Part shown: positions 1 through 64,000 of the stretch, in pieces | Layout of the letters: each line of letters starts with the position of its first letter | How positions within the stretch are numbered: the first letter of the stretch is position 1 | Origin: Schmidtea nova | Lineage: Eukaryota | Assembly: GCA_044892505.1 (NCBI GenBank) | Contig: CM097882.1 | Coordinates: 547,584,001-547,648,000 of the forward strand | DNA: 64,000 bases | Reading direction: 5' to 3' | Program-made: the position numbers and the translations under genes | The notes under the pieces: generated by a model | What the model was told of the DNA's origin: nothing | The model's input: only the letters and a program-made list of their open reading frames with translations | The model's database searches: none

Positions 1-170
1 CTTTTTAATGTCTTTGTTTATGTTGCACATGTGTTGCAATGTCTTTGTTTAGTTTGCATGTGTATTGCAATGTCTTTGTTCATGTTGCACGCGTGTTGCA
101 AAGTCCTTGCATGTGTGTTGCAATGTCTTTGTTAACTTGCACGCATGTTGCAAAGTCTTTGTTTAGTTTG
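1..170. repeat. Degenerate tandem repeat (~30-35 bp unit, TGTTGCAATGTCTTTGTTTAGTTTGCA-like)
   Basis: Core tgcaatgtctttgtt or close variants recur about 5 times; a further partial copy is at ~316-345. Confidence 0.8.
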
Positions 171-424
171 AAAGATAATAATAATAATAAAAAACATTAG
201 TAGCAGAACATTGCGATCAGAACCCTGGAAGCAGAACCTCTTCTGTGATGGTTTTAAAGTGCAAAAGCTTCATACTTGACAAATAATAATTAATTAAACA
301 TGCACACATATAAAAATGTCTTTGTTTAGTTTGCACACCTGTTGTAAATATTTTTGATGACTCTAATTTTGTCTTTTAAAAAAAATTGACTAAAAATAAT
401 TTGACTTAAAAAAAAAAAAATTTT

Positions 425-735
425 TGAAAAAAATTTGGCGTGAAAAAAATTTTTGAGAAAAGAATTTTTGAAAAATAAATTTGGCGCGAAAAAAATTTTT
501 GAAAAAAAAATTTGGCGCGAAAAAAATTTTTGAAAAAAAAATTTGGCGCGAAAAAAAAATTTTTGAAAAAAAAATTTGGCGCGAAAAAAATTTTTGAAAA
601 AAAAATTTGGCGCGAAAAAAATTTTTGAAAAAAAAATTTGGCGCAAAAAAAATTTTTTGAAAAAAAAATTTGGCGCGAAAAAAAATTTTTGAAAAAAAAT
701 ATGGCGCGAAAAAAAAAATTTTTGAAAAAAAAAAA
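425..735. repeat. ~31-bp tandem array, 9 units, each centred on TTTGGCGCGAAA (E2F-site-like) between A/T tracts
   Basis: Perfect TTTGGCGCGAAA at 480, 511, 542, 575, 606 and 669; variants at 434, 637 and 700. Confidence 0.85.
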
Positions 736-739
736 AATT

Positions 740-909
740 ATGACTCATCGATGACTCATCGATGACTCATCAAAAAAATAAAAAAAAAGTATGACTCATC
801 GATGACTCATCGATGACTCATCGATGACTCATCAAAAAAAAAATTTCTACCCCCCCCCGGGGGGGAGGGGGGGGTCTATGTTCTTTTTTTCCGCCCACGC
901 ATGAGTCAT
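740..909. promoter_or_regulatory. AP-1/GCN4-like ATGACTCAT array (11-bp period), poly-C/poly-G tract and GC box
   Basis: TGACTCA at 741, 752, 763, 792, 803, 814 and 825; TGAGTCA at 902; C9-G7-A-G8 at 850-874; CCGCCC at 891. Regulatory function is inferred from motif match only. Confidence 0.5.
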
Positions 910-910
910 A

Positions 911-1843
911 ATGTCTTTGTTCCCGGCTCCACACATCTACCTACTTACGAACACTGAACTTAGGGCAGCTTCTTCTACGGCTTTAGATAAAAACTATTAC
1001 AAACTCTTAAATAATAGTCTTTATGGGAAAACGGTTGAAAATCTTAAGAAACAACTCAATTTACGACTATGTAATTCAGAATCAAAACTGATTACATATA
1101 CTTCAAAACCTACCTTTAGAAAAACTTATAGGATTGACGATGATCTAATTTCTGTCTTGCTTAATAAGGACTCTGTGTGTTTAGATAGACCCAGCTACAT
1201 TGGTCAAACTGTACTGGATTTATCAAAACTTAGGATGTACCAGCTGCAGTATGAAGAGTTACAAAAATATCGTAACGAATTCAACTGCGAAATTAACATC
1301 GTTGCTGGTGACACCGATTCTTTCTTCTTGGAGATTAAGAATTGTAAGCTTGATATTCTTTTACCGGCCATGATAAGAGATAACTTACTTGACACTTCTA
1401 ATTATGATCCGAATCACCCATTATACAGTAGGAACCTAGATTCCGTCATTGGTAAATTCAAAGACGAGAATAAAGGATTCAAGTATGATGAGTGGGTATT
1501 CCTTAGGCCAAAGTGTTACAGTCTTTTAGGTGATGAAGAGTGCATTAAGGCTAATGGTATAACATTGAAGGACACTAAACTGAATCATCAGTCGTATCTG
1601 GATTGTTATAATAATAATTCAATAGTTTCTGTTGATCAGTCGAGAATAGTTAGTAAGAATCATCAACTCTTTACTAATAAATATTCGAAAATTGCCTTGA
1701 CTAATCTTGATGATAAAAGACTTTGGGTTGATAAAAATAAAAGTCTTGCATACGGACATTATAAGGGATGTGGCTCGTTTATAGACCAATCAAAAGATCA
1801 GGTTGGTGTTCCAGTTTCAGATCCAGCTCTCAATTCAAATTAA
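911..1843 (+). pseudogene. polB: 5'-truncated family B DNA polymerase (C-terminal part), Polinton/Maverick/adintovirus type
   Basis: Motif B YKLLNNSLYGKTVEN, motif C GDTDS, LRPKCYS, IGKFKDE and LDRPSYIGQTVLDLSK. Homology starts at about NTELR (~950); the exonuclease domain and motif A are absent. Confidence 0.8.
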
Positions 1844-1903
1844 ATATCCAATTCAGATTTGTATTGAATAAAACTTTGTTAAAAAAAAATAATTGGTTTC
1901 ATT

Positions 1904-1907
1904 ATAT
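1904..1907 (+). other. Left target-site duplication ATAT
   Basis: ATAT lies immediately before TGTTG of LTR1 and recurs at 50519-50522 after CAACA of LTR4. Confidence 0.85.
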
Positions 1908-2895
1908 TGTTGAGGATACCTAAATTCAAAATAATATAATAAATAAACAAAATTACTTGGGGGAAAATTGTCATGGGGAATGACACGATGGATTGGAGCC
2001 TGGGAAAGAAAACGGAAGTAAAAAGGAATGAGAAATGAGAAGGGGAAACAAAAGAAAAGAAATCAGACAAGCAAAACGAAATAGAGGTCAGCACTAATTA
2101 ACTAGTGCAAATAGGAAGAAATTCTAAAGTTGGGAAAAACAAAAACAACAACAAGAATTTTATCTTGACAACCGGTCAGAGATAATGTGGGCAAAAAGCA
2201 AACAAGCCGAAGCGGCAAAAAGGAGAAAAACAGAGATTATCTTGACAGCTGTCAAAGATAATTCCGTTGCTGAGAAAATGAATGGAAAATCATGTTGGAG
2301 AAATGTAACAACAGCTGATAATTTCAAGTGCTACAAAGTGAAGAAGTATAAAAGGAGGAAGCACCTAAAAACAAACACAACATTGTATACAGAAGTGGTT
2401 AGAGAAAATATTTGAGAGAAAGCGTTTGAGAAAATAAAGCTAGTAAAATTCATTAAAAAGGAAGCAGAAAAACGTCCAGAGAAAGTTAAAGAAGAGTCAA
2501 AAGGAGAATCCAATAATTGAAACCAGAAACTAAGGGATAAGCAGCAGGAGCTTATTCAAGCGTTTGAGAAAATAAAGCTAGTAAAATTCAGAGAGTAAAT
2601 CCAAGTCAAATAAAGAAAACAACCAGTCAAATTACCAATTGTTATACTCCCCAGCAGTGAGTGATTTCGAACATCGATTATACACTAGTGCTATTCTTCA
2701 CTATAGTGTCGTAATAAGCACTGTATAATCAGCTGTAGTTTGAATTTGGTCAGTTCATTGTAAATCGAAGTTATTTGTGATAATCAATAAAATTTCCTGT
2801 TGTCAGTTGTTATTGTGGGTCAATAAAGAGCACGTTTTGGAGTCAGGGTAATAATTTGTTAATTATAAAGTCACCAACGACCCAATAACCCAACA
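1908..2895 (+). repeat. LTR1 (988 bp; lacks the 60-bp 5' duplication present in the other LTRs)
   Basis: TGTTG...CAACA termini; followed by the PBS; AATAAA motifs at ~2786 and 2822. Confidence 0.93.
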
Positions 2896-2900
2896 TTATT

Positions 2901-2918
2901 TGGTGAGCCCGACGTGAT
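2901..2918 (+). promoter_or_regulatory. Primer-binding site, tRNA-Trp type (also 18760-18777 and 34612-34629)
   Basis: TGGTGAGCCCGACGTGAT differs at one position from the ASLV tRNA-Trp PBS TGGTGACCCCGACGTGAT; it lies 5 nt after the LTR end. Confidence 0.8.
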
Positions 2919-3177
2919 CAAACGTTGGTGAGGAGCGATTGAAAAAGTAATTGGGATATATCCGGCGAAATAAAGTGGTGAAGAATTATTGAAATAAAAT
3001 TTATTGAAGAGATAGTGAAAATAATTGTGAGGAAAAGAAAATACTAAACAAAATTGTGAAAAGGTAAATTATTAATTGTTGTAATAAATTTGAATTTAGA
3101 TTTTGCGAAACTTGAGAAAATAATTTATTAAAGTGAGTCGATATAATTTACGAAGCAAAAGTAAAAAGGAACCCATA

Positions 3178-4270
3178 ATGAGTAGTGAAGATTTGCCAGT
3201 ATCAGTTATTAAAGAAAATAATGATTTTGCAAGTTGTCAAAGATTACCTGTGGAACAATATGGAGGAGATCCGGTTATTTTTGTAGATTTTATGAGTGAT
3301 TACTACATGTATGCAACGGCGTACGGATGGTCTCAAGCGATTATGATTCAGAGATTACCTTTATATCTTAAAGGAGCAGCTAGAGAGGTTTGGCAACAGA
3401 TTGATAAAAAATTAATTGGTAATGATTGGGCAAAGTTGAAAGATGCGTTAGCTGCAAAACTTATCGGAGGAGATATCAAAAGATTAATGCGTCAAAAGTT
3501 TTATAGTAGAGTTCAAAATCCAAATGAAACAGTGAGCGAATTTGCGTATCATTTGTCAACCCTCGCAAGTAAATCATTTGAAGAAGACTCAAAACAACCA
3601 GGCCTAGCCCAACAAATGCAAGAATTAATCCAAGACCAATTTTTGTCAGGAATAAACAAAGAAATAAAAACCGCATTATGCTGTGTAGATTATGATAATT
3701 TTGATGAACTAGTAAAAAAGGCAATGAAAATCGAATTGAATTTGAAGAGCACCAAAAACAAATCTGATGTGTTCGCGATTATTCCAGCTCAAAGGGAAAG
3801 ATCAATTACACCAACCCAAAACAATTGGGAGCCAGAAAATAGATTCCAGCGATCAAAAAGTCCATCACCCAAATGGAGAACCGAGTTAAATATAAATAGA
3901 CCAAGCCGTAATTTCCAAGGCGCTGAGAGATCCAGAGTGATCCAGTGTGAAAATTGCAAGAAGATTGGCCATTATGCAAACCAGTGTTGGTTCAAAAATA
4001 ATTCCGATAGTACACCCAGAAGAATAACCCAAGATTATCGTACAAACGATAGGGGAACCAATTTTCGGAGAACAGTTCCTGATATAAAATCCAATGTTAA
4101 TGAAGTGCAATGTTATCGCTGCGGTAGAAAAGGACATGTTTCCAGAAATTGTTTTTCAAGATCAAGATCACCCTCAACTTCACCTTCACCACAGAGAGAC
4201 AATGTAAATTTGAACGGACAAATTCAATGCCATTTGTGTAGAAATTATGGACATATTGCAAGATCCTGTC
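3178..4270 (+). other. gag: Gag: retrotransposon capsid-like domain plus three CCHC zinc knuckles
   Basis: RLPLYLKGAAREVW and QNPNETVSEFAYHL-type capsid motifs; CX2CX4HX4C at 3946-3987, 4111-4152 and 4228-4269. Confidence 0.9.
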
Positions 4271-7200
4271 CAAGAAATACGAATAAATTTCAAAGGCCAA
4301 TATTAAAGCGAACAATAAGATTTCAAGATGAAAATCCATCGAATGATAATATAGCCTATGTTCAGCAAGATGGTTTTAGAGAAAAGATCGAAAGCGATGT
4401 TAAACAATTGAACCAAAAACTGAATAAATTGATAGCCAAATTTGAATCGGATGAAGAAACAGATACCCACATGATGACGAGGAAAGAGTTGAGCGAAAGC
4501 GAGTCAGAATCAGATAAAGTACAAATCAATAAAGCTAAAGCCGACATACAAAGTGAAAGGAGCACTGTATTTATTGCCAAAATCAGAAAGTTAGTTGCGG
4601 AACCAGACGTAAATTCCCAGAAAATAACAGAATTATTTACGAGGCTAACTAAAATACCTTTAAGTCTGACAAAAATTAAAACTGTTATTAAACTTTGTGC
4701 AGAATGTTATGCAGCAAGTGTGGAAAAACGAGATGTATTCAAAGATTTTATGAGAATATTTGGGCAATATCTACGGAAAAATAAATGGTTAGATCCTATA
4801 TTTATCCAAATGAATGCTCCAGATGGTACAAAATCCAACTATAAAATCGATGCATACGAGAAAGTACGCGAGCTAAAAAGAGAAGTAATGCACAAGTGTG
4901 AAAGTTGGGCGGTGGAACTCAAATTTATGGATCAAGTATTAGAGGATGGCGAATTCTTGGTAGATTATGGATTAATTCCTGGCGGTGAAAATGAAATGCA
5001 AATGACGAATATGATCGCCAAGGAAAAAACAGTAACAAATGACTCTGACGAAATCAGATTTGAACTAATGGAAGCATTGCTTAAAGGAAACACAGGTGAC
5101 ATTATTGATAAATTAAACAATATTTTGAATTTAGAACTCAAAGTAGAAGACAAGTTAAAAATTCTAGACTGTGTTAGACCCTATATGAATGCGGAAAACG
5201 AATATGGTAAAACAATAAAAACTCTTATTCAAAAATTTGGTCAAGAATTCAGGGAAGAAGGGATTTATAATGAGCCATTCGTAGTACTGTTAAAAATAAA
5301 TGGTCAAGGAGTAGAATATACGGATGAACATTGGTATACGAAAGTGAATAAAATTCGTCGAAGAACAGCAGAAATCATGGGCAATGATGGAATAATTGTG
5401 CTAACGTATAAAGGTTTTGAGCTAGACGATGATGAATACTTATTTGATTGTGGATGTATGCCACGAAAGCGTAACGAAGATAGATTTCTTACGGATCAAA
5501 ATTTTATTAATGATATAATTGCAGTGAAACAAGTGGATACAGATGAAGTAGAAAAAGGTTATAAAATTGAATTACCAGAGTTCGGCAGTGAAACAATGGA
5601 TAATGAGGATGAAATATCAGAGGAACAAGAAATGACAGAACATGGAGAGGAACAGGAAACTGAGCAGAGAATTGAGGAAAGTATAATAAAAACGGAAGTT
5701 AAAAATGAAGCGTATATGACAGAAATGGAGATTGATAATATTACGGAGGAAAGACAACGCAAAGATTTATACGAGGTGAGATGTGAAATAATACAGAGAC
5801 TCCAAGGTGAGAGAGGTCAGAAGGAATTAAAAGAGACTGAAAAGGTTGTACGTGCGCTGGCAAATGAATTATATGGCGAAGCAGCAGAGAAAACACAAGT
5901 AGAATTATATGTGAGAAAAATTGCAAAAAAGTTGAAAAAGAGACTTTATGTGGTCTTGAGATATGTAAAAGACAACAAGGAATTCTGTGATGATGGAGTG
6001 ATAACCAATATGATGACAGGAGAAATGGATAGAGATTTAGTATTGACAATTACGAGTTATATTTTGTTAGAAATCGGGACACACGATTATTTAAATATGG
6101 AAAAACGAGATGAAGTAATCAAAAAGGCGAGCAAAGTATTGTATAAGCATGTGGGCAAATGGATAAAGGAAATTGGAGGCTGGGAGAAATTAGTTAAACA
6201 AAAAACAGAATCATCAGTCGAAAAGAGAGAAAGTTACGAAGGAATACCGAGAGGTAAACCTATGAAACTTCCATTTATAATGTTTATGATCATAATATTA
6301 TGTGCGATTACGACGCAAACAACATCTTTAATTGCGTACGATTGTTCTCAAACCAAAATGGGAAAGATTTATTCCATGGTGGACATGACAGAATGTTCTG
6401 ATGCACACCCAATGAGTTTAACAGTTGAAAATGATGTAAAGTATCATGTATACCAAGAATCAGGCTTTAGACATGCGGTAGTAAGAGAGTGCATTGTAAA
6501 GAGAACGAGCTTTGTGTTTTATTGTGGCAAATGGAGTCACACATCACTAATTAAAATGTATTCAATCCCAAGGCCAGTTGATGTAAACCCAGAAAATTGC
6601 ATGGCTGCGTTTCAAACAGGGGAAGTGAAAATTAGCCCCGAGGTTAAATTGAAAGCTAAATTAAATCATGCTATACGAGAAACAATTATCGAAAAAGGAA
6701 CAATAAAGGCTAATGGGGATTGTAAAGGAGAACCGTACAAAATGAATGGAGAAATTATTGATCAAATTGTTGTGATGGAAGAGTATTTGACGGAATTGAG
6801 AGAATTCCAAGGAGCTTTTGATGACGACACAGGCAAGTTACAAACGCATCCATTCTGCAATATGAAGCAGGCTAGCTGTCAAACAGGAGAATCAATTTTG
6901 GTGTACGAAGTTAAGACAAATCTATGTAATTTAATACATTTGAAAACAATGAGTTTTAATGAAATGAGTGGAGAACAGTTGAGAGAAAGACCGGAAAATT
7001 TGAATGTGGAGGCAAAACCGGACATGACAATCAGAATTACCCCATTGAGAACCAGAAAAACTCCAGTTGTTTTGATGTCAACTTTATTAGATGACGGTAT
7101 GAGATTTATTCGAAAAAATGTGGTAAATAAATGTGGTCAAACGGTGTATGAGACCAATTATAAAGGAATTTATGTATCCAAGAAAAGAGTCGAGGAAGCT

Positions 7201-10200
7201 CAAGTCCAAATACATAGTACGGATATCAAATTGACAAATTATTTTAATAACAAAATAGACTATTTGTTCCACTACAGTCAAAGTATTATGGAAAATATTT
7301 ATAGAGAAATGATATTAAACGATTGTAAGTTGAATAAAGAAATACTACGGAACAGAATGGCGATGGCAGTCACAAATCCAAACTTGGTAGCACCTATGTT
7401 AATATCAGAAAACGGTGTGTTTGCAAGAGTATTTGGAGAAGCATTGTATAGCTATAAATGCAACGAGATTCCCGTGCAAATTATAAAGTACGAGCAATGT
7501 ACCAATGAATTGCCAGTAAGTGTTAATGGTAAATTGAGATTCATGGAGCCAATAACTCGAATATTGTTGGAAGAAGACGCGAAACCTAAACTTTTAAAAT
7601 GTAACCGATTGCTCGCACCATTATATCGACTAACATCAGATTCGTGGATATCATTACCAGATCATAAAGGAGTAAGAAATCCAGAAAAATTAGAATTAAC
7701 AAAACTTGAATATTTAATAAATTTTACATCATTGGACAAATTAGCACAAACTGGGTTGTATTCTCAAGAAGATGTTGAAGAAGCCCGAAGAAATCTACTA
7801 TTTCCATCAAAGAAAGAACGAGTCATTACTGAAATGATTGATACTATATTACCAAGTGGTGAAGGCAAAGTAAATTATGATTATTTACTAACACCAGATC
7901 ATTATAAGAAAGCAACGTACAATACGATGAAAAAGATATGGGGGAAATTCATGTTTTTGGGACAAGCATGTGCAGGATTAATTGGAATTTATGTTATGTT
8001 CGTGGTGATTAAAGTGATAATATCTCAAATACTAACTACTCATCAGCTATATGTTATTTCGGGATGGTCCTGGAAACTGATTATCGGATGTATTCCATTT
8101 CTGGCAAGATTTGTAATTACAAAGCATCAATATAAAGAGATGGGGAAAGTCAAGTCACGACTAAATAATGACGGAAGAGACATTGATTCGAGTTCGGACA
8201 GCGAGAGTGGGAATGGGGGTAAAGTAAAAGTACCTCCAATATATTATTATAAAAACAGTAAAATTAAAATTAATGATATACGAGAAAAATCTAAATCTTT
8301 GAATTTATTACAATCGGTACCACAAACAAGTGAAACAGACACATTCAGTCGATTATGCATTCCAAAAACTTTTCTACCAACAGCACCAATATATCCAGTA
8401 GAGAAGTTAAAAGAAATGAGACCAGTTGAAAACATTGAATTGACAAATGAGCAAATCGCACCAACTAGTGCGGAAATTGAAAGGAGAAACATGCTGGGAT
8501 TACCAGGAAATTATGCATTAATGACAATTGGAAACAAAGGAAGACAGCCAAGAATATGGATACAAGTGAATAAACATAGAGTCGAAGCATTAATAGATTC
8601 AGGCTCAAGCAATACAATATTATCAGATAAATTAATCAATTCAGGGGAAAGAGCACGAATGAAAAGCACAGAAGAAGTTGTACGATCAATGACGAAAAAT
8701 AAATTAAATATCATTGGACAGATCAGAGTAAAACTCAATATTGGAAATAAAGAAATTGTTCATAATGCGCTAATAATGAAAGATAGCCCAGTAATGTGTT
8801 TGGTAGAGATGGATGTGTTGGAGCAATTGGAAGGAGTCTCTCTTGATTTGAAAACCGGAAATCTAATTGTAGGAAAAACAGGAAAAGTTATTCATGAAAC
8901 GGGAGATGTGTTTCTAAATCAAACGTTAAGAGTACCACCTCAGAGTGAAGTTATTTGTTATGTGAATACAATGGGAGTTCCAGACGATGAATTTATATTT
9001 CAACCAAGTGAGAATTTAATTGCCAAATATGATACTCCAATATGCGACGAAGTAGTGAAAGTTCAAGATCAATTAATTCCTGTTCGCATCACTAACAATA
9101 GCGACAAAGAAGTGTCATTTAAACCAAAAACGAAATTAGGAAAGCTAACAAAAATCCTAAAAATCAATAATAAAAGATTACCAAAAAATATTAAAATATA
9201 CAAAGAACCCCAAGTTGACAGTGCAGAGTTGACGCAAGAGCAAACACAAACATTTACAAAATTGTTGAGAAAATATCAAGATATTTTTGCGAAACATGAG
9301 TATGATTTGGGAGTAACTCATATAATTGAACATGAAATTCCATTAATTGATGAAACTCCAATTAAATTACGACCATACAGAATTCCGTATGCGCATCAAG
9401 ACGAAAGCGATAGACAAATAAAGGCTATGAAAGAATTCCATATTATTAGAGACAGTTTTTCACCATTTTCTTCCTCTATTGTTGTAGTCAAAAAGAAAGA
9501 CGGTGAACTGAGATTTTGTATTGACTATCGAAAACTGAATCAAGTGACAAGAAAGGATACGTATCCCATTCCGGTTCCTCAGGAAATGTTTGACAAAATG
9601 GGAGAAGCTCAATATTTTACTGTTATTGATTTAAACAAAGGCTACAATCAATTCAAAGTTAAAGAGACAGATAAAGGGAAAACAGCGTTTTCAGATGGAA
9701 AAGGTTTGTATGAATTTAATGTTTTACCATTTGGTTTAACAGGTGCACCAGCGACATTTCAAAGAGGAATGAATTTTGTGCTGCGAGACATTCCACACGC
9801 CTTGGTATATATTGATGATATTATAATCTTCTCAGGTAATTTCGAAGAGCACATGAGAGATGTGGAAACAGTATTTAAACGGCTCAGAGAAGCAAATCTC
9901 AAAATTAAACCATCAAAATGTGAATGGGGAAAGTCAGAGGTAGTGTATGTTGGACATATTATTTCACGAAAAGGTCTACAACCAAATCCAGAAAATGTTA
10001 AGAAAATTAAAGATTATCCAACTCCAAAAAATGTTGATGATATTAGACAATTTCTCGGGTTAGCAAGCTATTATAGAAAATTTATTAGAAACTTTGCACA
10101 TGTTGCTCAACCATTAACGATGCTATTAAAGAAAACCACAAAATTCGTGTGGGGCAAAGCTCAGCAGGATATTTTCGAAATACTCAAACAAAAGTTAATG

Positions 10201-12822
10201 ATGAATCCAATATTACGATGTCCTGATTTCACAAAGACATTTATGTTAATGACGGACGCAAGCGGTTTTGCGTTGGGAGCGGTATTAGGACAAAAGGTTG
10301 AAGGAGAAAAAGATCATGTAATCGCATATGCTAGTCGATCATTGAAACCACATGAAAAAAACTATTCAACAATCGAAAAAGAAACTCTTGCTCTAGTATA
10401 TGGCATAACAACATTTCGACAGTACTTAGTTGGCCGAAAATTCATTGTCTATACAGACCATAATCCATTACAATGGTTAATGAAGCATCGAGATGCAGCA
10501 AGTAAATTAATTAGGTGGTCGTTAGCCTTGCAAGAATATGACTTTGAAATCAAATATCGAACAGGAAAATCAAATGCTAATGCTGATACCTTGTCTAGAA
10601 TTCCAAATGAGGAAATTAATAATAACCAGGAAGAAATAAATTTAAGAGATACTGTATTTGCAGTAGTTAAAGCAGCAAATAATATGGCAGAGCTACAGAG
10701 AGATCAAGAAATGGATGAGGAGCTGAAACAAATAATAAAACATACAGTAATAATGAAAAAAGATAAAGAATTGAAACAATTAATCGAGGAAAAACATAAA
10801 TATGTTATTCACAGAGGTATATTAAAATATATTAAAAATGATGAATTGTTAATAGTGGTTCCAATAATACATCGAAATACGTTATTATTACAGTACCATG
10901 ACGGGGCATTGGGAGGACATTTGTCAGCAAGAAAAACACTGTCGCGAATAAAACTAAAATATTTCTGGAATACAATGGAGCAGGATGTAAAGCAATGGTG
11001 CAACACTTGCAAAATATGCCTGACTCGAAGAAATACTGGAAAGAAAATAAAGGTTCCTCTAAACCCAATGCCAATACCAGCAGCGCCAATGGAATTTTCA
11101 GCAATGGATATCATCGGGCCTTTACCCGAGACAACGAATGGAAATAAATACATTTTGGTATTCTGTGATTATTTAACCAAATGGCCAGAAGCGTTTGCTA
11201 TGCCAAACCAAAAGGCAGAAACTGTTGCACAAATATTTGTTGAAGAAATCATATTTAGATATGGAGTTCCAAAGAAATTGCTAACAGATCAAGGGACAAA
11301 CTTTCAGAGTGATCTGTTTAAATCTATTACAGAATTATTTGGTATATATAAATTGAGCACATCACCATATCATCCACAAACAGATGGGTTAGTGGAAAGA
11401 TTTAATGGTACATTAATTAATATGATCTCATCCTATGTGAATCGAAAGCAAAAAGACTGGGATCTGTTCATTAGACCATGCTTATATGCCTATCGAAATT
11501 CAGTAAATGAGAGTACGGGAGAAACGCCCTTTTATCTTATGTACCTAAGACGAAATAATATGCCGATCGATTTAGAGTTCCAATCACCAACTTCCCAATA
11601 TTTAGAGATTCCAAATTATAAAGTTGCTCTGCAAGAACGTTTACAATCCGCTTGGACTCAAGCCGGATTAAAAATAAAATATCGACAGGAGCAATATAAA
11701 GAAAGTTACGATAAAAAAGCGCATGCGCACGGAATGAAAATTGGCGACCTAGTGTATCTAAATAAGCCAGAGCCAACAAAGGGACTCTCAACAAAATTAC
11801 AAAGACCATTCAAAGGTCCGTATACAGTCTGTGATGCGACTGCAACAAATCTAAAATTGCGACCAATTAATAACAAAAAAGCAGAAACAATTGTAGTTCA
11901 TGCCAATAGATGTAAGAAAGTGCCTGAACTGGAACATCAGCTACGAAATAAACAAAAGAAAACAAATGATGAAATAGAAATCCGGCAAAAGTTCCAGAAA
12001 AATCCAACTCCATTGAGTTATATGAATAAAGTTTTATTCATAACGACAGTTTTAATAAATATGGTAACGAACACAGTTGGAATAAAAATGGATATACCAG
12101 ATGCGGTCAATAAATTACCATCTTTAGAGAAAATAGACGTATACTTAACGAAAGTAGTTCTCACTCTTAATCTGTCAATGAACAATTACAAAAAACCACT
12201 TCGTAATAAAGGAATTTATACAAACAATCAATTGTTTGAAAGAAATGTTCAAATTGAGATGATATACTGGAATAAAACGAATCAAGTTCAAATTGAAAAT
12301 TGTGATACTACAATAATTGTTGCATATAAAGCTCAGGTCGAGGGAAAAGTAACTATTATTATAAATAATAAAATTAAGGTGGTATTGAATGAACACCGAA
12401 ACAGAGCGAGAGTCAGTACTCAGAACTCAGGAACCGAATCACAAACAAGCAAACTCCTTATAGAAAACCAATGCTGCAAAGGGAAAACCAATCCAGACCG
12501 ATGGCAAACTATTTGCATTAAAGACAGACAGATTTATTTCGTTCTCGATCAACCCTCTAAAGAAACCCTTGATCACAATCTGACTCTACCATTAACTCTT
12601 TCATGTATAAAAATCGAAAACTTTTCATTAAACTATAAAGAAAATTCATTCACTAACAATTGTGTTGATATGTTCTCTGTATGTATCATAAGGGCAAGAC
12701 AAAGAGTGATCTTGCTCGTTTGCTTTATCCTCATTTCACGAACTGACAAAAGAAACAATTCTAATTGTGATTTTCAATATTCTGAGCCGCAGATATCAAT
12801 GTGGTTGGAATCAAGGGTGTAG
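3178..12822 (+). CDS. Copy 1 uninterrupted polyprotein (3214 aa from first ATG): Gag-2xUBL-Bcl2-like-Env-PR-RT-RH-IN-C-terminal extension
   Basis: Single open frame 3133-12822 containing CCHC knuckles, LIDSGS, YIDD, TDAS, HHCC/DDE and GPY motifs. Confidence 0.93.
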   Translation: MSSEDLPVSVIKENNDFASCQRLPVEQYGGDPVIFVDFMSDYYMYATAYGWSQAIMIQRLPLYLKGAAREVWQQIDKKLIGNDWAKLKDALAAKLIGGDIKRLMRQKFYSRVQNPNETVSEFAYHLSTLASKSFEEDSKQPGLAQQMQELIQDQFLSGINKEIKTALCCVDYDNFDELVKKAMKIELNLKSTKNKSDVFAIIPAQRERSITPTQNNWEPENRFQRSKSPSPKWRTELNINRPSRNFQGAERSRVIQCENCKKIGHYANQCWFKNNSDSTPRRITQDYRTNDRGTNFRRTVPDIKSNVNEVQCYRCGRKGHVSRNCFSRSRSPSTSPSPQRDNVNLNGQIQCHLCRNYGHIARSCPRNTNKFQRPILKRTIRFQDENPSNDNIAYVQQDGFREKIESDVKQLNQKLNKLIAKFESDEETDTHMMTRKELSESESESDKVQINKAKADIQSERSTVFIAKIRKLVAEPDVNSQKITELFTRLTKIPLSLTKIKTVIKLCAECYAASVEKRDVFKDFMRIFGQYLRKNKWLDPIFIQMNAPDGTKSNYKIDAYEKVRELKREVMHKCESWAVELKFMDQVLEDGEFLVDYGLIPGGENEMQMTNMIAKEKTVTNDSDEIRFELMEALLKGNTGDIIDKLNNILNLELKVEDKLKILDCVRPYMNAENEYGKTIKTLIQKFGQEFREEGIYNEPFVVLLKINGQGVEYTDEHWYTKVNKIRRRTAEIMGNDGIIVLTYKGFELDDDEYLFDCGCMPRKRNEDRFLTDQNFINDIIAVKQVDTDEVEKGYKIELPEFGSETMDNEDEISEEQEMTEHGEEQETEQRIEESIIKTEVKNEAYMTEMEIDNITEERQRKDLYEVRCEIIQRLQGERGQKELKETEKVVRALANELYGEAAEKTQVELYVRKIAKKLKKRLYVVLRYVKDNKEFCDDGVITNMMTGEMDRDLVLTITSYILLEIGTHDYLNMEKRDEVIKKASKVLYKHVGKWIKEIGGWEKLVKQKTESSVEKRESYEGIPRGKPMKLPFIMFMIIILCAITTQTTSLIAYDCSQTKMGKIYSMVDMTECSDAHPMSLTVENDVKYHVYQESGFRHAVVRECIVKRTSFVFYCGKWSHTSLIKMYSIPRPVDVNPENCMAAFQTGEVKISPEVKLKAKLNHAIRETIIEKGTIKANGDCKGEPYKMNGEIIDQIVVMEEYLTELREFQGAFDDDTGKLQTHPFCNMKQASCQTGESILVYEVKTNLCNLIHLKTMSFNEMSGEQLRERPENLNVEAKPDMTIRITPLRTRKTPVVLMSTLLDDGMRFIRKNVVNKCGQTVYETNYKGIYVSKKRVEEAQVQIHSTDIKLTNYFNNKIDYLFHYSQSIMENIYREMILNDCKLNKEILRNRMAMAVTNPNLVAPMLISENGVFARVFGEALYSYKCNEIPVQIIKYEQCTNELPVSVNGKLRFMEPITRILLEEDAKPKLLKCNRLLAPLYRLTSDSWISLPDHKGVRNPEKLELTKLEYLINFTSLDKLAQTGLYSQEDVEEARRNLLFPSKKERVITEMIDTILPSGEGKVNYDYLLTPDHYKKATYNTMKKIWGKFMFLGQACAGLIGIYVMFVVIKVIISQILTTHQLYVISGWSWKLIIGCIPFLARFVITKHQYKEMGKVKSRLNNDGRDIDSSSDSESGNGGKVKVPPIYYYKNSKIKINDIREKSKSLNLLQSVPQTSETDTFSRLCIPKTFLPTAPIYPVEKLKEMRPVENIELTNEQIAPTSAEIERRNMLGLPGNYALMTIGNKGRQPRIWIQVNKHRVEALIDSGSSNTILSDKLINSGERARMKSTEEVVRSMTKNKLNIIGQIRVKLNIGNKEIVHNALIMKDSPVMCLVEMDVLEQLEGVSLDLKTGNLIVGKTGKVIHETGDVFLNQTLRVPPQSEVICYVNTMGVPDDEFIFQPSENLIAKYDTPICDEVVKVQDQLIPVRITNNSDKEVSFKPKTKLGKLTKILKINNKRLPKNIKIYKEPQVDSAELTQEQTQTFTKLLRKYQDIFAKHEYDLGVTHIIEHEIPLIDETPIKLRPYRIPYAHQDESDRQIKAMKEFHIIRDSFSPFSSSIVVVKKKDGELRFCIDYRKLNQVTRKDTYPIPVPQEMFDKMGEAQYFTVIDLNKGYNQFKVKETDKGKTAFSDGKGLYEFNVLPFGLTGAPATFQRGMNFVLRDIPHALVYIDDIIIFSGNFEEHMRDVETVFKRLREANLKIKPSKCEWGKSEVVYVGHIISRKGLQPNPENVKKIKDYPTPKNVDDIRQFLGLASYYRKFIRNFAHVAQPLTMLLKKTTKFVWGKAQQDIFEILKQKLMMNPILRCPDFTKTFMLMTDASGFALGAVLGQKVEGEKDHVIAYASRSLKPHEKNYSTIEKETLALVYGITTFRQYLVGRKFIVYTDHNPLQWLMKHRDAASKLIRWSLALQEYDFEIKYRTGKSNANADTLSRIPNEEINNNQEEINLRDTVFAVVKAANNMAELQRDQEMDEELKQIIKHTVIMKKDKELKQLIEEKHKYVIHRGILKYIKNDELLIVVPIIHRNTLLLQYHDGALGGHLSARKTLSRIKLKYFWNTMEQDVKQWCNTCKICLTRRNTGKKIKVPLNPMPIPAAPMEFSAMDIIGPLPETTNGNKYILVFCDYLTKWPEAFAMPNQKAETVAQIFVEEIIFRYGVPKKLLTDQGTNFQSDLFKSITELFGIYKLSTSPYHPQTDGLVERFNGTLINMISSYVNRKQKDWDLFIRPCLYAYRNSVNESTGETPFYLMYLRRNNMPIDLEFQSPTSQYLEIPNYKVALQERLQSAWTQAGLKIKYRQEQYKESYDKKAHAHGMKIGDLVYLNKPEPTKGLSTKLQRPFKGPYTVCDATATNLKLRPINNKKAETIVVHANRCKKVPELEHQLRNKQKKTNDEIEIRQKFQKNPTPLSYMNKVLFITTVLINMVTNTVGIKMDIPDAVNKLPSLEKIDVYLTKVVLTLNLSMNNYKKPLRNKGIYTNNQLFERNVQIEMIYWNKTNQVQIENCDTTIIVAYKAQVEGKVTIIINNKIKVVLNEHRNRARVSTQNSGTESQTSKLLIENQCCKGKTNPDRWQTICIKDRQIYFVLDQPSKETLDHNLTLPLTLSCIKIENFSLNYKENSFTNNCVDMFSVCIIRARQRVILLVCFILISRTDKRNNSNCDFQYSEPQISMWLESRV
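4550..5463 (+). other. Two tandem modules, each a helical segment plus a ubiquitin-like domain (UBL1 ~4795-5004, UBL2 ~5275-5463)
   Basis: LKFMDQVLEDGEFLVDYGL and LTYKGFELDDDEYLFDCG align with ubiquitin LIFAGKQLEDGRTLSDYNI; both are preceded by an FGQ(Y/E)(L/F)R...P motif. Confidence 0.65.
5761..6200 (+). other. Bcl-2-like helical domain
   Basis: BH2-like LYKHVGKWIKEIGGWEKL (6139-6192) versus Bcl-2 LNRHLHTWIQDNGGWDAF; BH3-like VVRALANEL; divergent BH1-position segment GEMDRDLVLTITSY. Confidence 0.65.
6262..8130 (+). other. env: Envelope glycoprotein (chuvirus-G / gB-like class III fusogen type) embedded in the polyprotein
   Basis: Signal-like MKLPFIMFMIIILCAITTQTTS then LIAYDC; 14 ectodomain Cys; CGQTVYETNY, GEALYSYKC, CTNELPV, FMEPITRIL and CNRLLAPLY motifs; TM at 7948-8022 and a second hydrophobic GWSW segment at 8047-8118. 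Confidence 0.8.
8542..8875 (+). other. pro: Retropepsin aspartic protease
   Basis: ALIDSGSSNT (catalytic D at 8596). The C-terminal motif is LVEMD in copy 1 and LVGMD in copies 2 and 3. Confidence 0.88.
9260..10605 (+). other. pol: Reverse transcriptase and RNase H (Ty3/Gypsy type)
   Basis: LRFCIDYRKLN, IDLNKGYNQ, PFGLTGAPATFQR, YIDD (9808), TDASGFALGAVL, NYSTIEKETLA, YTDHNPL and NANADTLSR. Confidence 0.95.
10800..11920 (+). other. int: Integrase (HHCC zinc finger, DDE core, GPY/F module)
   Basis: HDGALGGH...CNTC; D 11107, D 11287, E 11395; PFKGPY at ~11806-11823. Confidence 0.95.
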
Positions 12823-12959
12823 TAAGCTACTATTTTGCATGTAATGACAATATACAGTATTATTTCCCTTATATTTCCTTAGTTAATGATTCTTTAATAG
12901 TCAATTGATAATCTTTTGTTGTAAAATATGTTGTTAAAATTTAAATTATATTGATGTAA

Positions 12960-13035
12960 TTTGATTGGTCGAATAATCACACTGTAGGGGGAGAGAATTT
13001 TTGGATATAAAGATGGCGGTTGTTTTCAGAGTTTG
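12960..13035 (+). promoter_or_regulatory. Putative internal promoter for ORF2
   Basis: ATTGG (reverse CCAAT) at 12964, TATAAA at 13006 and YY1-like AAGATGGCGG at 13010, ~90 bp upstream of ATG 13100. Motif inference only. Confidence 0.45.
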
Positions 13036-13099
13036 ACTTGGAAAATCTTTGGAAAAAAAAAAAAAAAAAAAAAAGATCAAAATTAAATCTAAAGGAAGA

Positions 13100-14320
13100 A
13101 TGGAAAAAATCAACAGACCAGCAAGATTATACGGGAAATATTATCAAGAAAGAAGAAGCTATACAGACAAAGTTATCGTAATAGAAGAAAATTTGAAAAT
13201 TCCTAATTGGGTAAGGTTAGGGAATGAAGAAATGAGAATATGTATGGTGGAATTGGAATGGAAATCCAATACGAAATTTTCAGAAGTGTTAATAAGAAGA
13301 AACGAAGAGACATGGGAGGTTCATGTTTTTAAAGGAAGAGTAGAAATTTTAGAGAATGATGCAACGGTTCTACAAACATTGGAAACTAATTCATCATGGA
13401 AGATATCAAAAGAAATATGGCATAAGAAGATGCGAGCAGCCAATGGAACGGCTTGCATTGTTTTAGAATGCCGAGGACCAGCTCCAACAATCCCGGCATT
13501 AGAACAAATTATGACCAATGAAGAAGAAAATAGGTTACTCCCGATAACCGAAGAAATGTTAAAGCACCGAAAATCATTTTTGAGAAAACAAATGACAAAA
13601 GAAGAAATTAGAAAAAATATTATGTTCATGGACGCGGAATATGGCGTAAGTGAGCAAAACAAGATGGTTCCGCTGTCTATTTGTTTAATAAACTATGACG
13701 GAAGAATATTGTATAACTCATTAATAACCCCCAGAGAAAAGCTAAAAAATTACGTTACCCAAATTCACGGCATCACAGAGAAGATGTCAAGAAATCAAGA
13801 TGATCAATACAAGAGTCAGAGGAAAATTCAGCAATTAACGGCAAGGAAAATCTTGATTGGACATGATCTCCAAAGCGAACTATTGTACAGTGGAGTACAG
13901 ACAAGGGATCTATGGGGTATTCGCGATTTGGCGGCAGCTCGAGCATTGACAAAAAGAAGAGTCACAAGGAACGGGCAATGGTATAAATTGTCAATAGTAG
14001 CCGAAGAAATATGTGGCATCAGAATGCAAAAAGGGAATCATACGGCATTAGAAGACACTGATGCAATTAGAAGAATTTATTTGGCCATAGAAAATGAATG
14101 GCAGGATGATGTAGAGTGTGCTGAAACAACCAGCAAAAGAAAATATTCGTTAGAAGAGTATAGGAAAAGAAAGGCTCCAACAACCAGTGAGCAGATGGAG
14201 GAACCAAAAGAGAAGAGGAAAGCAGAAGTTCAGCAAATGGAACAAGACATTCACATGGTGGAACACATGCATATTGCTCGTAAGAAAACTGCGAAAATGA
14301 TGGTTGAGAAAAAAACTTGA
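13100..14320 (+). CDS. ORF2 copy 1 (406 aa): cupin-like N-terminal domain plus DEDDh 3'-5' exonuclease (ISG20/REXO4-like)
   Basis: ExoI FMDAEYG (13631/13637), NYVTQIHGIT, ExoII LIGHDLQSEL, IRDLA, ExoIII HTALED (14039/14054); identical protein in all three copies. Confidence 0.85.
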   Translation: MEKINRPARLYGKYYQERRSYTDKVIVIEENLKIPNWVRLGNEEMRICMVELEWKSNTKFSEVLIRRNEETWEVHVFKGRVEILENDATVLQTLETNSSWKISKEIWHKKMRAANGTACIVLECRGPAPTIPALEQIMTNEEENRLLPITEEMLKHRKSFLRKQMTKEEIRKNIMFMDAEYGVSEQNKMVPLSICLINYDGRILYNSLITPREKLKNYVTQIHGITEKMSRNQDDQYKSQRKIQQLTARKILIGHDLQSELLYSGVQTRDLWGIRDLAAARALTKRRVTRNGQWYKLSIVAEEICGIRMQKGNHTALEDTDAIRRIYLAIENEWQDDVECAETTSKRKYSLEEYRKRKAPTTSEQMEEPKEKRKAEVQQMEQDIHMVEHMHIARKKTAKMMVEKKT

Positions 14321-14516
14321 TTTATTTAAAAATGCAATTGTGGAAATGGACAAAATAATGATGCAACAAAATAGTGTTGAAAAAGGAAATCAAACAAAAG
14401 AAGGAATAGTGGTCGATAAGATGATCACGTTCAATGGTGAGGAATTGGAAGCAACAAAGGTTGTCGTCACGTATAGAGGAAGAAACCAAACTATCAAAAT
14501 TGTAATTGATAAATAG
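14304..14516 (+). CDS. Probable C-terminal continuation of ORF2 in the +1 frame (also 30162-30374 and 46012-46224)
   Basis: Overlaps the ORF2 stop at an A7 run (14309-14315); removing one A fuses the two frames. Confidence 0.5.
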   Translation: MRKKLDLFKNAIVEMDKIMMQQNSVEKGNQTKEGIVVDKMITFNGEELEATKVVVTYRGRNQTIKIVIDK

Positions 14517-17500
14517 AATTTTATTAAAGAAAGTCTTATTGTTATTTATTTCCTATCCCAAAATTATCTAAATATTAAAAATTCAAAAAAATAATAAAAT
14601 AAAATAAAATAGTAAATATTAATTTCTGCGAAAAATTAAATTCGTAGTCCCATAGTTCCTCGAGTAAAATTAATTTCAGTGAAAAAAAATTAGAAGTATC
14701 AATTAATTAATTGGATAGTAATGATAAAATATATGACAATATATGTAATTGAGTATAGTAAGAATTACGATACTAATACGCCTGTAGTAGAAGTTCGATA
14801 GGACGTCACTCAGGTAATATAAATATGTATAAATATTTAATATAATAAATGTATAAAAAAAAAAAAATTTTTTTTTAATTAAATAATCTGATTATAGGGT
14901 TTTTAGAATGCAGATCTCGAACTTCGGGATTTGTATTCTCAAAACCAATTACCCTACCAGCCTGCAGCACAGGCGTAACCAGCTGGTGAGATAATTTAAA
15001 ATAATTAATAACACCTATGGTAAGTGTAGGTAGCTAAGCGTAATAAAGTAAAATATATGTATATATATACAAAATAATAAAATCAGAGTAGTAAACAATT
15101 AAAACTATAAAATAAAATAAAGATTAAATTAAATTAAAAAAAATTAAATATTTAAAAAGTATCATAAACAAATGCAGGTTTAAATAAAATTAAATAAAAT
15201 GAAATAATATAAAATTATAAACCAGAGTCAATATAGGATTAATAATGGTAATAAATGGTAATGAAATAGCAGGATAGAATTGAAGTAAAATTGAATTGAA
15301 ATAATAAAATAGAGTAAAATAAATCGTCATCATCATATTATATATCATCATTATTATTATCAGTGTTATTATTATTAGTATCATATTACGATTTATTATT
15401 ATTATTATTATTAGGATTATTATTGTTATTATTATAATTATTAGTATCATTAACATTATTATCCTCATCATCATAGTATTATCATTAGTACTACAATTGT
15501 TTTTTTTTGAGGCAATTGGTATTGTTGGTAGTGTAATGAAAAAAAAAAATAAATAAATAAATAAATAAATAAATTTAAACAATTGAGAAAACCTTTCTGA
15601 CGGATTTAATGGATAAATTACCCAAATATTTTCTATCATTTGGTGAGATTGGAACACTTTGGTTTCTTTGGTCGGAGGATGTCGCATCTATCGATAATTC
15701 GGTGGTGTTGCTTTGAGATCATTGATGTTCTTTTCCTGTTCTCGGTTGTGATGGTGATAGTGGGGTGGTGGTGATTATTACAAAGTATTATAANNNNNNN
15801 NNNNNNNNNNNNNNNNNNNNNNNNNNNNNNNNNNNNNNNNNNNNNNNNNNNNNNNNNNNNNNNNNNNNNNNNNNNNNNNNNNNNNNNNNNNNNNNNNNNN
15901 NNNNNNNNNNNNNNNNNNNNNNNNNNNNNNNNNNNNNNNNNNNNNNNNNNNNNNNNNNNNNNNNNNNNNNNNNNNNNNNNNNNNNNNNNNNNNNNNNNNN
16001 NNNNNNNNNNNNNNNNNNNNNNNNNNNNNNNNNNNNNNNNNNNNNNNNNNNNNNNNNNNNNNNNNNNNNNNTTTATCATTATCATGATTATTATTGTTAT
16101 TAATTTCATTCTGTTGTTAGTNNNNNNNNNNNNNNNNNNNNNNNNNNNNNNNNNNNNNNNNNNNNNNNNNNNNNNNNNNNNNNNNNNNNNNNNNNNNNNN
16201 NNNNNNNNNNNNNNNNNNNNNNNNNNNNNNNNNNNNNNNNNNNNNNNNNNNNNNNNNNNNNNNNNNNNNNNNNNNNNNNNNNNNNNNNNNNNNNNNNNNN
16301 NNNNNNNNNNNNNNNNNNNNNNNNNNNNNNNNNNCATCATCATCATATTATTATTATTATTATTATTGTTATTATTATAAATTATTATTAGCCATTATTA
16401 TTATTAAAATAAAAATATAATATTATTATTATAAATTATTATAAACTATTATTATTAAAATATAAATGTTATTATTATTATTTTAGTACTANNNNNNNNN
16501 NNNNNNNNNNNNNNNNNNNNNNNNNNNNNNNNNNNNNNNNNNNNNNNNNNNNNNNNNNNNNNNNNNNNNNNNNNNNNNNNNNNNNNNNNNNNNNNNNNNN
16601 NNNNNNNNNNNNNNNNNNNNNNNNNNNNNNNNNNNNNNNNNNNNNNATTATTGTTACTGTTATTATTATCATTATTATGACCATTATTGTCATCATCATC
16701 ATATTATTATTATTATTATTGTTATTATTATTATAAATTGTTATTAGCCATTATTATTATTAAAATAAAAATATAATATTATTATTATAAATTATTATAA
16801 GTAACTCACATTTTGCAGGATGGGCATAAAATGAAAATCTAGTAGTGGGAATGAAAACATTCCCGAAGGAATGTCGATTATATAGAATCGACATTCCAAC
16901 GAAACCAAATTTAAATTGCTATCTGGACAGATAGCGGCGAGGCAATTTTTTTGGCAATAAATGCCACAGGCACAGAAAGGAAAAAAAAAAAAAAATTCCG
17001 CTATCTTGACAACTAGTCAGGATAGCGGTGAAGTACAAACAAAAATGGAAGGCACATAAGTGCCATCAAGATAGCAAAATGAATTAAAAATAAAATTTTT
17101 TTATTATAAAGATAACTAAATTAATTAATAAAATTATTATTANNNNNNNNNNNNNNNNNNNNNNNNNNNNNNNNNNNNNNNNNNNNNNNNNNNNNNNNNN
17201 NNNNNNNNNNNNNNNNNNNNNNNNNNNNNNNNNNNNNNNNNNNNNNNNNNNNNNNNNNNNNNNNNNNNNNNNNNNNNNNNNNNNNNNNNNNNNNNNNNNN
17301 NNNNNNNNNNNNNNNNNNNNNNNNNNNNNNNNNNNNNNNNNNNNNNNNNNNNNNNNNNNNNNNNNNNNNNNNNNNNNNNNNNNNNNNNNNNNNNNNNNNN
17401 NNNNNNNNNNTTATCACTATTGTCAATACTGATGATAAAATTATAGGAATTAATTTAAATTTGTAATATTAGTATATTTATTATCACTACGATAATTATC

Positions 17501-17692
17501 ATTATAAAAAAAAATGGGTAGTGCTATTGTTATTACAGTTAGTATGAAAATTGTTATCCCTATTATCGTAAACTAGTATTTATTTAAAAATAATAAATTA
17601 GAATATTATAGAGAAGCGTTTATTGGAAAATAATAGTGGGGGCATTGTACGAAAGATAACTTAAGATTTTAATTCGAGGACGAATTTTTTTT
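14517..17692 (+). repeat. Long 3' non-coding region rich in (ATT)n/(ATC)n microsatellites, partly N-masked, with a ~110-bp internal direct repeat (16335-16445 and 16690-16800)
   Basis: Direct reading of the sequence; the same layout occurs at 30375-33544 and 46225-49456. Confidence 0.85.
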
Positions 17693-17704
17693 AAAGGGGG
17701 GAGA
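17693..17704 (+). promoter_or_regulatory. Polypurine tract (also 33545-33556 and 49457-49468)
   Basis: AAAGGGGGGAGA lies 2 nt before the TGTTG LTR start. Confidence 0.9.
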
Positions 17705-17706
17705 TA

Positions 17707-18754
17707 TGTTGAGGATACCTAAATTCAAAATAATATAATAAATAAACAAAATTACTTAGGGGAATTACTTGAGGATACCTAAATTCAAAATAATATAATA
17801 AATAAACAAAATTACTTGGGGGAAAATTGTCATGGGGAATGACACGATGGATTGGAGCCTGGGAAAGAAAACGGAAGTAAAAAGGAATGAGAAATGAGAA
17901 GGGGAAACAAAAGAAAAGAAATCAGACAAGCAAAACGAAATAGAGGTCAGCACTAATTAACTAGTGCAAATAGGAAGAAATTCTAAAGTTGGGAAAAACA
18001 AAAACAACAACAAGAATTTTATCTTGACAACCGGTCAGAGATAATGTGGGCAAAAAGCAAACAAGCCGAAGCGGCAAAAAGGAGAAAAACAGAGATTATC
18101 TTGACAGCTGTCAAAGATAATTCCGTTGCTGAGAAAATGAATGGAAAATCATGTTGGAGAAATGTAACAACAGCTGATAATTTCAAGTGCTACAAAGTGA
18201 AGAAGTATAAAAGGAGGAAGCACCTAAAAACAAACATAACATTGTATACAGAAGTGGTTAGAGAAAATATTTGAGAGAAAGCGTTTGAGAAAATAAAGCT
18301 AGTAAAATTCATTAAAAAGGAAGCAGAAAAACGTCCAGAGAAAGTTAAAGAAGAGTCAAAAGGAGAATCCAATAATTGAAACCAGAAACTAAGGGATAAG
18401 CAGCAGGAGCTTATTCAAGCGTTTGAGAAAATAAAGCTAGTAAAATTCAGAGAGTAAATCCAAGTCAAATAAAGAAAACAACCAGTCAAATTACCAATTG
18501 TTATACTCCCCAGCAGTGAGTGATTTCGAACATCGATTATACACTAGTGCTATTCTTCACTATAGTGTCGTAATAAGCACTGTATAATCAGCTGTAGTTT
18601 GAATTTGGTCAGTTCATTGTAAATCGAAGTTATTTGTGATAATCAATAAAATTTCCTGTTGTCAGTTGTTATTGTGGGTCAATAAAGAGCACGTTTTGGA
18701 GTCAGGGTAATAATTTGTTAATTATAAAGTCACCAACGACCCAATAACCCAACA
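17707..18754 (+). repeat. LTR2 (1048 bp, shared by copies 1 and 2)
   Basis: PPT upstream and PBS downstream; 60-bp duplication at the 5' end; private C>T at 18237. Confidence 0.93.
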
Positions 18755-19036
18755 TTATTTGGTGAGCCCGACGTGATCAAACGTTGGTGAGGAGCGATTG
18801 AAAAAGTAATTGGGATATATCCGGCGAAATAAAGTGGTGAAGAATTATTGAAATAAAATTTATTGAAGAGATAGTGAAAATAATTGTGAGGAAAAGAAAA
18901 TACTAAACAAAATTGTGAAAAGGTAAATTATTAATTGTTGTAATAAATTTGAATTTAGATTTTGCGAAACTTGAGAAAATAATTTATTAAAGTGAGTCGA
19001 TATAATTTACGAAGCAAAAGTAAAAAGGAACCCATA

Positions 19037-22000
19037 ATGAGTAGTGAAGATTTGCCAGTATCAGTTATTAAAGAAAATAATGATTTTGCAAGTTGTCAAA
19101 GATTACCTGTGGAACAATATGGAGGAGATCCGGTTATTTTTGTAGATTTTATGAGTGATTACTACATGTATGCAACGGCGTACGGATGGTCTCAAGCGAT
19201 TATGATTCAGAGATTACCTTTATATCTTAAAGGAGCAGCTAGAGAGGTTTGGCAACAGATTGATAAAAAATTAATTGGTAATGATTGGGCAAAGTTGAAA
19301 GATGCGTTAGCTGCAAAACTTATCGGAGGAGATATCAAAAGATTAATGCGTCAAAAGTTTTATAGTAGAGTTCAAAATCCAAATGAAACAGTGAGCGAAT
19401 TTGCGTATCATTTGTCAACCCTCGCAAGTAAATCATTTGAAGAAGACTCAAAACAACCAGGCCTAGCCCAACAAATGCAAGAATTAATCCAAGACCAATT
19501 TTTGTCAGGAATAAACAAAGAAATAAAAACCGCATTATGCTGTGTAGATTATGATAATTTTGATGAACTAGTAAAAAAGGCAATGAAAATCGAATTGAAT
19601 TTGAAGAGCACCAAAAACAAATCTGATGTGTTCGCGATTATTCCAGCTCAAAGGGAAAGATCAATTACACCAACCCAAAACAATTGGGAGCCAGAAAATA
19701 GATTCCAGCGATCAAAAAGTCCATCACCCAAATGGAGAACCGAGTTAAATATAAATAGACCAAGCCGTAATTTCCAAGGCGCTGAGAGATCCAGAGTGAT
19801 CCAGTGTGAAAATTGCAAGAAGATTGGCCATTATGCAAACCAGTGTTGGTTCAAAAATAATTCCGATAGTACACCCAGAAGAATAACCCAAGATTATCGT
19901 ACAAACGATAGGGGAACCAATTTTCGGAGAACAGTTCCTGATATAAAATCCAATGTTAATGAAGTGCAATGTTATCGCTGCGGTAGAAAAGGACATGTTT
20001 CCAGAAATTGTTTTTCAAGATCAAGATCACCCTCAACTTCACCTTCACCACAGAGAGACAATGTAAATTTGAACGGACAAATTCAATGCCATTTGTGTAG
20101 AAATTATGGACATATTGCAAGATCCTGTCCAAGAAATACGAATAAATTTCAAAGGCCAATATTAAAGCGAACAATAAGATTTCAAGATGAAAATCCATCG
20201 AATGATAATATAGCCTATGTTCAGCAAGATGGTTTTAGAGAAAAGATCGAAAGCGATGTTAAACAATTGAACCAAAAACTGAATAAATTGATAGCCAAAT
20301 TTGAATCGGATGAAGAAACAGATACCCACATGATGACGAGGAAAGAGTTGAGCGAAAGCGAGTCAGAATCAGATAAAGTACAAATCAATAAAGCTAAAGC
20401 CGACATACAAAGTGAAAGGAGCACTGTATTTATTGCCAAAATCAGAAAGTTAGTTGCGGAACCAGACGTAAATTCCCAGAAAATAACAGAATTATTTACG
20501 AGGCTAACTAAAATACCTTTAAGTCTGACAAAAATTAAAACTGTTATTAAACTTTGTGCAGAATGTTATGCAGCAAGTGTGGAAAAACGAGATGTATTCA
20601 AAGATTTTATGAGAATATTTGGGCAATATCTACGGAAAAATAAATGGTTAGATCCTATATTTATCCAAATGAATGCTCCAGATGGTACAAAATCCAACTA
20701 TAAAATCGATGCATACGAGAAAGTACGCGAGCTAAAAAGAGAAGTAATGCACAAGTGTGAAAGTTGGGCGGTGGAACTCAAATTTATGGATCAAGTATTA
20801 GAGGATGGCGAATTCTTGGTAGATTATGGATTAATTCCTGGCGGTGAAAATGAAATGCAAATGACGAATATGATCGCCAAGGAAAAAACAGTAACAAATG
20901 ACTCTGACGAAATCAGATTTGAACTAATGGAAGCATTGCTTAAAGGAAACACAGGTGACATTATTGATAAATTAAACAATATTTTGAATTTAGAACTCAA
21001 AGTAGAAGACAAGTTAAAAATTCTAGACTGTGTTAGACCCTATATGAATGCGGAAAACGAATATGGTAAAACAATAAAAACTCTTATTCAAAAATTTGGT
21101 CAAGAATTCAGGGAAGAAGGGATTTATAATGAGCCATTCGTAGTACTGTTAAAAATAAATGGTCAAGGAGTAGAATATACGGATGAACATTGGTATACGA
21201 AAGTGAATAAAATTCGTCGAAGAACAGCAGAAATCATGGGCAATGATGGAATAATTGTGCTAACGTATAAAGGTTTTGAGCTAGACGATGATGAATACTT
21301 ATTTGATTGTGGATGTATGCCACGAAAGCGTAACGAAGATAGATTTCTTACGGATCAAAATTTTATTAATGATATAATTGCAGTGAAACAAGTGGATACA
21401 GATGAAGTAGAAAAAGGTTATAAAATTGAATTACCAGAGTTCGGCAGTGAAACAATGGATAATGAGGATGAAATATCAGAGGAACAAGAAATGACAGAAC
21501 ATGGAGAGGAACAGGAAACTGAGCAGAGAATTGAGGAAAGTATAATAAAAACGGAAGTTAAAAATGAAGCGTATATGACAGAAATGGAGATTGATAATAT
21601 TACGGAGGAAAGACAACGCAAAGATTTATACGAGGTGAGATGTGAAATAATACAGAGACTCCAAGGTGAGAGAGGTCAGAAGGAATTAAAAGAGACTGAA
21701 AAGGTTGTACGTGCGCTGGCAAATGAATTATATGGCGAAGCAGCAGAGAAAACACAAGTAGAATTATATGTGAGAAAAATTGCAAAAAAGTTGAAAAAGA
21801 GACTTTATGTGGTCTTGAGATATGTAAAAGACAACAAGGAATTCTGTGATGATGGAGTGATAACCAATATGATGACAGGAGAAATGGATAGAGATTTAGT
21901 ATTGACAATTACGAGTTATATTTTGTTAGAAATCGGGACACACGATTATTTAAATATGGAAAAACGAGATGAAGTAATCAAAAAGGCGAGCAAAGTATTG

Positions 22001-25000
22001 TATAAGCATGTGGGCAAATGGATAAAGGAAATTGGAGGCTGGGAGAAATTAGTTAAACAAAAAACAGAATCATCAGTCGAAAAGAGAGAAAGTTACGAAG
22101 GAATACCGAGAGGTAAACCTATGAAACTTCCATTTATAATGTTTATGATCATAATATTATGTGCGATTACGACGCAAACAACATCTTTAATTGCGTACGA
22201 TTGTTCTCAAACCAAAATGGGAAAGATTTATTCCATGGTGGACATGACAGAATGTTCTGATGCACACCCAATGAGTTTAACAGTTGAAAATGATGTAAAG
22301 TATCATGTATACCAAGAATCAGGCTTTAGACATGCGGTAGTAAGAGAGTGCATTGTAAAGAGAACGAGCTTTGTGTTTTATTGTGGCAAATGGAGTCACA
22401 CATCACTAATTAAAATGTATTCAATCCCAAGGCCAGTTGATGTAAACCCAGAAAATTGCATGGCTGCGTTTCAAACAGGGGAAGTGAAAATTAGCCCCGA
22501 GGTTAAATTGAAAGCTAAATTAAATCATGCTATACGAGAAACAATTATCGAAAAAGGAACAATAAAGGCTAATGGGGATTGTAAAGGAGAACCGTACAAA
22601 ATGAATGGAGAAATTATTGATCAAATTGTTGTGATGGAAGAGTATTTGACGGAATTGAGAGAATTCCAAGGAGCTTTTGATGACGACACAGGCAAGTTAC
22701 AAACGCATCCATTCTGCAATATGAAGCAGGCTAGCTGTCAAACAGGAGAATCAATTTTGGTGTACGAAGTTAAGACAAATCTATGTAATTTAATACATTT
22801 GAAAACAATGAGTTTTAATGAAATGAGTGGAGAACAGTTGAGAGAAAGACCGGAAAATTTGAATGTGGAGGCAAAACCGGACATGACAATCAGAATTACC
22901 CCATTGAGAACCAGAAAAACTCCAGTTGTTTTGATGTCAACTTTATTAGATGACGGTATGAGATTTATTCGAAAAAATGTGGTAAATAAATGTGGTCAAA
23001 CGGTGTATGAGACCAATTATAAAGGAATTTATGTATCCAAGAAAAGAGTCGAGGAAGCTCAAGTCCAAATACATAGTACGGATATCAAATTGACAAATTA
23101 TTTTAATAACAAAATAGACTATTTGTTCCACTACAGTCAAAGTATTATGGAAAATATTTATAGAGAAATGATATTAAACGATTGTAAGTTGAATAAAGAA
23201 ATACTACGGAACAGAATGGCGATGGCAGTCACAAATCCAAACTTGGTAGCACCTATGTTAATATCAGAAAACGGTGTGTTTGCAAGAGTATTTGGAGAAG
23301 CATTGTATAGCTATAAATGCAACGAGATTCCCGTGCAAATTATAAAGTACGAGCAATGTACCAATGAATTGCCAGTAAGTGTTAATGGTAAATTGAGATT
23401 CATGGAGCCAATAACTCGAATATTGTTGGAAGAAGACGCGAAACCTAAACTTTTAAAATGTAACCGATTGCTCGCACCATTATATCGACTAACATCAGAT
23501 TCGTGGATATCATTACCAGATCATAAAGGAGTAAGAAATCCAGAAAAATTAGAATTAACAAAACTTGAATATTTAATAAATTTTACATCATTGGACAAAT
23601 TAGCACAAACTGGGTTGTATTCTCAAGAAGATGTTGAAGAAGCCCGAAGAAATCTACTATTTCCATCAAAGAAAGAACGAGTCATTACTGAAATGATTGA
23701 TACTATATTACCAAGTGGTGAAGGCAAAGTAAATTATGATTATTTACTAACACCAGATCATTATAAGAAAGCAACGTACAATACGATGAAAAAGATATGG
23801 GGGAAATTCATGTTTTTGGGACAAGCATGTGCAGGATTAATTGGAATTTATGTTATGTTCGTGGTGATTAAAGTGATAATATCTCAAATACTAACTACTC
23901 ATCAGCTATATGTTATTTCGGGATGGTCCTGGAAACTGATTATCGGATGTATTCCATTTCTGGCAAGATTTGTAATTACAAAGCATCAATATAAAGAGAT
24001 GGGGAAAGTCAAGTCACGACTAAATAATGACGGAAGAGACATTGATTCGAGTTCGGACAGCGAGAGTGGGAATGGGGGTAAAGTAAAAGTACCTCCAATA
24101 TATTATTATAAAAACAGTAAAATTAAAATTAATGATATACGAGAAAAATCTAAATCTTTGAATTTATTACAATCGGTACCACAAACAAGTGAAACAGACA
24201 CATTCAGTCGATTATGCATTCCAAAAACTTTTCTACCAACAGCACCAATATATCCAGTAGAGAAGTTAAAAGAAATGAGACCAGTTGAAAACATTGAATT
24301 GACAAATGAGCAAATCGCACCAACTAGTGCGGAAATTGAAAGGAGAAACATGCTGGGATTACCAGGAAATTATGCATTAATGACAATTGGAAACAAAGGA
24401 AGACAGCCAAGAATATGGATACAAGTGAATAAACATAGAGTCGAAGCATTAATAGATTCAGGCTCAAGCAATACAATATTATCAGATAAATTAATCAATT
24501 CAGGGGAAAGAGCACGAATGAAAAGCACAGAAGAAGTTGTACGATCAATGACGAAAAATAAATTAAATATCATTGGACAGATCAGAGTAAAACTCAATAT
24601 TGGAAATAAAGAAATTGTTCATAATGCGCTAATAATGAAAGATAGCCCAGTAATGTGTTTGGTAGGGATGGATGTGTTGGAGCAATTGGAAGGAGTCTCT
24701 CTTGATTTGAAAACCGGAAATCTAATTGTAGGAAAAACAGGAAAAGTTATTCATGAAACGGGAGATGTGTTTCTAAATCAAACGTTAAGAGTACCACCTC
24801 AGAGTGAAGTTATTTGTTATGTGAATACAATGGGAGTTCCAGACGATGAATTTATATTTCAACCAAGTGAGAATTTAATTGCCAAATATGATACTCCAAT
24901 ATGCGACGAAGTAGTAAAGTTCAAGATCAATTAATTCCTGTTCGCATCACTAACAATAGCGACAAAGAAGTGTCATTTAAACCAAAAACGAAATTAGGAA

Positions 25001-28000
25001 AGCTAACAAAAATCCTAAAAATCAATAATAAAAGATTACCAAAAAATATTAAAATATACAAAGAACCCCAAGTTGACAGTGCAGAGTTGACGCAAGAGCA
25101 AACACAAACATTTACAAAATTGTTGAGAAAATATCAAGATATTTTTGCGAAACATGAGTATGATTTGGGAGTAACTCATATAATTGAACATGAAATTCCA
25201 TTAATTGATGAAACTCCAATTAAATTACGACCATACAGAATTCCGTATGCGCATCAAGACGAAAGCGATAGACAAATAAAGGCTATGAAAGAATTCCATA
25301 TTATTAGAGACAGTTTTTCACCATTTTCTTCCTCTATTGTTGTAGTCAAAAAGAAAGACGGTGAACTGAGATTTTGTATTGACTATCGAAAACTGAATCA
25401 AGTGACAAGAAAGGATACGTATCCCATTCCGGTTCCTCAGGAAATGTTTGACAAAATGGGAGAAGCTCAATATTTTACTGTTATTGATTTAAACAAAGGC
25501 TACAATCAATTCAAAGTTAAAGAGACAGATAAAGGGAAAACAGCGTTTTCAGATGGAAAAGGTTTGTATGAATTTAATGTTTTACCATTTGGTTTAACAG
25601 GTGCACCAGCGACATTTCAAAGAGGAATGAATTTTGTGCTGCGAGACATTCCACACGCCTTGGTATATATTGATGATATTATAATCTTCTCAGGTAATTT
25701 CGAAGAGCACATGAGAGATGTGGAAACAGTATTTAAACGGCTCAGAGAAGCAAATCTCAAAATTAAACCATCAAAATGTGAATGGGGAAAGTCAGAGGTA
25801 GTGTATGTTGGACATATTATTTCACGAAAAGGTCTACAACCAAATCCAGAAAATGTTAAGAAAATTAAAGATTATCCAACTCCAAAAAATGTTGATGATA
25901 TTAGACAATTTCTCGGGTTAGCAAGCTATTATAGAAAATTTATTAGAAACTTTGCACATGTTGCTCAACCATTAACGATGCTATTAAAGAAAACCACAAA
26001 ATTCGTGTGGGGCAAAGCTCAGCAGGATATTTTCGAAATACTCAAACAAAAGTTAATGATGAATCCAATATTACGATGTCCTGATTTCACAAAGACATTT
26101 ATGTTAATGACGGACGCAAGCGGTTTTGCGTTGGGAGCGGTATTAGGACAAAAGGTTGAAGGAGAAAAAGATCATGTAATCGCATATGCTAGTCGATCAT
26201 TGAAACCACATGAAAAAAACTATTCAACAATCGAAAAAGAAACTCTTGCTCTAGTATATGGCATAACAACATTTCGACAGTACTTAGTTGGCCGAAAATT
26301 CATTGTCTATACAGACCATAATCCATTACAATGGTTAATGAAGCATCGAGATGCAGCAAGTAAATTAATTAGGTGGTCGTTAGCCTTGCAAGAATATGAC
26401 TTTGAAATCAAATATCGAACAGGAAAATCAAATGCTAATGCTGATACCTTGTCTAGAATTCCAAATGAGGAAATTAATAATAACCAGGAAGAAATAAATT
26501 TAAGAGATACTGTATTTGCAGTAGTTAAAGCAGCAAATAATATGGCAGAGCTACAGAGAGATCAAGAAATGGATGAGGAGCTGAAACAAATAATAAAACA
26601 TACAGTAATAATGAAAAAAGATAAAGAATTGAAACAATTAATCGAGGAAAAACATAAATATGTTATTCACAGAGGTATATTAAAATATATTAAAAATGAT
26701 GAATTGTTAATAGTGGTTCCAATAATACATCGAAATACGTTATTATTACAGTACCATGACGGGGCATTGGGAGGACATTTGTCAGCAAGAAAAACACTGT
26801 CGCGAATAAAACTAAAATATTTCTGGAATACAATGGAGCAGGATGTAAAGCAATGGTGCAACACTTGCAAAATATGCCTGACTCGAAGAAATACTGGAAA
26901 GAAAATAAAGGTTCCTCTAAACCCAATGCCAATACCAGCAGCGCCAATGGAATTTTCAGCAATGGATATCATCGGGCCTTTACCCGAGACAACGAATGGA
27001 AATAAATACATTTTGGTATTCTGTGATTATTTAACCAAATGGCCAGAAGCGTTTGCTATGCCAAACCAAAAGGCAGAAACTGTTGCACAAATATTTGTTG
27101 AAGAAATCATATTTAGATATGGAGTTCCAAAGAAATTGCTAACAGATCAAGGGACAAACTTTCAGAGTGATCTGTTTAAATCTATTACAGAATTATTTGG
27201 TATATATAAATTGAGCACATCACCATATCATCCACAAACAGATGGGTTAGTGGAAAGATTTAATGGTACATTAATTAATATGATCTCATCCTATGTGAAT
27301 CGAAAGCAAAAAGACTGGGATCTGTTCATTAGACCATGCTTATATGCCTATCGAAATTCAGTAAATGAGAGTACGGGAGAAACGCCCTTTTATCTTATGT
27401 ACCTAAGACGAAATAATATGCCGATCGATTTAGAGTTCCAATCACCAACTTCCCAATATTTAGAGATTCCAAATTATAAAGTTGCTCTGCAAGAACGTTT
27501 ACAATCCGCTTGGACTCAAGCCGGATTAAAAATAAAATATCGACAGGAGCAATATAAAGAAAGTTACGATAAAAAAGCGCATGCGCACGGAATGAAAATT
27601 GGCGACCTAGTGTATCTAAATAAGCCAGAGCCAACAAAGGGACTCTCAACAAAATTACAAAGACCATTCAAAGGTCCGTATACAGTCTGTGATGCGACTG
27701 CAACAAATCTAAAATTGCGACCAATTAATAACAAAAAAGCAGAAACAATTGTAGTTCATGCCAATAGATGTAAGAAAGTGCCTGAACTGGAACATCAGCT
27801 ACAAAATAAACAAAAGAAAACAAATGATGAAATAGAAATCCGGCAAAAGTTCCAGAAAAATCCAACTCCATTGAGTTATATGAATAAAGTTTTATTCATA
27901 ACGACAGTTTTAATAAATATGGTAACGAACACAGTTGGAATAAAAATGGATATACCAGATGCGGTCAATAAATTACCATCTTTAGAGAAAATAGACGTAT

Positions 28001-28680
28001 ACTTAACGAAAGTAGTTCTCACTCTTAATCTGTCAATGAACAATTACAAAAAACCACTTCGTAATAAAGGAATTTATACAAACAATCAATTGTTTGAAAG
28101 AAATGTTCAAATTGAGATGATATACTGGAATAAAACGAATCAAGTTCAAATTGAAAATTGTGATACTACAATAATTGTTGCATATAAAGCTCAGGTCGAG
28201 GGAAAAGTAACTATTATTATAAATAATAAAATTAAGGTGGTATTGAATGAACACCGAAACAGAGCGAGAGTCAGTACTCAGAACTCAGGAACCGAATCAC
28301 AAACAAGCAAACTCCTTATAGAAAACCAATGCTGCAAAGGGAAAACCAATCCAGACCGATGGCAAACTATTTGCATTAAAGACAGACAGATTTATTTCGT
28401 TCTCGATCAACCCTCTAAAGAAACCCTTGATCACAATCTGACTCTACCATTAACTCTTTCATGTATAAAAATCGAAAACTTTTCATTAAACTATAAAGAA
28501 AATTCATTCACTAACAATTGTGTTGATATGTTCTCTGTATGTATCATAAGGGCAAGACAAAGAGTGATCTTGCTCGTTTGCTTTATCCTCATTTCACGAA
28601 CTGACAAAAGAAACAATTCTAATTGTGATTTTCAATATTCTGAGCCGCAGATATCAATGTGGTTGGAATCAAGGGTGTAG
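19037..28680 (+). pseudogene. Copy 2 polyprotein, split by a 1-bp deletion between PR and RT (ORFs 18992-24934 and 24901-28680)
   Basis: GTAGTGAAAGTT in copy 1 versus GTAGTAAAGTT at ~24916; also R>Q at 27803. Confidence 0.85.
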
Positions 28681-28957
28681 TAAGCTACTATTTTGCATGT
28701 AATGACAATATACAGTATTATTTCCCTTATATTTCCTTAGTTAATGATTCTTTAATAGTCAATTGATAATCTTTTGTTGTAAAATATGTTGTTAAAATTT
28801 AAATTATATTGATGTAATTTGATTGGTCGAATAATCACACTGTAGGGGGAGAGAATTTTTGGATATAAAGATGGCGGTTGTTTTCAGAGTTTGACTTGGA
28901 AAATCTTTGGAAAAAAAAAAAAAAAAAAAAAAGATCAAAATTAAATCTAAAGGAAGA

Positions 28958-30178
28958 ATGGAAAAAATCAACAGACCAGCAAGATTATACGGGAAATATT
29001 ATCAAGAAAGAAGAAGCTATACAGACAAAGTTATCGTAATAGAAGAAAATTTGAAAATTCCTAATTGGGTAAGGTTAGGGAATGAAGAAATGAGAATATG
29101 TATGGTGGAATTGGAATGGAAATCCAATACGAAATTTTCAGAAGTGTTAATAAGAAGAAACGAAGAGACATGGGAGGTTCATGTTTTTAAAGGAAGAGTA
29201 GAAATTTTAGAGAATGATGCAACGGTTCTACAAACATTGGAAACTAATTCATCATGGAAGATATCAAAAGAAATATGGCATAAGAAGATGCGAGCAGCCA
29301 ATGGAACGGCTTGCATTGTTTTAGAATGCCGAGGACCAGCTCCAACAATCCCGGCATTAGAACAAATTATGACCAATGAAGAAGAAAATAGGTTACTCCC
29401 GATAACCGAAGAAATGTTAAAGCACCGAAAATCATTTTTGAGAAAACAAATGACAAAAGAAGAAATTAGAAAAAATATTATGTTCATGGACGCGGAATAT
29501 GGCGTAAGTGAGCAAAACAAGATGGTTCCGCTGTCTATTTGTTTAATAAACTATGACGGAAGAATATTGTATAACTCATTAATAACCCCCAGAGAAAAGC
29601 TAAAAAATTACGTTACCCAAATTCACGGCATCACAGAGAAGATGTCAAGAAATCAAGATGATCAATACAAGAGTCAGAGGAAAATTCAGCAATTAACGGC
29701 AAGGAAAATCTTGATTGGACATGATCTCCAAAGCGAACTATTGTACAGTGGAGTACAGACAAGGGATCTATGGGGTATTCGCGATTTGGCGGCAGCTCGA
29801 GCATTGACAAAAAGAAGAGTCACAAGGAACGGGCAATGGTATAAATTGTCAATAGTAGCCGAAGAAATATGTGGCATCAGAATGCAAAAAGGGAATCATA
29901 CGGCATTAGAAGACACTGATGCAATTAGAAGAATTTATTTGGCCATAGAAAATGAATGGCAGGATGATGTAGAGTGTGCTGAAACAACCAGCAAAAGAAA
30001 ATATTCGTTAGAAGAGTATAGGAAAAGAAAGGCTCCAACAACCAGTGAGCAGATGGAGGAACCAAAAGAGAAGAGGAAAGCAGAAGTTCAGCAAATGGAA
30101 CAAGACATTCACATGGTGGAACACATGCATATTGCTCGTAAGAAAACTGCGAAAATGATGGTTGAGAAAAAAACTTGA
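28958..30178 (+). CDS. ORF2 copy 2 (cupin-like plus DEDDh exonuclease)
   Basis: Protein identical to copy 1. Confidence 0.85.
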   Translation: MEKINRPARLYGKYYQERRSYTDKVIVIEENLKIPNWVRLGNEEMRICMVELEWKSNTKFSEVLIRRNEETWEVHVFKGRVEILENDATVLQTLETNSSWKISKEIWHKKMRAANGTACIVLECRGPAPTIPALEQIMTNEEENRLLPITEEMLKHRKSFLRKQMTKEEIRKNIMFMDAEYGVSEQNKMVPLSICLINYDGRILYNSLITPREKLKNYVTQIHGITEKMSRNQDDQYKSQRKIQQLTARKILIGHDLQSELLYSGVQTRDLWGIRDLAAARALTKRRVTRNGQWYKLSIVAEEICGIRMQKGNHTALEDTDAIRRIYLAIENEWQDDVECAETTSKRKYSLEEYRKRKAPTTSEQMEEPKEKRKAEVQQMEQDIHMVEHMHIARKKTAKMMVEKKT

Positions 30179-33100
30179 TTTATTTAAAAATGCAATTGTG
30201 GAAATGGACAAAATAATGATGCAACAAAATAGTGTTGAAAAAGGAAATCAAACAAAAGAAGGAATAGTGGTCGATAAGATGATCACGTTCAATGGTGAGG
30301 AATTGGAAGCAACAAAGGTTGTCGTCACGTATAGAGGAAGAAACCAAACTATCAAAATTGTAATTGATAAATAGAATTTTATTAAAGAAAGTCTTATTGT
30401 TATTTATTTCCTATCCCAAAATTATCTAAATATTAAAAATTCAAAGAAATAATAAAATAAAATAAAATAGTAAATATTAATTTCTGCGAAAAATTAAATT
30501 CGTAGTCCCATAGTTCCTCGAGTAAAATTAATTTCAGTGAAAAAAAATTAGAAGTATCAATTAATTAATTGGATAGTAATGATAAAATATATGACAATAT
30601 ATGTAATTGAGTATAGTAAGAATTACGATACTAATACGCCTGTAGTAGAAGTTCGATAGGACGTCACTCAGGTAATATAAATATGTATAAATATTTAATA
30701 TAATAAATGTATAAAAAAAAAAAAATTTTTTTTTAATTAAATAATCTGATTATAGGGTTTTTAGAATGCAGATCTCGAACTTCGGGATTTGTATTCTCAA
30801 AACCAATTACCCTACCAGCCTGCAGCACAGGCGTAACCAGCTGGTGAGATAATTTAAAATAATTAATAACACCTATGGTAAGTGTAGGTAGCTAAGCGTA
30901 ATAAAGTAAAATATATGTATATATATACAAAATAATAAAATCAGAGTAGTAAACAATTAAAACTATAAAATAAAATAAAGATTAAATTAAATTAAAAAAA
31001 ATTAAATATTTAAAAAGTATCATAAACAAATGCAGGTTTAAATAAAATTAAATAAAATGAAATAATATAAAATTATAAACCAGAGTCAATATAGGATTAA
31101 TAATGGTAATAAATGGTAATGAAATAGCAGGATAGAATTGAAGTAAAATTGAATTGAAATAATAAAATAGAGTAAAATAAATCGTCATCATCATATTATA
31201 TATCATCATTATTATTATCAGTGTTATTATTATTAGTATCATATTACGATTTATTATTATTATTATTATTAGGATTATTATTGTTATTATTATAATTATT
31301 AGTATCATTAACATTATTATCCTCATCATCATAGTATTATCATTAGTACTACAATTGTTTTTTTTTGAGGCAATTGGTATTGTTGGTAGTGTAATGAAAA
31401 AAAAAAAAAATAAATAAATAAATAAATAAATTTAAACAATTGAGAAAACCTTTCTGACGGATTTAATGGATAAATTACCCAAATATTTTCTATCATTTGG
31501 TGAGATTGGAACACTTTGGTTTCTTTGGTCGGAGGATGTCGCATCTATCGATAATTCGGTGGTGTTGCTTTGAGATCATTGATGTTCTTTTCCTGTTCTC
31601 GGTTGTGATGGTGATAGTGGGGTGGTGGTGATTATTACAAAGTATTATAANNNNNNNNNNNNNNNNNNNNNNNNNNNNNNNNNNNNNNNNNNNNNNNNNN
31701 NNNNNNNNNNNNNNNNNNNNNNNNNNNNNNNNNNNNNNNNNNNNNNNNNNNNNNNNNNNNNNNNNNNNNNNNNNNNNNNNNNNNNNNNNNNNNNNNNNNN
31801 NNNNNNNNNNNNNNNNNNNNNNNNNNNNNNNNNNNNNNNNNNNNNNNNNNNNNNNNNNNNNNNNNNNNNNNNNNNNNNNNNNNNNNNNNNNNNNNNNNNN
31901 NNNNNNNNNNNNNNNNNNNNNNNNNNNNNNNNNNTTTATCATTATCATGATTATTATTGTTATTAATTTCATTCTGTTGTTNNNNNNNNNNNNNNNNNNN
32001 NNNNNNNNNNNNNNNNNNNNNNNNNNNNNNNNNNNNNNNNNNNNNNNNNNNNNNNNNNNNNNNNNNNNNNNNNNNNNNNNNNNNNNNNNNNNNNNNNNNN
32101 NNNNNNNNNNNNNNNNNNNNNNNNNNNNNNNNNNNNNNNNNNNNNNNNNNNNNNNNNNNNNNNNNNNNNNNNNNNNNNNNNNNNNCATCATCATCATATT
32201 ATTATTATTATTATTATTGTTATTATTATTATAAATTATTATTAGCCATTATTATTATTAAAATAAAAATATAATATTATTATTATAAATTATTATAAAC
32301 TATTATTATTAAAATATAAATGTTATTATTATTATTTTAGTACTANNNNNNNNNNNNNNNNNNNNNNNNNNNNNNNNNNNNNNNNNNNNNNNNNNNNNNN
32401 NNNNNNNNNNNNNNNNNNNNNNNNNNNNNNNNNNNNNNNNNNNNNNNNNNNNNNNNNNNNNNNNNNNNNNNNNNNNNNNNNNNNNNNNNNNNNNNNNNNN
32501 NNNNNNNNNNNNNNNATTATTGTTACTGTTATTATTATCATTATTATGACCATTATTGTCATCATCATCATATTATTATTATTATTATTGTTATTATTAT
32601 TATAAATTGTTATTAGCCATTATTATTATTAAAATAAAAATATAATATTATTATTATAAATTATTATAAGTAACTCACATTTTGCAGGATGGGCATAAAA
32701 TGAAAATCTTGTAGTGGGAATGAAAACATTCCCGAAGGAATGTCGATTATATAGAATCGACATTCCAACGAAACCAAATTTAAATTGCTATCTGGACAGA
32801 TAGCGGCGAGGCAATTTTTTTGGCAATAAATGCCACAGGCACAGAAAGGAAAAAAAAAAAAAAAATTCCGCTATCTTGACAACTAGTCAGGATAGCGGTG
32901 AAGTACAAACAAAAATGGAAGGCACATAAGTGCCATCAAGATAGCAAAATGAATTAAAAATAAAATTTTTTTATTATAAAGATAACTAAATTAATTAATA
33001 AAATTATTATTANNNNNNNNNNNNNNNNNNNNNNNNNNNNNNNNNNNNNNNNNNNNNNNNNNNNNNNNNNNNNNNNNNNNNNNNNNNNNNNNNNNNNNNN

Positions 33101-33558
33101 NNNNNNNNNNNNNNNNNNNNNNNNNNNNNNNNNNNNNNNNNNNNNNNNNNNNNNNNNNNNNNNNNNNNNNNNNNNNNNNNNNNNNNNNNNNNNNNNNNNN
33201 NNNNNNNNNNNNNNNNNNNNNNNNNNNNNNNNNNNNNNNNNNNNNNNNNNNNNNNNNNNNNNTTATCACTATTGTCAATACTGATGATAAAATTATAGGA
33301 ATTAATTTAAATTTGTAATATTAGTATATTTATTATCACTACGATAATTATCATTATAAAAAAAAATGGGTAGTGCTATTGTTATTACAGTTAGTATGAA
33401 AATTGTTATCCCTATTATCGTAAACTAGTATTTATTTAAAAATAATAAATTAGAATATTATAGAGAAGCGTTTATTGGAAAATAATAGTGGGGGCATTGT
33501 ACGAAAGATAACTTAAGATTTTAATTCGAGGACGAATTTTTTTTAAAGGGGGGAGATA

Positions 33559-34606
33559 TGTTGAGGATACCTAAATTCAAAATAATATAATAAATAAACA
33601 AAATTACTTAGGGGAATTACTTGAGGATACCTAAATTCAAAATAATATAATAAATAAACAAAATTACTTGGGGGAAAATTGTCATGGGGAATGACACGAT
33701 GGATTGGAGCCTGGGAAAGAAAACGGAAGTAAAAAGGAATGAGAAATGAGAAGGGGAAACAAAAGAAAAGAAATCAGACAAGCAAAACGAAATAGAGGTC
33801 AGCACTAATTAACTAGTGCAAATAGGAAGAAATTCTAAAGTTGGGAAAAACAAAAACAACAACAAGAATTTTATCTTGACAACCGGTCAGAGATAATGTG
33901 GGCAAAAAGCAAACAAGCCGAAGCGGCAAAAAGGAGAAAAACAGAGATTATCTTGACAGCTGTCAAAGATAATTCCGTTGCTGAGAAAATGAATGGAAAA
34001 TCATGTTGGAGAAATGTAACAACAGCTGATAATTTCAAGTGCTACAAAGTGAAGAAGTATAAAAGGAGGAAGCACCTAAAAACAAACACAACATTGTATA
34101 CAGAAGTGGTTAGAGAAAATATTTGAGAGAAAGCGTTTGAGAAAATAAAGCTAGTAAAATTCATTAAAAAGGAAGCAGAAAAACGTCCAGAGAAAGTTAA
34201 AGAAGAGTCAAAAGGAGAATCCAATAATTGAAACCAGAAACTAAGGGATAAGCAGCAGGAGCTTATTCAAGCGTTTGAGAAAATAAAGCTAGTAAAATTC
34301 AGAGAGTAAATCCAAGTCAAATAAAGAAAACAACCAGTCAAATTACCAATTGTTATACTCCCCAGCAGTGAGTGATTTCGAACATCGATTATACACTAGT
34401 GCTATTCTTCACTATAGTGTCGTAATAAGCACTGTATAATCAGCTGTAGTTTGAATTTGGTCAGTTCATTGTAAATCGAAGTTATTTGTGATAATCAATA
34501 AAATTTCCTGTTGTCAGTTGTTATTGTGGGTCAATAAAGAGCACGTTTTGGAGTCAGGGTAATAATTTGTTAATTATAAAGTCACCAACGACCCAATAAC
34601 CCAACA
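33559..34606 (+). repeat. LTR3 (1048 bp, shared by copies 2 and 3)
   Basis: PPT upstream, PBS downstream and TGTTG...CAACA termini. Confidence 0.93.
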
Positions 34607-34888
34607 TTATTTGGTGAGCCCGACGTGATCAAACGTTGGTGAGGAGCGATTGAAAAAGTAATTGGGATATATCCGGCGAAATAAAGTGGTGAAGAATTAT
34701 TGAAATAAAATTTATTGAAGAGATAGTGAAAATAATTGTGAGGAAAAGAAAATACTAAACAAAATTGTGAAAAGGTAAATTATTAATTGTTGTAATAAAT
34801 TTGAATTTAGATTTTGCGAAACTTGAGAAAATAATTTATTAAAGTGAGTCGATATAATTTACGAAGCAAAAGTAAAAAGGAACCCATA

Positions 34889-37800
34889 ATGAGTAGTGAA
34901 GATTTGCCAGTATCAGTTATTAAAGAAAATAATGATTTTGCAAGTTGTCAAAAATTACCTGTGGAACAATATGGAGGAGATCCGGTTATTTTTGTAGATT
35001 TTATGAGTGATTACTACATGTATGCAACGGCGTACGGATGGTCTCAAGCGATTATGATTCAGTGATTACCTTTATATCTTAAAGGAGCAGCTAGAGAGGT
35101 TTGGCAACAGATTGATAAAAAATTAATTGGTAATGATTGGGCAAAGTTGAAAGATGCGTTAGCTGCAAAACTTATCGGAGGAGATATCAAAAAATTAATG
35201 CGTCAAAAGTTTTATAGTAGAGTTCAAAATCCAAATGAAACAGTGAGCGAATTTGCGTATCATTTGTCAACCCTCGCAAGTAAATCATTTGAAGAAGACT
35301 CAAAACAACCAGGCCTAGCCCAACAAATGCAAGAATTAATCCAAGACCAATTTTTGTCAGGAATAAACAAAGAAATAAAAACCGCATTATGCTGTGTAGA
35401 TTATGATAATTTTGATGAACTAGTAAAAAAGGCAATGAAAATCGAATTGAATTTGAAGAGCACCAAAAACAAATCTGATGTGTTCGCGATTATTCCAGCT
35501 CAAAGGGAAAGATCAATTACACCAACCCAAAACAATTGGGAGCCAGAAAATAGATTCCAGCGATCAAAAAGTCCATCACCCAAATGGAGAACCGAGTTAA
35601 ATATAAATAGACCAAGCCGTAATTTCCAAGGCGCTGAGAGATCCAGAGTGATCCAGTGTGAAAATTGCAAGAAGATTGGCCATTATGCAAACCAGTGTTG
35701 GTTCAAAAATAATTCCGATAGTACACCCAGAAGAATAACCCAAGATTATCGCACAAACGATAGGGGAACCAATTTTCGGAGAACAGTTCCTGATATAAAA
35801 TCCAATGTTAATGAAGTGCAATGTTATCGCTGCGGTAGAAAAGGACATGTTTCCAGAAATTGTTTTTCAAGATCAAGATCACCCTCAACTTCACCTTCAC
35901 CACAGAGAGACAATGTAAATTTGAACGGACAAATTCAATGCCATTTGTGTAGAAATTATGGACATATTGCAAGATCCTGTCCAAGAAATACGAATAAATT
36001 TCAAAGGCCAATATTAAAGCGAACAATAAGATTTCAAGATGAAAATCCATCGAATGATAATATAGCCTATGTTCAGCAAGATGGTTTTAGAGAAAAGATC
36101 GAAAGCGATGTTAAACAATTGAACCAAAAACTGAATAAATTGATAGCCAAATTTGAATCGGATGAAGAAACAGATACCCACATGATGACGAGGAAAGAGT
36201 TGAGCGAAAGCGAGTCAGAATCAGATAAAGTACAAATCAATAAAGCTAAAGCCGACATACAAAGTGAAAGGAGCACTGTATTTATTGCCAAAATCAGAAA
36301 GTTAGTTGCGGAACCAGACGTAAATTCCCAGAAAATAACAGAATTATTTACGAGGCTAACTAAAATACCTTTAAGTCTGACAAAAATTAAAACTGTTATT
36401 AAACTTTGTGCAGAATGTTATGCAGCAAGTGTGGAAAAACGAGATGTATTCAAAGATTTTATGAGAATATTTGGGCAATATCTACGGAAAAATAAATGGT
36501 TAGATCCTATATTTATCCAAATGAATGCTCCAGATGGTACAAAATCCAACTATAAAATCGATGCATACGAGAAAGTACGCGAGCTAAAAAGAGAAGTAAT
36601 GCACAAGTGTGAAAGTTGGGCGGTGGAACTCAAATTTATGGATCAAGTATTAGAGGATGGCGAATTCTTGGTAGATTATGGATTAATTCCTGGCGGTGAA
36701 AATGAAATGCAAATGACGAATATGATCGCCAAGGAAAAAACAGTAACAAATGACTCTGACGAAATCAGATTTGAACTAATGGAAGCATTGCTTAAAGGAA
36801 ACACAGGTGACATTATTGATAAATTAAACAATATTTTGAATTTAGAACTCAAAGTAGAAGACAAGTTAAAAATTCTAGACTGTGTTAGACCCTATATGAA
36901 TGCGGAAAACGAATATGGTAAAACAATAAAAACTCTTATTCAAAAATTTGGTCAAGAATTCAGGGAAGAAGGGATTTATAATGAGCCATTCGTAGTACTG
37001 TTAAAAATAAATGGTCAAGGAGTAGAATATACGGATGAACATTGGTATACGAAAGTGAATAAAATTCGTCGAAGAACAGCAGAAATCATGGGCAATGATG
37101 GAATAATTGTGCTAACGTATAAAGGTTTTGAGCTAGACGATGATGAATACTTATTTGATTGTGGATGTATGCCACGAAAGCGTAACGAAGATAGATTTCT
37201 TACGGATCAAAATTTTATTAATGATATAATTGCAGTGAAACAAGTGGATACAGATGAAGTAGAAAAAGGTTATAAAATTGAATTACCAGAGTTCGGCAGT
37301 GAAACAATGGATAATGAGGATGAAATATCAGAGGAACAAGAAATGACAGAACATGGAGAGGAACAGGAAACTGAGCAGAGAATTGAGGAAAGTATAATAA
37401 AAACGGAAGTTAAAAATGAAGCGTATATGACAGAAATGGAGATTGATAATATTACGGAGGAAAGACAACGCAAAGATTTATACGAGGTGAGATGTGAAAT
37501 AATACAGAGACTCCAAGGTGAGAGAGGTCAGAAGGAATTAAAAGAGACTGAAAAGGTTGTACGTGCGCTGGCAAATGAATTATATGGCGAAGCAGCAGAG
37601 AAAACACAAGTAGAATTATATGTGAGAAAAATTGCAAAAAAGTTGAAAAAGAGACTTTATGTGGTCTTGAGATATGTAAAAGACAACAAGGAATTCTGTG
37701 ATGATGGAGTGATAACCAATATGATGACAGGAGAAATGGATAGAGATTTAGTATTGACAATTACGAGTTATATTTTGTTAGAAATCGGGACACACGATTA

Positions 37801-40800
37801 TTTAAATATGGAAAAACGAGATGAAGTAATCAAAAAGGCGAGCAAAGTATTGTATAAGCATGTGGGCAAATGGATAAAGGAAATTGGAGGCTGGGAGAAA
37901 TTAGTTAAACAAAAAACAGAATCATCAGTCGAAAAGAGAGAAAGTTACGAAGGAATACCGAGAGGTAAACCTATGAAACTTCCATTTATAATGTTTATGA
38001 TCATAATATTATGTGCGATTACGACGCAAACAACATCTTTAATTGCGTACGATTGTTCTCAAACCAAAATGGGAAAGATTTATTCCATGGTGGACATGAC
38101 AGAATGTTCTGATGCACACCCAATGAGTTTAACAGTTGAAAATGATGTAAAGTATCATGTATACCAAGAATCAGGCTTTAGACATGCGGTAGTAAGAGAG
38201 TGCATTGTAAAGAGAACGAGCTTTGTGTTTTATTGTGGCAAATGGAGTCACACATCACTAATTAAAATGTATTCAATCCCAAGGCCAGTTGATGTAAACC
38301 CAGAAAATTGCATGGCTGCGTTTCAAACAGGGGAAGTGAAAATTAGCCCCGAGGTTAAATTGAAAGCTAAATTAAATCATGCTATACGAGAAACAATTAT
38401 CGAAAAAGGAACAATAAAGGCTAATGGGGATTGTAAAGGAGAACCGTACAAAATGAATGGAGAAATTATTGATCAAATTGTTGTGATGGAAGAGTATTTG
38501 ACGGAATTGAGAGAATTCCAAGGAGCTTTTGATGACGACACAGGCAAGTTACAAACGCATCCATTCTGCAATATGAAGCAGGCTAGCTGTCAAACAGGAG
38601 AATCAATTTTGGTGTACGAAGTTAAGACAAATCTATGTAATTTAATACATTTGAAAACAATGAGTTTTAATGAAATGAGTGGAGAACAGTTGAGAGAAAG
38701 ACCGGAAAATTTGAATGTGGAGGCAAAACCGGACATGACAATCAGAATTACCCCATTGAGAACCAGAAAAACTCCAGTTGTTTTGATGTCAACTTTATTA
38801 GATGACGGTATGAGATTTATTCGAAAAAATGTGGTAAATAAATGTGGTCAAACGGTGTATGAGACCAATTATAAAGGAATTTATGTATCCAAGAAAAGAG
38901 TCGAGGAAGCTCAAGTCCAAATACATAGTACGGATATCAAATTGACAAATTATTTTAATAACAAAATAGACTATTTGTTCCACTACAGTCAAAGTATTAT
39001 GGAAAATATTTATAGAGAAATGATATTAAACGATTGTAAGTTGAATAAAGAAATACTACGGAACAGAATGGCGATGGCAGTCACAAATCCAAACTTGGTA
39101 GCACCTATGTTAATATCAGAAAACGGTGTGTTTGCAAGAGTATTTGGAGAAGCATTGTATAGCTATAAATGCAACGAGATTCCCGTGCAAATTATAAAGT
39201 ACGAGCAATGTACCAATGAATTGCCAGTAAGTGTTAATGGTAAATTGAGATTCATGGAGCCAATAACTCGAATATTGTTGGAAGAAGACGCGAAACCTAA
39301 ACTTTTAAAATGTAACCGATTGCTCGCACCATTATATCGACTAACATCAGATTCGTGGATATCATTACCAGATCATAAAGGAGTAAGAAATCCAGAAAAA
39401 TTAGAATTAACAAAACTTGAATATTTAATAAATTTTACATCATTGGACAAATTAGCACAAACTGGGTTGTATTCTCAAGAAGATGTTGAAGAAGCCCGAA
39501 GAAATCTACTATTTCCATCAAAGAAAGAACGAGTCATTACTGAAATGATTGATACTATATTACCAAGTGGTGAAGGCAAAGTAAATTATGATTATTTACT
39601 AACACCAGATCATTATAAGAAAGCAACGTACAATACGATGAAAAAGATATGGGGGAAATTCATGTTTTTGGGACAAGCATGTGCAGGATTAATTGGAATT
39701 TATGTTATGTTCGTGGTGATTAAAGTGATAATATCTCAAATACTAACTACTCATCAGCTATATGTTATTTCGGGATGGTCCTGGAAACTGATTATCGGAT
39801 GTATTCCATTTCTGGCAAGATTTGTAATTACAAAGCATCAATATAAAGAGATGGGGAAAGTCAAGTCACGACTAAATAATGACGGAAGAGACATTGATTC
39901 GAGTTCGGACAGCGAGAGTGGGAATGGGGGTAAAGTAAAAGTACCTCCAATATATTATTATAAAAACAGTAAAATTAAAATTAATGATATACGAGAAAAA
40001 TCTAAATCTTTGAATTTATTACAATCGGTACCACAAACAAGTGAAACAGACACATTCAGTCGATTATGCATTCCAAAAACTTTTCTACCAACAGCACCAA
40101 TATATCCAGTAGAGAAGTTAAAAGAAATGAGACCAGTTGAAAACATTGAATTGACAAATGAGCAAATCGCACCAACTAGTGCGGAAATTGAAAGGAGAAA
40201 CATGCTGGGATTACCAGGAAATTATGCATTAATGACAATTGGAAACAAAGGAAGACAGCCAAGAATATGGATACAAGTGAATAAACATAGAGTCGAAGCA
40301 TTAATAGATTCAGGCTCAAGCAATACAATATTATCAGATAAATTAATCAATTCAGGGGAAAGAGCACGAATGAAAAGCACAGAAGAAGTTGTACGATCAA
40401 TGACGAAAAATAAATTAAATATCATTGGACAGATCAGAGTAAAACTCAATATTGGAAATAAAGAAATTGTTCATAATGCGCTAATAATGAAAGATAGCCC
40501 AGTAATGTGTTTGGTAGGGATGGATGTGTTGGAGCAATTGGAAGGAGTCTCTCTTGATTTGAAAACCGGAAATCTAATTGTAGGAAAAACAGGAAAAGTT
40601 ATTCATGAAACGGGAGATGTGTTTCTAAATCAAACGTTAAGAGTACCACCTCAGAGTGAAGTTATTTGTTATGTGAATACAATGGGAGTTCCAGACGATG
40701 AATTTATATTTCAACCAAGTGAGAATTTAATTGCCAAATATGATACTCCAATATGCGACGAAGTAGTAAAGTTCAAGATCAATTAATTCCTGTTCGCATC

Positions 40801-43800
40801 ACTAACAATAGCGACAAAGAAGTGTCATTTAAACCAAAAACGAAATTAGGAAAGCTAACAAAAATCCTAAAAATCAATAATAAAAGATTACCAAAAAATA
40901 TTAAAATATACAAAGAACCCCAAGTTGACAGTGCAGAGTTGACGCAAGAGCAAACACAAACATTTACAAAATTGTTGAGAAAATATCAAGATATTTTTGC
41001 GAAACATGAGTATGATTTGGGAGTAACTCATATAATTGAACATGAAATTCCATTAATTGATGAAACTCCAATTAAATTACGACCATACAGAATTCCGTAT
41101 GCGCATCAAGACGAAAGCGATAGACAAATAAAGGCTATGAAAGAATTCCATATTATTAGAGACAGTTTTTCACCATTTTCTTCCTCTATTGTTGTAGTCA
41201 AAAAGAAAGACGGTGAACTGAGATTTTGTATTGACTATCGAAAACTGAATCAAGTGACAAGAAAGGATACGTATCCCATTCCGGTTCCTCAGGAAATGTT
41301 TGACAAAATGGGAGAAGCTCAATATTTTACTGTTATTGATTTAAACAAAGGCTACAATCAATTCAAAGTTAAAGAGACAGATAAAGGGAAAACAGCGTTT
41401 TCAGATGGAAAAGGTTTGTATGAATTTAATGTTTTACCATTTGGTTTAACAGGTGCACCAGCGACATTTCAAAGAGGAATGAATTTTGTGCTGCGAGACA
41501 TTCCACACGCCTTGGTATATATTGATGATATTATAATCTTCTCAGGTAATTTCGAAGAGCACATGAGAGATGTGGAAACAGTATTTAAACGGCTCAGAGA
41601 AGCAAATCTCAAAATTAAACCATCAAAATGTGAATGGGGAAAGTCAGAGGTAGTGTATGTTGGACATATTATTTCACGAAAAGGTCTACAACCAAATCCA
41701 GAAAATGTTAAGAAAATTAAAGATTATCCAACTCCAAAAAATGTTGATGATATTAGACAATTTCTCGGGTTAGCAAGCTATTATAGAAAATTTATTAGAA
41801 ACTTTGCACATGTTGCTCAACCATTAACGATGCTATTAAAGAAAACCACAAAATTCGTGTGGGGCAAAGCTCAGCAGGATATTTTCGAAATACTCAAACA
41901 AAAGTTAATGATGAATCCAATATTACGATGTCCTGATTTCACAAAGACATTTATGTTAATGACGGACGCAAGCGGTTTTGCGTTGGGAGCGGTATTAGGA
42001 CAAAAGGTTGAAGGAGAAAAAGATCATGTAATCGCATATGCTAGTCGATCATTGAAACCACATGAAAAAAACTATTCAACAATCGAAAAAGAAACTCTTG
42101 CTCTAGTATATGGCATAACAACATTTCGACAGTACTTAGTTGGCCGAAAATTCATTGTCTATACAGACCATAATCCATTACAATGGTTAATGAAGCATCG
42201 AGATGCAGCAAGTAAATTAATTAGGTGGTCGTTAGCCTTGCAAGAATATGACTTTGAAATCAAATATCGAACAGGAAAATCAAATGCTAATGCTGATACC
42301 TTGTCTAGAATTCCAAATGAGGAAATTAATAATAACCAGGAAGAAATAAATTTAAGAGATACTGTATTTGCAGTAGTTAAAGCAGCAAATAATATGGCAG
42401 AGCTACAGAGAGATCAAGAAATGGATGAGGAGCTGAAACAAATAATAAAACATACAGTAATAATGAAAAAAGATAAAGAATTGAAACAATTAATCGAGGA
42501 AAAACATAAATATGTTATTCACAGAGGTATATTAAAATATATTAAAAATGATGAATTGTTAATAGTGGTTCCAATAATACATCGAAATACGTTATTATTA
42601 CAGTACCATGACGGGGCATTGGGAGGACATTTGTCAGCAAGAAAAACACTGTCGCGAATAAAACTAAAATATTTCTGGAATACAATGGAGCAGGATGTAA
42701 AGCAATGGTGCAACACTTGCAAAATATGCCTGACTCGAAGAAATACTGGAAAGAAAATAAAGGTTCCTCTAAACCCAATGCCAATACCAGCAGCGCCAAT
42801 GGAATTTTCAGCAATGGATATCATCGGGCCTTTACCCGAGACAACGAATGGAAATAAATACATTTTGGTATTCTGTGATTATTTAACCAAATGGCCAGAA
42901 GCGTTTGCTATGCCAAACCAAAAGGCAGAAACTGTTGCACAAATATTTGTTGAAGAAATCATATTTAGATATGGAGTTCCAAAGAAATTGCTAACAGATC
43001 AAGGGACAAACTTTCAGAGTGATCTGTTTAAATCTATTACAGAATTATTTGGTATATATAAATTGAGCACATCACCATATCATCCACAAACAGATGGGTT
43101 AGTGGAAAGATTTAATGGTACATTAATTAATATGATCTCATCCTATGTGAATCGAAAGCAAAAAGACTGGGATCTGTTCATTAGACCATGCTTATATGCC
43201 TATCGAAATTCAGTAAATGAGAGTACGGGAGAAACGCCCTTTTATCTTATGTACCTAAGACGAAATAATATGCCGATCGATTTAGAGTTCCAATCACCAA
43301 CTTCCCAATATTTAGAGATTCCAAATTATAAAGTTGCTCTGCAAGAACGTTTACAATCCGCTTGGACTCAAGCCGGATTAAAAATAAAATATCGACAGGA
43401 GCAATATAAAGAAAGTTACGATAAAAAAGCGCATGCGCACGGAATGAAAATTGGCGACCTAGTGTATCTAAATAAGCCAGAGCCAACAAAGGGACTCTCA
43501 AAAAATTACAAAGACCATTCAAAGGTCCGTATACAGTCTGTGATGCGACTGCAACAAATCTAAAATTGCGACCAATTAATAACAAAAAAGCAGAAACAAT
43601 TGTAGTTCATGCCAATAGATGTAAGAAAGTGCCTGAACTGGAACATCAGCTACGAAATAAACAAAAGAAAACAAATGATGAAATAGAAATCCGGCAAAAG
43701 TTCCAGAAAAATCCAACTCCATTGAGTTATATGAATAAAGTTTTATTCATAACGACAGTTTTAATAAATATGGTAACGAACACAGTTGGAATAAAAATGG

Positions 43801-44531
43801 ATATACCAGATGCGGTCAATAAATTACCATCTTTAGAGAAAATAGACGTATACTTAACGAAAGTAGTTCTCACTCTTAATCTGTCAATGAACAATTACAA
43901 AAAACCACTTCGTAATAAAGGAATTTATACAAACAATCAATTGTTTGAAAGAAATGTTCAAATTGAGATGATATACTGGAATAAAACGAATCAAGTTCAA
44001 ATTGAAAATTGTGATACTACAATAATTGTTGCATATAAAGCTCAGGTCGAGGGAAAAGTAACTATTATTATAAATAATAAAATTAAGGTGGTATTGAATG
44101 AACACCGAAACAGAGCGAGAGTCAGTACTCAGAACTCAGGAACCGAATCACAAACAAGCAAACTCCTTATAGAAAACCAATGCTGCAAAGGGAAAACCAA
44201 TCCAGACCGATGGCAAACTATTTGCATTAAAGACAGACAGATTTATTTCGTTCTCGATCAACCCTCTAAAGAAACCCTTGATCACAATCTGACTCTACCA
44301 TTAACTCTTTCATGTATAAAAATCGAAAACTTTTCATTAAACTATAAAGAAAATTCATTCACTAACAATTGTGTTGATATGTTCTCTGTATGTATCATAA
44401 GGGCAAGACAAAGAGTGATCTTGCTCGTTTGCTTTATCCTCATTTCACGAACTGACAAAAGAAACAATTCTAATTGTGATTTTCAATATTCTGAGCCGCA
44501 GATATCAATGTGGTTGGAATCAAGGGTGTAG
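34889..44531 (+). pseudogene. Copy 3 polyprotein with a gag nonsense codon (35063), the PR-RT frameshift (~40768) and an integrase C-terminal frameshift (~43502)
   Basis: AGA>TGA at 35063; same G deletion as copy 2; TCAACAAAATTA>TCAAAAAATTA. Confidence 0.85.
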
Positions 44532-44807
44532 TAAGCTACTATTTTGCATGTAATGACAATATACAGTATTATTTCCCTTATATTTCCTTAGTTAATGATT
44601 CTTTAATAGTCAATTGATAATCTTTTGTTGTAAAATATGTTGTTAAAATTTAAATTATATTGATGTAATTTGATTGGTCGAATAATCACACTGTAGGGGG
44701 AGAGAATTTTTGGATATAAAGATGGCGGTTGTTTTCAGAGTTTGACTTGGAAAATCTTTGGAAAAAAAAAAAAAAAAAAAAAGATCAAAATTAAATCTAA
44801 AGGAAGA

Positions 44808-46028
44808 ATGGAAAAAATCAACAGACCAGCAAGATTATACGGGAAATATTATCAAGAAAGAAGAAGCTATACAGACAAAGTTATCGTAATAGAAGAAAAT
44901 TTGAAAATTCCTAATTGGGTAAGGTTAGGGAATGAAGAAATGAGAATATGTATGGTGGAATTGGAATGGAAATCCAATACGAAATTTTCAGAAGTGTTAA
45001 TAAGAAGAAACGAAGAGACATGGGAGGTTCATGTTTTTAAAGGAAGAGTAGAAATTTTAGAGAATGATGCAACGGTTCTACAAACATTGGAAACTAATTC
45101 ATCATGGAAGATATCAAAAGAAATATGGCATAAGAAGATGCGAGCAGCCAATGGAACGGCTTGCATTGTTTTAGAATGCCGAGGACCAGCTCCAACAATC
45201 CCGGCATTAGAACAAATTATGACCAATGAAGAAGAAAATAGGTTACTCCCGATAACCGAAGAAATGTTAAAGCACCGAAAATCATTTTTGAGAAAACAAA
45301 TGACAAAAGAAGAAATTAGAAAAAATATTATGTTCATGGACGCGGAATATGGCGTAAGTGAGCAAAACAAGATGGTTCCGCTGTCTATTTGTTTAATAAA
45401 CTATGACGGAAGAATATTGTATAACTCATTAATAACCCCCAGAGAAAAGCTAAAAAATTACGTTACCCAAATTCACGGCATCACAGAGAAGATGTCAAGA
45501 AATCAAGATGATCAATACAAGAGTCAGAGGAAAATTCAGCAATTAACGGCAAGGAAAATCTTGATTGGACATGATCTCCAAAGCGAACTATTGTACAGTG
45601 GAGTACAGACAAGGGATCTATGGGGTATTCGCGATTTGGCGGCAGCTCGAGCATTGACAAAAAGAAGAGTCACAAGGAACGGGCAATGGTATAAATTGTC
45701 AATAGTAGCCGAAGAAATATGTGGCATCAGAATGCAAAAAGGGAATCATACGGCATTAGAAGACACTGATGCAATTAGAAGAATTTATTTGGCCATAGAA
45801 AATGAATGGCAGGATGATGTAGAGTGTGCTGAAACAACCAGCAAAAGAAAATATTCGTTAGAAGAGTATAGGAAAAGAAAGGCTCCAACAACCAGTGAGC
45901 AGATGGAGGAACCAAAAGAGAAGAGGAAAGCAGAAGTTCAGCAAATGGAACAAGACATTCACATGGTGGAACACATGCATATTGCTCGTAAGAAAACTGC
46001 GAAAATGATGGTTGAGAAAAAAACTTGA
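44808..46028 (+). CDS. ORF2 copy 3 (cupin-like plus DEDDh exonuclease)
   Basis: Protein identical to copy 1 from ATG 44808. Confidence 0.85.
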   Translation: MEKINRPARLYGKYYQERRSYTDKVIVIEENLKIPNWVRLGNEEMRICMVELEWKSNTKFSEVLIRRNEETWEVHVFKGRVEILENDATVLQTLETNSSWKISKEIWHKKMRAANGTACIVLECRGPAPTIPALEQIMTNEEENRLLPITEEMLKHRKSFLRKQMTKEEIRKNIMFMDAEYGVSEQNKMVPLSICLINYDGRILYNSLITPREKLKNYVTQIHGITEKMSRNQDDQYKSQRKIQQLTARKILIGHDLQSELLYSGVQTRDLWGIRDLAAARALTKRRVTRNGQWYKLSIVAEEICGIRMQKGNHTALEDTDAIRRIYLAIENEWQDDVECAETTSKRKYSLEEYRKRKAPTTSEQMEEPKEKRKAEVQQMEQDIHMVEHMHIARKKTAKMMVEKKT

Positions 46029-49000
46029 TTTATTTAAAAATGCAATTGTGGAAATGGACAAAATAATGATGCAACAAAATAGTGTTGAAAAAGGAAATCA
46101 AACAAAAGAAGGAATAGTGGTCGATAAGATGATCACGTTCAATGGTGAGGAATTGGAAGCAACAAAGGTTGTCGTCACGTATAGAGGAAGAAACCAAACT
46201 ATCAAAATTGTAATTGATAAATAGAATTTTATTAAAGAAAGTCTTATTGTTATTTATTTCCTATCCCAAAATTATCTAAATATTAAAAATTCAAAAAAAT
46301 AATAAAATAAAATAAAATAGTAAATATTAATTTCTGCGAAAAATTAAATTCGTAGTCCCATAGTTCCTCGAGTAAAATTAATTTCAGTGAAAAAAAATTA
46401 GAAGTATCAATTAATTAATTGGATAGTAATGATAAAATATATGACAATATATGTAATTGAGTATAGTAAGAATTACGATACTAATACGCCTGTAGTAGAA
46501 GTTCGATAGGACGTCACTCAGGTAATATAAATATGTATAAATATTTAATATAATAAATGTATAAAAAAAAAAAAATTTTTTTTTAATTAAATAATCTGAT
46601 TATAGGGTTTTTAGAATGCAGATCTCGAACTTCGGGATTTGTATTCTCAAAACCAATTACCCTACCAGCCTGCAGCACAGGCGTAACCAGCTGGTGAGAT
46701 AATTTAAAATAATTAATAACACCTATGGTAAGTGTAGGTAGCTAAGCGTAATAAAGTAAAATATATGTATATATATACAAAATAATAAAATCAGAGTAGT
46801 AAACAATTAAAACTATAAAATAAAATAAAGATTAAATTAAATTAAAAAAAATTAAATATTTAAAAAGTATCATAAACAAATGCAGGTTTAAATAAAATTA
46901 AATAAAATGAAATAATATAAAATTATAAACCAGAGTCAATATAGGATTAATAATGGTAATAAATGGTAATGAAATAGCAGGATAGAATTGAAGTAAAATT
47001 GAATTGAAATAATAAAATAGAGTAAAATAAATCGTCATCATCATATTATATATCATCATTATTATTATCAGTGTTATTATTATTAGTATCATATTACGAT
47101 TTATTATTATTATTATTATTAGGATTATTATTGTTATTATTATAATTATTAGTATCATTAACATTATTATCCTCATCATCATAGTATTATCATTAGTACT
47201 ACAATTGTTTTTTTTTGAGGCAATTGGTATTGTTGGTAGTGTAATGAAAAAAAAAAAAAATAAATAAATAAATAAATAAATTTAAACAATTGAGAAAACC
47301 TTTCTGACGGATTTAATGGATAAATTACCCAAATATTTTCTATCATTTGGTGAGATTGGAACACTTTGGTTTCTTTGGTCGGAGGATGTCGCATCTATCG
47401 ATAATTCGGTGGTGTTGCTTTGAGATCATTGATGTTCTTTTCCTGTTCTCGGTTGTGATGGTGATAGTGGGGTGGTGGTGATTATTACAAAGTATTATAG
47501 NNNNNNNNNNNNNNNNNNNNNNNNNNNNNNNNNNNNNNNNNNNNNNNNNNNNNNNNNNNNNNNNNNNNNNNNNNNNNNNNNNNNNNNNNNNNNNNNNNNN
47601 NNNNNNNNNNNNNNNNNNNNNNNNNNNNNNNNNNNNNNNNNNNNNNNNNNNNNNNNNNNNNNNNNNNNNNNNNNNNNNNNNNNNNNNNNNNNNNNNNNNN
47701 NNNNNNNNNNNNNNNNNNNNNNNNNNNNNNNNNNNNNNNNNNNNNNNNNNNNNNNNNNNNNNNNNNNNNNNNNNNNNNNNNNNNNNNNNNNNNNNNNNNN
47801 NNNNNNNNNNNNNNNNNNNNTTTATCATTATCATGATTATTATTGTTATTAATTTCATTCTGTTGTTNNNNNNNNNNNNNNNNNNNNNNNNNNNNNNNNN
47901 NNNNNNNNNNNNNNNNNNNNNNNNNNNNNNNNNNNNNNNNNNNNNNNNNNNNNNNNNNNNNNNNNNNNNNNNNNNNNNNNNNNNNNNNNNNNNNNNNNNN
48001 NNNNNNNNNNNNNNNNNNNNNNNNNNNNNNNNNNNNNNNNNNNNNNNNNNNNNNNNNNNNNNCATCATCATCATATTATTATTATTATTATTGTTATTAT
48101 TATTATAAATTATTATTAGCCATTATTATTATTAAAATAAAAATATAATATTATTATTATAAATTATTATAAACTATTATTATTAAAATATAAATGTTAT
48201 TATTATTATTTTAGTACTANNNNNNNNNNNNNNNNNNNNNNNNNNNNNNNNNNNNNNNNNNNNNNNNNNNNNNNNNNNNNNNNNNNNNNNNNNNNNNNNN
48301 NNNNNNNNNNNNNNNNNNNNNNNNNNNNNNNNNNNNNNNNNNNNNNNNNNNNNNNNNNNNNNNNNNNNNNNNNNNNNNNNNNNNNNNNNNNNNNNNNNNN
48401 NNNNNNNNNNATTATTGTTACTGTTATTATTATCATTATTATGACCATTATTGTCATCATCATCATATTATTATTATTATTATTGTTATTATTATTATAA
48501 ATTGTTATTAGCCATTATTATTATTAAAATAAAAATATAATATTATTATTATAAATTATTATAAGTAACTCACATTTTGCAGGATGGGCATAAAATGAAA
48601 ATCTAGTAGTGGGAATGAAAACATTCCCGAAGGAATGTCGATTATATAGAATCGACATTCCAACGAAACCAAATTTAAATTGCTATCTGGACAGATAGCG
48701 GCGAGGCAATTTTTTTGGCAATAAATGCCACAGGCACAGAAAGGAAAAAAAAAAAAAAATTCCGCTATCTTGACAACTAGTCAGGATAGCGGTGAAGTAC
48801 AAACAAAAATGGAAGGCACATAAGTGCCATCAAGATAGCAAAATGAATTAAAAATAAAATTTTTTTATTATAAAGATAACTAAATTAATTAATAAAATTA
48901 TTATTANNNNNNNNNNNNNNNNNNNNNNNNNNNNNNNNNNNNNNNNNNNNNNNNNNNNNNNNNNNNNNNNNNNNNNNNNNNNNNNNNNNNNNNNNNNNNN

Positions 49001-49470
49001 NNNNNNNNNNNNNNNNNNNNNNNNNNNNNNNNNNNNNNNNNNNNNNNNNNNNNNNNNNNNNNNNNNNNNNNNNNNNNNNNNNNNNNNNNNNNNNNNNNNN
49101 NNNNNNNNNNNNNNNNNNNNNNNNNNNNNNNNNNNNNNNNNNNNNNNNNNNNNNNNNNNNNNNNNNNNNNNNNNTTATCACTATTGTCAATACTGATGAT
49201 AAAATTATAGGAATTAATTTAAATTTGTAATATTAGTATATTTATTATCACTACGATAATTATCATTATAAAAAAAAATGGGTAGTGCTATTGTTATTAC
49301 AGTTAGTATGAAAATTGTTATCCCTATTATCGTAAACTAGTATTTATTTAAAAATAATAAATTAGAATATTATAGAGAAGCGTTTATTGGAAAATAATAG
49401 TGGGGGCATTGTACGAAAGATAACTTAAGATTTTAATTCGAGGACGAATTTTTTTTAAAGGGGGGAGATA

Positions 49471-50518
49471 TGTTGAGGATACCTAAATTCAAAATAATAT
49501 AATAAATAAACAAAATTACTTAGGGGAATTACTTGAGGATACCTAAATTCAAAATAATATAATAAATAAACAAAATTACTTGGGGGAAAATTGTCATGGG
49601 GAATGACACGATGGATTGGAGCCTGGGAAAGAAAACGGAAGTAAAAAGGAATGAGAAATGAGAAGGGGAAACAAAAGAAAAGAAATCAGACAAGCAAAAC
49701 GAAATAGAGGTCAGCACTAATTAACTAGTGCAAATAGGAAGAAATTCTAAAGTTGGGAAAAACAAAAACAACAACAAGAATTTTATCTTGACAACCGGTC
49801 AGAGATAATGTGGGCAAAAAGCAAACAAGCCGAAGCGGCAAAAAGGAGAAAAACAGAGATTATCTTGACAGCTGTCAAAGATAATTCCGTTGCTGAGAAA
49901 ATGAATGGAAAATCATGTTGGAGAAATGTAACAACAGCTGATAATTTCAAGTGCTACAAAGTGAAGAAGTATAAAAGGAGGAAGCACCTAAAAACAAACA
50001 CAACATTGTATACAGAAGTGGTTAGAGAAAATATTTGAGAGAAAGCGTTTGAGAAAATAAAGCTAGTAAAATTCATTAAAAAGGAAGCAGAAAAACGTCC
50101 AGAGAAAGTTAAAGAAGAGTCAAAAGGAGAATCCAATAATTGAAACCAGAAACTAAGGGATAAGCAGCAGGAGCTTATTCAAGCGTTTGAGAAAATAAAG
50201 CTAGTAAAATTCAGAGAGTAAATCCAAGTCAAATAAAGAAAACAACCAGTCAAATTACCAATTGTTATACTCCCCAGCAGTGAGTGATTTCGAACATCGA
50301 TTATACACTAGTGCTATTCTTCACTATAGTGTCGTAATAAGCACTGTATAATCAGCTGTAGTTTGAATTTGGTCAGTTCATTGTAAATCGAAGTTATTTG
50401 TGATAATCAATAAAATTTCCTGTTGTCAGTTGTTATTGTGGGTCAATAAAGAGCACGTTTTGGAGTCAGGGTAATAATTTGTTAATTATAAAGTCACCAA
50501 CGACCCAATAACCCAACA
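49471..50518 (+). repeat. LTR4, terminal 3' LTR (1048 bp)
   Basis: PPT upstream; followed by ATAT and unique flank rather than a PBS. Confidence 0.93.
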
Positions 50519-50522
50519 ATAT
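50519..50522 (+). other. Right target-site duplication ATAT
   Basis: Matches 1904-1907. Confidence 0.85.
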
Positions 50523-50999
50523 TTAGTTTTATATTTCTTTAGTTTATTATGTTTAATTATTTTTAAAGTTTTTATGTATTGACAAGATTTCAAACGGTTT
50601 TATTGTTCAGGGTTTTCATTTTTTTTTGTGTCAATATTTTTATTTAATGTAAAAATAATTGTTTCTGTTTACAAATATTATTATTAAATTTCATCTGCTC
50701 TTGTAGTTGCACTCTGTAGAATCGTCTTTAAAATTTCGACTATTGTCACAATTCTCGCATTCATTTCATCCGTTTTCAAAGTTCTGATATTCGATTTTCT
50801 AAAGATCATTTTACAAAAATTATATAATATATCAAAAATTATCAATTAATAAAAAACTACTCGAAATGTTAGTCAGTACATTAAAACAAAAACGTCGTTC
50901 GATTAAGTAAAAACATGTTATCGAGTGTGTTACGGGTAATAATTAATGTGTTGTATGTTTTGATGTTACCAACAGTAGTCACTGCCGTTACACAATGGC

Positions 51000-51460
51000 G
51001 TATTTACCTTAGCAACAGGTTCCAAGGAGACAATACTTTAATGTGTGTGTCTACTCTAGCAAAAGGTTCCTCGATGATTATATATTGATATGTGTTTACC
51101 CTGGCAACAGGTTCCTCGGGGATTATATATTGTTGTGTGTATTTTCCTTGACATCATCTTCCTCGGGGACTATATATTGCTGTGTGTAGTTACTTTAACT
51201 ACATCTATAAGTAAGAATTATATATTGATGTGTATGTATGTATGTTTACCCAGGCAACAAGGTCCTCAGGGAAGTCACCCTATTGTGTGTATTTACCCTG
51301 GAAACAGTTTCCTCGAAAAAAATACATTGGTGTGTGTTTACCCTAGCAACATATTTCACTAGGACTATAAATTGATATATGTGTGTATTTACCCTGTCAA
51401 CCTGTTCTTCGGGGATTATATATTGATGTGTGTGTACTAACCTTAGCAACCGTTGCTATG
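51000..51460. repeat. Degenerate ~45-bp minisatellite (core GTGTTTACCCTGGCAACAGGTTCCTCGGGGATTATATATTG), about 9 units
   Basis: Recurring TTTACCCTRGCAAC...CCTCGG...TATATTG...GTGTG. Confidence 0.8.
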
Positions 51461-51499
51461 TGGAAAAAGTGGTTCAGAGTCCTCACTATCCCCTACTAA

Positions 51500-52605
51500 T
51501 TTGTCATATAGAGTACTTAATCTTGCTTTAATAATATCTAATTTTTCATATATAAGGTACCTAATTCGACTTTAAATAAAAATTATTTTCATATATTAAG
51601 TACTTAATTTTGCCGTTAATAAAAAGATTTTCATATATGACCTACTTAATTTGATAATAAATATTTAATTTTTCATATATGACCTACTTTATTTGACCTT
51701 AAATTGTCCTTAAATTATAATTTTTCATATATGACCTACTTATTTTAAATTAAATAATACGATTTTCATATATGACCTACTTTATTTTGTCTTAAATAAA
51801 AATATTTCATATATGACCTACTTAATTTTAAATTAAATAATAATGTCTTCATATATGACCTACTTAATTTAAATTATATAAAAATATTTTCATATATGAC
51901 CTACTTAATTTGACTTTAATAATATTTAATTTTCATGTAAAAAGTACCTAATTTGACTTTAAATTAAGTATTTAAATATATGACCTACTTAATTTAAAAA
52001 TATTTCATATATGACCTACTTTATTTAATTTAAATAATATCTAATTTTCATACAAAAGTACCTAATTTTACTTTAAATTCAATATTTAAATATATGACCT
52101 ACTTAATTTCATATATGACCTACTTAATTTAATTTAAATAATATCTAATTTTCGTATAAAAAGTACCTAATTTTACTTTAAATTAAATATTTAACACGTT
52201 GACGGACAGTATTAAAATTACAGCATTAAAATTACTTGAACTTGACGGCTATAGACGCAACTGTCCGTCAACGTGTTAAATATATGACCTACTTTATTTG
52301 ACCTTAAATTATCCTTAAATTATAATATTTTAATATTTAATATATGACCTACTTTATTTGTCCTTAAATCGACCTAGATCTACTTTTTGTCCTTAAAGTG
52401 CCCTAAAACCATAAATTTGATCTTAAACTCACCTAAAAGTGTCCTTAAAGTGTAATAAAATCAAAAATTTGACCTTAAATTCACCTTAAGCGAAAAATTG
52501 GACCTGAATGACCTTAAAATGACCTACTTAAAATTTGACCTACATAAAAAATTTTTTTCCTAGGGGGGTTGACCTATATATGACGGGGACACATCCTACT
52601 ACTAG
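51500..52605. repeat. AT-rich degenerate tandem repeat (core TTTTCATATATGACCTACTT); possibly a non-autonomous element ending in CTAG
   Basis: Many ATATGACCTACTT variants; ends ...CTACTACTAG|T at 52605. Element class uncertain. Confidence 0.65.
52195..52275. mobile_element. 81-bp piggyBac-type MITE
   Basis: Perfect 16-bp TIRs CACGTTGACGGACAGT / ACTGTCCGTCAACGTG; TTAA TSD at 52191 and 52276; it interrupts a TTAA in the surrounding repeat. Confidence 0.88.
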
Positions 52606-52794
52606 TTTCGTCTATACTCTTTAATATATGTTCTGCCGGCTAGCAAACGTAACATTTTATCTCATTCGTTGTCACAGTTTACAGCATGTGCTTTGTGAAA
52701 TAGTGGTTATAATACCTACATTATTGTTTATTTTGGAAGTATTTATATCAAAAGGTAAGCACATTTATTTTTTTGTCCCAATATTAATTTTTAG

Positions 52795-54819
52795 TGTGAC
52801 TGATATGTCCCAAAGGTGGCAACTGCAATGTTACAACTTTTTTTTATTTGCAGCGTGGGTTAAAAATATCTAAGCGAAAAAGAATTAGAAGACATTTTAA
52901 ATTCATGGTCCTCTGAAATTGAGGACACCTTTCACACAACTGATGACGAGTCTGATAGCGATTTTGAACCTTCAGAGGCCAAGAGATCAAAAAGAAATGT
53001 GCCACACCAGCAAGATTCAGATGAAAGCGGAACTAATTTTTCTACAAATAGTGATTTGGAATTGGAAGGTGATGAAAACTCTGACCCTGCAGATAATATC
53101 GCTGATTCTGAGAAACAACAAAAAGCTAAAAGCACAAGAACTACTATTCATTGGAACAACATAGAACAGATTGCCAACTTTCAACAAAAAAGATTATGCC
53201 TCCTTCTCACGATGCAGTCGTTACAGCAAATCTTCATCGCGCGTCATCAAAATTGGAAGTATTTTTGAAGTTATTTCCAAAAAGTTTATTTATATACATA
53301 GCACAAAACACTAATAAAAGAAAAAGCATATTCAATAAAAATAATAAACGGGAAATACCACCAACAGATCATTTCGAAATAATGATAGTTATTGGTTGCA
53401 TGTTCATAATGTGCTACAATCGTGTGCCTTCCTTGTACGATTACTGGTTAAAAATTAAGAGCTTGGGTAATGAATAAGTCAAAACAAGCCATAAGTCGAG
53501 ATCGTTTCACCATTCTTTTATCTAAAATGTATTACACTGATCCTGAGAAGCCAGAAGATAGTGGTAAGACTTACTACGTGGATGACCTTACTTCTTGTTT
53601 GAAGCAAAGGTTTCAGTCGGCTCGATCTATGTGCTCCCATTTGAGCATAGATGAATCGATGGCCAAATTAAAAGGTCGATCTACACTCAAACAATATCTT
53701 TCACTCAAGCCTATAAAACGGGGCATAAAAATATGGGAGCTTTGTGACGCTAAGACTGGCTATGTTTATAATTTCGATATTTACTCGGGTAAAGATCCAC
53801 AATCTAATTCAGACTGCACTCTTGGAGAACGTGTTGTCAAAAAGCTTGTAGAGCGTATTCCAGAGACCGAAAGAATTTTCCTATGCTTTGACCGATTTTT
53901 TACTTCAGTGAGACTACTTTATGACTTACCATTTGCCGCATCAGGAACATGTATCAGGAATAGGAAAAATGTTCCAGACATAAAGATGAAATTAGCCAGA
54001 GGCGAATACAAAATCATTGCGACAGATTCGGGACTCACTGCGAGTTTTTGGCAAGATACAAAAGAAGTACTTGTCTTGAGCAACTGCCACTCCAATGAGA
54101 TAGTGGGAGTAAATAGAAAGTTACAAACTGGCGACAAAGTGACGTATTCTTGTCCAAAATCTATAGCTGACTATAGACGATGTAGATCTGTCAGACCACC
54201 TAACCACCGTCTATGATTTCGACAGAAAATCTTCCAAGTGGTGGCGTAAGGTGTTTTACAAATTATTAATGACATCAACAGTCAATGCATGTATTTTGTA
54301 CAGCAAAATAAATCACAAAAAGGAAAAGACTCTACTATTCTTGGTAGACTTGGCTGAAGACCTAATAGGTAAGGGAAGGGAAAGTGCAAATATTAAGAAA
54401 AATCGTACAAGTGGGCGGCCATCAACGTCAGCAAGACATCTATACAACGTTGGGGATCATTTACCAGTCCAAGGAAAAACACGCATGAGGTACTTTAGTT
54501 GGGCCAAAAAGAAAATTGAACATAATGCGAAAACGATGTGCACCTCATGCGATCTCCCATTATGCGATAGTTGTTTTACACCATTTCACGTATAAAAATG
54601 TACCTTGTAACATTTAGAATAAACCTTTTTCTTATTTTTCTATAATAGTTTGATTTTCTATAAAACACTGTTGGGACATATATGTCCCGCACTCAAATTT
54701 CAAATTTGCAGCATAGGAAAAATTTGAAATCAACATTACACGTTTTAAACAAGCTATATAGCTGATTTCTATCGTTAAAGTTACAGAAATTTCATTTTTT
54801 AAAATTCGTCGTCAAAGGG
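52795..54819 (+). mobile_element. piggyBac element remnant (right end intact, left TIR not found)
   Basis: Right end ...TCGTCGTCAAAGGG|TTAA at 54819; inverted subterminal ATATGTCCCAA (~52804) and TTGGGACATAT (~54672). Confidence 0.7.
52860..54595 (+). pseudogene. Degraded piggyBac (PGBD4-like) transposase
   Basis: Acidic N-terminus, SRDRF, SIDESM, KPIKRGIKIW, FDRFFTS, VDLSD...KWWRKVFY and a C-terminal Cys-rich CTSCDLPLC..C...H; several frameshifts. Confidence 0.9.
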
Positions 54820-56630
54820 TTAAACATCGACATAATTTATTAAAAATATGATTTCAGTATGAATATAATGAAGTATTATATATGAAGTATTATAATTGAT
54901 TTATTTATTTAATATTTGTCATTAGTTATCACTACATTTTCTTTTATACATTAAAACAAGAAAAAAACGAAAACATATAAAAATACAGTAACTACAAAAG
55001 TTACATACACTTTAAACAAAAGTTTTGAGCTATGACAAGTTGTGTGGACAGTTGGTTTTATTTGTAAATCTATACAATGAGTGTTTTTAATTTCTAAAAC
55101 AAGTGTTAAGTGTTGAAAAAGTGTTCAGTGTCACACATTTTTAAATGGAGTGTTAGTGTCCCAAATCTTTTAGTCTTGTTTTATCCAATTTGATATCGGT
55201 TTATATACTATGAAATTTTACTTCTTCATTTTTCGACTTTACTAGTTAAATTCTTTTTTTCAAAAATTAAATTAATATTTTTGTATAAAATTTCATTAAA
55301 GTTTTAAATCAATTTATTCTAATTCAATAATTTTATTTTTAAACAAAGTCTTTCCTAATTTTACAAATTTTTATTTTAATATAAATCGAAAGATTTTTCC
55401 AAAAGAATTTTGAATTTTTTCTAGTTTGTAATTAATTTACTGAAAATAATGTTTTTATGTTGTTTTTATGTTTTTACATATCTACTTAAGCATTGTATTT
55501 GTTTTATTTTAAAACATGTTTTAATTAAATTGTATTGGGTTTCTATGGTTATTATTGTTGTTTTGGTGTTTTCTGGTAGTATTTTAAATTCAGTTCTTTC
55601 GCGCTATCTACATTTTATGTTACCACTCCGACCAAAAAAACTTTTTTGGGTTTAGTTTTTGCCAAACAGAATAAAAGAAATTAAGGAGTCTGACTAAGAA
55701 TTGAACCAGGAGGTAGAGATAGGACGATATTTAGAATTGCTAGAGAAAAAATAAGCGTATATTTCAAATATCATAATACGATGTTAGAGAAAGTTAAGAG
55801 TTGATAAGTTTAAGTAGGCTTTAAAGTAAAGATTAATTATGAGCGTAAGACATTCTATCAACAGTAGGAATCCGAAAGAGAGAATACAACGAGTAGTTTT
55901 CACAATAAAGCTCATCCATCCATTGAATTTTTACACAACTGTGTACACTACCAACGTAGATTATCAAGGAGTAACTATGGGCACACGAGCGAGGGAGTTT
56001 TAAAGATTTCATAATAATGTGTGGGTTACCACAATCCCTACTAACAACAATTTTTAAGAACCCATACACCAACACTGTCAAATAATTAAAAGACAATTAA
56101 AATGTAAAAGTATAGATAAATTTATCTATAATTTATAAATATAATTATATAATTAGTTTATTTTATCTTTACTAATATCAATATAAAATGGTTATTAAAT
56201 TAAAAAATAACAACCTAATTTAAATGAAACATTATTAAATAAAAAATTAACATCATCAATTGAAAACTTAGCAATTTTAAATGACAAATCACATCAATTG
56301 ATGAATAATTTTAACGAAAATTTTGAATGTTTTTATCAATTGCAAAATTATCAATAGTTTTTTTTTAAAGAAAATATTAAATAAAATTTTTCGTATGTAA
56401 ATTATACCAAATAATCTTTTAATATTCAATTACAAAAATTCGATAATTATTGAATTTGTTTTAATTAATCACTTAAATCTGTTATACCGAGAGCTCATTT
56501 TAACGAATGTGGTTAATTTTAAATTAAATGTATAAGAGTTCGTTTGATAGACGAAGCAGCTTAGGCAAGACTTAATTATTTTAAAATGTTAAGTGGTTAA
56601 TTATTTTTAATTTTACTTTTTACAAATCAG

Positions 56631-56959
56631 ATAGTATTGGTCAAAACATTTTCGATTTTCCAAAATATTCTACCAACCTATCAGGTCCGTATTATTTGAT
56701 GACAAAACCATTTCGAGTAGTCGATGTTTATGATGTAGCAGCTGAAATAGGGAAAGATTTTGAGAGAATTATCGATCAATTCGGAACAGATGCTGTCTCG
56801 GGTCTGATGCCAAAAGTTATCGGTGTGCTGGAGGAATTAGAAGAATATGCTCAACGATATGAAACAGAAGCCAAAGATATTGTTAATCTTCAGGCTACCG
56901 TTCAGAAACTTGAATTAGAGAATTTAGCTCGTGCTCAAGAACGCACACGTTATGAAAAA
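56631..56959 (+). CDS. RILPL1: Host exon: RILP-like protein, RH1 domain
   Basis: VVDVYDVAAEIGKDFERIIDQFGTDAVSGLMPKVIGVLEELE resembles the RILPL1 RH1 segment; acceptor CAG at 56630 and donor GT at 56960. Confidence 0.8.
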
Positions 56960-57008
56960 GTTAGATTTCATACTATCATTTTAAATAATTTTATATAAAT
57001 TAAAAAAG

Positions 57009-57159
57009 GATTTGGAACAAATAGAAGAAACTTGGCACTCTGAAACAAAAGAATTAATGAACATGATTGAAAAATTACAAGAAGACAATAAACGTCTTCA
57101 CGAAGAATTACAAAAAGTATTCGAAAATTCAGAAGAAACAGAATCCCAAATTACAAAAG
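57009..57159 (+). CDS. RILPL1: Host exon: RILP-like protein, continuation after a 49-bp intron
   Basis: DLEQIEETWHSETKELMNMIEKLQEDNKRL resembles ELELVEDVWRGEAQDLLSQIAQLQEENKQL. The 3' boundary is uncertain (GC donor at 57160 or GT donor at 57164). Confidence 0.75.
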
Positions 57160-60100
57160 GCAAGTAAATAGATCAATTTAACAATTTTTTTTTAATTTTT
57201 AATTAATTTATAAAAATCACATTCAAAATCAATATCTAATCTAAATATTTTTCTTAAATTATTTATCAGAAGTTTTCCTGTCAGGCCAACAATCGACAAG
57301 TACGTGTTTATATAATTTGTTCGTGTGTATATATCATTATTTCTATCACTAAATATCATTTGTTCGTTTAATTGTATCCTTGAAATTTGTAGTTGAGTTT
57401 GTGAATATTTGCACGAATAGAATTGTATAATTTCATCCCGTTTTTGTGAGTGTGTTAGATAGCCATTTGTTGTCTAGTTTATTTTCGTGTGAGGATAGAG
57501 TTTAAATTTTTAACAATCAATACGCATTAAATGAGACTAAACGTTGTCTGCTTTCTAATTCGCCATCTAATAGAAATTGAGCGACAAATGACGTCATTGT
57601 CTATTTAGGTGGAAATAGTCAATAAAATTATTTCCATTGAAAGCTCATCATTATTTGATCAGTCATTGTAATTGTTTTAATTTAAAAATGAACTTATATT
57701 TGCAAACACTAACTAATTTATGTTTCCTTTTTTACAAAATTAACATTCCACATTGTTCTAAATAGCTTGTTCGCAAACTGAATTTTAATCGAATGAAGAC
57801 AACTTAAAATTTTAATTAATTTGTTTTCAGCTGAATTATTTATCCGATTAAAGAAATTAGAAATTTTGAGAAAAAGATAATTGAAATTTGTTTTAATAAC
57901 TAAAAATAGTGTATATATTGCGAAATAATATTATATAAAATGACAATTTCTTGGTACCAGCATCATTTAAATATAAAACATTTAATAAATGATACAATAA
58001 TCCATTATTTTATATTCAAAAATTCTCACTTTTGTGTTTTTAATGAAACTTTTAGCAAATGCTTTTACTATCATTTNNNNNNNNNNNNNNNNNNNNNNNN
58101 NNNNNNNNNNNNNNNNNNNNNNNNNNNNNNNNNNNNNNNNNNNNNNNNNNNNNNNNNNNNNNNNNNNNNNNNNNNNNNNNNNNNNNNNNNNNNNNNNNNN
58201 NNNNNNNNNNNNNNNNNNNNNNNNNNNNNNNNNNNNNNNNNNNNNNNNNNNNNNNNNNNNNNNNNNNNNNNNNNNNNNNNNNNNNNNNNNNNAGTTCATT
58301 ATTGAATAATATATTAAGACTTAGCCTTAAGTTTTTAGTTTGTGAACAATATCAATGAGAATTTTCAACAATGTAAAAGTCCTCTTTAATCTAAAAGAAT
58401 GAAATGTTTGACCGAGAACCTTGTTCCTTTTAATTGTATTATCTGCCTTCTCATTGGATAGTAATTTGATTCATAAATGTAATGTTGTAGTTTTTCTAAA
58501 ATCAAAATTTTAAAATTAATTTTTCTATAACATATTTTAACATTAATCCAAAAACAATATTTTTTACAACTTTATATTTATATTATATGCATCGACATTC
58601 TTTCTGTTAAAATAACTTATTTCTATTTTTTAAAAATTACCATAAAGCAAACTCCGAATTCTCCAACAAGTTATCCAATCAGCGATTTCGATTGCTTCAT
58701 CCCTAAAGTTGAGTGCAGGATAAGAATTGTGTATAAAATCGTAGATGTATCAATTGAAAGTCTGACAAATATCATATAAATAGAGTGATATACGTTTATA
58801 ACTACGGTTGATAGGGAAATTTTTAAATCTTTCACATTTTATAATTACATATAGTTTATGTATATAGTTTAAAATTCATTATTTTTATTATTTGTTTTCT
58901 GAATGTTTTTCAATACAATACTTTGTTTATCCAAATGCTCTAAGTAAACAATGAAAATTATATATTGAATTTGGCATTCACTTTAAAGGCTTCTCCACAA
59001 CTTAAAAATGTTTGACAATTCAATAACCATTTCAAAGCACATAACAAAAAATATAACAGTGCCAAAATTTGAACCTTCCTAAACATTTAGCATTTGATTC
59101 GTAAATTAACAGGTAGATTCTGCGAAATTCTACTCATATAAACTTTGTATTAAATTTTTATGTATTAACTCTTTATTATCTGAATATGGAAAATTAATCT
59201 TTTAAAATGGTAGACCTAATGAATCATAATTGACATGGCGTCGGTTAAGAGCAATAATGGTTTCCAAAAATATTAAACAAAAATAATTTTATTATATTTT
59301 TTTATGCAAATCAGTCGGATCACTTTTACATTAGTCATTATATAAATCACATAGTAAAGTTTGAAGCAATTAATACAGTAAAAAAGGTTTAAAAATACTT
59401 CAAAAATTTAAGATAAAATTTCAGAACATTTAGTAAATAACTGATTTAATTAATTAATTAATTATTATAAAATTAATTAATGTTATACAATTAGGACACT
59501 GAGCAAAAGTTCGCTAATTTATTTTAATCAACAGACTATTTGATAAATATCATTGTTAAGTTGAAAAAAGGCAAATAAATATCGAAGGTCTAGTAATCAA
59601 CTTTTATTACATGTTACTGTATGTAAATGTAATTTTTAAAACAATTTTTTGCGGTAATAAATTTATTTTATAATTCTTTAACCTCGAAATATATACTTTA
59701 GTATTTAATTTCCCTCACATCTCCAAATGGAATTATATAATTCTAAAGAAAGTTAAAAAACTGTGACCATTATTATCAAAGATGGATTTTCAAAATTATT
59801 GAAGCATTAGCTAAATGTTTTGTATTTTAAACAATACTAGATTGAAATTTAAGCCCATTTTTTATTTCATTACATTGAATAAACTTTTTTTTCGGATTTT
59901 GAAGGAGATCTATGGAATCCAATGAGGATTTTGTGTGCTGATTTTACAGACAAACTAAAAGTCTAATAAAGTAGGATTTGTCAGAAACAATTTTTATTAA
60001 AAAATCGTTTTTACAAAGAACAGAAAAGATTAAAGATGGCTGATAGAAAAGAATATAAATAAAATATTTTTAATAGTTAGTGAGTTTTCATTAATAATTA

Positions 60101-60313
60101 AAAAAAATTATTATCAACACATTCGCTGCCAAACGACATTTCTTCAATCTACTCCCCCACTCCAAGCTTTTTTGTTGATATTTTAATATAAAATTTAAAA
60201 ACCTTATTTTTTGGTAATACATTCAAGATATATAAAAACGTTTAATTGGAATAATACTTAAACAAGCATGGTAAAGATATAATTAATGAAAAACCTTACT
60301 CATATAACATTCG

Positions 60314-60352
60314 TACTACATATTTCGACAGACTCCCTGCCATCTTCAGGTA
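60314..60352 (-). ncRNA. Probable minimal type I hammerhead ribozyme of Penelope-like element type
   Basis: Minus strand reads TAC-CTGAAGA-T-GGCAG-GGAGT-CTGTC-GAAA-TATGT-A-GTA: core CUGANGA/GAAA, stem II, self-complementary stem III and a 3-bp stem I. Confidence 0.5.
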
Positions 60353-60787
60353 TCCAGAAAATAAACTATGTTAAATTTAATTTATTGAATATAGTTATAA
60401 AATACAGTTAGATAAATTTTAAATATCATTTAAATATAATTTGAATTTATTAAAAATAAATCTGAAAATAAATTTTAAAATGATTAACAAAATTTTTATT
60501 ATTAATTATTAATTTTGTAAAATATTTAAAAAAATATTTATTTAATTTTAACAAAACCAATTTCATCATTCAACTTAATTAATACACTAACACATATTAT
60601 CATCCAAACTATTTAAAAGCATTCAAAGTGACATTTTCACCGCATTCTGTACATTGCAGAGCTGTAAAAAGGTAATGTGAATAAGTTTATGGTTTCATTT
60701 GATGTATGTTTTTTATTTGATGTCACATTGGTGGAAATAATTGATTTATCATAATTACCTTTTTGTTTCACCTTTGATCTTTTTTTA

Positions 60788-60960
60788 TTAATATCAATAA
60801 TTTCCATAGTGGTAAGACTATAGATACACTATAGTACACAATATTTCGGCAGTCTTTATCAAGTGTGTAGTTGATCAAGGCTGTGTCGAAATATTATGTA
60901 TTTGTTTAAAATTTTTTTTTTGATCTATAGTCTTACCATTATGGAAATTATTGATATTAA
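60788..60960. mobile_element. 173-bp palindromic (foldback) MITE-like element
   Basis: 38-bp terminal inverted repeats with 1 mismatch (TTAATATCAATAATTTCCATAGTGGTAAGACTATAGAT); the interior is also an imperfect inverted repeat. Confidence 0.8.
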
Positions 60961-61069
60961 TTGATTTATGATGTGAATTGTGGAATAAAAATATATCTGA
61001 ATATATTCTGTAAGATAGGAGTGCATTTCCTAAATTTCTGGAGTTTGTCAATTTTGTTTTTCAATAATA

Positions 61070-61830
61070 AATGATATCAACAAATAGATGGAGTAGTTAT
61101 GGGTTCTCCTTTACCAACAACGATGGCTTCAATTTTTAGGGATTTTAGAAAAAATTGCTTCTTTCCAATTTGAAAACTCAATTCTATATGTGGTTGGCAT
61201 TTTTCTTTTATTTAAAAATCAAGATCATGTGCAGCCATTTTAAAATTATGAATGGTTTACATAAAAACATCATGTTTATTTCTGCAGCTGAGAATGAATC
61301 CTCCACAGCGTTTTTATATCTGTTAATTAAACGCAAAAATCAAATGCAATATAGCTGATAACTTGAATGATGTAGTGAATTGCAGTATTGTATCTATTAA
61401 ACAAGAAAAACGATGGTATTACCTTATTCGGAGTGGTTTAAAGATTGTAAAAGGAAGATAAGTAAACAATTGGGTGGTTGTCTCCAATTCGTGTAAAGTG
61501 AGTAGTATGTTTGTTAATAAGTAGCAAACTCGGGTTGGATGGTGTTCAGATCTCGTTTATCAATTTACATGTAATGGGTGGAACGCATCATACATTGGAG
61601 ATACTGCACGTCATCTCTGTACTTGAGTTATTGAATATGGTCGACTAAAAAGAGCATCCAAAATTATTGATCACAATAAAGACTGTAACAGAAAGATTGG
61701 AATGTCTGATTTAAAATCGCAATCTTGAAATTCGTGTGGATTATCATGACAATTATTTTGATTAATACATTTTTTAGAGTAAAACGGAATTCTTTACAAA
61801 GCAGTATTACATCTACAATCTCATTGAACA
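61070..61830 (+). pseudogene. Penelope-like element remnant: RT fragment plus GIY-YIG endonuclease
   Basis: YQQIDGVVMGSPL; MNGLHKNIMFISAAENESSTAFLYLLIKR; SDLVYQFTCNGWNASYIGDTARHLCT; stops, frameshifts and internal deletions. Confidence 0.8.
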
Positions 61831-61905
61831 TACCTTTATACTGCGAAACTTTAAAATAAAATAAAGTATTAATTACAGAGAAACATAATAATTAATAATA
61901 TACTA

Positions 61906-62576
61906 CCGAAGTTTACCGAAAATAAGACCAGGGCTAATATTAAGAAAAATGGGGTTTTTTGCCAAATATGAGCAGCGCCGGATTAAGCACCGTGGAGGCC
62001 CATAGGCAGTCAAACTTTTGGGGCCCCATGCCCCTAGTCGGCCTGGTGCCTATTAGAAGTAGAACGCCAGTGCCCAGTCGATTTCACTCGTTTTAATTAG
62101 CCTACCAGTGCCAAGACATAAAATGTCCTTTTATAAGTATAAAATGTCATATGTAGCAATACCGTAATGCCAATACGACATTATAATTATTAGATTAATA
62201 ATTTAAGAAAACAATCACTGTAGTCTGTATATTTACGTATTTAACTATTTATCCAGAAAGAAATAATATGAAACTTTGAAAACATTATTGTATGACGTCA
62301 GCGTCGTCAGTCGCCTCTATTCTTAGCAATAAGTAAGTAAAAAAATTCTTTCGTCACGGTCTCATGGGGCCCATAAAAGTCGTGGGGCCCATAGGCAGTT
62401 GCCTAGTGTGCCTAATGGGTAATTCGGGACTGAATATGAGTTATCTTTCTACTAGATAACTAATGTCTTCTCATAAAGGAATCTATCCACTTTGAACTTG
62501 CTGTGAACGAGATATTTAATTTTTGAGCCAAGCTTAAAGATTTTTCTCAGATGGTCTTATTTTCGGTAAACTCCGG
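61906..62576. mobile_element. Tc1/mariner-superfamily MITE (TA TSD) carrying a nested hAT MITE
   Basis: 25-bp TIRs CCG(A/G)AGTTTACCGAAAATAAGACCA with 1 mismatch; TA at 61904 and 62577. Confidence 0.85.
61973..62432. mobile_element. Non-autonomous hAT element
   Basis: 8-bp TSD AATATGAG (61965-61972 and 62433-62440); degenerate TIRs CAGCGCCGGATTA / TAATTCGGGACTG; GGGCCCATAGGCA subterminal repeats. Confidence 0.85.
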
Positions 62577-63425
62577 TAATTATAAATTGTGGATTTATAT
62601 TGAAATGGAAATTAATAAAATTATATTAATAGAAGCAAGTTTTAGTAGAAAAAACAAAATAAAAAAATACTACCTAAGACATTTTTATTAAAATCCTGTA
62701 AAAATTTTCACAATAATTATTTATCAATAAAATCTTTAATATTTTTCACCTTTAATTTATTTTTAATTTTTTTCAAACAAAAGATTTAAATCCAATAATT
62801 ATTGAAAAAAATTATTTACATANNNNNNNNNNNNNNNNNNNNNNNNNNNNNNNNNNNNNNNNNNNNNNNNNNNNNNNNNNNNNNNNNNNNNNNNNNNNNN
62901 NNNNNNNNNNNNNNNNNNNNNNNNNNNNNNNNNNNNNNNNNNNNNNNNNNNNCAGAAAATTCAAATTAAAAAGCACAAAAACTAAGTGCAAATCGCTAAA
63001 ATACTAAAATTGGAAAAATAATAATTAATATGCAAACGTTAATTACAAATTTATAAAATTCAAAAATAAAGATTTAGAGAGAGAAACTGGTATGGGAGGA
63101 TGCCAAATGATGAGATGAATTCAGATATTGGTATATAAAATTATTAAGGGATCCCCAGAAGAAAAGAATTAACAAATTAATTAAGAAGTAATTGGCTAAT
63201 GGGAAACCCGAGCTAATGAGAAATCCAAGACAATGGAAAACCCGAGCTAATGAGAAATCCAAGACAATGAAAAACCTGAATAGTGTGGGAAGCCTTGACG
63301 AGCAATATGACAGGTAAAGCAAATTGAATTGATTAAAACGCAAAGTTAATTTTTGGAAAATTGTTAAAGTGAATGGAATAAAGTTGTGAAGAGTAAATTT
63401 TATTCCTACCCGACAATTTTATGAA

Positions 63426-64000
63426 TTGATAAATAACAAGAAACCAGAAAACGAAATGAAAAATCCAAACGGTCATGATGATACACCCATGTCAACAAGT
63501 AATACCGGAAATCGCAATGACTATGCTAGTTGCAGAAAGTTACCAGTCAATCAATATGGAAGAGATCCGATGGAATTCGTTGACTTTATGGCGGATTACT
63601 ACATGCACGCCACAGCCTATGGATTAGTCAATCAAAAATGGTGGAAAGACTTCCATTATACTTAAAAGGAGCGGCCAGAGAAGCATGGCAGCAGATAGAT
63701 ATTAAAATAATTGAAAATGATTGAAATAAATTAAATGATGCGATGGACGACAAACTAGTATGCAAAGAAGTTAAAAGAATTATGAGGAGTAAATTTTATA
63801 AAAGAAAACAAAAATACGATGAATCTTTTATTGGGTTTGGGTATGCTTTAATTTCTTTAGCAAAAAAGGCATTTGGATCCAATTCAGTTTTTGATGTCAA
63901 TGTTCAAAATATTATTATTGATCAATTTTTGGAGGGTATTAATGATAATCTAAAAATAGCATTTTGTGTAATTGATTATGATGACATATATGATTTAATG
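63426..64000 (+). pseudogene. gag: Decayed gag of a related but distinct Ty3/Gypsy family (runs off the window)
   Basis: NDYASCRKLPVNQYGRDPMEFVDFMADYYMHATAYG and RLPLYLKGAAREAWQQID match the array's gag; one frameshift (~63625) and one stop (~63722). Confidence 0.88.

What the first reader, a model, noticed from the sequence alone, without database searches (positions are those of the whole stretch)
1908..18754. A complex, retrovirus-like Ty3/Gypsy genome with a fusogen and a candidate host-counter-defence kit
Seen in sequence: one ~16.8 kb LTR element carries the normal gag/pro/pol plus a fusion glycoprotein, two ubiquitin-like domains, a Bcl-2-like domain, a second glycoprotein-like tail and a separately encoded ISG20-like exonuclease. 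Established: viral Bcl-2 homologues (herpes-, pox- and adenoviruses) block apoptosis, and viral DEDDh exonucleases such as arenavirus NP degrade immunostimulatory RNA. Inference: this may be an infectious invertebrate retrovirus-like lineage that independently acquired anti-apoptosis, ubiquitin-pathway and anti-RNA-defence accessory functions. I do not know of this combination in a described Metaviridae element. Near-identical LTRs and open frames suggest recent activity.
Basis: partly seen in the sequence, partly recalled or inferred. Interest (0 to 1): 0.92.

Follow-up and report, generated by a model that had tools for sequence, protein, structure and literature searches.

The report
Complex gag-env-pol Gypsy element, tandem array
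This is a retrovirus-like Ty3/Gypsy element of an unidentified invertebrate, present as three tandem copies, that carries a fusion glycoprotein captured from an RNA virus between gag and pol, plus ubiquitin-like modules, a possible Bcl-2-like domain and a separate ISG20-type exonuclease gene; the basic layout is already published, the accessory genes apparently are not.

Summary
1908-18754 is an LTR element, but it is only the first unit of a tandem array: four LTRs and three internal regions (1908-50518), with one ATAT target duplication around the whole array. In copy 1 a single 3229-codon ORF encodes gag (three CCHC knuckles), two helical+ubiquitin-like modules, a candidate Bcl-2-like domain, a Monjiviricetes-type fusion glycoprotein (Pfam E 5e-88), PR, RT, RNase H, IN and a weakly glycoprotein-like tail. 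A second ORF encodes an ISG20/REXO-type DEDDh exonuclease. The N runs lie in the 3' non-coding region and cut no supported gene. Metagenome relatives (30-50% identity) share gag-Ubl-G-PR-pol single ORFs and an exonuclease-like ORF beside pol, so this is a family, not a one-off. The ubiquitin fold is supported by profile search. The Bcl-2 fold is only suggested: a BH2-like motif and non-significant hits that are nearly all Bcl-2 family. The gag-env-pol order with a gB/Chuviridae-type env is published (Sacco 2022; Chary & Hayashi 2026), and exonuclease ORFs are known in rotifer LTR elements. I found no report of the Ubl modules, the Bcl-2-like domain or the DEDDh ORF. The counter-defence reading is untested; a role in budding and polyprotein topology fits at least as well. 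Verdict: a new variant of a known kind.

The parts
1908..50518 (+). Whole tandem array: LTR-internal-LTR-internal-LTR-internal-LTR
   Evidence: Self-comparison: units 99.9% identical, period about 15.86 kb; boundaries read
1904..1907 (.). Left target-site duplication ATAT
   Evidence: Same 4 bases at 50519-50522, directly outside TGTTG...CAACA
50519..50522 (.). Right target-site duplication ATAT
1908..2895 (+). LTR1 (988 bp, lacks the 60-bp duplication)
17707..18754 (+). LTR2 (1048 bp; 60-bp tandem duplication at its 5' end)
33559..34606 (+). LTR3
49471..50518 (+). LTR4 (last LTR of the array)
2901..2918 (+). Primer-binding-site-like sequence starting TGG, 5 nt after LTR1
   Evidence: Read directly; the tRNA was not identified
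17693..17706 (+). Polypurine tract directly before LTR2
   Evidence: Read directly
3133..12822 (+). Copy 1 polyprotein ORF, 3229 codons, uninterrupted (first ATG at 3178)
3133..4332 (+). Gag: Retrotrans_gag capsid part and three CCHC zinc knuckles
   Evidence: Pfam; sequence
4519..5010 (+). Helical + ubiquitin-like module 1 (aa 463-626)
   Evidence: Module HMM; homologous to module 2; ubiquitin-family hits in PDB
5083..5490 (+). Helical + ubiquitin-like module 2 (aa 651-786)
5755..6207 (+). Candidate Bcl-2-like all-helical domain with a BH2-like W-x3-GGW motif (aa 875-1025)
   Evidence: Profile vs PDB: more than 50 Bcl-xL/Bcl-2 chains at E about 0.02; TIGR00865 E 0.03; Foldseek top hits nearly all Bcl-2 family but E 0.3-1 on a pLDDT-48 model
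6262..8052 (+). Fusion glycoprotein: signal-like segment (aa 1044-1068), ectodomain with 14 Cys, transmembrane segment (aa 1606-1639)
   Evidence: PF24664 E 5e-88 to 7e-92, profile positions 4-611 of 653; hydropathy
8233..8409 (+). Cluster of the three late-budding motif types (PPxY, PTAP, YPxnL) between the glycoprotein anchor and the protease
   Evidence: Each motif occurs once in the whole polyprotein, all within about 60 residues; local shuffle frequency 2e-5
8542..8835 (+). Aspartic protease
   Evidence: Pfam
9487..10539 (+). Reverse transcriptase and RNase H
   Evidence: Pfam; Ty3 best in PDB
10861..11922 (+). Integrase (H2C2 zinc domain, core, C-terminal part)
   Evidence: Pfam; alignment to Ty3 Gag-Pol reaches about aa 2930
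12022..12819 (+). Post-integrase tail: Met plus a weakly hydrophobic start, 4 N-x-S/T, 7 Cys, strong C-terminal hydrophobic segment; no homologues
13049..14320 (+). ORF2 (first ATG 13100): DEDDh exonuclease, domain at 13601-14113
   Evidence: RNase_T 28.8 bits (cut-off 24); ISG20 and ISG20L2 in PDB; homologous ORFs in relatives
14321..17692 (+). 3' non-coding region, AT-rich microsatellite-like, holding the four N runs (15794-17410)
18992..28680 (+). Copy 2 polyprotein gene, broken (1 frameshift)
28907..30178 (+). Copy 2 ORF2, identical to copy 1
34844..44531 (+). Copy 3 polyprotein gene, broken (2 frameshifts, 1 premature stop)
44757..46028 (+). Copy 3 ORF2, open, 2 substitutions

Best explanation
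[quoted passage not shown] It inserted once (a single ATAT target duplication) and then grew to three units that share LTRs, most simply by unequal exchange between LTRs. It belongs to an old family of roughly 16-kb elements. Family-wide hallmarks are (i) a helical + ubiquitin-like module after the Gag zinc knuckles, (ii) a Monjiviricetes/Chuviridae-type, gB-like fusion glycoprotein upstream of the protease, usually in the same ORF as pol, and (iii) one or two DEDDh-exonuclease-like ORFs beside pol (directly downstream in L006 and L007). The window's sub-lineage adds a helical domain with a BH2-like motif directly before the glycoprotein's signal segment. Likely mechanism (inferred, not shown): the giant ORF is made as a membrane-threaded polyprotein. 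Gag, the Ubl modules and the Bcl-2-like domain stay in the cytosol. The internal signal segment sends the glycoprotein ectodomain into the ER lumen and could leave the Bcl-2-like domain membrane-anchored at its C-terminus, as cellular Bcl-2 proteins are. The glycoprotein anchor returns the chain to the cytosol, where a PPxY/PTAP/YPxnL cluster and PR-RT-RH-IN follow. The Ubl modules and this motif cluster would recruit the host ubiquitin/ESCRT budding machinery for enveloped particles. The Bcl-2-like domain would delay death of the producing cell. The ORF2 nuclease would trim element or host nucleic-acid 3' ends, either in replication or to limit sensing. Shown: anatomy, domain homologies, conservation in relatives. 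Inferred: topology, processing and every function.
For: Array, LTRs, TSD, PBS and PPT. Domain content. Family: six long single-ORF relatives with PF24664+PR+RT+IN, three of them with gag and the Ubl module. L006 is a complete unit of about 16.7 kb with a terminal repeat and two exonuclease-like ORFs after pol. L007 has an exonuclease-like ORF directly after pol; in L001 one lies upstream of gag. Ubiquitin fold: Ubl-only profile of 7 sequences, polyubiquitin E 1e-7, ISG15 2e-4, all 60 listed hits ubiquitin family; sub-threshold Pfam ubiquitin hits in relatives. Bcl-2-like: W-x3-GGW invariant in the three lineage members; the profile hits Bcl-xL/Bcl-2 at the collinear BH2 position; TIGR00865; Foldseek top list almost wholly A1/BAK/MCL1/Bcl-xL over about 150 columns. 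A hydrophobic segment follows the motif by about 27 residues in the window, and the two are contiguous in one frame in L001. Late-motif cluster: with YPxnL in the same linker in all six long relatives. Exonuclease motifs D, E, H, D present, with Glu at the third acidic position.
Against: No expression, protein or particle data. The Bcl-2 evidence is below significance (E 0.02-1; model pLDDT 48, TM about 0.2), Pfam Bcl-2 gave no hit, and PDB over-representation of Bcl-2 proteins inflates the hit count. The domain is absent from P0015-P0020. In L002 an in-frame stop separates it from the glycoprotein. The Ubl domains have no C-terminal Gly-Gly. The exonuclease-like ORFs in L001 and L007 and one of the two in L006 have lost the DxE and His motifs, so catalysis is not the conserved property everywhere. 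The late-motif statistic is post hoc, and YPxnL also fits a YxxPhi sorting signal. Two of the three copies are broken. The tandem array could be partly an assembly product. The host is unknown.
Confidence: 0.72

Rival explanations
1. One reading: the accessory domains are a host counter-defence kit (anti-apoptosis by the Bcl-2-like domain, manipulation of the ubiquitin pathway, degradation of immunostimulatory RNA by the ISG20-like nuclease) in an infectious invertebrate retrovirus.
For: All three kinds of module are present or plausible. The exonuclease ORF and the Ubl module are conserved across relatives at 25-50% identity. The best single-domain Ubl matches are ISG15 and the best nuclease match is ISG20, both antiviral-pathway proteins. 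The element has an intact envelope gene and one open copy.
Against: No functional data. The ISG15 and ISG20 hits are marginal, reflect fold families and do not show ancestry. The Ubls lack the Gly-Gly needed for conjugation or de-conjugation mimicry. Several relatives carry catalytically degenerate exonuclease copies. The Bcl-2 fold is unproven. Whether the unknown host has matching sensing pathways is unknown.
Confidence: 0.3
2. The Bcl-2 likeness is convergent. Residues 875-1025 are a lineage-specific helical spacer or pre-signal region of the glycoprotein that happens to carry a W-x3-GGW motif.
For: The significant-looking part of every hit is one stretch of about 24 residues. There is no Pfam Bcl-2 hit. 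The AF2 model has low confidence, with Foldseek TM about 0.2. The domain is missing in most relatives.
Against: The motif is invariant in three members that share only 17-25% identity. It sits at the C-terminal end of an all-helical domain of about 150 residues and is followed by a hydrophobic segment, as in cellular Bcl-2 proteins. Foldseek alignments cover about 150 columns, and different Bcl-2 subfamilies fill almost the whole top list.
Confidence: 0.4
3. The ORF2 product acts mainly as a non-catalytic nucleic-acid-binding protein (as the DEDD-derived Maelstrom and EXD1 do in piRNA biology) or in 3'-end processing of the element's own RNA or cDNA, not in immune evasion.
For: Motif I and the His are lost in three of the five element-borne relatives aligned. 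The window's copy has Glu at the third acidic position, the same D-E-E-D change reported for the rotifer retroelement DEDDy ORFs, whose authors propose 3'-end processing or small-RNA roles (PMC5408684).
Against: The window's copy and one L006 copy keep D, E, H and D. P0012, at 62% identity, keeps Glu at the third acidic position and the H..D motif; its N-terminal motif I is missing from the gene model.
Confidence: 0.35
4. The three-unit array, or part of it, is an assembly artefact (a collapsed or expanded repeat, or reads from extrachromosomal one-LTR circles), and the genome holds a single copy here.
For: Units are 99.9% identical. Each unit has the same four unreadable stretches. The single-base deletions that break copies 2 and 3 could be consensus errors.
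Against: The units differ by specific substitutions and by N-run lengths. LTR1 lacks the 60-bp duplication that LTR2-4 carry. The array is flanked by unique DNA with a matching 4-bp duplication. The deletions are not in homopolymer runs.
Confidence: 0.2

Closest known systems
Non-canonical GAG-ENV-POL Ty3/gypsy 'errantiviruses' of Nematoda, Bryozoa and Platyhelminthes (Chary & Hayashi, eLife 2026, PMC13524379; nematode ERVs of Sacco et al. 2022, J Gen Virol, doi 10.1099/jgv.0.001739, not readable here)
   Same: Ty3/gypsy pol; the envelope gene lies between gag and pol; the env is of the gB-like class III kind, related to RNA-virus glycoproteins; multiple near-identical copies with LTRs.
   Different: The readable paper contains none of the words ubiquitin, Bcl-2, exonuclease or accessory. 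Here the element is about 16 kb, with about 680 extra residues between gag and env and a further ORF after pol. Membership of the published clades was not tested (no RT tree; host unknown).
Anakin: mosquito BEL/Pao elements with a captured Chuviridae glycoprotein (Dezordi et al. 2020, PMC7642597)
   Same: An LTR retroelement that captured a Jingchuvirales-type glycoprotein, modelled on herpesvirus gB.
   Different: A BEL/Pao backbone, not Ty3/gypsy; the glycoprotein is reported as fused with or associated with the Pao element; no accessory domains reported.
Juno and Vesta LTR retrotransposons of bdelloid rotifers with an exonuclease ORF3 (Rodriguez, Kenefick & Arkhipova 2017, PMC5408684)
   Same: LTR elements with an extra ORF after pol that encodes a DEDD-superfamily 3'-5' exonuclease; the acidic motif is changed to D-E-E-D, as in the window's ORF2.
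   Different: The rotifer ORFs are DEDDy (RNase D/WRN-like). This one is DEDDh (RNase T/ISG20/REXO-like, Pfam PF00929) and co-occurs with a class III env, Ubl modules and a Bcl-2-like candidate.
ISG20 / ISG20L2 / REXO-family cellular DEDDh exonucleases
   Same: Best solved matches (1wlj E 7.5e-7, 7yw5 E 1.7e-6); the DxE and H-x4-D motifs align; cellular homologues P0013 and P0014 at 29% identity sit among ordinary cellular genes.
   Different: An N-terminal extension of about 185 residues with no known domain; Glu replaces the third Asp; encoded inside a retroelement.
Cellular and viral Bcl-2 family proteins
   Same: An all-helical domain of about 150 residues ending in a BH2-like W-x3-GGW motif, followed by a hydrophobic segment.
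   Different: No significant sequence or structure match; BH1 and BH3 not recognised; embedded in a polyprotein directly before a glycoprotein signal segment.
Ubiquitin-like domains inside viral polyproteins and the ubiquitin/late-domain budding pathway of retroviruses (established knowledge, not tested here)
   Same: A beta-grasp domain built into a viral polyprotein near Gag, together with PPxY, PTAP and YPxnL motifs.
   Different: Here each Ubl is preceded by a conserved helical domain, is duplicated, lacks a Gly-Gly end, and the motif cluster lies after the glycoprotein anchor rather than in Gag.

Membership tests
Ty3/Gypsy (Metaviridae) LTR retroelement | Direct LTRs with TG...CA ends, flanked by a 4-6 bp target duplication | tested here: met
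   TGTTG...CAACA; ATAT on both sides of the array
Ty3/Gypsy (Metaviridae) LTR retroelement | PBS after the 5' LTR and a polypurine tract before the 3' LTR | tested here: met
   TGG-starting sequence at 2901; purine tract at 17693-17706; the tRNA was not identified
Ty3/Gypsy (Metaviridae) LTR retroelement | Domain order PR-RT-RNase H-IN, with RT closest to Ty3/gypsy | tested here: met
   Pfam order; Ty3 Gag-Pol E 7e-118, well ahead of caulimovirus- and retrovirus-type chains. No phylogenetic tree was made
Published GAG-ENV-POL gypsy clades (Sacco 2022; Chary & Hayashi 2026) | The env ORF or domain lies between gag and pol | tested here: met
   Glycoprotein at aa 1044-1640, between the zinc knuckles and the protease
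Published GAG-ENV-POL gypsy clades (Sacco 2022; Chary & Hayashi 2026) | The RT/IN branch lies inside those clades; host in Nematoda, Bryozoa or Platyhelminthes | not tested
Class III viral fusion glycoprotein (Monjiviricetes/Chuviridae G, gB-like) | Sequence membership of the glycoprotein family over its full length, with a signal segment and a C-terminal anchor | tested here: met
   PF24664 E 5e-88, profile positions 4-611 of 653; hydrophobic segments at aa 1041-1069 and 1606-1639
Class III viral fusion glycoprotein (Monjiviricetes/Chuviridae G, gB-like) | Class III fold (domains I-V, bipartite fusion loops) | not tested
The fold class is taken from the literature (PMC13524379, PMC7642597)
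Ubiquitin-like (beta-grasp) domain | Profile or sequence similarity to the ubiquitin family over the whole domain | tested here: met
   Profile A7: polyubiquitin 1e-7, ISG15 2e-4, positions 2-66 of 74, all 60 listed hits ubiquitin family. Pfam ubiquitin is below its cut-off in relatives (23.5 vs 25.4 bits) and absent for the window's own protein
Ubiquitin-like (beta-grasp) domain | C-terminal Gly-Gly for conjugation (type 1 modifiers only) | tested here: not met
   No Gly-Gly after the last strand in either module; so these are built-in Ubl domains, not modifiers
Bcl-2 family | Significant match to the Bcl-2 domain (Pfam PF00452 or solved structures) | tested here: not met
   No Pfam hit; PDB profile hits at E about 0.02, covering 24 residues; TIGR00865 E 0.03, 14 bits against a cut-off of 283
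Bcl-2 family | Eight-helix bundle fold | tested here: inconclusive
   AF2 on 2 sequences: 7 helices, pLDDT 48. Foldseek top list is nearly all Bcl-2 family, but E 0.3-1 and TM about 0.2
Bcl-2 family | BH2 motif near the C-terminal end, followed by a membrane anchor | tested here: met
   W-x3-GGW invariant in the window, L001 and L002; a hydrophobic segment follows about 27 residues later
DEDDh exonuclease (RNase T / ISG20 / REXO) | Pfam PF00929 above its gathering score, with solved relatives | tested here: met
   28.8 bits against a cut-off of 24; ISG20 E 7.5e-7
DEDDh exonuclease (RNase T / ISG20 / REXO) | Catalytic D, E, D, H, D all present | tested here: inconclusive
   D, E, H and D are present; the third acidic position is Glu in the window and in P0012. 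Activity cannot be judged from sequence

The most novel reading that the evidence does not exclude
A lineage of invertebrate Metaviridae has become a 'complex retrovirus' independently of the vertebrate ones. Besides a captured RNA-virus fusogen, it stably carries host-derived accessory functions: a tail-anchored Bcl-2-type cell-death regulator released from the polyprotein at the glycoprotein's signal segment, built-in ubiquitin-like modules with a three-motif late domain for ESCRT-dependent budding, and an ISG20-type nuclease gene that has been duplicated and sometimes inactivated within the family.
Probability: 0.3. Interest if true: 0.85.

Novelty: new variant of a known kind. Interest (0 to 1): 0.62.

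Why it matters
Retroelements with an envelope gene mark the border between transposons and viruses. The gag-env-pol layout has only just been described, and its accessory content has not. A family that keeps ubiquitin-like modules and a DEDDh nuclease ORF across 30-50% protein divergence, and in one branch adds a possible Bcl-2 homologue, would show that invertebrate Metaviridae can reach the gene complexity otherwise known from complex retroviruses and large DNA viruses. It would also give a concrete, sequence-defined system for asking how such elements exit cells and cope with host responses. If the Bcl-2 and function claims fail, what remains is still a well-defined new sub-family with a conserved extra gene.

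Tried and rejected
1. Pfam and NCBIfam on the accessory region and the tail gave no ubiquitin or Bcl-2 domain at curated thresholds.
2. phmmer of the accessory region and the tail against PDB gave nothing useful.
3. The word-indexed protein search with residues 365-1045 gave no hit in the 1776-5650 aa size class. The exhaustive search found only 11 relatives.
4. AF2 on the 681-residue accessory region without an alignment was unusable (pLDDT 41), so no fold search was run on it.
5. The JGI metagenome scan with the accessory-region alignment returned only the contig already held.
6. The exact look-up of the window's ORF2 product is not on record, so the host could not be named. UniParc ids of close relatives (UPI00060EF8E5, UPI0006075296, UPI000602B34F) carry no organism in these tools.
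7. Rfam and tRNA scans of the window found nothing.
8. Splice model for ORF2: a GTGAGT at 3133 and a TTTTCAG about 70 nt before the ORF2 ATG exist, but such motifs occur about once per 2-2.5 kb in the element, and none is found at the equivalent places in relatives. I rejected this as evidence.
9. An HMM of the Bcl-2-like region and a search for the GGW motif found nothing in the six long relatives.
10. The tail has no homologue in L001 or L006-L008.
11. The supplements of PMC13524379 are not held, and Sacco et al. 2022 is not held.
An overlapping stretch was later only read with translate.
13. I deliberately did not scan the viral collections with the glycoprotein, so as not to fetch animal viruses.
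None was entered into a tool, a note or this report, and none was used as evidence.

Full report
**Observation**

The self-comparison of the window shows more. The sequence from 1910 repeats with a period of about 15.86 kb three times at 99.9% identity, and a fourth LTR closes the array.

Reading the junctions gives these LTRs:
- LTR1 1908-2895 (988 bp)
- LTR2 17707-18754
- LTR3 33559-34606
- LTR4 49471-50518 (LTR2-4 are 1048 bp each)

All four have TGTTG...CAACA ends. LTR2-4 carry a 60-bp tandem duplication at their 5' end that LTR1 lacks. Otherwise LTR1 and LTR2 differ at one base.

The same four bases, ATAT, flank the whole array (1904-1907 and 50519-50522). A TGG-starting primer-binding-like sequence begins 5 nt after LTR1, and a purine tract (17693-17706) directly precedes LTR2. 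So there was one insertion, now LTR-int-LTR-int-LTR-int-LTR. The simplest route is unequal exchange between LTRs; integration of a multimer or an assembly effect are alternatives.

**The N runs**

All four N runs of the finding (15794-17410) lie after the ORF2 stop (14320) and before the 3' LTR. They sit in AT-rich microsatellite-like sequence. Only X-filled mechanical ORFs cross them, so no supported reading frame is at stake.

The same four gaps recur in each unit with different lengths, and the readable islands between them are colinear and 99.6-100% identical. Continuity across the gaps cannot be proven, so the element length is an estimate. I did not fill or look up these letters.

**Coding content of copy 1**

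A single ORF, 3133-12822 (3229 codons, first ATG at 3178), has no stop. Pfam and direct reading give this order:

| Part | Residues | Evidence |
|---|---|---|
| Gag: Retrotrans_gag and three CCHC knuckles | to about aa 380 | |
| Helical + Ubl module 1 | aa 463-626 | |
| Helical + Ubl module 2 | aa 651-786 | |
| Acidic linker | about aa 787-875 | |
| All-helical Bcl-2-like candidate | about aa 875-1025 | |
| Met plus hydrophobic signal-like segment | aa 1044-1068 | |
| PF24664 Monjiviricetes fusion glycoprotein | through the anchor at aa 1606-1639 | E 5e-88, profile positions 4-611 of 653 |
| Linker with late-budding motifs | aa 1701-1759 | |
| Aspartic protease | aa 1804-1901 | |
| RT | aa 2119-2277 | |
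| RNase H | aa 2340-2469 | |
| Integrase | aa 2577-2748, similarity to Ty3 up to about aa 2930 | |
| Tail | aa 2964-3229 | |

The two modules are homologous to each other (27% identity, E 3e-5). The pol part is closest to Ty3 Gag-Pol (E 7e-118), far ahead of other reverse-transcribing groups. That supports Ty3/Gypsy, although no tree was made.

ORF2 (13049-14320, ATG at 13100) holds an RNase_T domain above Pfam's cut-off (28.8 vs 24 bits). Its best solved matches are ISG20 (E 7.5e-7) and ISG20L2.

**State of the copies**

Copy 1 is open throughout. The polyprotein gene of copy 2 has one frameshift. That of copy 3 has two frameshifts and one premature stop. ORF2 is open in all three copies.

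**Relatives and architecture**

The exhaustive protein search with the accessory region found only 11 relatives. All have the gag/CCHC + helical/Ubl type.

A word-indexed search with the glycoprotein-protease part found six long proteins carrying PF24664 + PR + RT + RNase H + IN in one ORF. Two of them (3761 and 3771 aa) also contain gag and the Ubl module.

Their contigs show the same plan:
- L006 is a complete unit of about 16.7 kb with a terminal repeat. It has one 3771-codon ORF followed by two exonuclease-like ORFs.
- L007 has an exonuclease-like ORF right after pol.
- L001 has gag-Ubl, then glycoprotein-PR. An exonuclease-like ORF lies upstream of gag on the same contig, possibly the end of a neighbouring unit.
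- L002 has gag-Ubl-Bcl-2-like-glycoprotein in one frame with a single in-frame stop.
- P0012, an annotated protein in UniParc, is 62% identical to the window's nuclease.

The helical+Ubl module and the exonuclease-like ORF therefore recur across the family. They are not accidents of this locus.

The post-integrase region varies. P0015 and P0016 have a second protease-like domain there, P0019 has an immunoglobulin domain, and the window has a cysteine- and sequon-bearing tail with a C-terminal hydrophobic segment. That tail has no detectable homologue, so 'second glycoprotein' is plausible but weak.

**Ubiquitin-like domains**

Pfam does not call them in the window's own protein. It gives sub-threshold ubiquitin hits in relatives.

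A profile of seven Ubl-only segments hits polyubiquitin (E 1e-7), ISG15 (2e-4), UHRF1 and ubiquilin. All 60 listed hits belong to the ubiquitin family and cover nearly the whole profile (the earlier, broader profile is).

I accept the beta-grasp fold. There is no Gly-Gly end, so these are built-in domains and not conjugatable modifiers.

**Bcl-2-like domain**

Points in favour:
- A W-x3-GGW motif is invariant in the window, L001 and L002, which share only 17-25% identity.
- The three-sequence profile hits more than 50 Bcl-xL/Bcl-2 chains at the collinear BH2 position (E about 0.02).
- NCBIfam's bcl-2 model hits the same place (E 0.03).
- An AF2 model, although poor (pLDDT 48), is all-helical. 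Foldseek's top list is almost wholly A1, BAK, MCL1 and Bcl-xL over about 150 columns.
- A hydrophobic segment follows about 27 residues later, as in tail-anchored cellular Bcl-2 proteins.

Points against:
- Nothing is significant.
- TM-scores are about 0.2.
- The evidence leans on one short motif.
- PDB holds hundreds of Bcl-2 chains, which inflates the hit count.
- The domain is absent from the six long relatives.

I put the chance of a true Bcl-2 fold at about 0.55.

**Exonuclease**

The window's protein keeps the DxE and H-x4-D motifs. The residue aligned with ISG20's third acidic residue is Glu.

One L006 paralogue keeps all the motifs. The other L006 copy, L007 and L001 have lost motif I and the His. 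Catalysis may therefore be dispensable in parts of the family.

Cellular homologues (P0013, P0014, 29% identity) sit among ordinary cellular genes, consistent with a host origin for the fold.

**Extra observation: late-budding motifs**

PPxY, PTAP and YPxnL each occur exactly once in the 3229-residue protein. All three fall within about 60 residues, between the glycoprotein anchor and the protease. In 200,000 shuffles of that linker all three co-occurred at a frequency of 2e-5. A YPxnL motif lies in the same linker in all six long relatives.

The test is post hoc, and YPxnL also fits a sorting signal. Still, it matches the classical late-budding motif set of enveloped viruses (established knowledge).

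**Mechanism (inferred)**

The polyprotein would be threaded through the membrane. Gag, the Ubl modules and the Bcl-2-like domain would stay cytosolic. The internal signal segment would send the glycoprotein ectodomain into the lumen and could leave the Bcl-2-like domain C-terminally anchored. After the anchor would come the cytosolic late-motif linker and PR-RT-RH-IN.

The Ubl modules together with the motif cluster would serve ubiquitin/ESCRT-dependent budding. The Bcl-2-like domain would help the producing cell survive. ORF2 would process nucleic-acid 3' ends or bind nucleic acid.

Nothing here separates the two.

**Comparison with what is known**

- The gag-env-pol order with a gB-type env is published for Nematoda, Bryozoa and Platyhelminthes, and for nematodes earlier by Sacco et al. 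2022. The readable paper contains none of the words ubiquitin, Bcl-2, exonuclease or accessory.
- Capture of a Chuviridae glycoprotein by BEL/Pao elements is known.
- Exonuclease ORF3s, of the DEDDy type and with a D-E-E-D change, are known in rotifer Juno and Vesta elements.
- A full-text search for the combination found nothing relevant.

The finding is therefore a new variant of a known kind. The backbone and env position are known; the Ubl modules, the DEDDh ORF and the Bcl-2-like candidate appear undescribed.

**Limits**

- The host is not identified.
- No RT phylogeny was made.
- No structure was predicted for the glycoprotein or the tail.
- There are no expression data.

Noticed in passing
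window 8233-8409 (polyprotein aa 1701-1759): PPxY, PTAP and YPxnL each occur once in the polyprotein, and all lie in the linker between the glycoprotein anchor and the protease. The relatives have YPxnL at the same place.
   Followed up: partly
window 17707-17826, and the same place in LTR3 and LTR4: A 60-bp tandem duplication at the 5' end of LTR2-4 is absent from LTR1. Each repeat ends in a short purine-rich stretch that resembles the PPT region.
   Followed up: partly
window 63477-64000: The start of a second, divergent element of the same family (gag 48-61% identical, in two frames) runs off the window end, just after an N run at 62823-62952.
   Followed up: partly
window 53470-54595: Remnant of a piggyBac-type transposase (DDE_Tnp_1_7 E 4.5e-36, plus its zinc finger in a separate ORF); it looks broken.
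   Followed up: no
window 56696-56998: An exon-like ORF with an RH1 domain (RILP homology 1, E 6e-28), typical of JIP3/JIP4-type adaptor genes. It is probably a host gene next to the array.
   Followed up: no
window 1-833 and 911-1843: Dense short tandem repeats (31-bp unit about 9 copies, 11-bp unit, 53-bp unit) lie upstream of the array, together with an unannotated 310-codon ORF with no family match.
   Followed up: no
window 15794-17410, 31651-33262, 47501-49174: The same four unreadable stretches recur in each unit with different lengths (for example 278, 284 and 320 for the first), in (ATT)n-like sequence. This suggests a variable or unassemblable simple repeat in the 3' untranslated region.
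   Followed up: partly
L006 12411-13973 and 14249-15688; L007 13863-15191; L001 1-2340: Relatives carry one or two exonuclease-like ORFs. Only one L006 copy keeps the DxE and His motifs; the others look catalytically dead.
   Followed up: partly
P0019 aa 2481-2554; P0015/P0016 aa about 3072-3179: The post-integrase tails of relatives hold other modules: an immunoglobulin domain (P0019) and a second aspartic-protease-like domain (P0015, P0016).
   Followed up: no
P0018 and P0001: Public annotation artefacts. P0018, a glycoprotein-pol polyprotein of this family, is deposited as a hypothetical protein of a Flavobacteriaceae MAG. P0001 is a gene model that fuses a gag/Ubl fragment to a phosphomevalonate kinase.
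   Followed up: no
window 3133-3138 and about 13023-13029: A consensus-like splice donor lies in the leader before the gag ATG, and an acceptor-like TTTTCAG lies about 70 nt before the ORF2 ATG. Neither is conserved in relatives, and both are compatible with chance.
   Followed up: yes

Follow-up and report, generated by a model that had tools for sequence, protein, structure and literature searches.

The first open reading frame (ORF1) of a young LTR element of Schmidtea nova encodes, in frame before Env, a domain that we accept, on the basis of a structural model and a family profile, as having a real Bcl-2 fold. The explanation that we favour, tentatively and at somewhat less than an even chance, is that the signal peptide of Env would likely stay as an ER anchor and that the domain probably damps death or defence signalling of the host outside the canonical BH3 groove.

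The window, i.e. the whole stretch of 64,000 nucleotides analysed, contains three tandem copies of the element (1908-50518) which share four LTRs, are >99.9% identical and are enclosed by a single ATAT duplication (Table 1). At their 5' ends, LTR2, LTR3 and LTR4 have 60 bp in duplicate, unlike LTR1. The first copy (1908-18754) has a size of 16.8 kb; its primer-binding site presumably resembles tRNA-Trp. ORF1 is ordered Gag, two UBLs, acidic linker, Bcl-2, signal, Env, PR, RT, RNase H, integrase and a second signal-like segment, and Pfam matched, in this order, three CCHC knuckles, a Monjiviricetes/chuvirus-type fusion protein, protease, RT, RNase H and integrase. ORF1 is broken downstream of Env by one frameshift in copy 2 and by two in copy 3. 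In a genome search, in which 150 of 2,183 candidates were scored, 17 of the 150 were located in open frames of 3,232 codons like that of the window, and sister families of the element had 36-39% identity. The element is a young, multi-copy, compact Ty3/gypsy element with a Gag-UBLx2-Bcl-2-Env-Pol ORF. Two UBL copies were found in five of the other polyproteins and one in three; in the window, a helical unit of ~75 aa precedes each UBL (about 4560-4790 and 5050-5270), so that the repeat comprises helical domain plus UBL, and this unit recalls, by eye only, the TFIIS N-terminal domain. In the end of ORF1 (12028-12822), an unknown domain lies between the second signal-like segment and a hydrophobic run at the C terminus. 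The same arrangement was found in 9 of 9 polyproteins (sister ends compared: L022, L024, L026, L057, L059, L065, L103 and L135), and the module is predicted to be a second type I membrane protein; it measures about 260 aa in the window versus about 400 aa in the closest sisters. In five sister elements, ORF2 had no Pfam match. The element sits directly after a frame of 312 codons (412-1843) that resembles, by eye, the C-terminal portion of a DNA polymerase of family B; Pfam returned only DUF2719 (E 0.02) for this frame, and it is preceded by TTTGGCGCGAAAA and ATGACTCATCG repeats.

Table 1 Features of the element and of related sequences. Coordinates are positions in the window unless a locus or contig is given.
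Feature	Position	Strand	Basis or remark
5' LTR (LTR1)	1908..2895	+	TG...CA; ATAT target-site duplication shared with the LTR4 end
Primer-binding site	2901-2918	+	directly 3' of the 5' LTR
ORF1, 3,214 aa	3178..12822	+	Ty3/gypsy LTR element; Pfam domains, hydropathy
Gag CCHC knuckles, three	3946-4269	+	Pfam
UBL domain 1	4795..5019	+	PF00240 E 0.0017, below cut-off; Atlas leads 0.80-0.82, weak (sub-0.9)
UBL domain 2, repeat of domain 1	5272..5496	+	phmmer UBL1 vs UBL2, E 0.005-0.011
Bcl-2-fold domain (predicted), ORF1 aa 878-1009	5809..6204	+	AF2 model, structural alignment, profile match
VVRALANELY, helix 1 / BH4 position	5845..5874	+	model residues 29-38
VRKIAKKL, putative BH3 position, helix 2	5911..5934	+	model helix H49-69; register by eye
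Degenerate BH1, MTGEMDRDLV	6013..6042	+	HMMER alignment to Bcl-xL; NWGR reads DRDL
BH2 motif, HVGKWIKEIGGW	6148..6183	+	in frame in ORF1; Pfam, profile, column counts
Predicted internal Env signal peptide	6250..6327	+	n-region 6250-6267, h-region 6268-6309, c-region 6310-6327
Env ectodomain and TM helix, HSV-gB/chuvirus-type	6328..8022 (TM 7966-8022)	+	PF24664 E 5e-88; hydropathy
PR	8590	+	ORF1, Pfam
RT YIDD	9808	+	ORF1
Second signal-like segment after integrase	12028-12081	+	within ORF1
ORF2, RNase T-type (DEDD) exonuclease	13037..14320	+	PF00929 E 2.2e-6, over cut-off
LTR2	17707..18754	+	common to tandem copies 1 and 2; polypurine tract before LTR2
Second copy of the Bcl-2/signal stretch downstream of the UBLs (5761..6330)	21620..22189	+	0 mismatches
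LTR3	33559..34606	+	
Third copy of the Bcl-2/signal stretch (5761..6330)	37472..38041	+	0 mismatches
LTR4	49471..50518	+	3' end of the three-copy array
piggyBac-like transposase fragment	53452-54216		PF13843 E 3e-36
BH3-only-like motif	L064:3879-3930, L056/L058 equivalents	+	
BIR/TRAF/ankyrin LTR element	C1:552695350-552720348 (L082-L084); also L087-L090		

The domain of the window, taken alone, matched the Pfam Bcl-2 profile (PF00452) with an E of 0.063 and 14.3 bits, where the gathering score is 31.4 bits, and phmmer against PDB sequences gave no match at E<=10. A single-sequence AF2 model had a pLDDT of 60 and was not Bcl-2-like; its best VIA row was an unrelated lyase (Z 8.7) and Foldseek gave only E>=0.5. 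This model was replaced by one based on an alignment (A3) of 37 element-only rows, 36 from the same genome plus P0001, from which cellular Bcl-2 proteins were excluded; the rows stem from about nine families and are not independent. The AF2 model from A3 reached a pLDDT of 81 and a pTM of 0.76 and has the hydrophobic helix 5 at the centre of its helical bundle. In a VIA-align comparison with 48,161 chains, Bcl-2-fold proteins were the top 36 of the best 50 rows, led by Bfl-1/A1 (Z 13.1, rmsd 2.9, 129 residues aligned), and the first unrelated row had a Z of 4.7. BH3-binding folds were closest (Bfl-1, trBcl-2L2, KsBcl-2, CNP058 and A179L; Z 11.6-13.1), versus Z 6.2-8.6 for A52, B14 and A46. Every row listed by Foldseek for the PDB belonged to the Bcl-2 family, albeit with a best E of 8.5e-3, and nothing was found at E<=0.001 in PDB or BFVD (best in BFVD 0.04). 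A profile of 17 element domains (A2) aligned to helices 4-8 of Bcl-xL with an E of 3.6e-9, all 60 rows shown being Bcl-2 family; PF00452 matched at E<=1 in 17 of the 17 members, and the sister domains L051 and L058 passed its cut-off (35.1 and 32.1 bits). In the Pfam check suggested with the original prediction, the window domain thus scored below the cut-off and these sisters above it, and the structural check returned a Bcl-2 bundle. The fold is therefore accepted on the family profile and the alignment-based model and not on the window domain alone, and the fold step of the favoured explanation draws in addition on the Foldseek ranking and the two sister scores. Searching the genome with the Pfam Bcl-2 profile, 33 of 150 scored matches exceeded the cut-off, host genes among them, and matches were also located inside frames of 3,068 and 3,073 codons with the same Gag-UBL-Bcl-2-Env-Pol layout. 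An Atlas search with the domain gave no usable match, and large protein searches gave none at E<=1 and none with A2; further large protein searches retrieved, one, four Env-side fragments and, another, a single representative, P0001. P0001 comes from an ENA contig outside the host genome and has the same Bcl-2-signal-Env junction.

All residues quoted in the original prediction are in frame in ORF1. In its BH2 motif, W, G and W have each been retained in 35 of the 37 aligned rows. The pattern W[IVLM]xxxGGW, chosen after the fact, arose in 1 of 20,000 shuffles of ORF1; a chance resemblance was rejected. The divergence claimed for BH1 was found as well: MTGEMDRDLV aligns to BH1 of Bcl-xL, with DRDL in place of NWGR. 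Across the 37 rows the Gly column of BH1 reads D in 19, E in 17 and G in one, i.e. it is acidic in 36 of 37, and the Arg is kept in three; one sister family keeps N-x-D-R, with the W in one copy, and one sister copy reads LFRTGINWDRVV at this position. The assignment of VVRALANEL to BH3, on the other hand, had to be given up. Residues 22-149 of the model align to Bcl-xL 1-197, and the aligned ranges put residues 17-38 on helix 1, so that the motif sits in the first helix, over the N-terminal helix of solved Bcl-2 proteins, which is the position of BH4 and not of BH3. Since the order of motifs is BH4, BH3, BH1, BH2 (PMC8998228), the BH3 position is probably the next helix with VRKIAKKL, which is without the Gly-Asp of the canonical L-x3-G/A-D; the Asp column is filled in 5 of 37 rows, with an uncertain register in distant families. 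Just before helix 1, two distant families have a BH3-only-like motif (AEKLREIASEM / AERLREIANQ, without Asp) that is absent in the family of the window.

Because of the acidic Gly column, canonical BH3 capture by the domain appears doubtful, and the canonical block of apoptosis that had been proposed is weakened; together with the loss of the Arg, this column leads us to the non-canonical reading of the groove. According to PMC8998228, a protein that has lost the BH1 Gly is unlikely to have a functional BH3 groove. Poxviral DPV022, however, has no recognisable BH motifs and yet binds Bak, Bax and Bim (PMC11209288), so that a degenerate BH1 does not exclude binding in the groove. We weighed the alternative of a genuine Bcl-2 of the viral type: with the Env signal as its tail anchor, the domain would capture the BH3 helices of host Bak/Bax in a remodelled groove and would block mitochondrial apoptosis in the cells in which the element is expressed. 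Besides DPV022 and the sister family with N-x-D-R, the BH3-binding nature of the closest VIA folds, candidate Bak-like exons in the host and the report that planarian apoptosis proceeds via Bak/Bcl-2 and cytochrome c (PMC8998228) speak for it. We nevertheless consider it unlikely, since the Gly is acidic throughout the lineage and 34 of 37 rows have lost the Arg, since helix 2 and BH1 are, by a count by eye, ~7 residues closer together than in Bcl-xL, and since the signal, once cleaved, would be located in the ER and no basic C-terminal flank follows it in the window. A complex prediction with a host Bak-like BH3 segment, in which the alignment was unused, scored 0.00 and has no bearing either way.

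The hydrophobic stretch behind BH2 was found as described in the original prediction: LPFIMFMIIILCAI begins 28 residues after GGW and 24 after EKLV (6268-6309). By motif rules and hydropathy, its surroundings were called as a signal peptide, and the nine polyproteins, from seven families, all have 2-5 K/R, an apolar run of 14-19 residues, small residues at -3/-1 (T/S in five, G/A in two, V/S and S/G in one each) and xxAYDC. The PF24664 Env profile begins at this segment (profile positions 4-111 in the window). The position of a Bcl-2-type tail anchor holds a hydrophobic run with features of a signal peptide that descends with env. Both its role as Env signal peptide, from motif, profile position and co-descent with env, and a Gag-UBL-Bcl-2 product directly upstream of Env, from Pfam order and alignment within one ORF, are predicted as originally proposed. 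By analogy, the cleaved signal would likely be retained as ER anchor on Gag-UBL-Bcl-2, as the rubella capsid keeps the E2 signal peptide as membrane anchor (PMC3040668). The apolar run (KD19 2.02; Env TM 2.52) is, however, of little length for an anchor that should be stable.

A signal that serves Env alone, be it by an own Met, by a spliced RNA or by a trimmed signal with a protease-released, soluble UBL-Bcl-2, is in our estimate quite unlikely; if it were true, the adjacency of Bcl-2 and the hydrophobic stretch would say nothing on anchoring. Two pieces of background fit such a separation: the env of Drosophila gypsy is spliced, and signal-peptide peptidase could trim the signal, as it does in HCV core. 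Moreover, 4 of 9 polyproteins have an in-frame Met 21-22 residues upstream of the predicted cut (22 in the window), exactly where a stand-alone Env would start, so that Env could be initiated separately; the signal co-segregates with env and not with Bcl-2, and the linker from BH2 to the apolar run varies from 20 to 44 residues. Against this, all nine polyproteins are encoded by an uninterrupted ORF, one of them has no Met between BH2 and the cut, in linker or signal (its sibling has only one, at -50), and the full-length Gag-Pol product must traverse the signal segment. The second signal-plus-TM module after the integrase, present in all nine, suggests that internal signals are routine in these proteins. 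The four contig sets of one study cover all 30 bins and no env splice joint is among the joints listed, which is uninformative on splicing.

A comparison of two sister polyproteins separates the history of the domain from that of the signal. In L021/L022 versus L023/L024, 5-23 of every 90 nt differ over aa 451-1020, the part with both UBLs and Bcl-2 (dS 0.43-0.60), compared to 0-5 in the gag region before and 0-4 in the linker, signal and Env after it (to aa 1500), with a dS of 0.03-0.05; the switch is located just behind BH2. From this one pair, we take the UBL-Bcl-2 block to be a cassette that was exchanged by recombination and has its end directly after BH2. Since the hydrophobic stretch tracks env in this pair, we regard it as being, by origin, the signal of Env; a captured Bcl-2 tail is not supported, as the stretch evolves and recombines with env. 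In the Bcl-2 core, nine pairs were analysed: dN/dS was 0.20 in the most informative one (Sd 31, Nd 34), 0.08, 0.23, 0.23 and 0.38 in four others and 1.13 in one with Sd 1 and Nd 4, and three pairs were saturated or undefined. The domain of the window is 18-33% identical to those of six other families, whereas RT keeps 53-88%. This divergence and the loss of the BH1 and BH3 signatures would fit a decaying relic of an old capture, kept by its in-frame position between gag and env, but this is very improbable and largely refuted by a dN/dS of about 0.2, the conserved W/G/W of BH2, one invariant Tyr, the confidently folded model and the presence of the domain in every family examined and in P0001. 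The Bcl-2 and RT trees share a deep split (100/100), consistent with a single old capture of the domain. In a 20-row tree, element domains are apart from 10 host genes with a branch support of only 78/79, and the nearest host genes (L042/L044, Bok-like by eye) are unsupported at 68/87; because these supports are too low, no donor gene is named.

The host has about ten Bcl-2-family loci (L041-L049, L052, L148 and L155:5395-5577), several of them with a degenerate BH1 (WSRV, WSKV, WENV), and a Bak-like BH3 exon is located ~11 kb upstream of L045. Further, an abundant LTR element with LTRs of 4.4-5.4 kb encodes, in separate ORFs, a protease with ankyrin repeats, a RING-zf-MATH TRAF-like protein and a BIR protein; of 150 scored BIR matches most are in 399-aa frames, and the three ORFs scanned gave no RT match. 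We count this element in favour of the host-conflict reading. A giant Bcl-2-bearing Burro was sought via the BIR matches, but the two regions examined had no A2 match.

The layout itself is known, and its novelty had been overstated. Section 7 of PMC6431247 describes Burro-1 to -4 / GYPSM1 (Jurka 2007; Grohme 2018) as giant gypsy-like planarian elements in which Ubi/SUMO, BCL2 and env lie in frame between gag and pol, and proposes that they interfere with apoptosis. Like Burro, the element of the window has one ORF with Gag-CCHC, Ubi/SUMO-like (the UBL match is below the Pfam cut-off), BCL2-like, in-frame mononegavirus-like env and PR-RT-RH-IN (PMC6431247). Unlike Burro (>30 kb, 4,873 aa; PMC6431247), it has 16.8 kb and 3,214 aa, no MATH/TRAF, BIR or ankyrin Pfam match at E<=1 in ORF1 or ORF2, but two UBLs, an exonuclease ORF2 and a second membrane module after the integrase; for the dUTPase-like domain that HHpred places between PR and RT in Burro, there was no Pfam match. 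Since the domain order agrees and the size and the MATH/BIR/ankyrin content do not, the element is, by its sequence, Burro-like rather than Burro. It also resembles GAG-ENV-POL errantiviruses of the HSV/gB type in its Ty3/gypsy Pol, a gB-type Env between gag and pol, LTRs and many near-identical copies. Six such elements of similar size, with an identical order of ORFs and the same type of Env, are described from S. mediterranea (Smed_errantivirus_1-6; PMC13524379), and 71 of the first 100 aligned residues of Env match Smed_errantivirus_1 (by eye). The main text of PMC13524379 gave no match for 'bcl', 'apopto', 'ubiquitin' or 'accessory', and the text available of PMC8532177 and PMC13238120 added nothing on the domain. 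Viral Bcl-2 proteins (KsBcl-2, CNP058, A179L, M11L and DPV022; A52, B14 and N1 of the signalling type) share the helical bundle and degenerate BH motifs, but large DNA viruses encode them as separate genes, and many have a tail of their own, whereas here the domain is part of the polyprotein of a reverse-transcribing element. In rubella virus, too, the signal of the next glycoprotein comes after a product that contains the capsid, retention being demonstrated there and inferred here; the rubella capsid reaches mitochondria and blocks Bax, and its anti-death role is exerted via an arginine-rich motif and not via a Bcl-2 domain (PMC3040668). A literature search for the anchor idea or later work yielded nothing further. 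To the layout reported in 2018-2019 from motif searches, the present analysis adds a check of the fold by structure, a BH1 that is acidic throughout the lineage, a correction of which helix is which and evidence for recombination of the UBL-Bcl-2 block as one unit, apart from the Env signal; these were not found in the literature searched, and Grohme 2018 may bear on them.

The favoured explanation starts from a single ORF with its domain order, a conserved BH2 and an acidic motif instead of the NWGR of BH1 across the lineage, and from the predicted Bcl-2 fold. The ribosome would make Gag-UBL-Bcl-2 in the cytosol, and the hydrophobic stretch would then enter the membrane in the manner of an internal signal; signal peptidase would cut before LIAYDC, Env would enter the lumen and Pol would be back in the cytosol after the Env TM. 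The retained signal would then tether Gag-UBL-Bcl-2 to the ER beside Env, and this tether would also bring capsids to the budding membrane. UBL-Bcl-2 may be a host-conflict cassette that is kept by selection, recombined and evolving much faster than RT or Env. In its widest form, which is speculative and on balance rather unlikely, these elements would be endogenous enveloped retroviruses whose Gag, ER-tethered via the retained Env signal, displays a groove-dead Bcl-2 fold and UBL repeats as a swappable, fast-evolving antagonist of cell-death or innate signalling in planarians. If true, this would be a retroelement counterpart of the poxviral Bcl-2-like immune modulators, combined with an anchored capsid of the rubella type. 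The compact, young and multi-copy family offers a tractable test of whether retroelements manipulate host cell death, in an animal that depends on stem-cell turnover.

Follow-up and report, generated by a model that had tools for sequence, protein, structure and literature searches.

A tandem helical and ubiquitin-like module behind the nucleocapsid of a compact Burro-like retroelement in Schmidtea nova

We identify a tandem 150-residue module in the Gag-Pol polyprotein of an LTR retroelement from Schmidtea nova, found in a 64,000-nucleotide stretch of contig CM097882.1 (the window). The module is repeated, lies between the nucleocapsid and a Bcl-2-like domain, is conserved, and carries neither a C-terminal GG nor the I44 patch of ubiquitin. 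Each unit is predicted to join a helical half, probably resembling the N-terminal domain of TFIIS (TND), to a ubiquitin-like (UBL) half. We tentatively propose that the pair is a non-catalytic adaptor whose helical half binds host transcription or chromatin proteins at their acidic motifs; gripping host nuclear proteins is a more likely role than signalling budding.

Results

The element and its reading frame

Both modules lie in a 3232-codon open reading frame (3124-12822, ORF1; all features given here are on the forward strand). The LTR element that carries it stands three times head to tail at 1910-50524, with neighbours sharing single LTRs of ~992 bp (1910..2901, repeated at 17769, 33621, and 49533) and a repeat unit of 15.86 kb. 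The three tandem copies are >99.9% identical, and the module pair of the second (20405..21403) and third copy (36257..37255) shows 0/999 mismatches to the first; the ORF1 frame is broken further downstream in copies 2 and 3. Four contig runs of unrecorded kind cover the element evenly, with no noteworthy splice-like joint over the modules.

The frame opens with a Gag capsid-like region and three CCHC knuckles (3178..4270), the knuckles identified by Pfam at 3943, 4108, and 4225 and the capsid-like region by relatives that match Retrotrans_gag. Behind the modules follows a Bcl-2-like domain (5755..6207), recognized with a profile of nine relatives against Bcl-xL structures (best E 5.9e-08); its BH2-like WxxxxGGW is kept and its BH1 NWGR is degenerate. 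A Monjiviricetes-type fusion glycoprotein (6328..8100; PF24664, E 5e-88) is encoded in frame between gag and pol, with a transmembrane stretch at 7948 by hydropathy, and protease, RT, RNase H, and integrase (8542..11559) complete the order by Pfam. The hydrophobic stretch that precedes Env (6259..6327, hydropathy) is likely its signal peptide and would at the same time hold the part upstream in a membrane; it adjoins the Bcl-2-like domain, for which it could double as a membrane tail anchor.

A motif scan finds a PTAP late-domain-like motif behind the Env transmembrane stretch (8377..8388), and the longer PTAP(I/V)YP (8377-8400) is kept in the Env tail of the window's lineage, A, and of lineages B1 and B2. 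PTAP is missing from the ORF piece read from a giant element of the same genome, and the stretches read of lineages C, D, and E do not cover the site. Behind the integrase, ~340 residues (11800-12822) that end in a hydrophobic stretch match no Pfam family clearly (DUF5018-related, E 0.014). A second ORF downstream of pol (13037-14320) encodes a DEDDh/RNase T exonuclease domain in all three copies (PF00929, E 2e-06). Upstream of the first LTR, an ORF fragment (905-1843) resembles, on visual inspection, the final part of a Polinton-like family B DNA polymerase.

Twin modules with ubiquitin-like halves

A sequence-only reading of the window had seen UBL signature motifs and FGQ.(L/F)R junctions in two units and taken them for an old internal duplication of integral, non-conjugatable UBLs. 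It was right on both counts. The motifs and junctions are in frame in ORF1 after the three knuckles; the units are 25% identical over 129 aligned positions, with a Smith-Waterman score of 71 that 0/2000 shuffles reach (mean 30, maximum 53); and no [LIV]R.GG occurs in all of ORF1. The span it gave, 4550..5463, marks a real module pair but ends short of unit 2's final beta-strand, which falls within 5464-5530 in an approximate register. To that reading we add the helical half, the Bcl-2-like domain, and the published UBL of Burro elements.

Module 1 comprises a four-helix domain that is probably TND-like (4549..4782) and a ubiquitin-like beta-grasp domain without C-terminal GG or I44 patch (4798..5010). 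An AF2 model built on a 30-row alignment places the helices at residues 2-18, 24-34, 41-57, and 62-79 (pLDDT 88-96), gives the UBL the order beta-beta-alpha-beta-beta-(3-10)-beta, and predicts that bundle and UBL pack in a fixed way (pTM 0.85). The beta-grasp fold claimed earlier for both units is predicted with high confidence in unit 1; unit 2 is assigned as a UBL by homology to unit 1 and the family rather than by a confident model. Module 2 has a probable TND-like domain of four helices (5044..5256), drawn from the helices at 169-239 of a single-sequence model and from VIA rows, and a putative UBL (5284..5529) whose last strand and end are uncertain. In that single-sequence AF2 model (pLDDT 47.6 overall) no UBL forms, the UBL of unit 2 stays below 50, and Foldseek returns no match at E <= 0.001.

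The family profile matches ISG15 (E 1.4e-06), NEDD8, and ubiquitin among PDB sequences, a relation to the ubiquitin family at the level of sequence; single module sequences fall below the Pfam cut-off (E 0.0014, 18.8 bits vs 25.4). By fold, unit 1 matches the integral UBLs of Rad23, Dsk2, and midnolin, and ubiquitin-bearing BVDV polyproteins top the viral fold search; the module UBLs are 12-27% identical to the matched structures. In the ESM Atlas, unit 1 reaches ubiquitin-family clusters at 0.78-0.81, below the strength of a lead, and a helical half gives no usable match. An acidic DDDEY face of the module is conserved.

The features by which ubiquitin is conjugated and recognized are absent. 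No di-glycine, as a conjugatable modifier would have, follows the last strand in the window's units or in the 12/14 whole-module relatives with a readable tail; a GG at 4981 sits in the loop before the last strand, where lineages B1, B2, and C have GN or GD instead. The L8/I44/V70 hydrophobic patch expected of an ESCRT or proteasome-receptor mimic is not kept either. In the I44 column, unit 1 has Lys, unit 2 has Thr, and 3/30 family rows have Ile; the L8 column, in a loop that aligns loosely, holds Leu in 0/30; and the V70 column holds Thr and Leu in the window's two units.

The helical half

The TND is a five-helix bundle (PMC9987994). Because the high-confidence model has four helices, we file the helical half as TND-like and not as a TND member. 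Alignment of the helical half to host TNDs by hhalign is weak and in register (P 0.002, probability 13-15%), and with the whole module P is 0.012. Of the 50 best VIA rows, ten are TND/LW/IBD domains, and they align to the helical stretch of module 2. The TND score is better than that of 34 helical control pieces (p 0.004, from rows that are not independent) and is not better than that of reversed sequences (16/26). The helical profile has no match under E 0.08 among PDB sequences, and no TND; BLASTP of the relative P0010 against a host TND is not significant. The literature matches listed (10 of 50) contain no viral TND, and the literature yielded no TFIIS-type domain in a gypsy Gag or a planarian element; descriptions of Burro may already annotate the region.

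Family spread and rate of change

Of 1997 candidates in the genome, 125 were scored. The matches listed number 127, and 17 of these run without a stop in 3232-codon frames; a second group comes in addition, at 39-41% identity. Fetched stretches yielded four two-module lineages (A, B1, B2, and C), and a Bcl-2 search led to the single-module lineages D and E. Since the doubling is common to A-C, it likely arose once in their ancestor. Units that look like UBLs also stand several in a row at the same place in the giant element, and we do not count these, or their helical parts, with the family because the A-E profile gives them <=5 bits.

Word-indexed protein searches found no relatives, unlike an exhaustive HMMER search of 1.84 billion representatives, which returned 88 matches. 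Both module halves are covered in 14 of these, and most others are polyubiquitin-like and match the UBL half only. Among the 14, five have an upstream Gag knuckle, two the same fusion glycoprotein downstream, and two (P0003 and P0010) two modules each; the ten that were looked up are unnamed singletons. P0019 encodes Gag, one module, the fusion glycoprotein, and then several protease-like domains in a row, with no RT in the predicted protein and no GGW motif between module and Env. Module copy number across relatives is one, two, or more.

By simple NG86 counts, in which several pairs are saturated, dN/dS across lineage pairs is 0.10-0.53 for the four domains of the module pair, 0.13-0.59 for the Bcl-2-like domain, and 0.02-0.07 for capsid and Env. 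The module evolves several-fold faster than capsid and Env, and on these substitution counts it is retained, at the pace of an accessory domain. Flanking the pair near 4350 and 5512 are short hydrophobic words that resemble ones at other domain borders; lineages A, B1, B2, and C keep them, and they may be protease sites. The spacer that separates the module from the Bcl-2-like domain or Env cannot be aligned. In 7 of the 16 lineages where it has >=120 residues (three fragments with less were set aside), it holds a [RK]GRP motif in basic context, which we take to be AT-hook-like; shuffles predict 0.05. The motif is missing in A, B1, B2, C, E1, and E2 and therefore speaks for the family, not for this copy.

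Related sequences elsewhere in the genome

A distinct high-copy element (L042:3176-9901 and L045:3202-5745) fuses a near-canonical ubiquitin ending in LRLRGG in frame to a BEL/Pao-looking Gag-Pol front, preceded by calmodulin-, HECT-, and Hsp70-like pieces (labelled by visual inspection). Among the 150 PF11976 matches listed, more than 100 score nearly alike and fall in long frames. A ubiquitin-Gag fusion that is natural and cleavable would suit a role in budding far better than the twin modules. Most of the 150 BIR matches listed fall in a 399-codon frame that recurs and is likely an IAP-like accessory ORF carried by a mobile element. The host's TND genes have expanded, with a tandem array of ~28 short TND-coding (PF08711) repeats ~1.2 kb apart at C1:216.19-216.25 Mb and further PF08711 clusters at C1 28.8 Mb and C2 284 Mb.

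Discussion

We propose, as the leading but still tentative explanation, that the module pair serves as a nuclear adaptor. Its modelled helical half, probably TFIIS-N-like, would grip host transcription or chromatin proteins through their acidic motifs. TNDs bind their interacting motifs by way of two pockets and a basic patch. The element protease would free the pair at the hydrophobic sites near 4350 and 5512, and the freed module could then enter the nucleus, as the AT-hook-like motif just behind the module in relatives suggests. There it would tether the incoming element to chromatin or favour transcription from the LTR, and doubling would raise avidity or add a second partner. It is conceivable, if rather doubtful, that a captured TFIIS-N-type domain and UBL, with an AT-hook in many lineages, form a self-encoded LEDGF-like tether cut from Gag. 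Such a tether would bind the element integrase or host elongation factors and so steer integration or transcription. The case for it is that LEDGF joins AT-hooks with an integrase-binding domain (bioRxiv 10.1101/2024.06.29.601340), itself among the TND matches; if true, the element would hold a mobile-element TND that our searches did not find in print and a counterpart of the host factor that HIV borrows.

Of the functions suggested by the sequence-only reading, a decoy for the ubiquitin pathway is possible, with a smaller chance than the nuclear adaptor. A rigid module would bind a cytoplasmic ubiquitin-pathway or cell-death protein through its DDDEY face and, together with the Bcl-2-like domain, keep the cell alive. 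The module stands upstream of the Bcl-2-like domain in all eight lineages read in the genome, its acidic face is conserved, and it evolves fast. Readers of the UIM, UBA, and PRU type depend on the I44 patch, however, and are unlikely partners because that patch is missing; P0019 has module and Env without the intervening GGW motif, and a decoy leaves the TND-like matches and AT-hook-like motifs unexplained. Cargo of Burro elements is described as rich in apoptosis and ubiquitination domains (PMC6431247), and the RING-BIR region of Burro1 is reported, at second hand, to protect stem cells from apoptosis (PMC13465017); both favour a decoy. An unlikely alternative is a structural layer, in which the module is a matrix-like or spacer link that joins Gag, at its nucleocapsid end, to the membrane anchor before Env. 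It would account for the constant place in env-bearing relatives, directly behind the last knuckle and a coiled stretch, for the predicted rigid packing of the halves, and for the hydrophobic anchor downstream, but it sits poorly with the faster evolution of the module, and a copy number that varies makes a poor fit to a lattice.

The two remaining suggestions, turnover and budding, are each improbable, turnover marginally the more so. Ubiquitin inserts in BVDV polyproteins serve processing, and pestivirus inserts carry a cleavable GG. A UBL that likewise directs the polyprotein to proteasomes or flags a site for cleavage by host deubiquitinases could draw on the BVDV polyproteins at the top of the viral fold search and on the fold match to Rad23, Dsk2, and midnolin, but the tails of the units and of their readable relatives lack GG, and with the I44 column changed there is no proteasome-binding patch. 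As a built-in late domain, the UBLs would replace Gag ubiquitination and recruit ESCRT. The domains are integral and belong to the Gag part of an element that encodes an envelope, Gag-fused ubiquitin can stand in for a late domain (PMC2958808), and ubiquitin present at the budding site suffices (PMC3751857). Budding driven by fused ubiquitin needs L8 and I44, however (PMC2958808), so that the loss of both weakens this reading here, and the Env tail of A, B1, and B2 already offers PTAP.

A UBL has already been published for Burro-type elements, whose Ubi2/SUMO-like motif has been an unexplained annotation since 2019. What we add is the definition of the module, how widely it occurs, its change from single to double, the loss of ubiquitin's patch, and a half that is TND-like. 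The motif now becomes one part of a module that is conserved, foldable, and 150 residues long; its partner is likely TFIIS-N-like, and a patch for ubiquitin recognition is lacking. The issue is then less budding or degradation than the identity of the host or element protein that the module binds. Should the TND reading be true, a retroelement would carry its own handle on the transcription machinery.

Comparison with known systems places these features in context. The predicted helical bundle of the module, ~78 residues long, may resemble TND/LW/IBD proteins (TFIIS, Elongin A, MED26, PNUTS, and LEDGF/HRP2): it superposes on them at 2.5-4.5 Å, with weak in-register profile similarity, and has a basic last helix. 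Unlike them, its model has four helices, is ~5 residues shorter in the alpha3-alpha4 region, and has Gly for the Trp near the end; it is also fused to a UBL and encoded by a mobile element. The lentiviral integration tether LEDGF/p75 likewise combines a TND-type domain and AT-hooks in one chain, a likeness limited to the motif-bearing relatives; LEDGF/p75 is a host protein with a PWWP reader, whereas the module is element-encoded, with a UBL and neither PWWP nor, in this copy, an AT-hook-like motif. Engineered Gag-ubiquitin fusions (PMC2958808) and pestivirus inserts share a ubiquitin fold within a viral polyprotein; theirs is a near-canonical ubiquitin with the L8/I44 patch, whereas the module UBLs lack patch and GG. 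A literature search found no LTR retrotransposon with a captured ubiquitin-like domain in Gag-Pol; the supplements of the Burro papers may annotate the region.

The closest likeness is to Burro/GYPSM1, giant planarian gypsy-like LTR elements with a Ubi2/SUMO-like motif before BCL-2 and Env in frame between gag and pol (PMC6431247). Both have, in one ORF, Gag, three CCHC knuckles, the UBL, a BCL2-like domain, a mononegavirus-like Env, and PR-RT-RH-IN (PMC6431247). ORF1 has no Pfam match to BIR, MATH, or ankyrin, nor do the ~200 residues between PR and RT, the site of a dUTPase-like domain in Burro, match any Pfam family. Burro exceeds 30 kb and ~4900 aa, whereas our element, about half that size, has 15.9 kb, 1-kb LTRs, and 3232 codons, with a DEDDh exonuclease ORF downstream and two UBLs, both paired with a helical domain of which the Burro description says nothing (PMC6431247). 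Because of its 15.86-kb unit and the absence of BIR/MATH/ankyrin cargo, we set it apart from Burro1-4; compared by architecture rather than sequence, it is a compact Burro-like relative.

Follow-up and report, generated by a model that had tools for sequence, protein, structure and literature searches.

A predicted ISG20/REXO4-type DEDDh exonuclease as a conserved accessory gene behind pol in envelope-carrying Ty3/gypsy elements of Schmidtea nova

Exonucleases captured by mobile RNA genomes are known from nidoviruses and arenaviruses, with coronavirus nsp14 and arenavirus NP as examples, and among LTR elements from a single case, that of bdelloid rotifers. There, the Vesta and Juno LTR elements, and Athena/Terminon, carry an ORF3 for a DEDDy (RNase D-like) exonuclease (PMC5408684; cited again in PMC6338049), for which no selection has been shown and whose function is unproven. 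The Burro elements of planarians, over 30 kb in length, encode a single polyprotein in which gag, ubiquitin- and BCL2-like segments and a mononegavirus-like env precede protease and pol, with accessory ORFs besides, and no exonuclease is named for them there (PMC6431247, section 7). The gag-env-pol order is also found in elements of flatworms, nematodes and bryozoans (PMC13524379). The gene described here, ORF2 of Burro-like elements of Schmidtea nova, is a fixed, conserved accessory gene behind pol in a clade of envelope-carrying Ty3/gypsy elements. It encodes a predicted ISG20/REXO4-type DEDDh exonuclease. Cells employ enzymes of this class to combat viruses and R-loops, whereas here one is a fixed gene of a recently active clade. 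In a literature search, outside which lay the Burro-naming paper, Repbase and supplements, neither a DEDDh/ISG20-type ORF nor the fusion of a beta-helix domain to a nuclease was described for gypsy elements, whether Burro-like or not, and there was no support for a nematode Cer element with an exonuclease ORF. Term look-ups in PMC13524379, PMC10084718, PMC12440569 and PMC8532177 likewise returned no mention of such an ORF. A small, well-folded protein with a clear catalytic site offers a tool to ask how animal LTR elements counteract the RNA defences of their hosts, for which few effectors are known.

The window, 64,000 nucleotides of contig CM097882.1, contains three tandem units of ~15.85 kb that are 99.94-99.96% alike in self-comparison, with four LTRs between them. 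The array is a single insertion that was amplified in tandem, because the same four bases, a target-site duplication, border both of its ends (1904-1907 and 50519-50522). The element itself is 16.8 kb long and belongs to the Ty3/gypsy group (Metaviridae), as seen from its LTRs, primer-binding site, PR-RT-RH-IN order and target-site duplication, and a single frame holds its gag, env and pol, with ORF2 separate. All of its features lie on the plus strand. The 5' LTR of the array (1908..2895, TG...CA, placed by self-comparison and boundary analysis) is followed by a primer-binding site at 2901..2918, presumably for tRNA-Trp, and by a polyprotein of 3214 aa (3178..12822, from the ORF list and Pfam) that is frameshifted in units 2 and 3. 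The LTR common to units 1 and 2 lies at 17707..18754 by self-comparison, with a polypurine tract before it, and the final LTR, delimited by the target-site duplication, at 49471..50518. Every LTR but the first begins with a duplication of ~60 bases (17707-17768, and correspondingly in LTRs 3 and 4). In all three units, ORF2 is separated from the polypurine tract by a stretch of ~3 kb (14520-17700) that is very AT-rich and has trinucleotide repeats. ARAGORN found no tRNA genes in the window, and Rfam gave no matches within 12700-15200.

In the polyprotein, gag, which has zinc knuckles, is followed by segments with a weak likeness to ubiquitin and BCL2, and then by env, protease, RT, RNase H, integrase and a tail. 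The env segment, in frame between gag and protease, is a Monjiviricetes-type fusion glycoprotein (PF24664, E 5e-88). The ubiquitin-like (PF00240, E 0.045) and BCL2-like (PF00452, E 0.056) segments between gag and env are both below cut-offs; the former has ISG15 matches (E 0.03), the latter no PDB match, and a second ubiquitin-like segment no relevant match. This order is that of Burro, with the ubiquitin-like and BCL2-like matches being weak, and the architecture by itself would suggest a planarian flatworm as the probable host. Because the element is smaller, and because ankyrin, BIR and MATH domains are absent from the Pfam matches of the window polyprotein, it is Burro-like rather than Burro in the strict sense.

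ORF2 is read three times in the window, at 13100..14320, 28958..30178 and 44808..46028, the second and third copies being located by self-comparison, with 0 differences in 1221 nt. An earlier note on this DNA had described a stand-alone gene, which holds in that ORF2 is a 406-codon ORF apart from the polyprotein, but not in the sense of independence, as the gene belongs constantly to the element. That note had also taken the gene to be intact in three copies, even where the polyprotein is broken. The copies are instead identical copies of one tandem insertion, all of them frameshift-truncated to 406 aa, and so provide no evidence of selection. In the best 30 of 102 listed genomic matches, where rank reflects similarity to the 406-aa protein, a protein of 471 aa is read in 25, and the shorter form, caused by a frameshift in an A-run (14309..14315, from comparison with genomic copies), in five, namely all three copies of the window together with L024 and L025. 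Thus the window copies, as placed by the ORF list and genomic copies, should be viewed as a truncated variant and not as the family standard. The frameshift may be an assembly slip. The 65 residues lost, whose out-of-frame coding region occupies 14321..14516, include a short beta-rich motif that is conserved in families A-D. They are dispensable in cis, because L024, a separate element, combines the truncated ORF2 with an unbroken polyprotein and LTRs identical over 842/842 bases; the 406-aa variant there came about either by transposition or by renewed slippage.

The exonuclease domain spans residues 157-337 (13568..14110) and is defined by PF00929, PDB matches, a structural model and an alignment. 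The PF00929 match reaches 29 bits against a curated cut-off of 24, and NCBIfam adds sub-threshold DnaQ/PolC matches. A first search of PDB sequences placed ISG20 (E 6.9e-7) and ISG20L2 (E 1.6e-6) at the top, and a further search returned ISG20L2 (2e-13), ISG20 (5e-11) and SDN1 (E 4.8e-6), so that SDN1, a plant small RNA degrading nuclease, is among the top three. An AlphaFold (AF2) model of residues 1-337, built from 18 alignment rows (pLDDT 91.9, pTM 0.85), is closest to ISG20 (Z 19.1, rmsd 2.1, 159 residues aligned), with the next row at Z 15.0 (PolC); other scores include epsilon (14.3), SDN1 (14.1), ERI-1/3'hExo (12.7), nsp14 (10.3 and 10.0) and RNase D (9.2). By sequence and in the model, the closest relatives of the ORF2 nuclease are thus of REXO4/ISG20 type. 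The alignment with ISG20 predicts the catalytic residues as D178 (13631), E180 (13637), E260 (13877), H314 (14039) and D319 (14054), within the motifs D178-x-E180, G254-H-D...E260 and H314-x4-D319. The glutamate at ExoII (motif II) makes this a DEEDh variant. The modelled domain is assigned to the DEDDh class, with an RNase H-like exonuclease fold and a complete D-E-E-H-D site, and activity is predicted. The earlier note's identification of a REXO4/ISG20-like enzyme with E at ExoII is borne out by these results, and the fold searches that it proposed for both halves of the protein gave ISG20 for the nuclease and a double-stranded beta-helix for the N-terminal domain. As active coronavirus nsp14 is itself DEEDh and tolerates a change of E to D (PMC7654266), the glutamate would be compatible with activity.

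Human ISG20, ISG20L2 and REXO4 (PF00929) share with ORF2 the fold, motif spacing and five catalytic positions, and differ from it in sequence (~21% identity), in the residue at motif II, in lacking the beta-helix domain, in falling outside its clade and in not being element-encoded. Viral ExoN enzymes are likewise exonucleases of mobile RNA genomes, and nsp14 shares the D-E-E-H-D set, but ORF2 has lower fold similarity to nsp14, no zinc fingers and a separate origin, and it belongs to a reverse-transcribing element. The rotifer ORF3 resembles ORF2 in being an extra ORF behind pol for a DnaQ-family 3'-5' exonuclease (predicted here) with E as its third acidic residue. Unlike the rotifer ORF, ORF2 is of DEDDh, ISG20/REXO4 type with His at motif III in place of the Tyr general base of the DEDDy class, scores far higher against ISG20 than against RNase D, is fused to a beta-helix domain, displays clear purifying selection, and is present together with env, whereas ORF3 stands in place of it. 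ORF2 is a capture independent of the rotifer ORF3. A Pol II transcript that terminates in an LTR does not, as a rule, require a separate 3' step, and the gene is absent from most LTR elements, both of which count against a role of ORF2 in maturing or protecting the 3' end of element RNA or in processing the tRNA primer, a role that we regard as distinctly unlikely. In its favour, 3'-end maturation has been proposed for the rotifer DEDDy ORFs (PMC5408684), and ISG20L2 is an RNA-processing enzyme by the title of PDB entry 7yw5.

Residues 1-126 (13100..13477) form, in the model and by fold matches, a double-stranded beta-helix domain of the cupin / 2OG-oxygenase-like fold, with a pLDDT of 89.6 when modelled alone. 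The matching folds listed are cupins, pirins and AlkB-type 2OG oxygenases (best Z 9.4, rmsd 3.1, 93 aligned; Foldseek E 2e-4), with the cupin and 2OG-oxygenase branches tied. The vaccinia C16 N-domain was considered as a specific relative and rejected, for it stands at Foldseek rank 2 yet has a Z of 7.3, tied with many others. Sequence searches with this domain gave a weak Pirin_C_2 match (E 0.026, in 4 of 7), nothing useful against PDB sequences and Atlas matches of at most 0.82. In an alignment of 23 rows, H75 is invariant and P35, N36 and E123 near-invariant, while H108 is not conserved, and neither an HxH...E...H nor an HxD...H metal-binding set is conserved in these rows, in agreement with the earlier description of a cupin-like half that lacks the metal-binding His pair. 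The domain may therefore be viewed as a candidate non-catalytic binding or scaffold module. A basic motif follows the nuclease at residues 346-358 (14135..14173); the earlier note had remarked on it as resembling an NLS, and it is common to families A-D and F, with nuclear localization as its putative role.

At least five families in the S. nova genome (A, B, C, D and F) have ORF2, with the same layout and primer-binding site, and with polyproteins in B, C, D and F that are ~45-79% identical to that of the window, depending on the region. Because LTR pairs among the further families are 99.1-100% identical, these families are, by that measure, recently active. Several are very abundant, with 2733 and 2814 candidate matches, of which 102 and 88 were scored; in family B, where ORF2 has 487 aa, the 88 scored matches are 97-100% identical. 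To the 20 RT loci taken from 97 RT matches, as those not pairable by eye with a listed ORF2, an ORF2 homologue could be assigned downstream in 18 (one a fragment), and the remaining two had none within 8 kb, one of these also being without integrase. A profile search beyond this genome returned 62 representatives with E values no higher than 1e-30, and linkage to a retroelement was seen on metagenome contig L128, where a pol with ankyrin repeats, a Burro trait, is followed by two ORF2 homologues in tandem, of which one keeps the canonical D-E-D-H-D site and the other has lost its site. The pol on this contig is of Burro type with a second protease, the dead-site and intact-site homologues occupy L128:7283-8740 and 9043-10371 (also on L129), and an ORF with a weak ubiquitin-like match comes after the pair. 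Among viral contigs, 44 pattern matches included no relative. Basal D-E-D-H-D homologues (clusters P0039, P0046 and P0010) lie on public contigs of mostly 15-17.6 kb from many assemblies; at about one element length, these contigs could be collapsed repeats or particles. In six of the 20 diverged loci compared below (L032, L034, L035, L037, L038 and L040), a divergent start of gag is followed by the polyprotein tail and ORF2, with no env or pol between; these are derivatives with internal deletions in which the nuclease gene is retained. Its retention is not evidence of selection, because a copy that does bear pol groups with them.

In a quick tree built from 148 rows, with 21 dropped for low coverage and 9 near-duplicates skipped, 69 rows fall into a single clade (SH-aLRT 98). 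Outside it lie the cellular REXO4/ISG20-like rows, labelled by motif only, among them an exon of the host REXO4-like gene. A careful tree of 36 chosen rows recovered the same clade (support 98/91). The capture of the nuclease is old. A tree that joins the host REXO4-like exon to the ORF2 clade was not rejected (p-AU 0.23), so that the search for a donor lineage by DEDDh phylogeny, as suggested at the outset, yielded one old clade but no identified donor. The host also has single-copy-like exonuclease genes that we take, mainly from their motifs, to be ERI-1-like (L051) and, at L094/L126 and L095/L127, REXO4-like (two exons) with a REXO1-like exon. The ERI-1-like ORF forms a long separate branch far from the ORF2 clade, ERI-1/3'hExo ranks well below ISG20 in the fold comparison, and no SAP-type domain is found in ORF2, whose N-terminus is the beta-helix; the analogy to ERI-1 drawn in the earlier note is therefore weak.

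Within the clade, the site reads D-E-E-H-D in 29 rows, D-E-D-H-D in 20, is partial and consistent in 3 and degenerate in 17, such that the full D-E-(D/E)-H-D set is present in 49/69 rows, with 3 more consistent over the part covered; outside the clade, D-E-D-H-D is present in 70/79. Because the 17 rows with a lost site persist, one of them beside an intact-site copy on L128, a non-catalytic role presumably exists in part of the clade. Such rows are also among the points in favour of ORF2 as a suppressor of piRNA/siRNA silencing, which would trim or destroy small RNAs or the precursors of these, while paralogues with a dead site would serve as RNA-binding decoys. This reading is possible though doubtful. 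It draws on the sequence and fold similarity to SDN1, on the very high copy number of several families and on the PIWI control of Burro elements in planarians (PMC8532177). ORF2 is, however, not ERI-1-like by tree or fold rank, and a suppressor acting in trans would probably also free competing elements. Mature piRNAs are, in addition, PIWI-bound and 3'-methylated, which hinders 3' exonucleases.

Selection was estimated by the Nei-Gojobori method against 20 diverged loci of 50-76% identity, which represent about two lineages and are thus not 20 independent tests. For the exonuclease, dN is 0.147-0.272 and dS 1.97-3.85 in 11 loci, with saturation in the other 9, and dN/dS between lineages is at most about 0.14. 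The N-terminal domain has a dN/dS of 0.11-0.24 in all 20, and pol/env of 0.18-0.32 in the 5 loci that have these genes. The nucleases of families B, C and D retain 68-72% identity, with saturated synonymous sites. Decayed copies, which carry stops, keep D178, E180 and D319 in 18/20 each and H314 in 20/20. Counts from young copies (28 loci; 13 synonymous to 16 nonsynonymous private changes, and 4 to 2 shared) were set aside because the loci had been ranked by protein likeness. On these rates ORF2 is under strong purifying selection. The dN/dS comparison across families, which the earlier note had proposed, found this selection together with a complete catalytic site among the families examined, and not a dead protein evolving freely. 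A captured host gene that is carried as a functionless passenger could be read from the stops in decayed copies, from a dN/dS of 0.5-0.9 among closely related old copies and from the truncation in the window. Such near-neutral values are found only between copies separated mainly by decay after insertion, where they are expected, whereas the low values between lineages, the site complete in five families and the single old clade all oppose it. The passenger reading is refuted by this pattern unless the alignments are wrong, and its probability is close to nil.

In the same copies, exonuclease dS is 2 or more whereas pol dS is 0.17-0.29, and because synonymous divergence of the nuclease is so far above that of pol, the comparison points to exchange of a 3' module between lineages independently of RT. 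The polyprotein tail past integrase (12145-12822), which has no family match, diverges fast, with 33-46% identity against 82-95% for pol, and seems to move together with ORF2 in this module. Exchange of this kind bears against a role for ORF2 in the particle with RT, in which it would trim primers or hybrids, or proofread, and so help to maintain large genomes as nidovirus ExoN does. A further difficulty is that ORF2 lies outside Gag-Pol and so has no built-in route into particles; moreover, no ISG20/REXO4-type enzyme is known to be a proofreader. The fold is that of the DnaQ family (as seen in the PolC and epsilon scores), ORF2 is constantly linked to pol, the elements are large (16.8 kb here and over 30 kb in Burro) and nidovirus ExoN is a precedent (PMC7968707), but we nonetheless consider this role unlikely. 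Complex prediction for RT-RNase H with ORF2 residues 1-337 scored 0.01 against a mark of 0.34 and is read neither way. More speculative still, and very improbable in our estimate, is that the exonuclease edits RT errors or clears hybrids beside RT and thereby allows retroelement genomes of 17-30 kb, with dead duplicates as decoys or regulators; if true, an editing nuclease beside RT would be the reverse-transcribing counterpart of nidovirus ExoN.

The sequences upstream of ORF2 suggest that its message may be separate from that of the polyprotein, because lineage A has promoter-like boxes and families B, C, D and F a donor-hairpin-acceptor stretch. In the window, CCAAT-like and TATA-like boxes at 12962..13035, recognized by eye, form a putative internal promoter, and by eye these are partly kept in nine diverged copies of lineage A. 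In families B, C, D and F, a donor-like site is followed by a hairpin and then by an acceptor-like site directly before the ATG. The hairpin, of about 50 nt within a short intron-like stretch (L082:1400-1500, L104:825-925, L103 and L143), has z values of -2.2 to -5.6, with several pairs changed on both sides among 6 rows of 4 families. The region upstream of ORF2 in the window does not fold (z +1.2), and the hairpin is absent from this lineage.

We tentatively favour a reading, drawn by analogy, in which ORF2 is a separately expressed 3'-5' nuclease that clears element-derived RNA and RNA:DNA hybrids and thereby avoids host defences. The protein would be made apart from the polyprotein, through its own promoter or through splicing, and might enter the nucleus by way of the basic motif. 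It would degrade element-derived ssRNA and the RNA strand of RNA:DNA hybrids, and the removal of these by-products could keep host defences untriggered, to the benefit of the element. Human REXO4, which acts alongside RNase H1, degrades ssRNA and prefers RNA:DNA hybrids, and cGAS becomes active when REXO4 is lost (PMC12915616), although the substrate analogy is to relatives of ~21% identity and DEDDh enzymes are versatile (PMC7968707). By-product clearing would be the simplest role because ORF2 is probably expressed separately, the element has env and host-facing domains, and REXO4-type enzymes provide the analogy. Against it count the nearness of SDN1, by both fold and sequence, which fits silencing suppression, and the persistence of the 17 clade rows that lack the catalytic residues.

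Rearranged and neighbouring sequences provide some minor observations. At L144-L145 (G000:C1:92177001-92197000), a deletion in a family F copy joins a cut integrase in frame to ORF2, to create a frame of 2633 codons. The flank of the window array at 905-1843 holds a 312-codon frame that by eye, and with no Pfam support, looks like part of the DNA polymerase from a large DNA transposon, and the opposite flank, at 53452-54216, holds a piggyBac-like transposase fragment (PF13843, E 3.4e-36).
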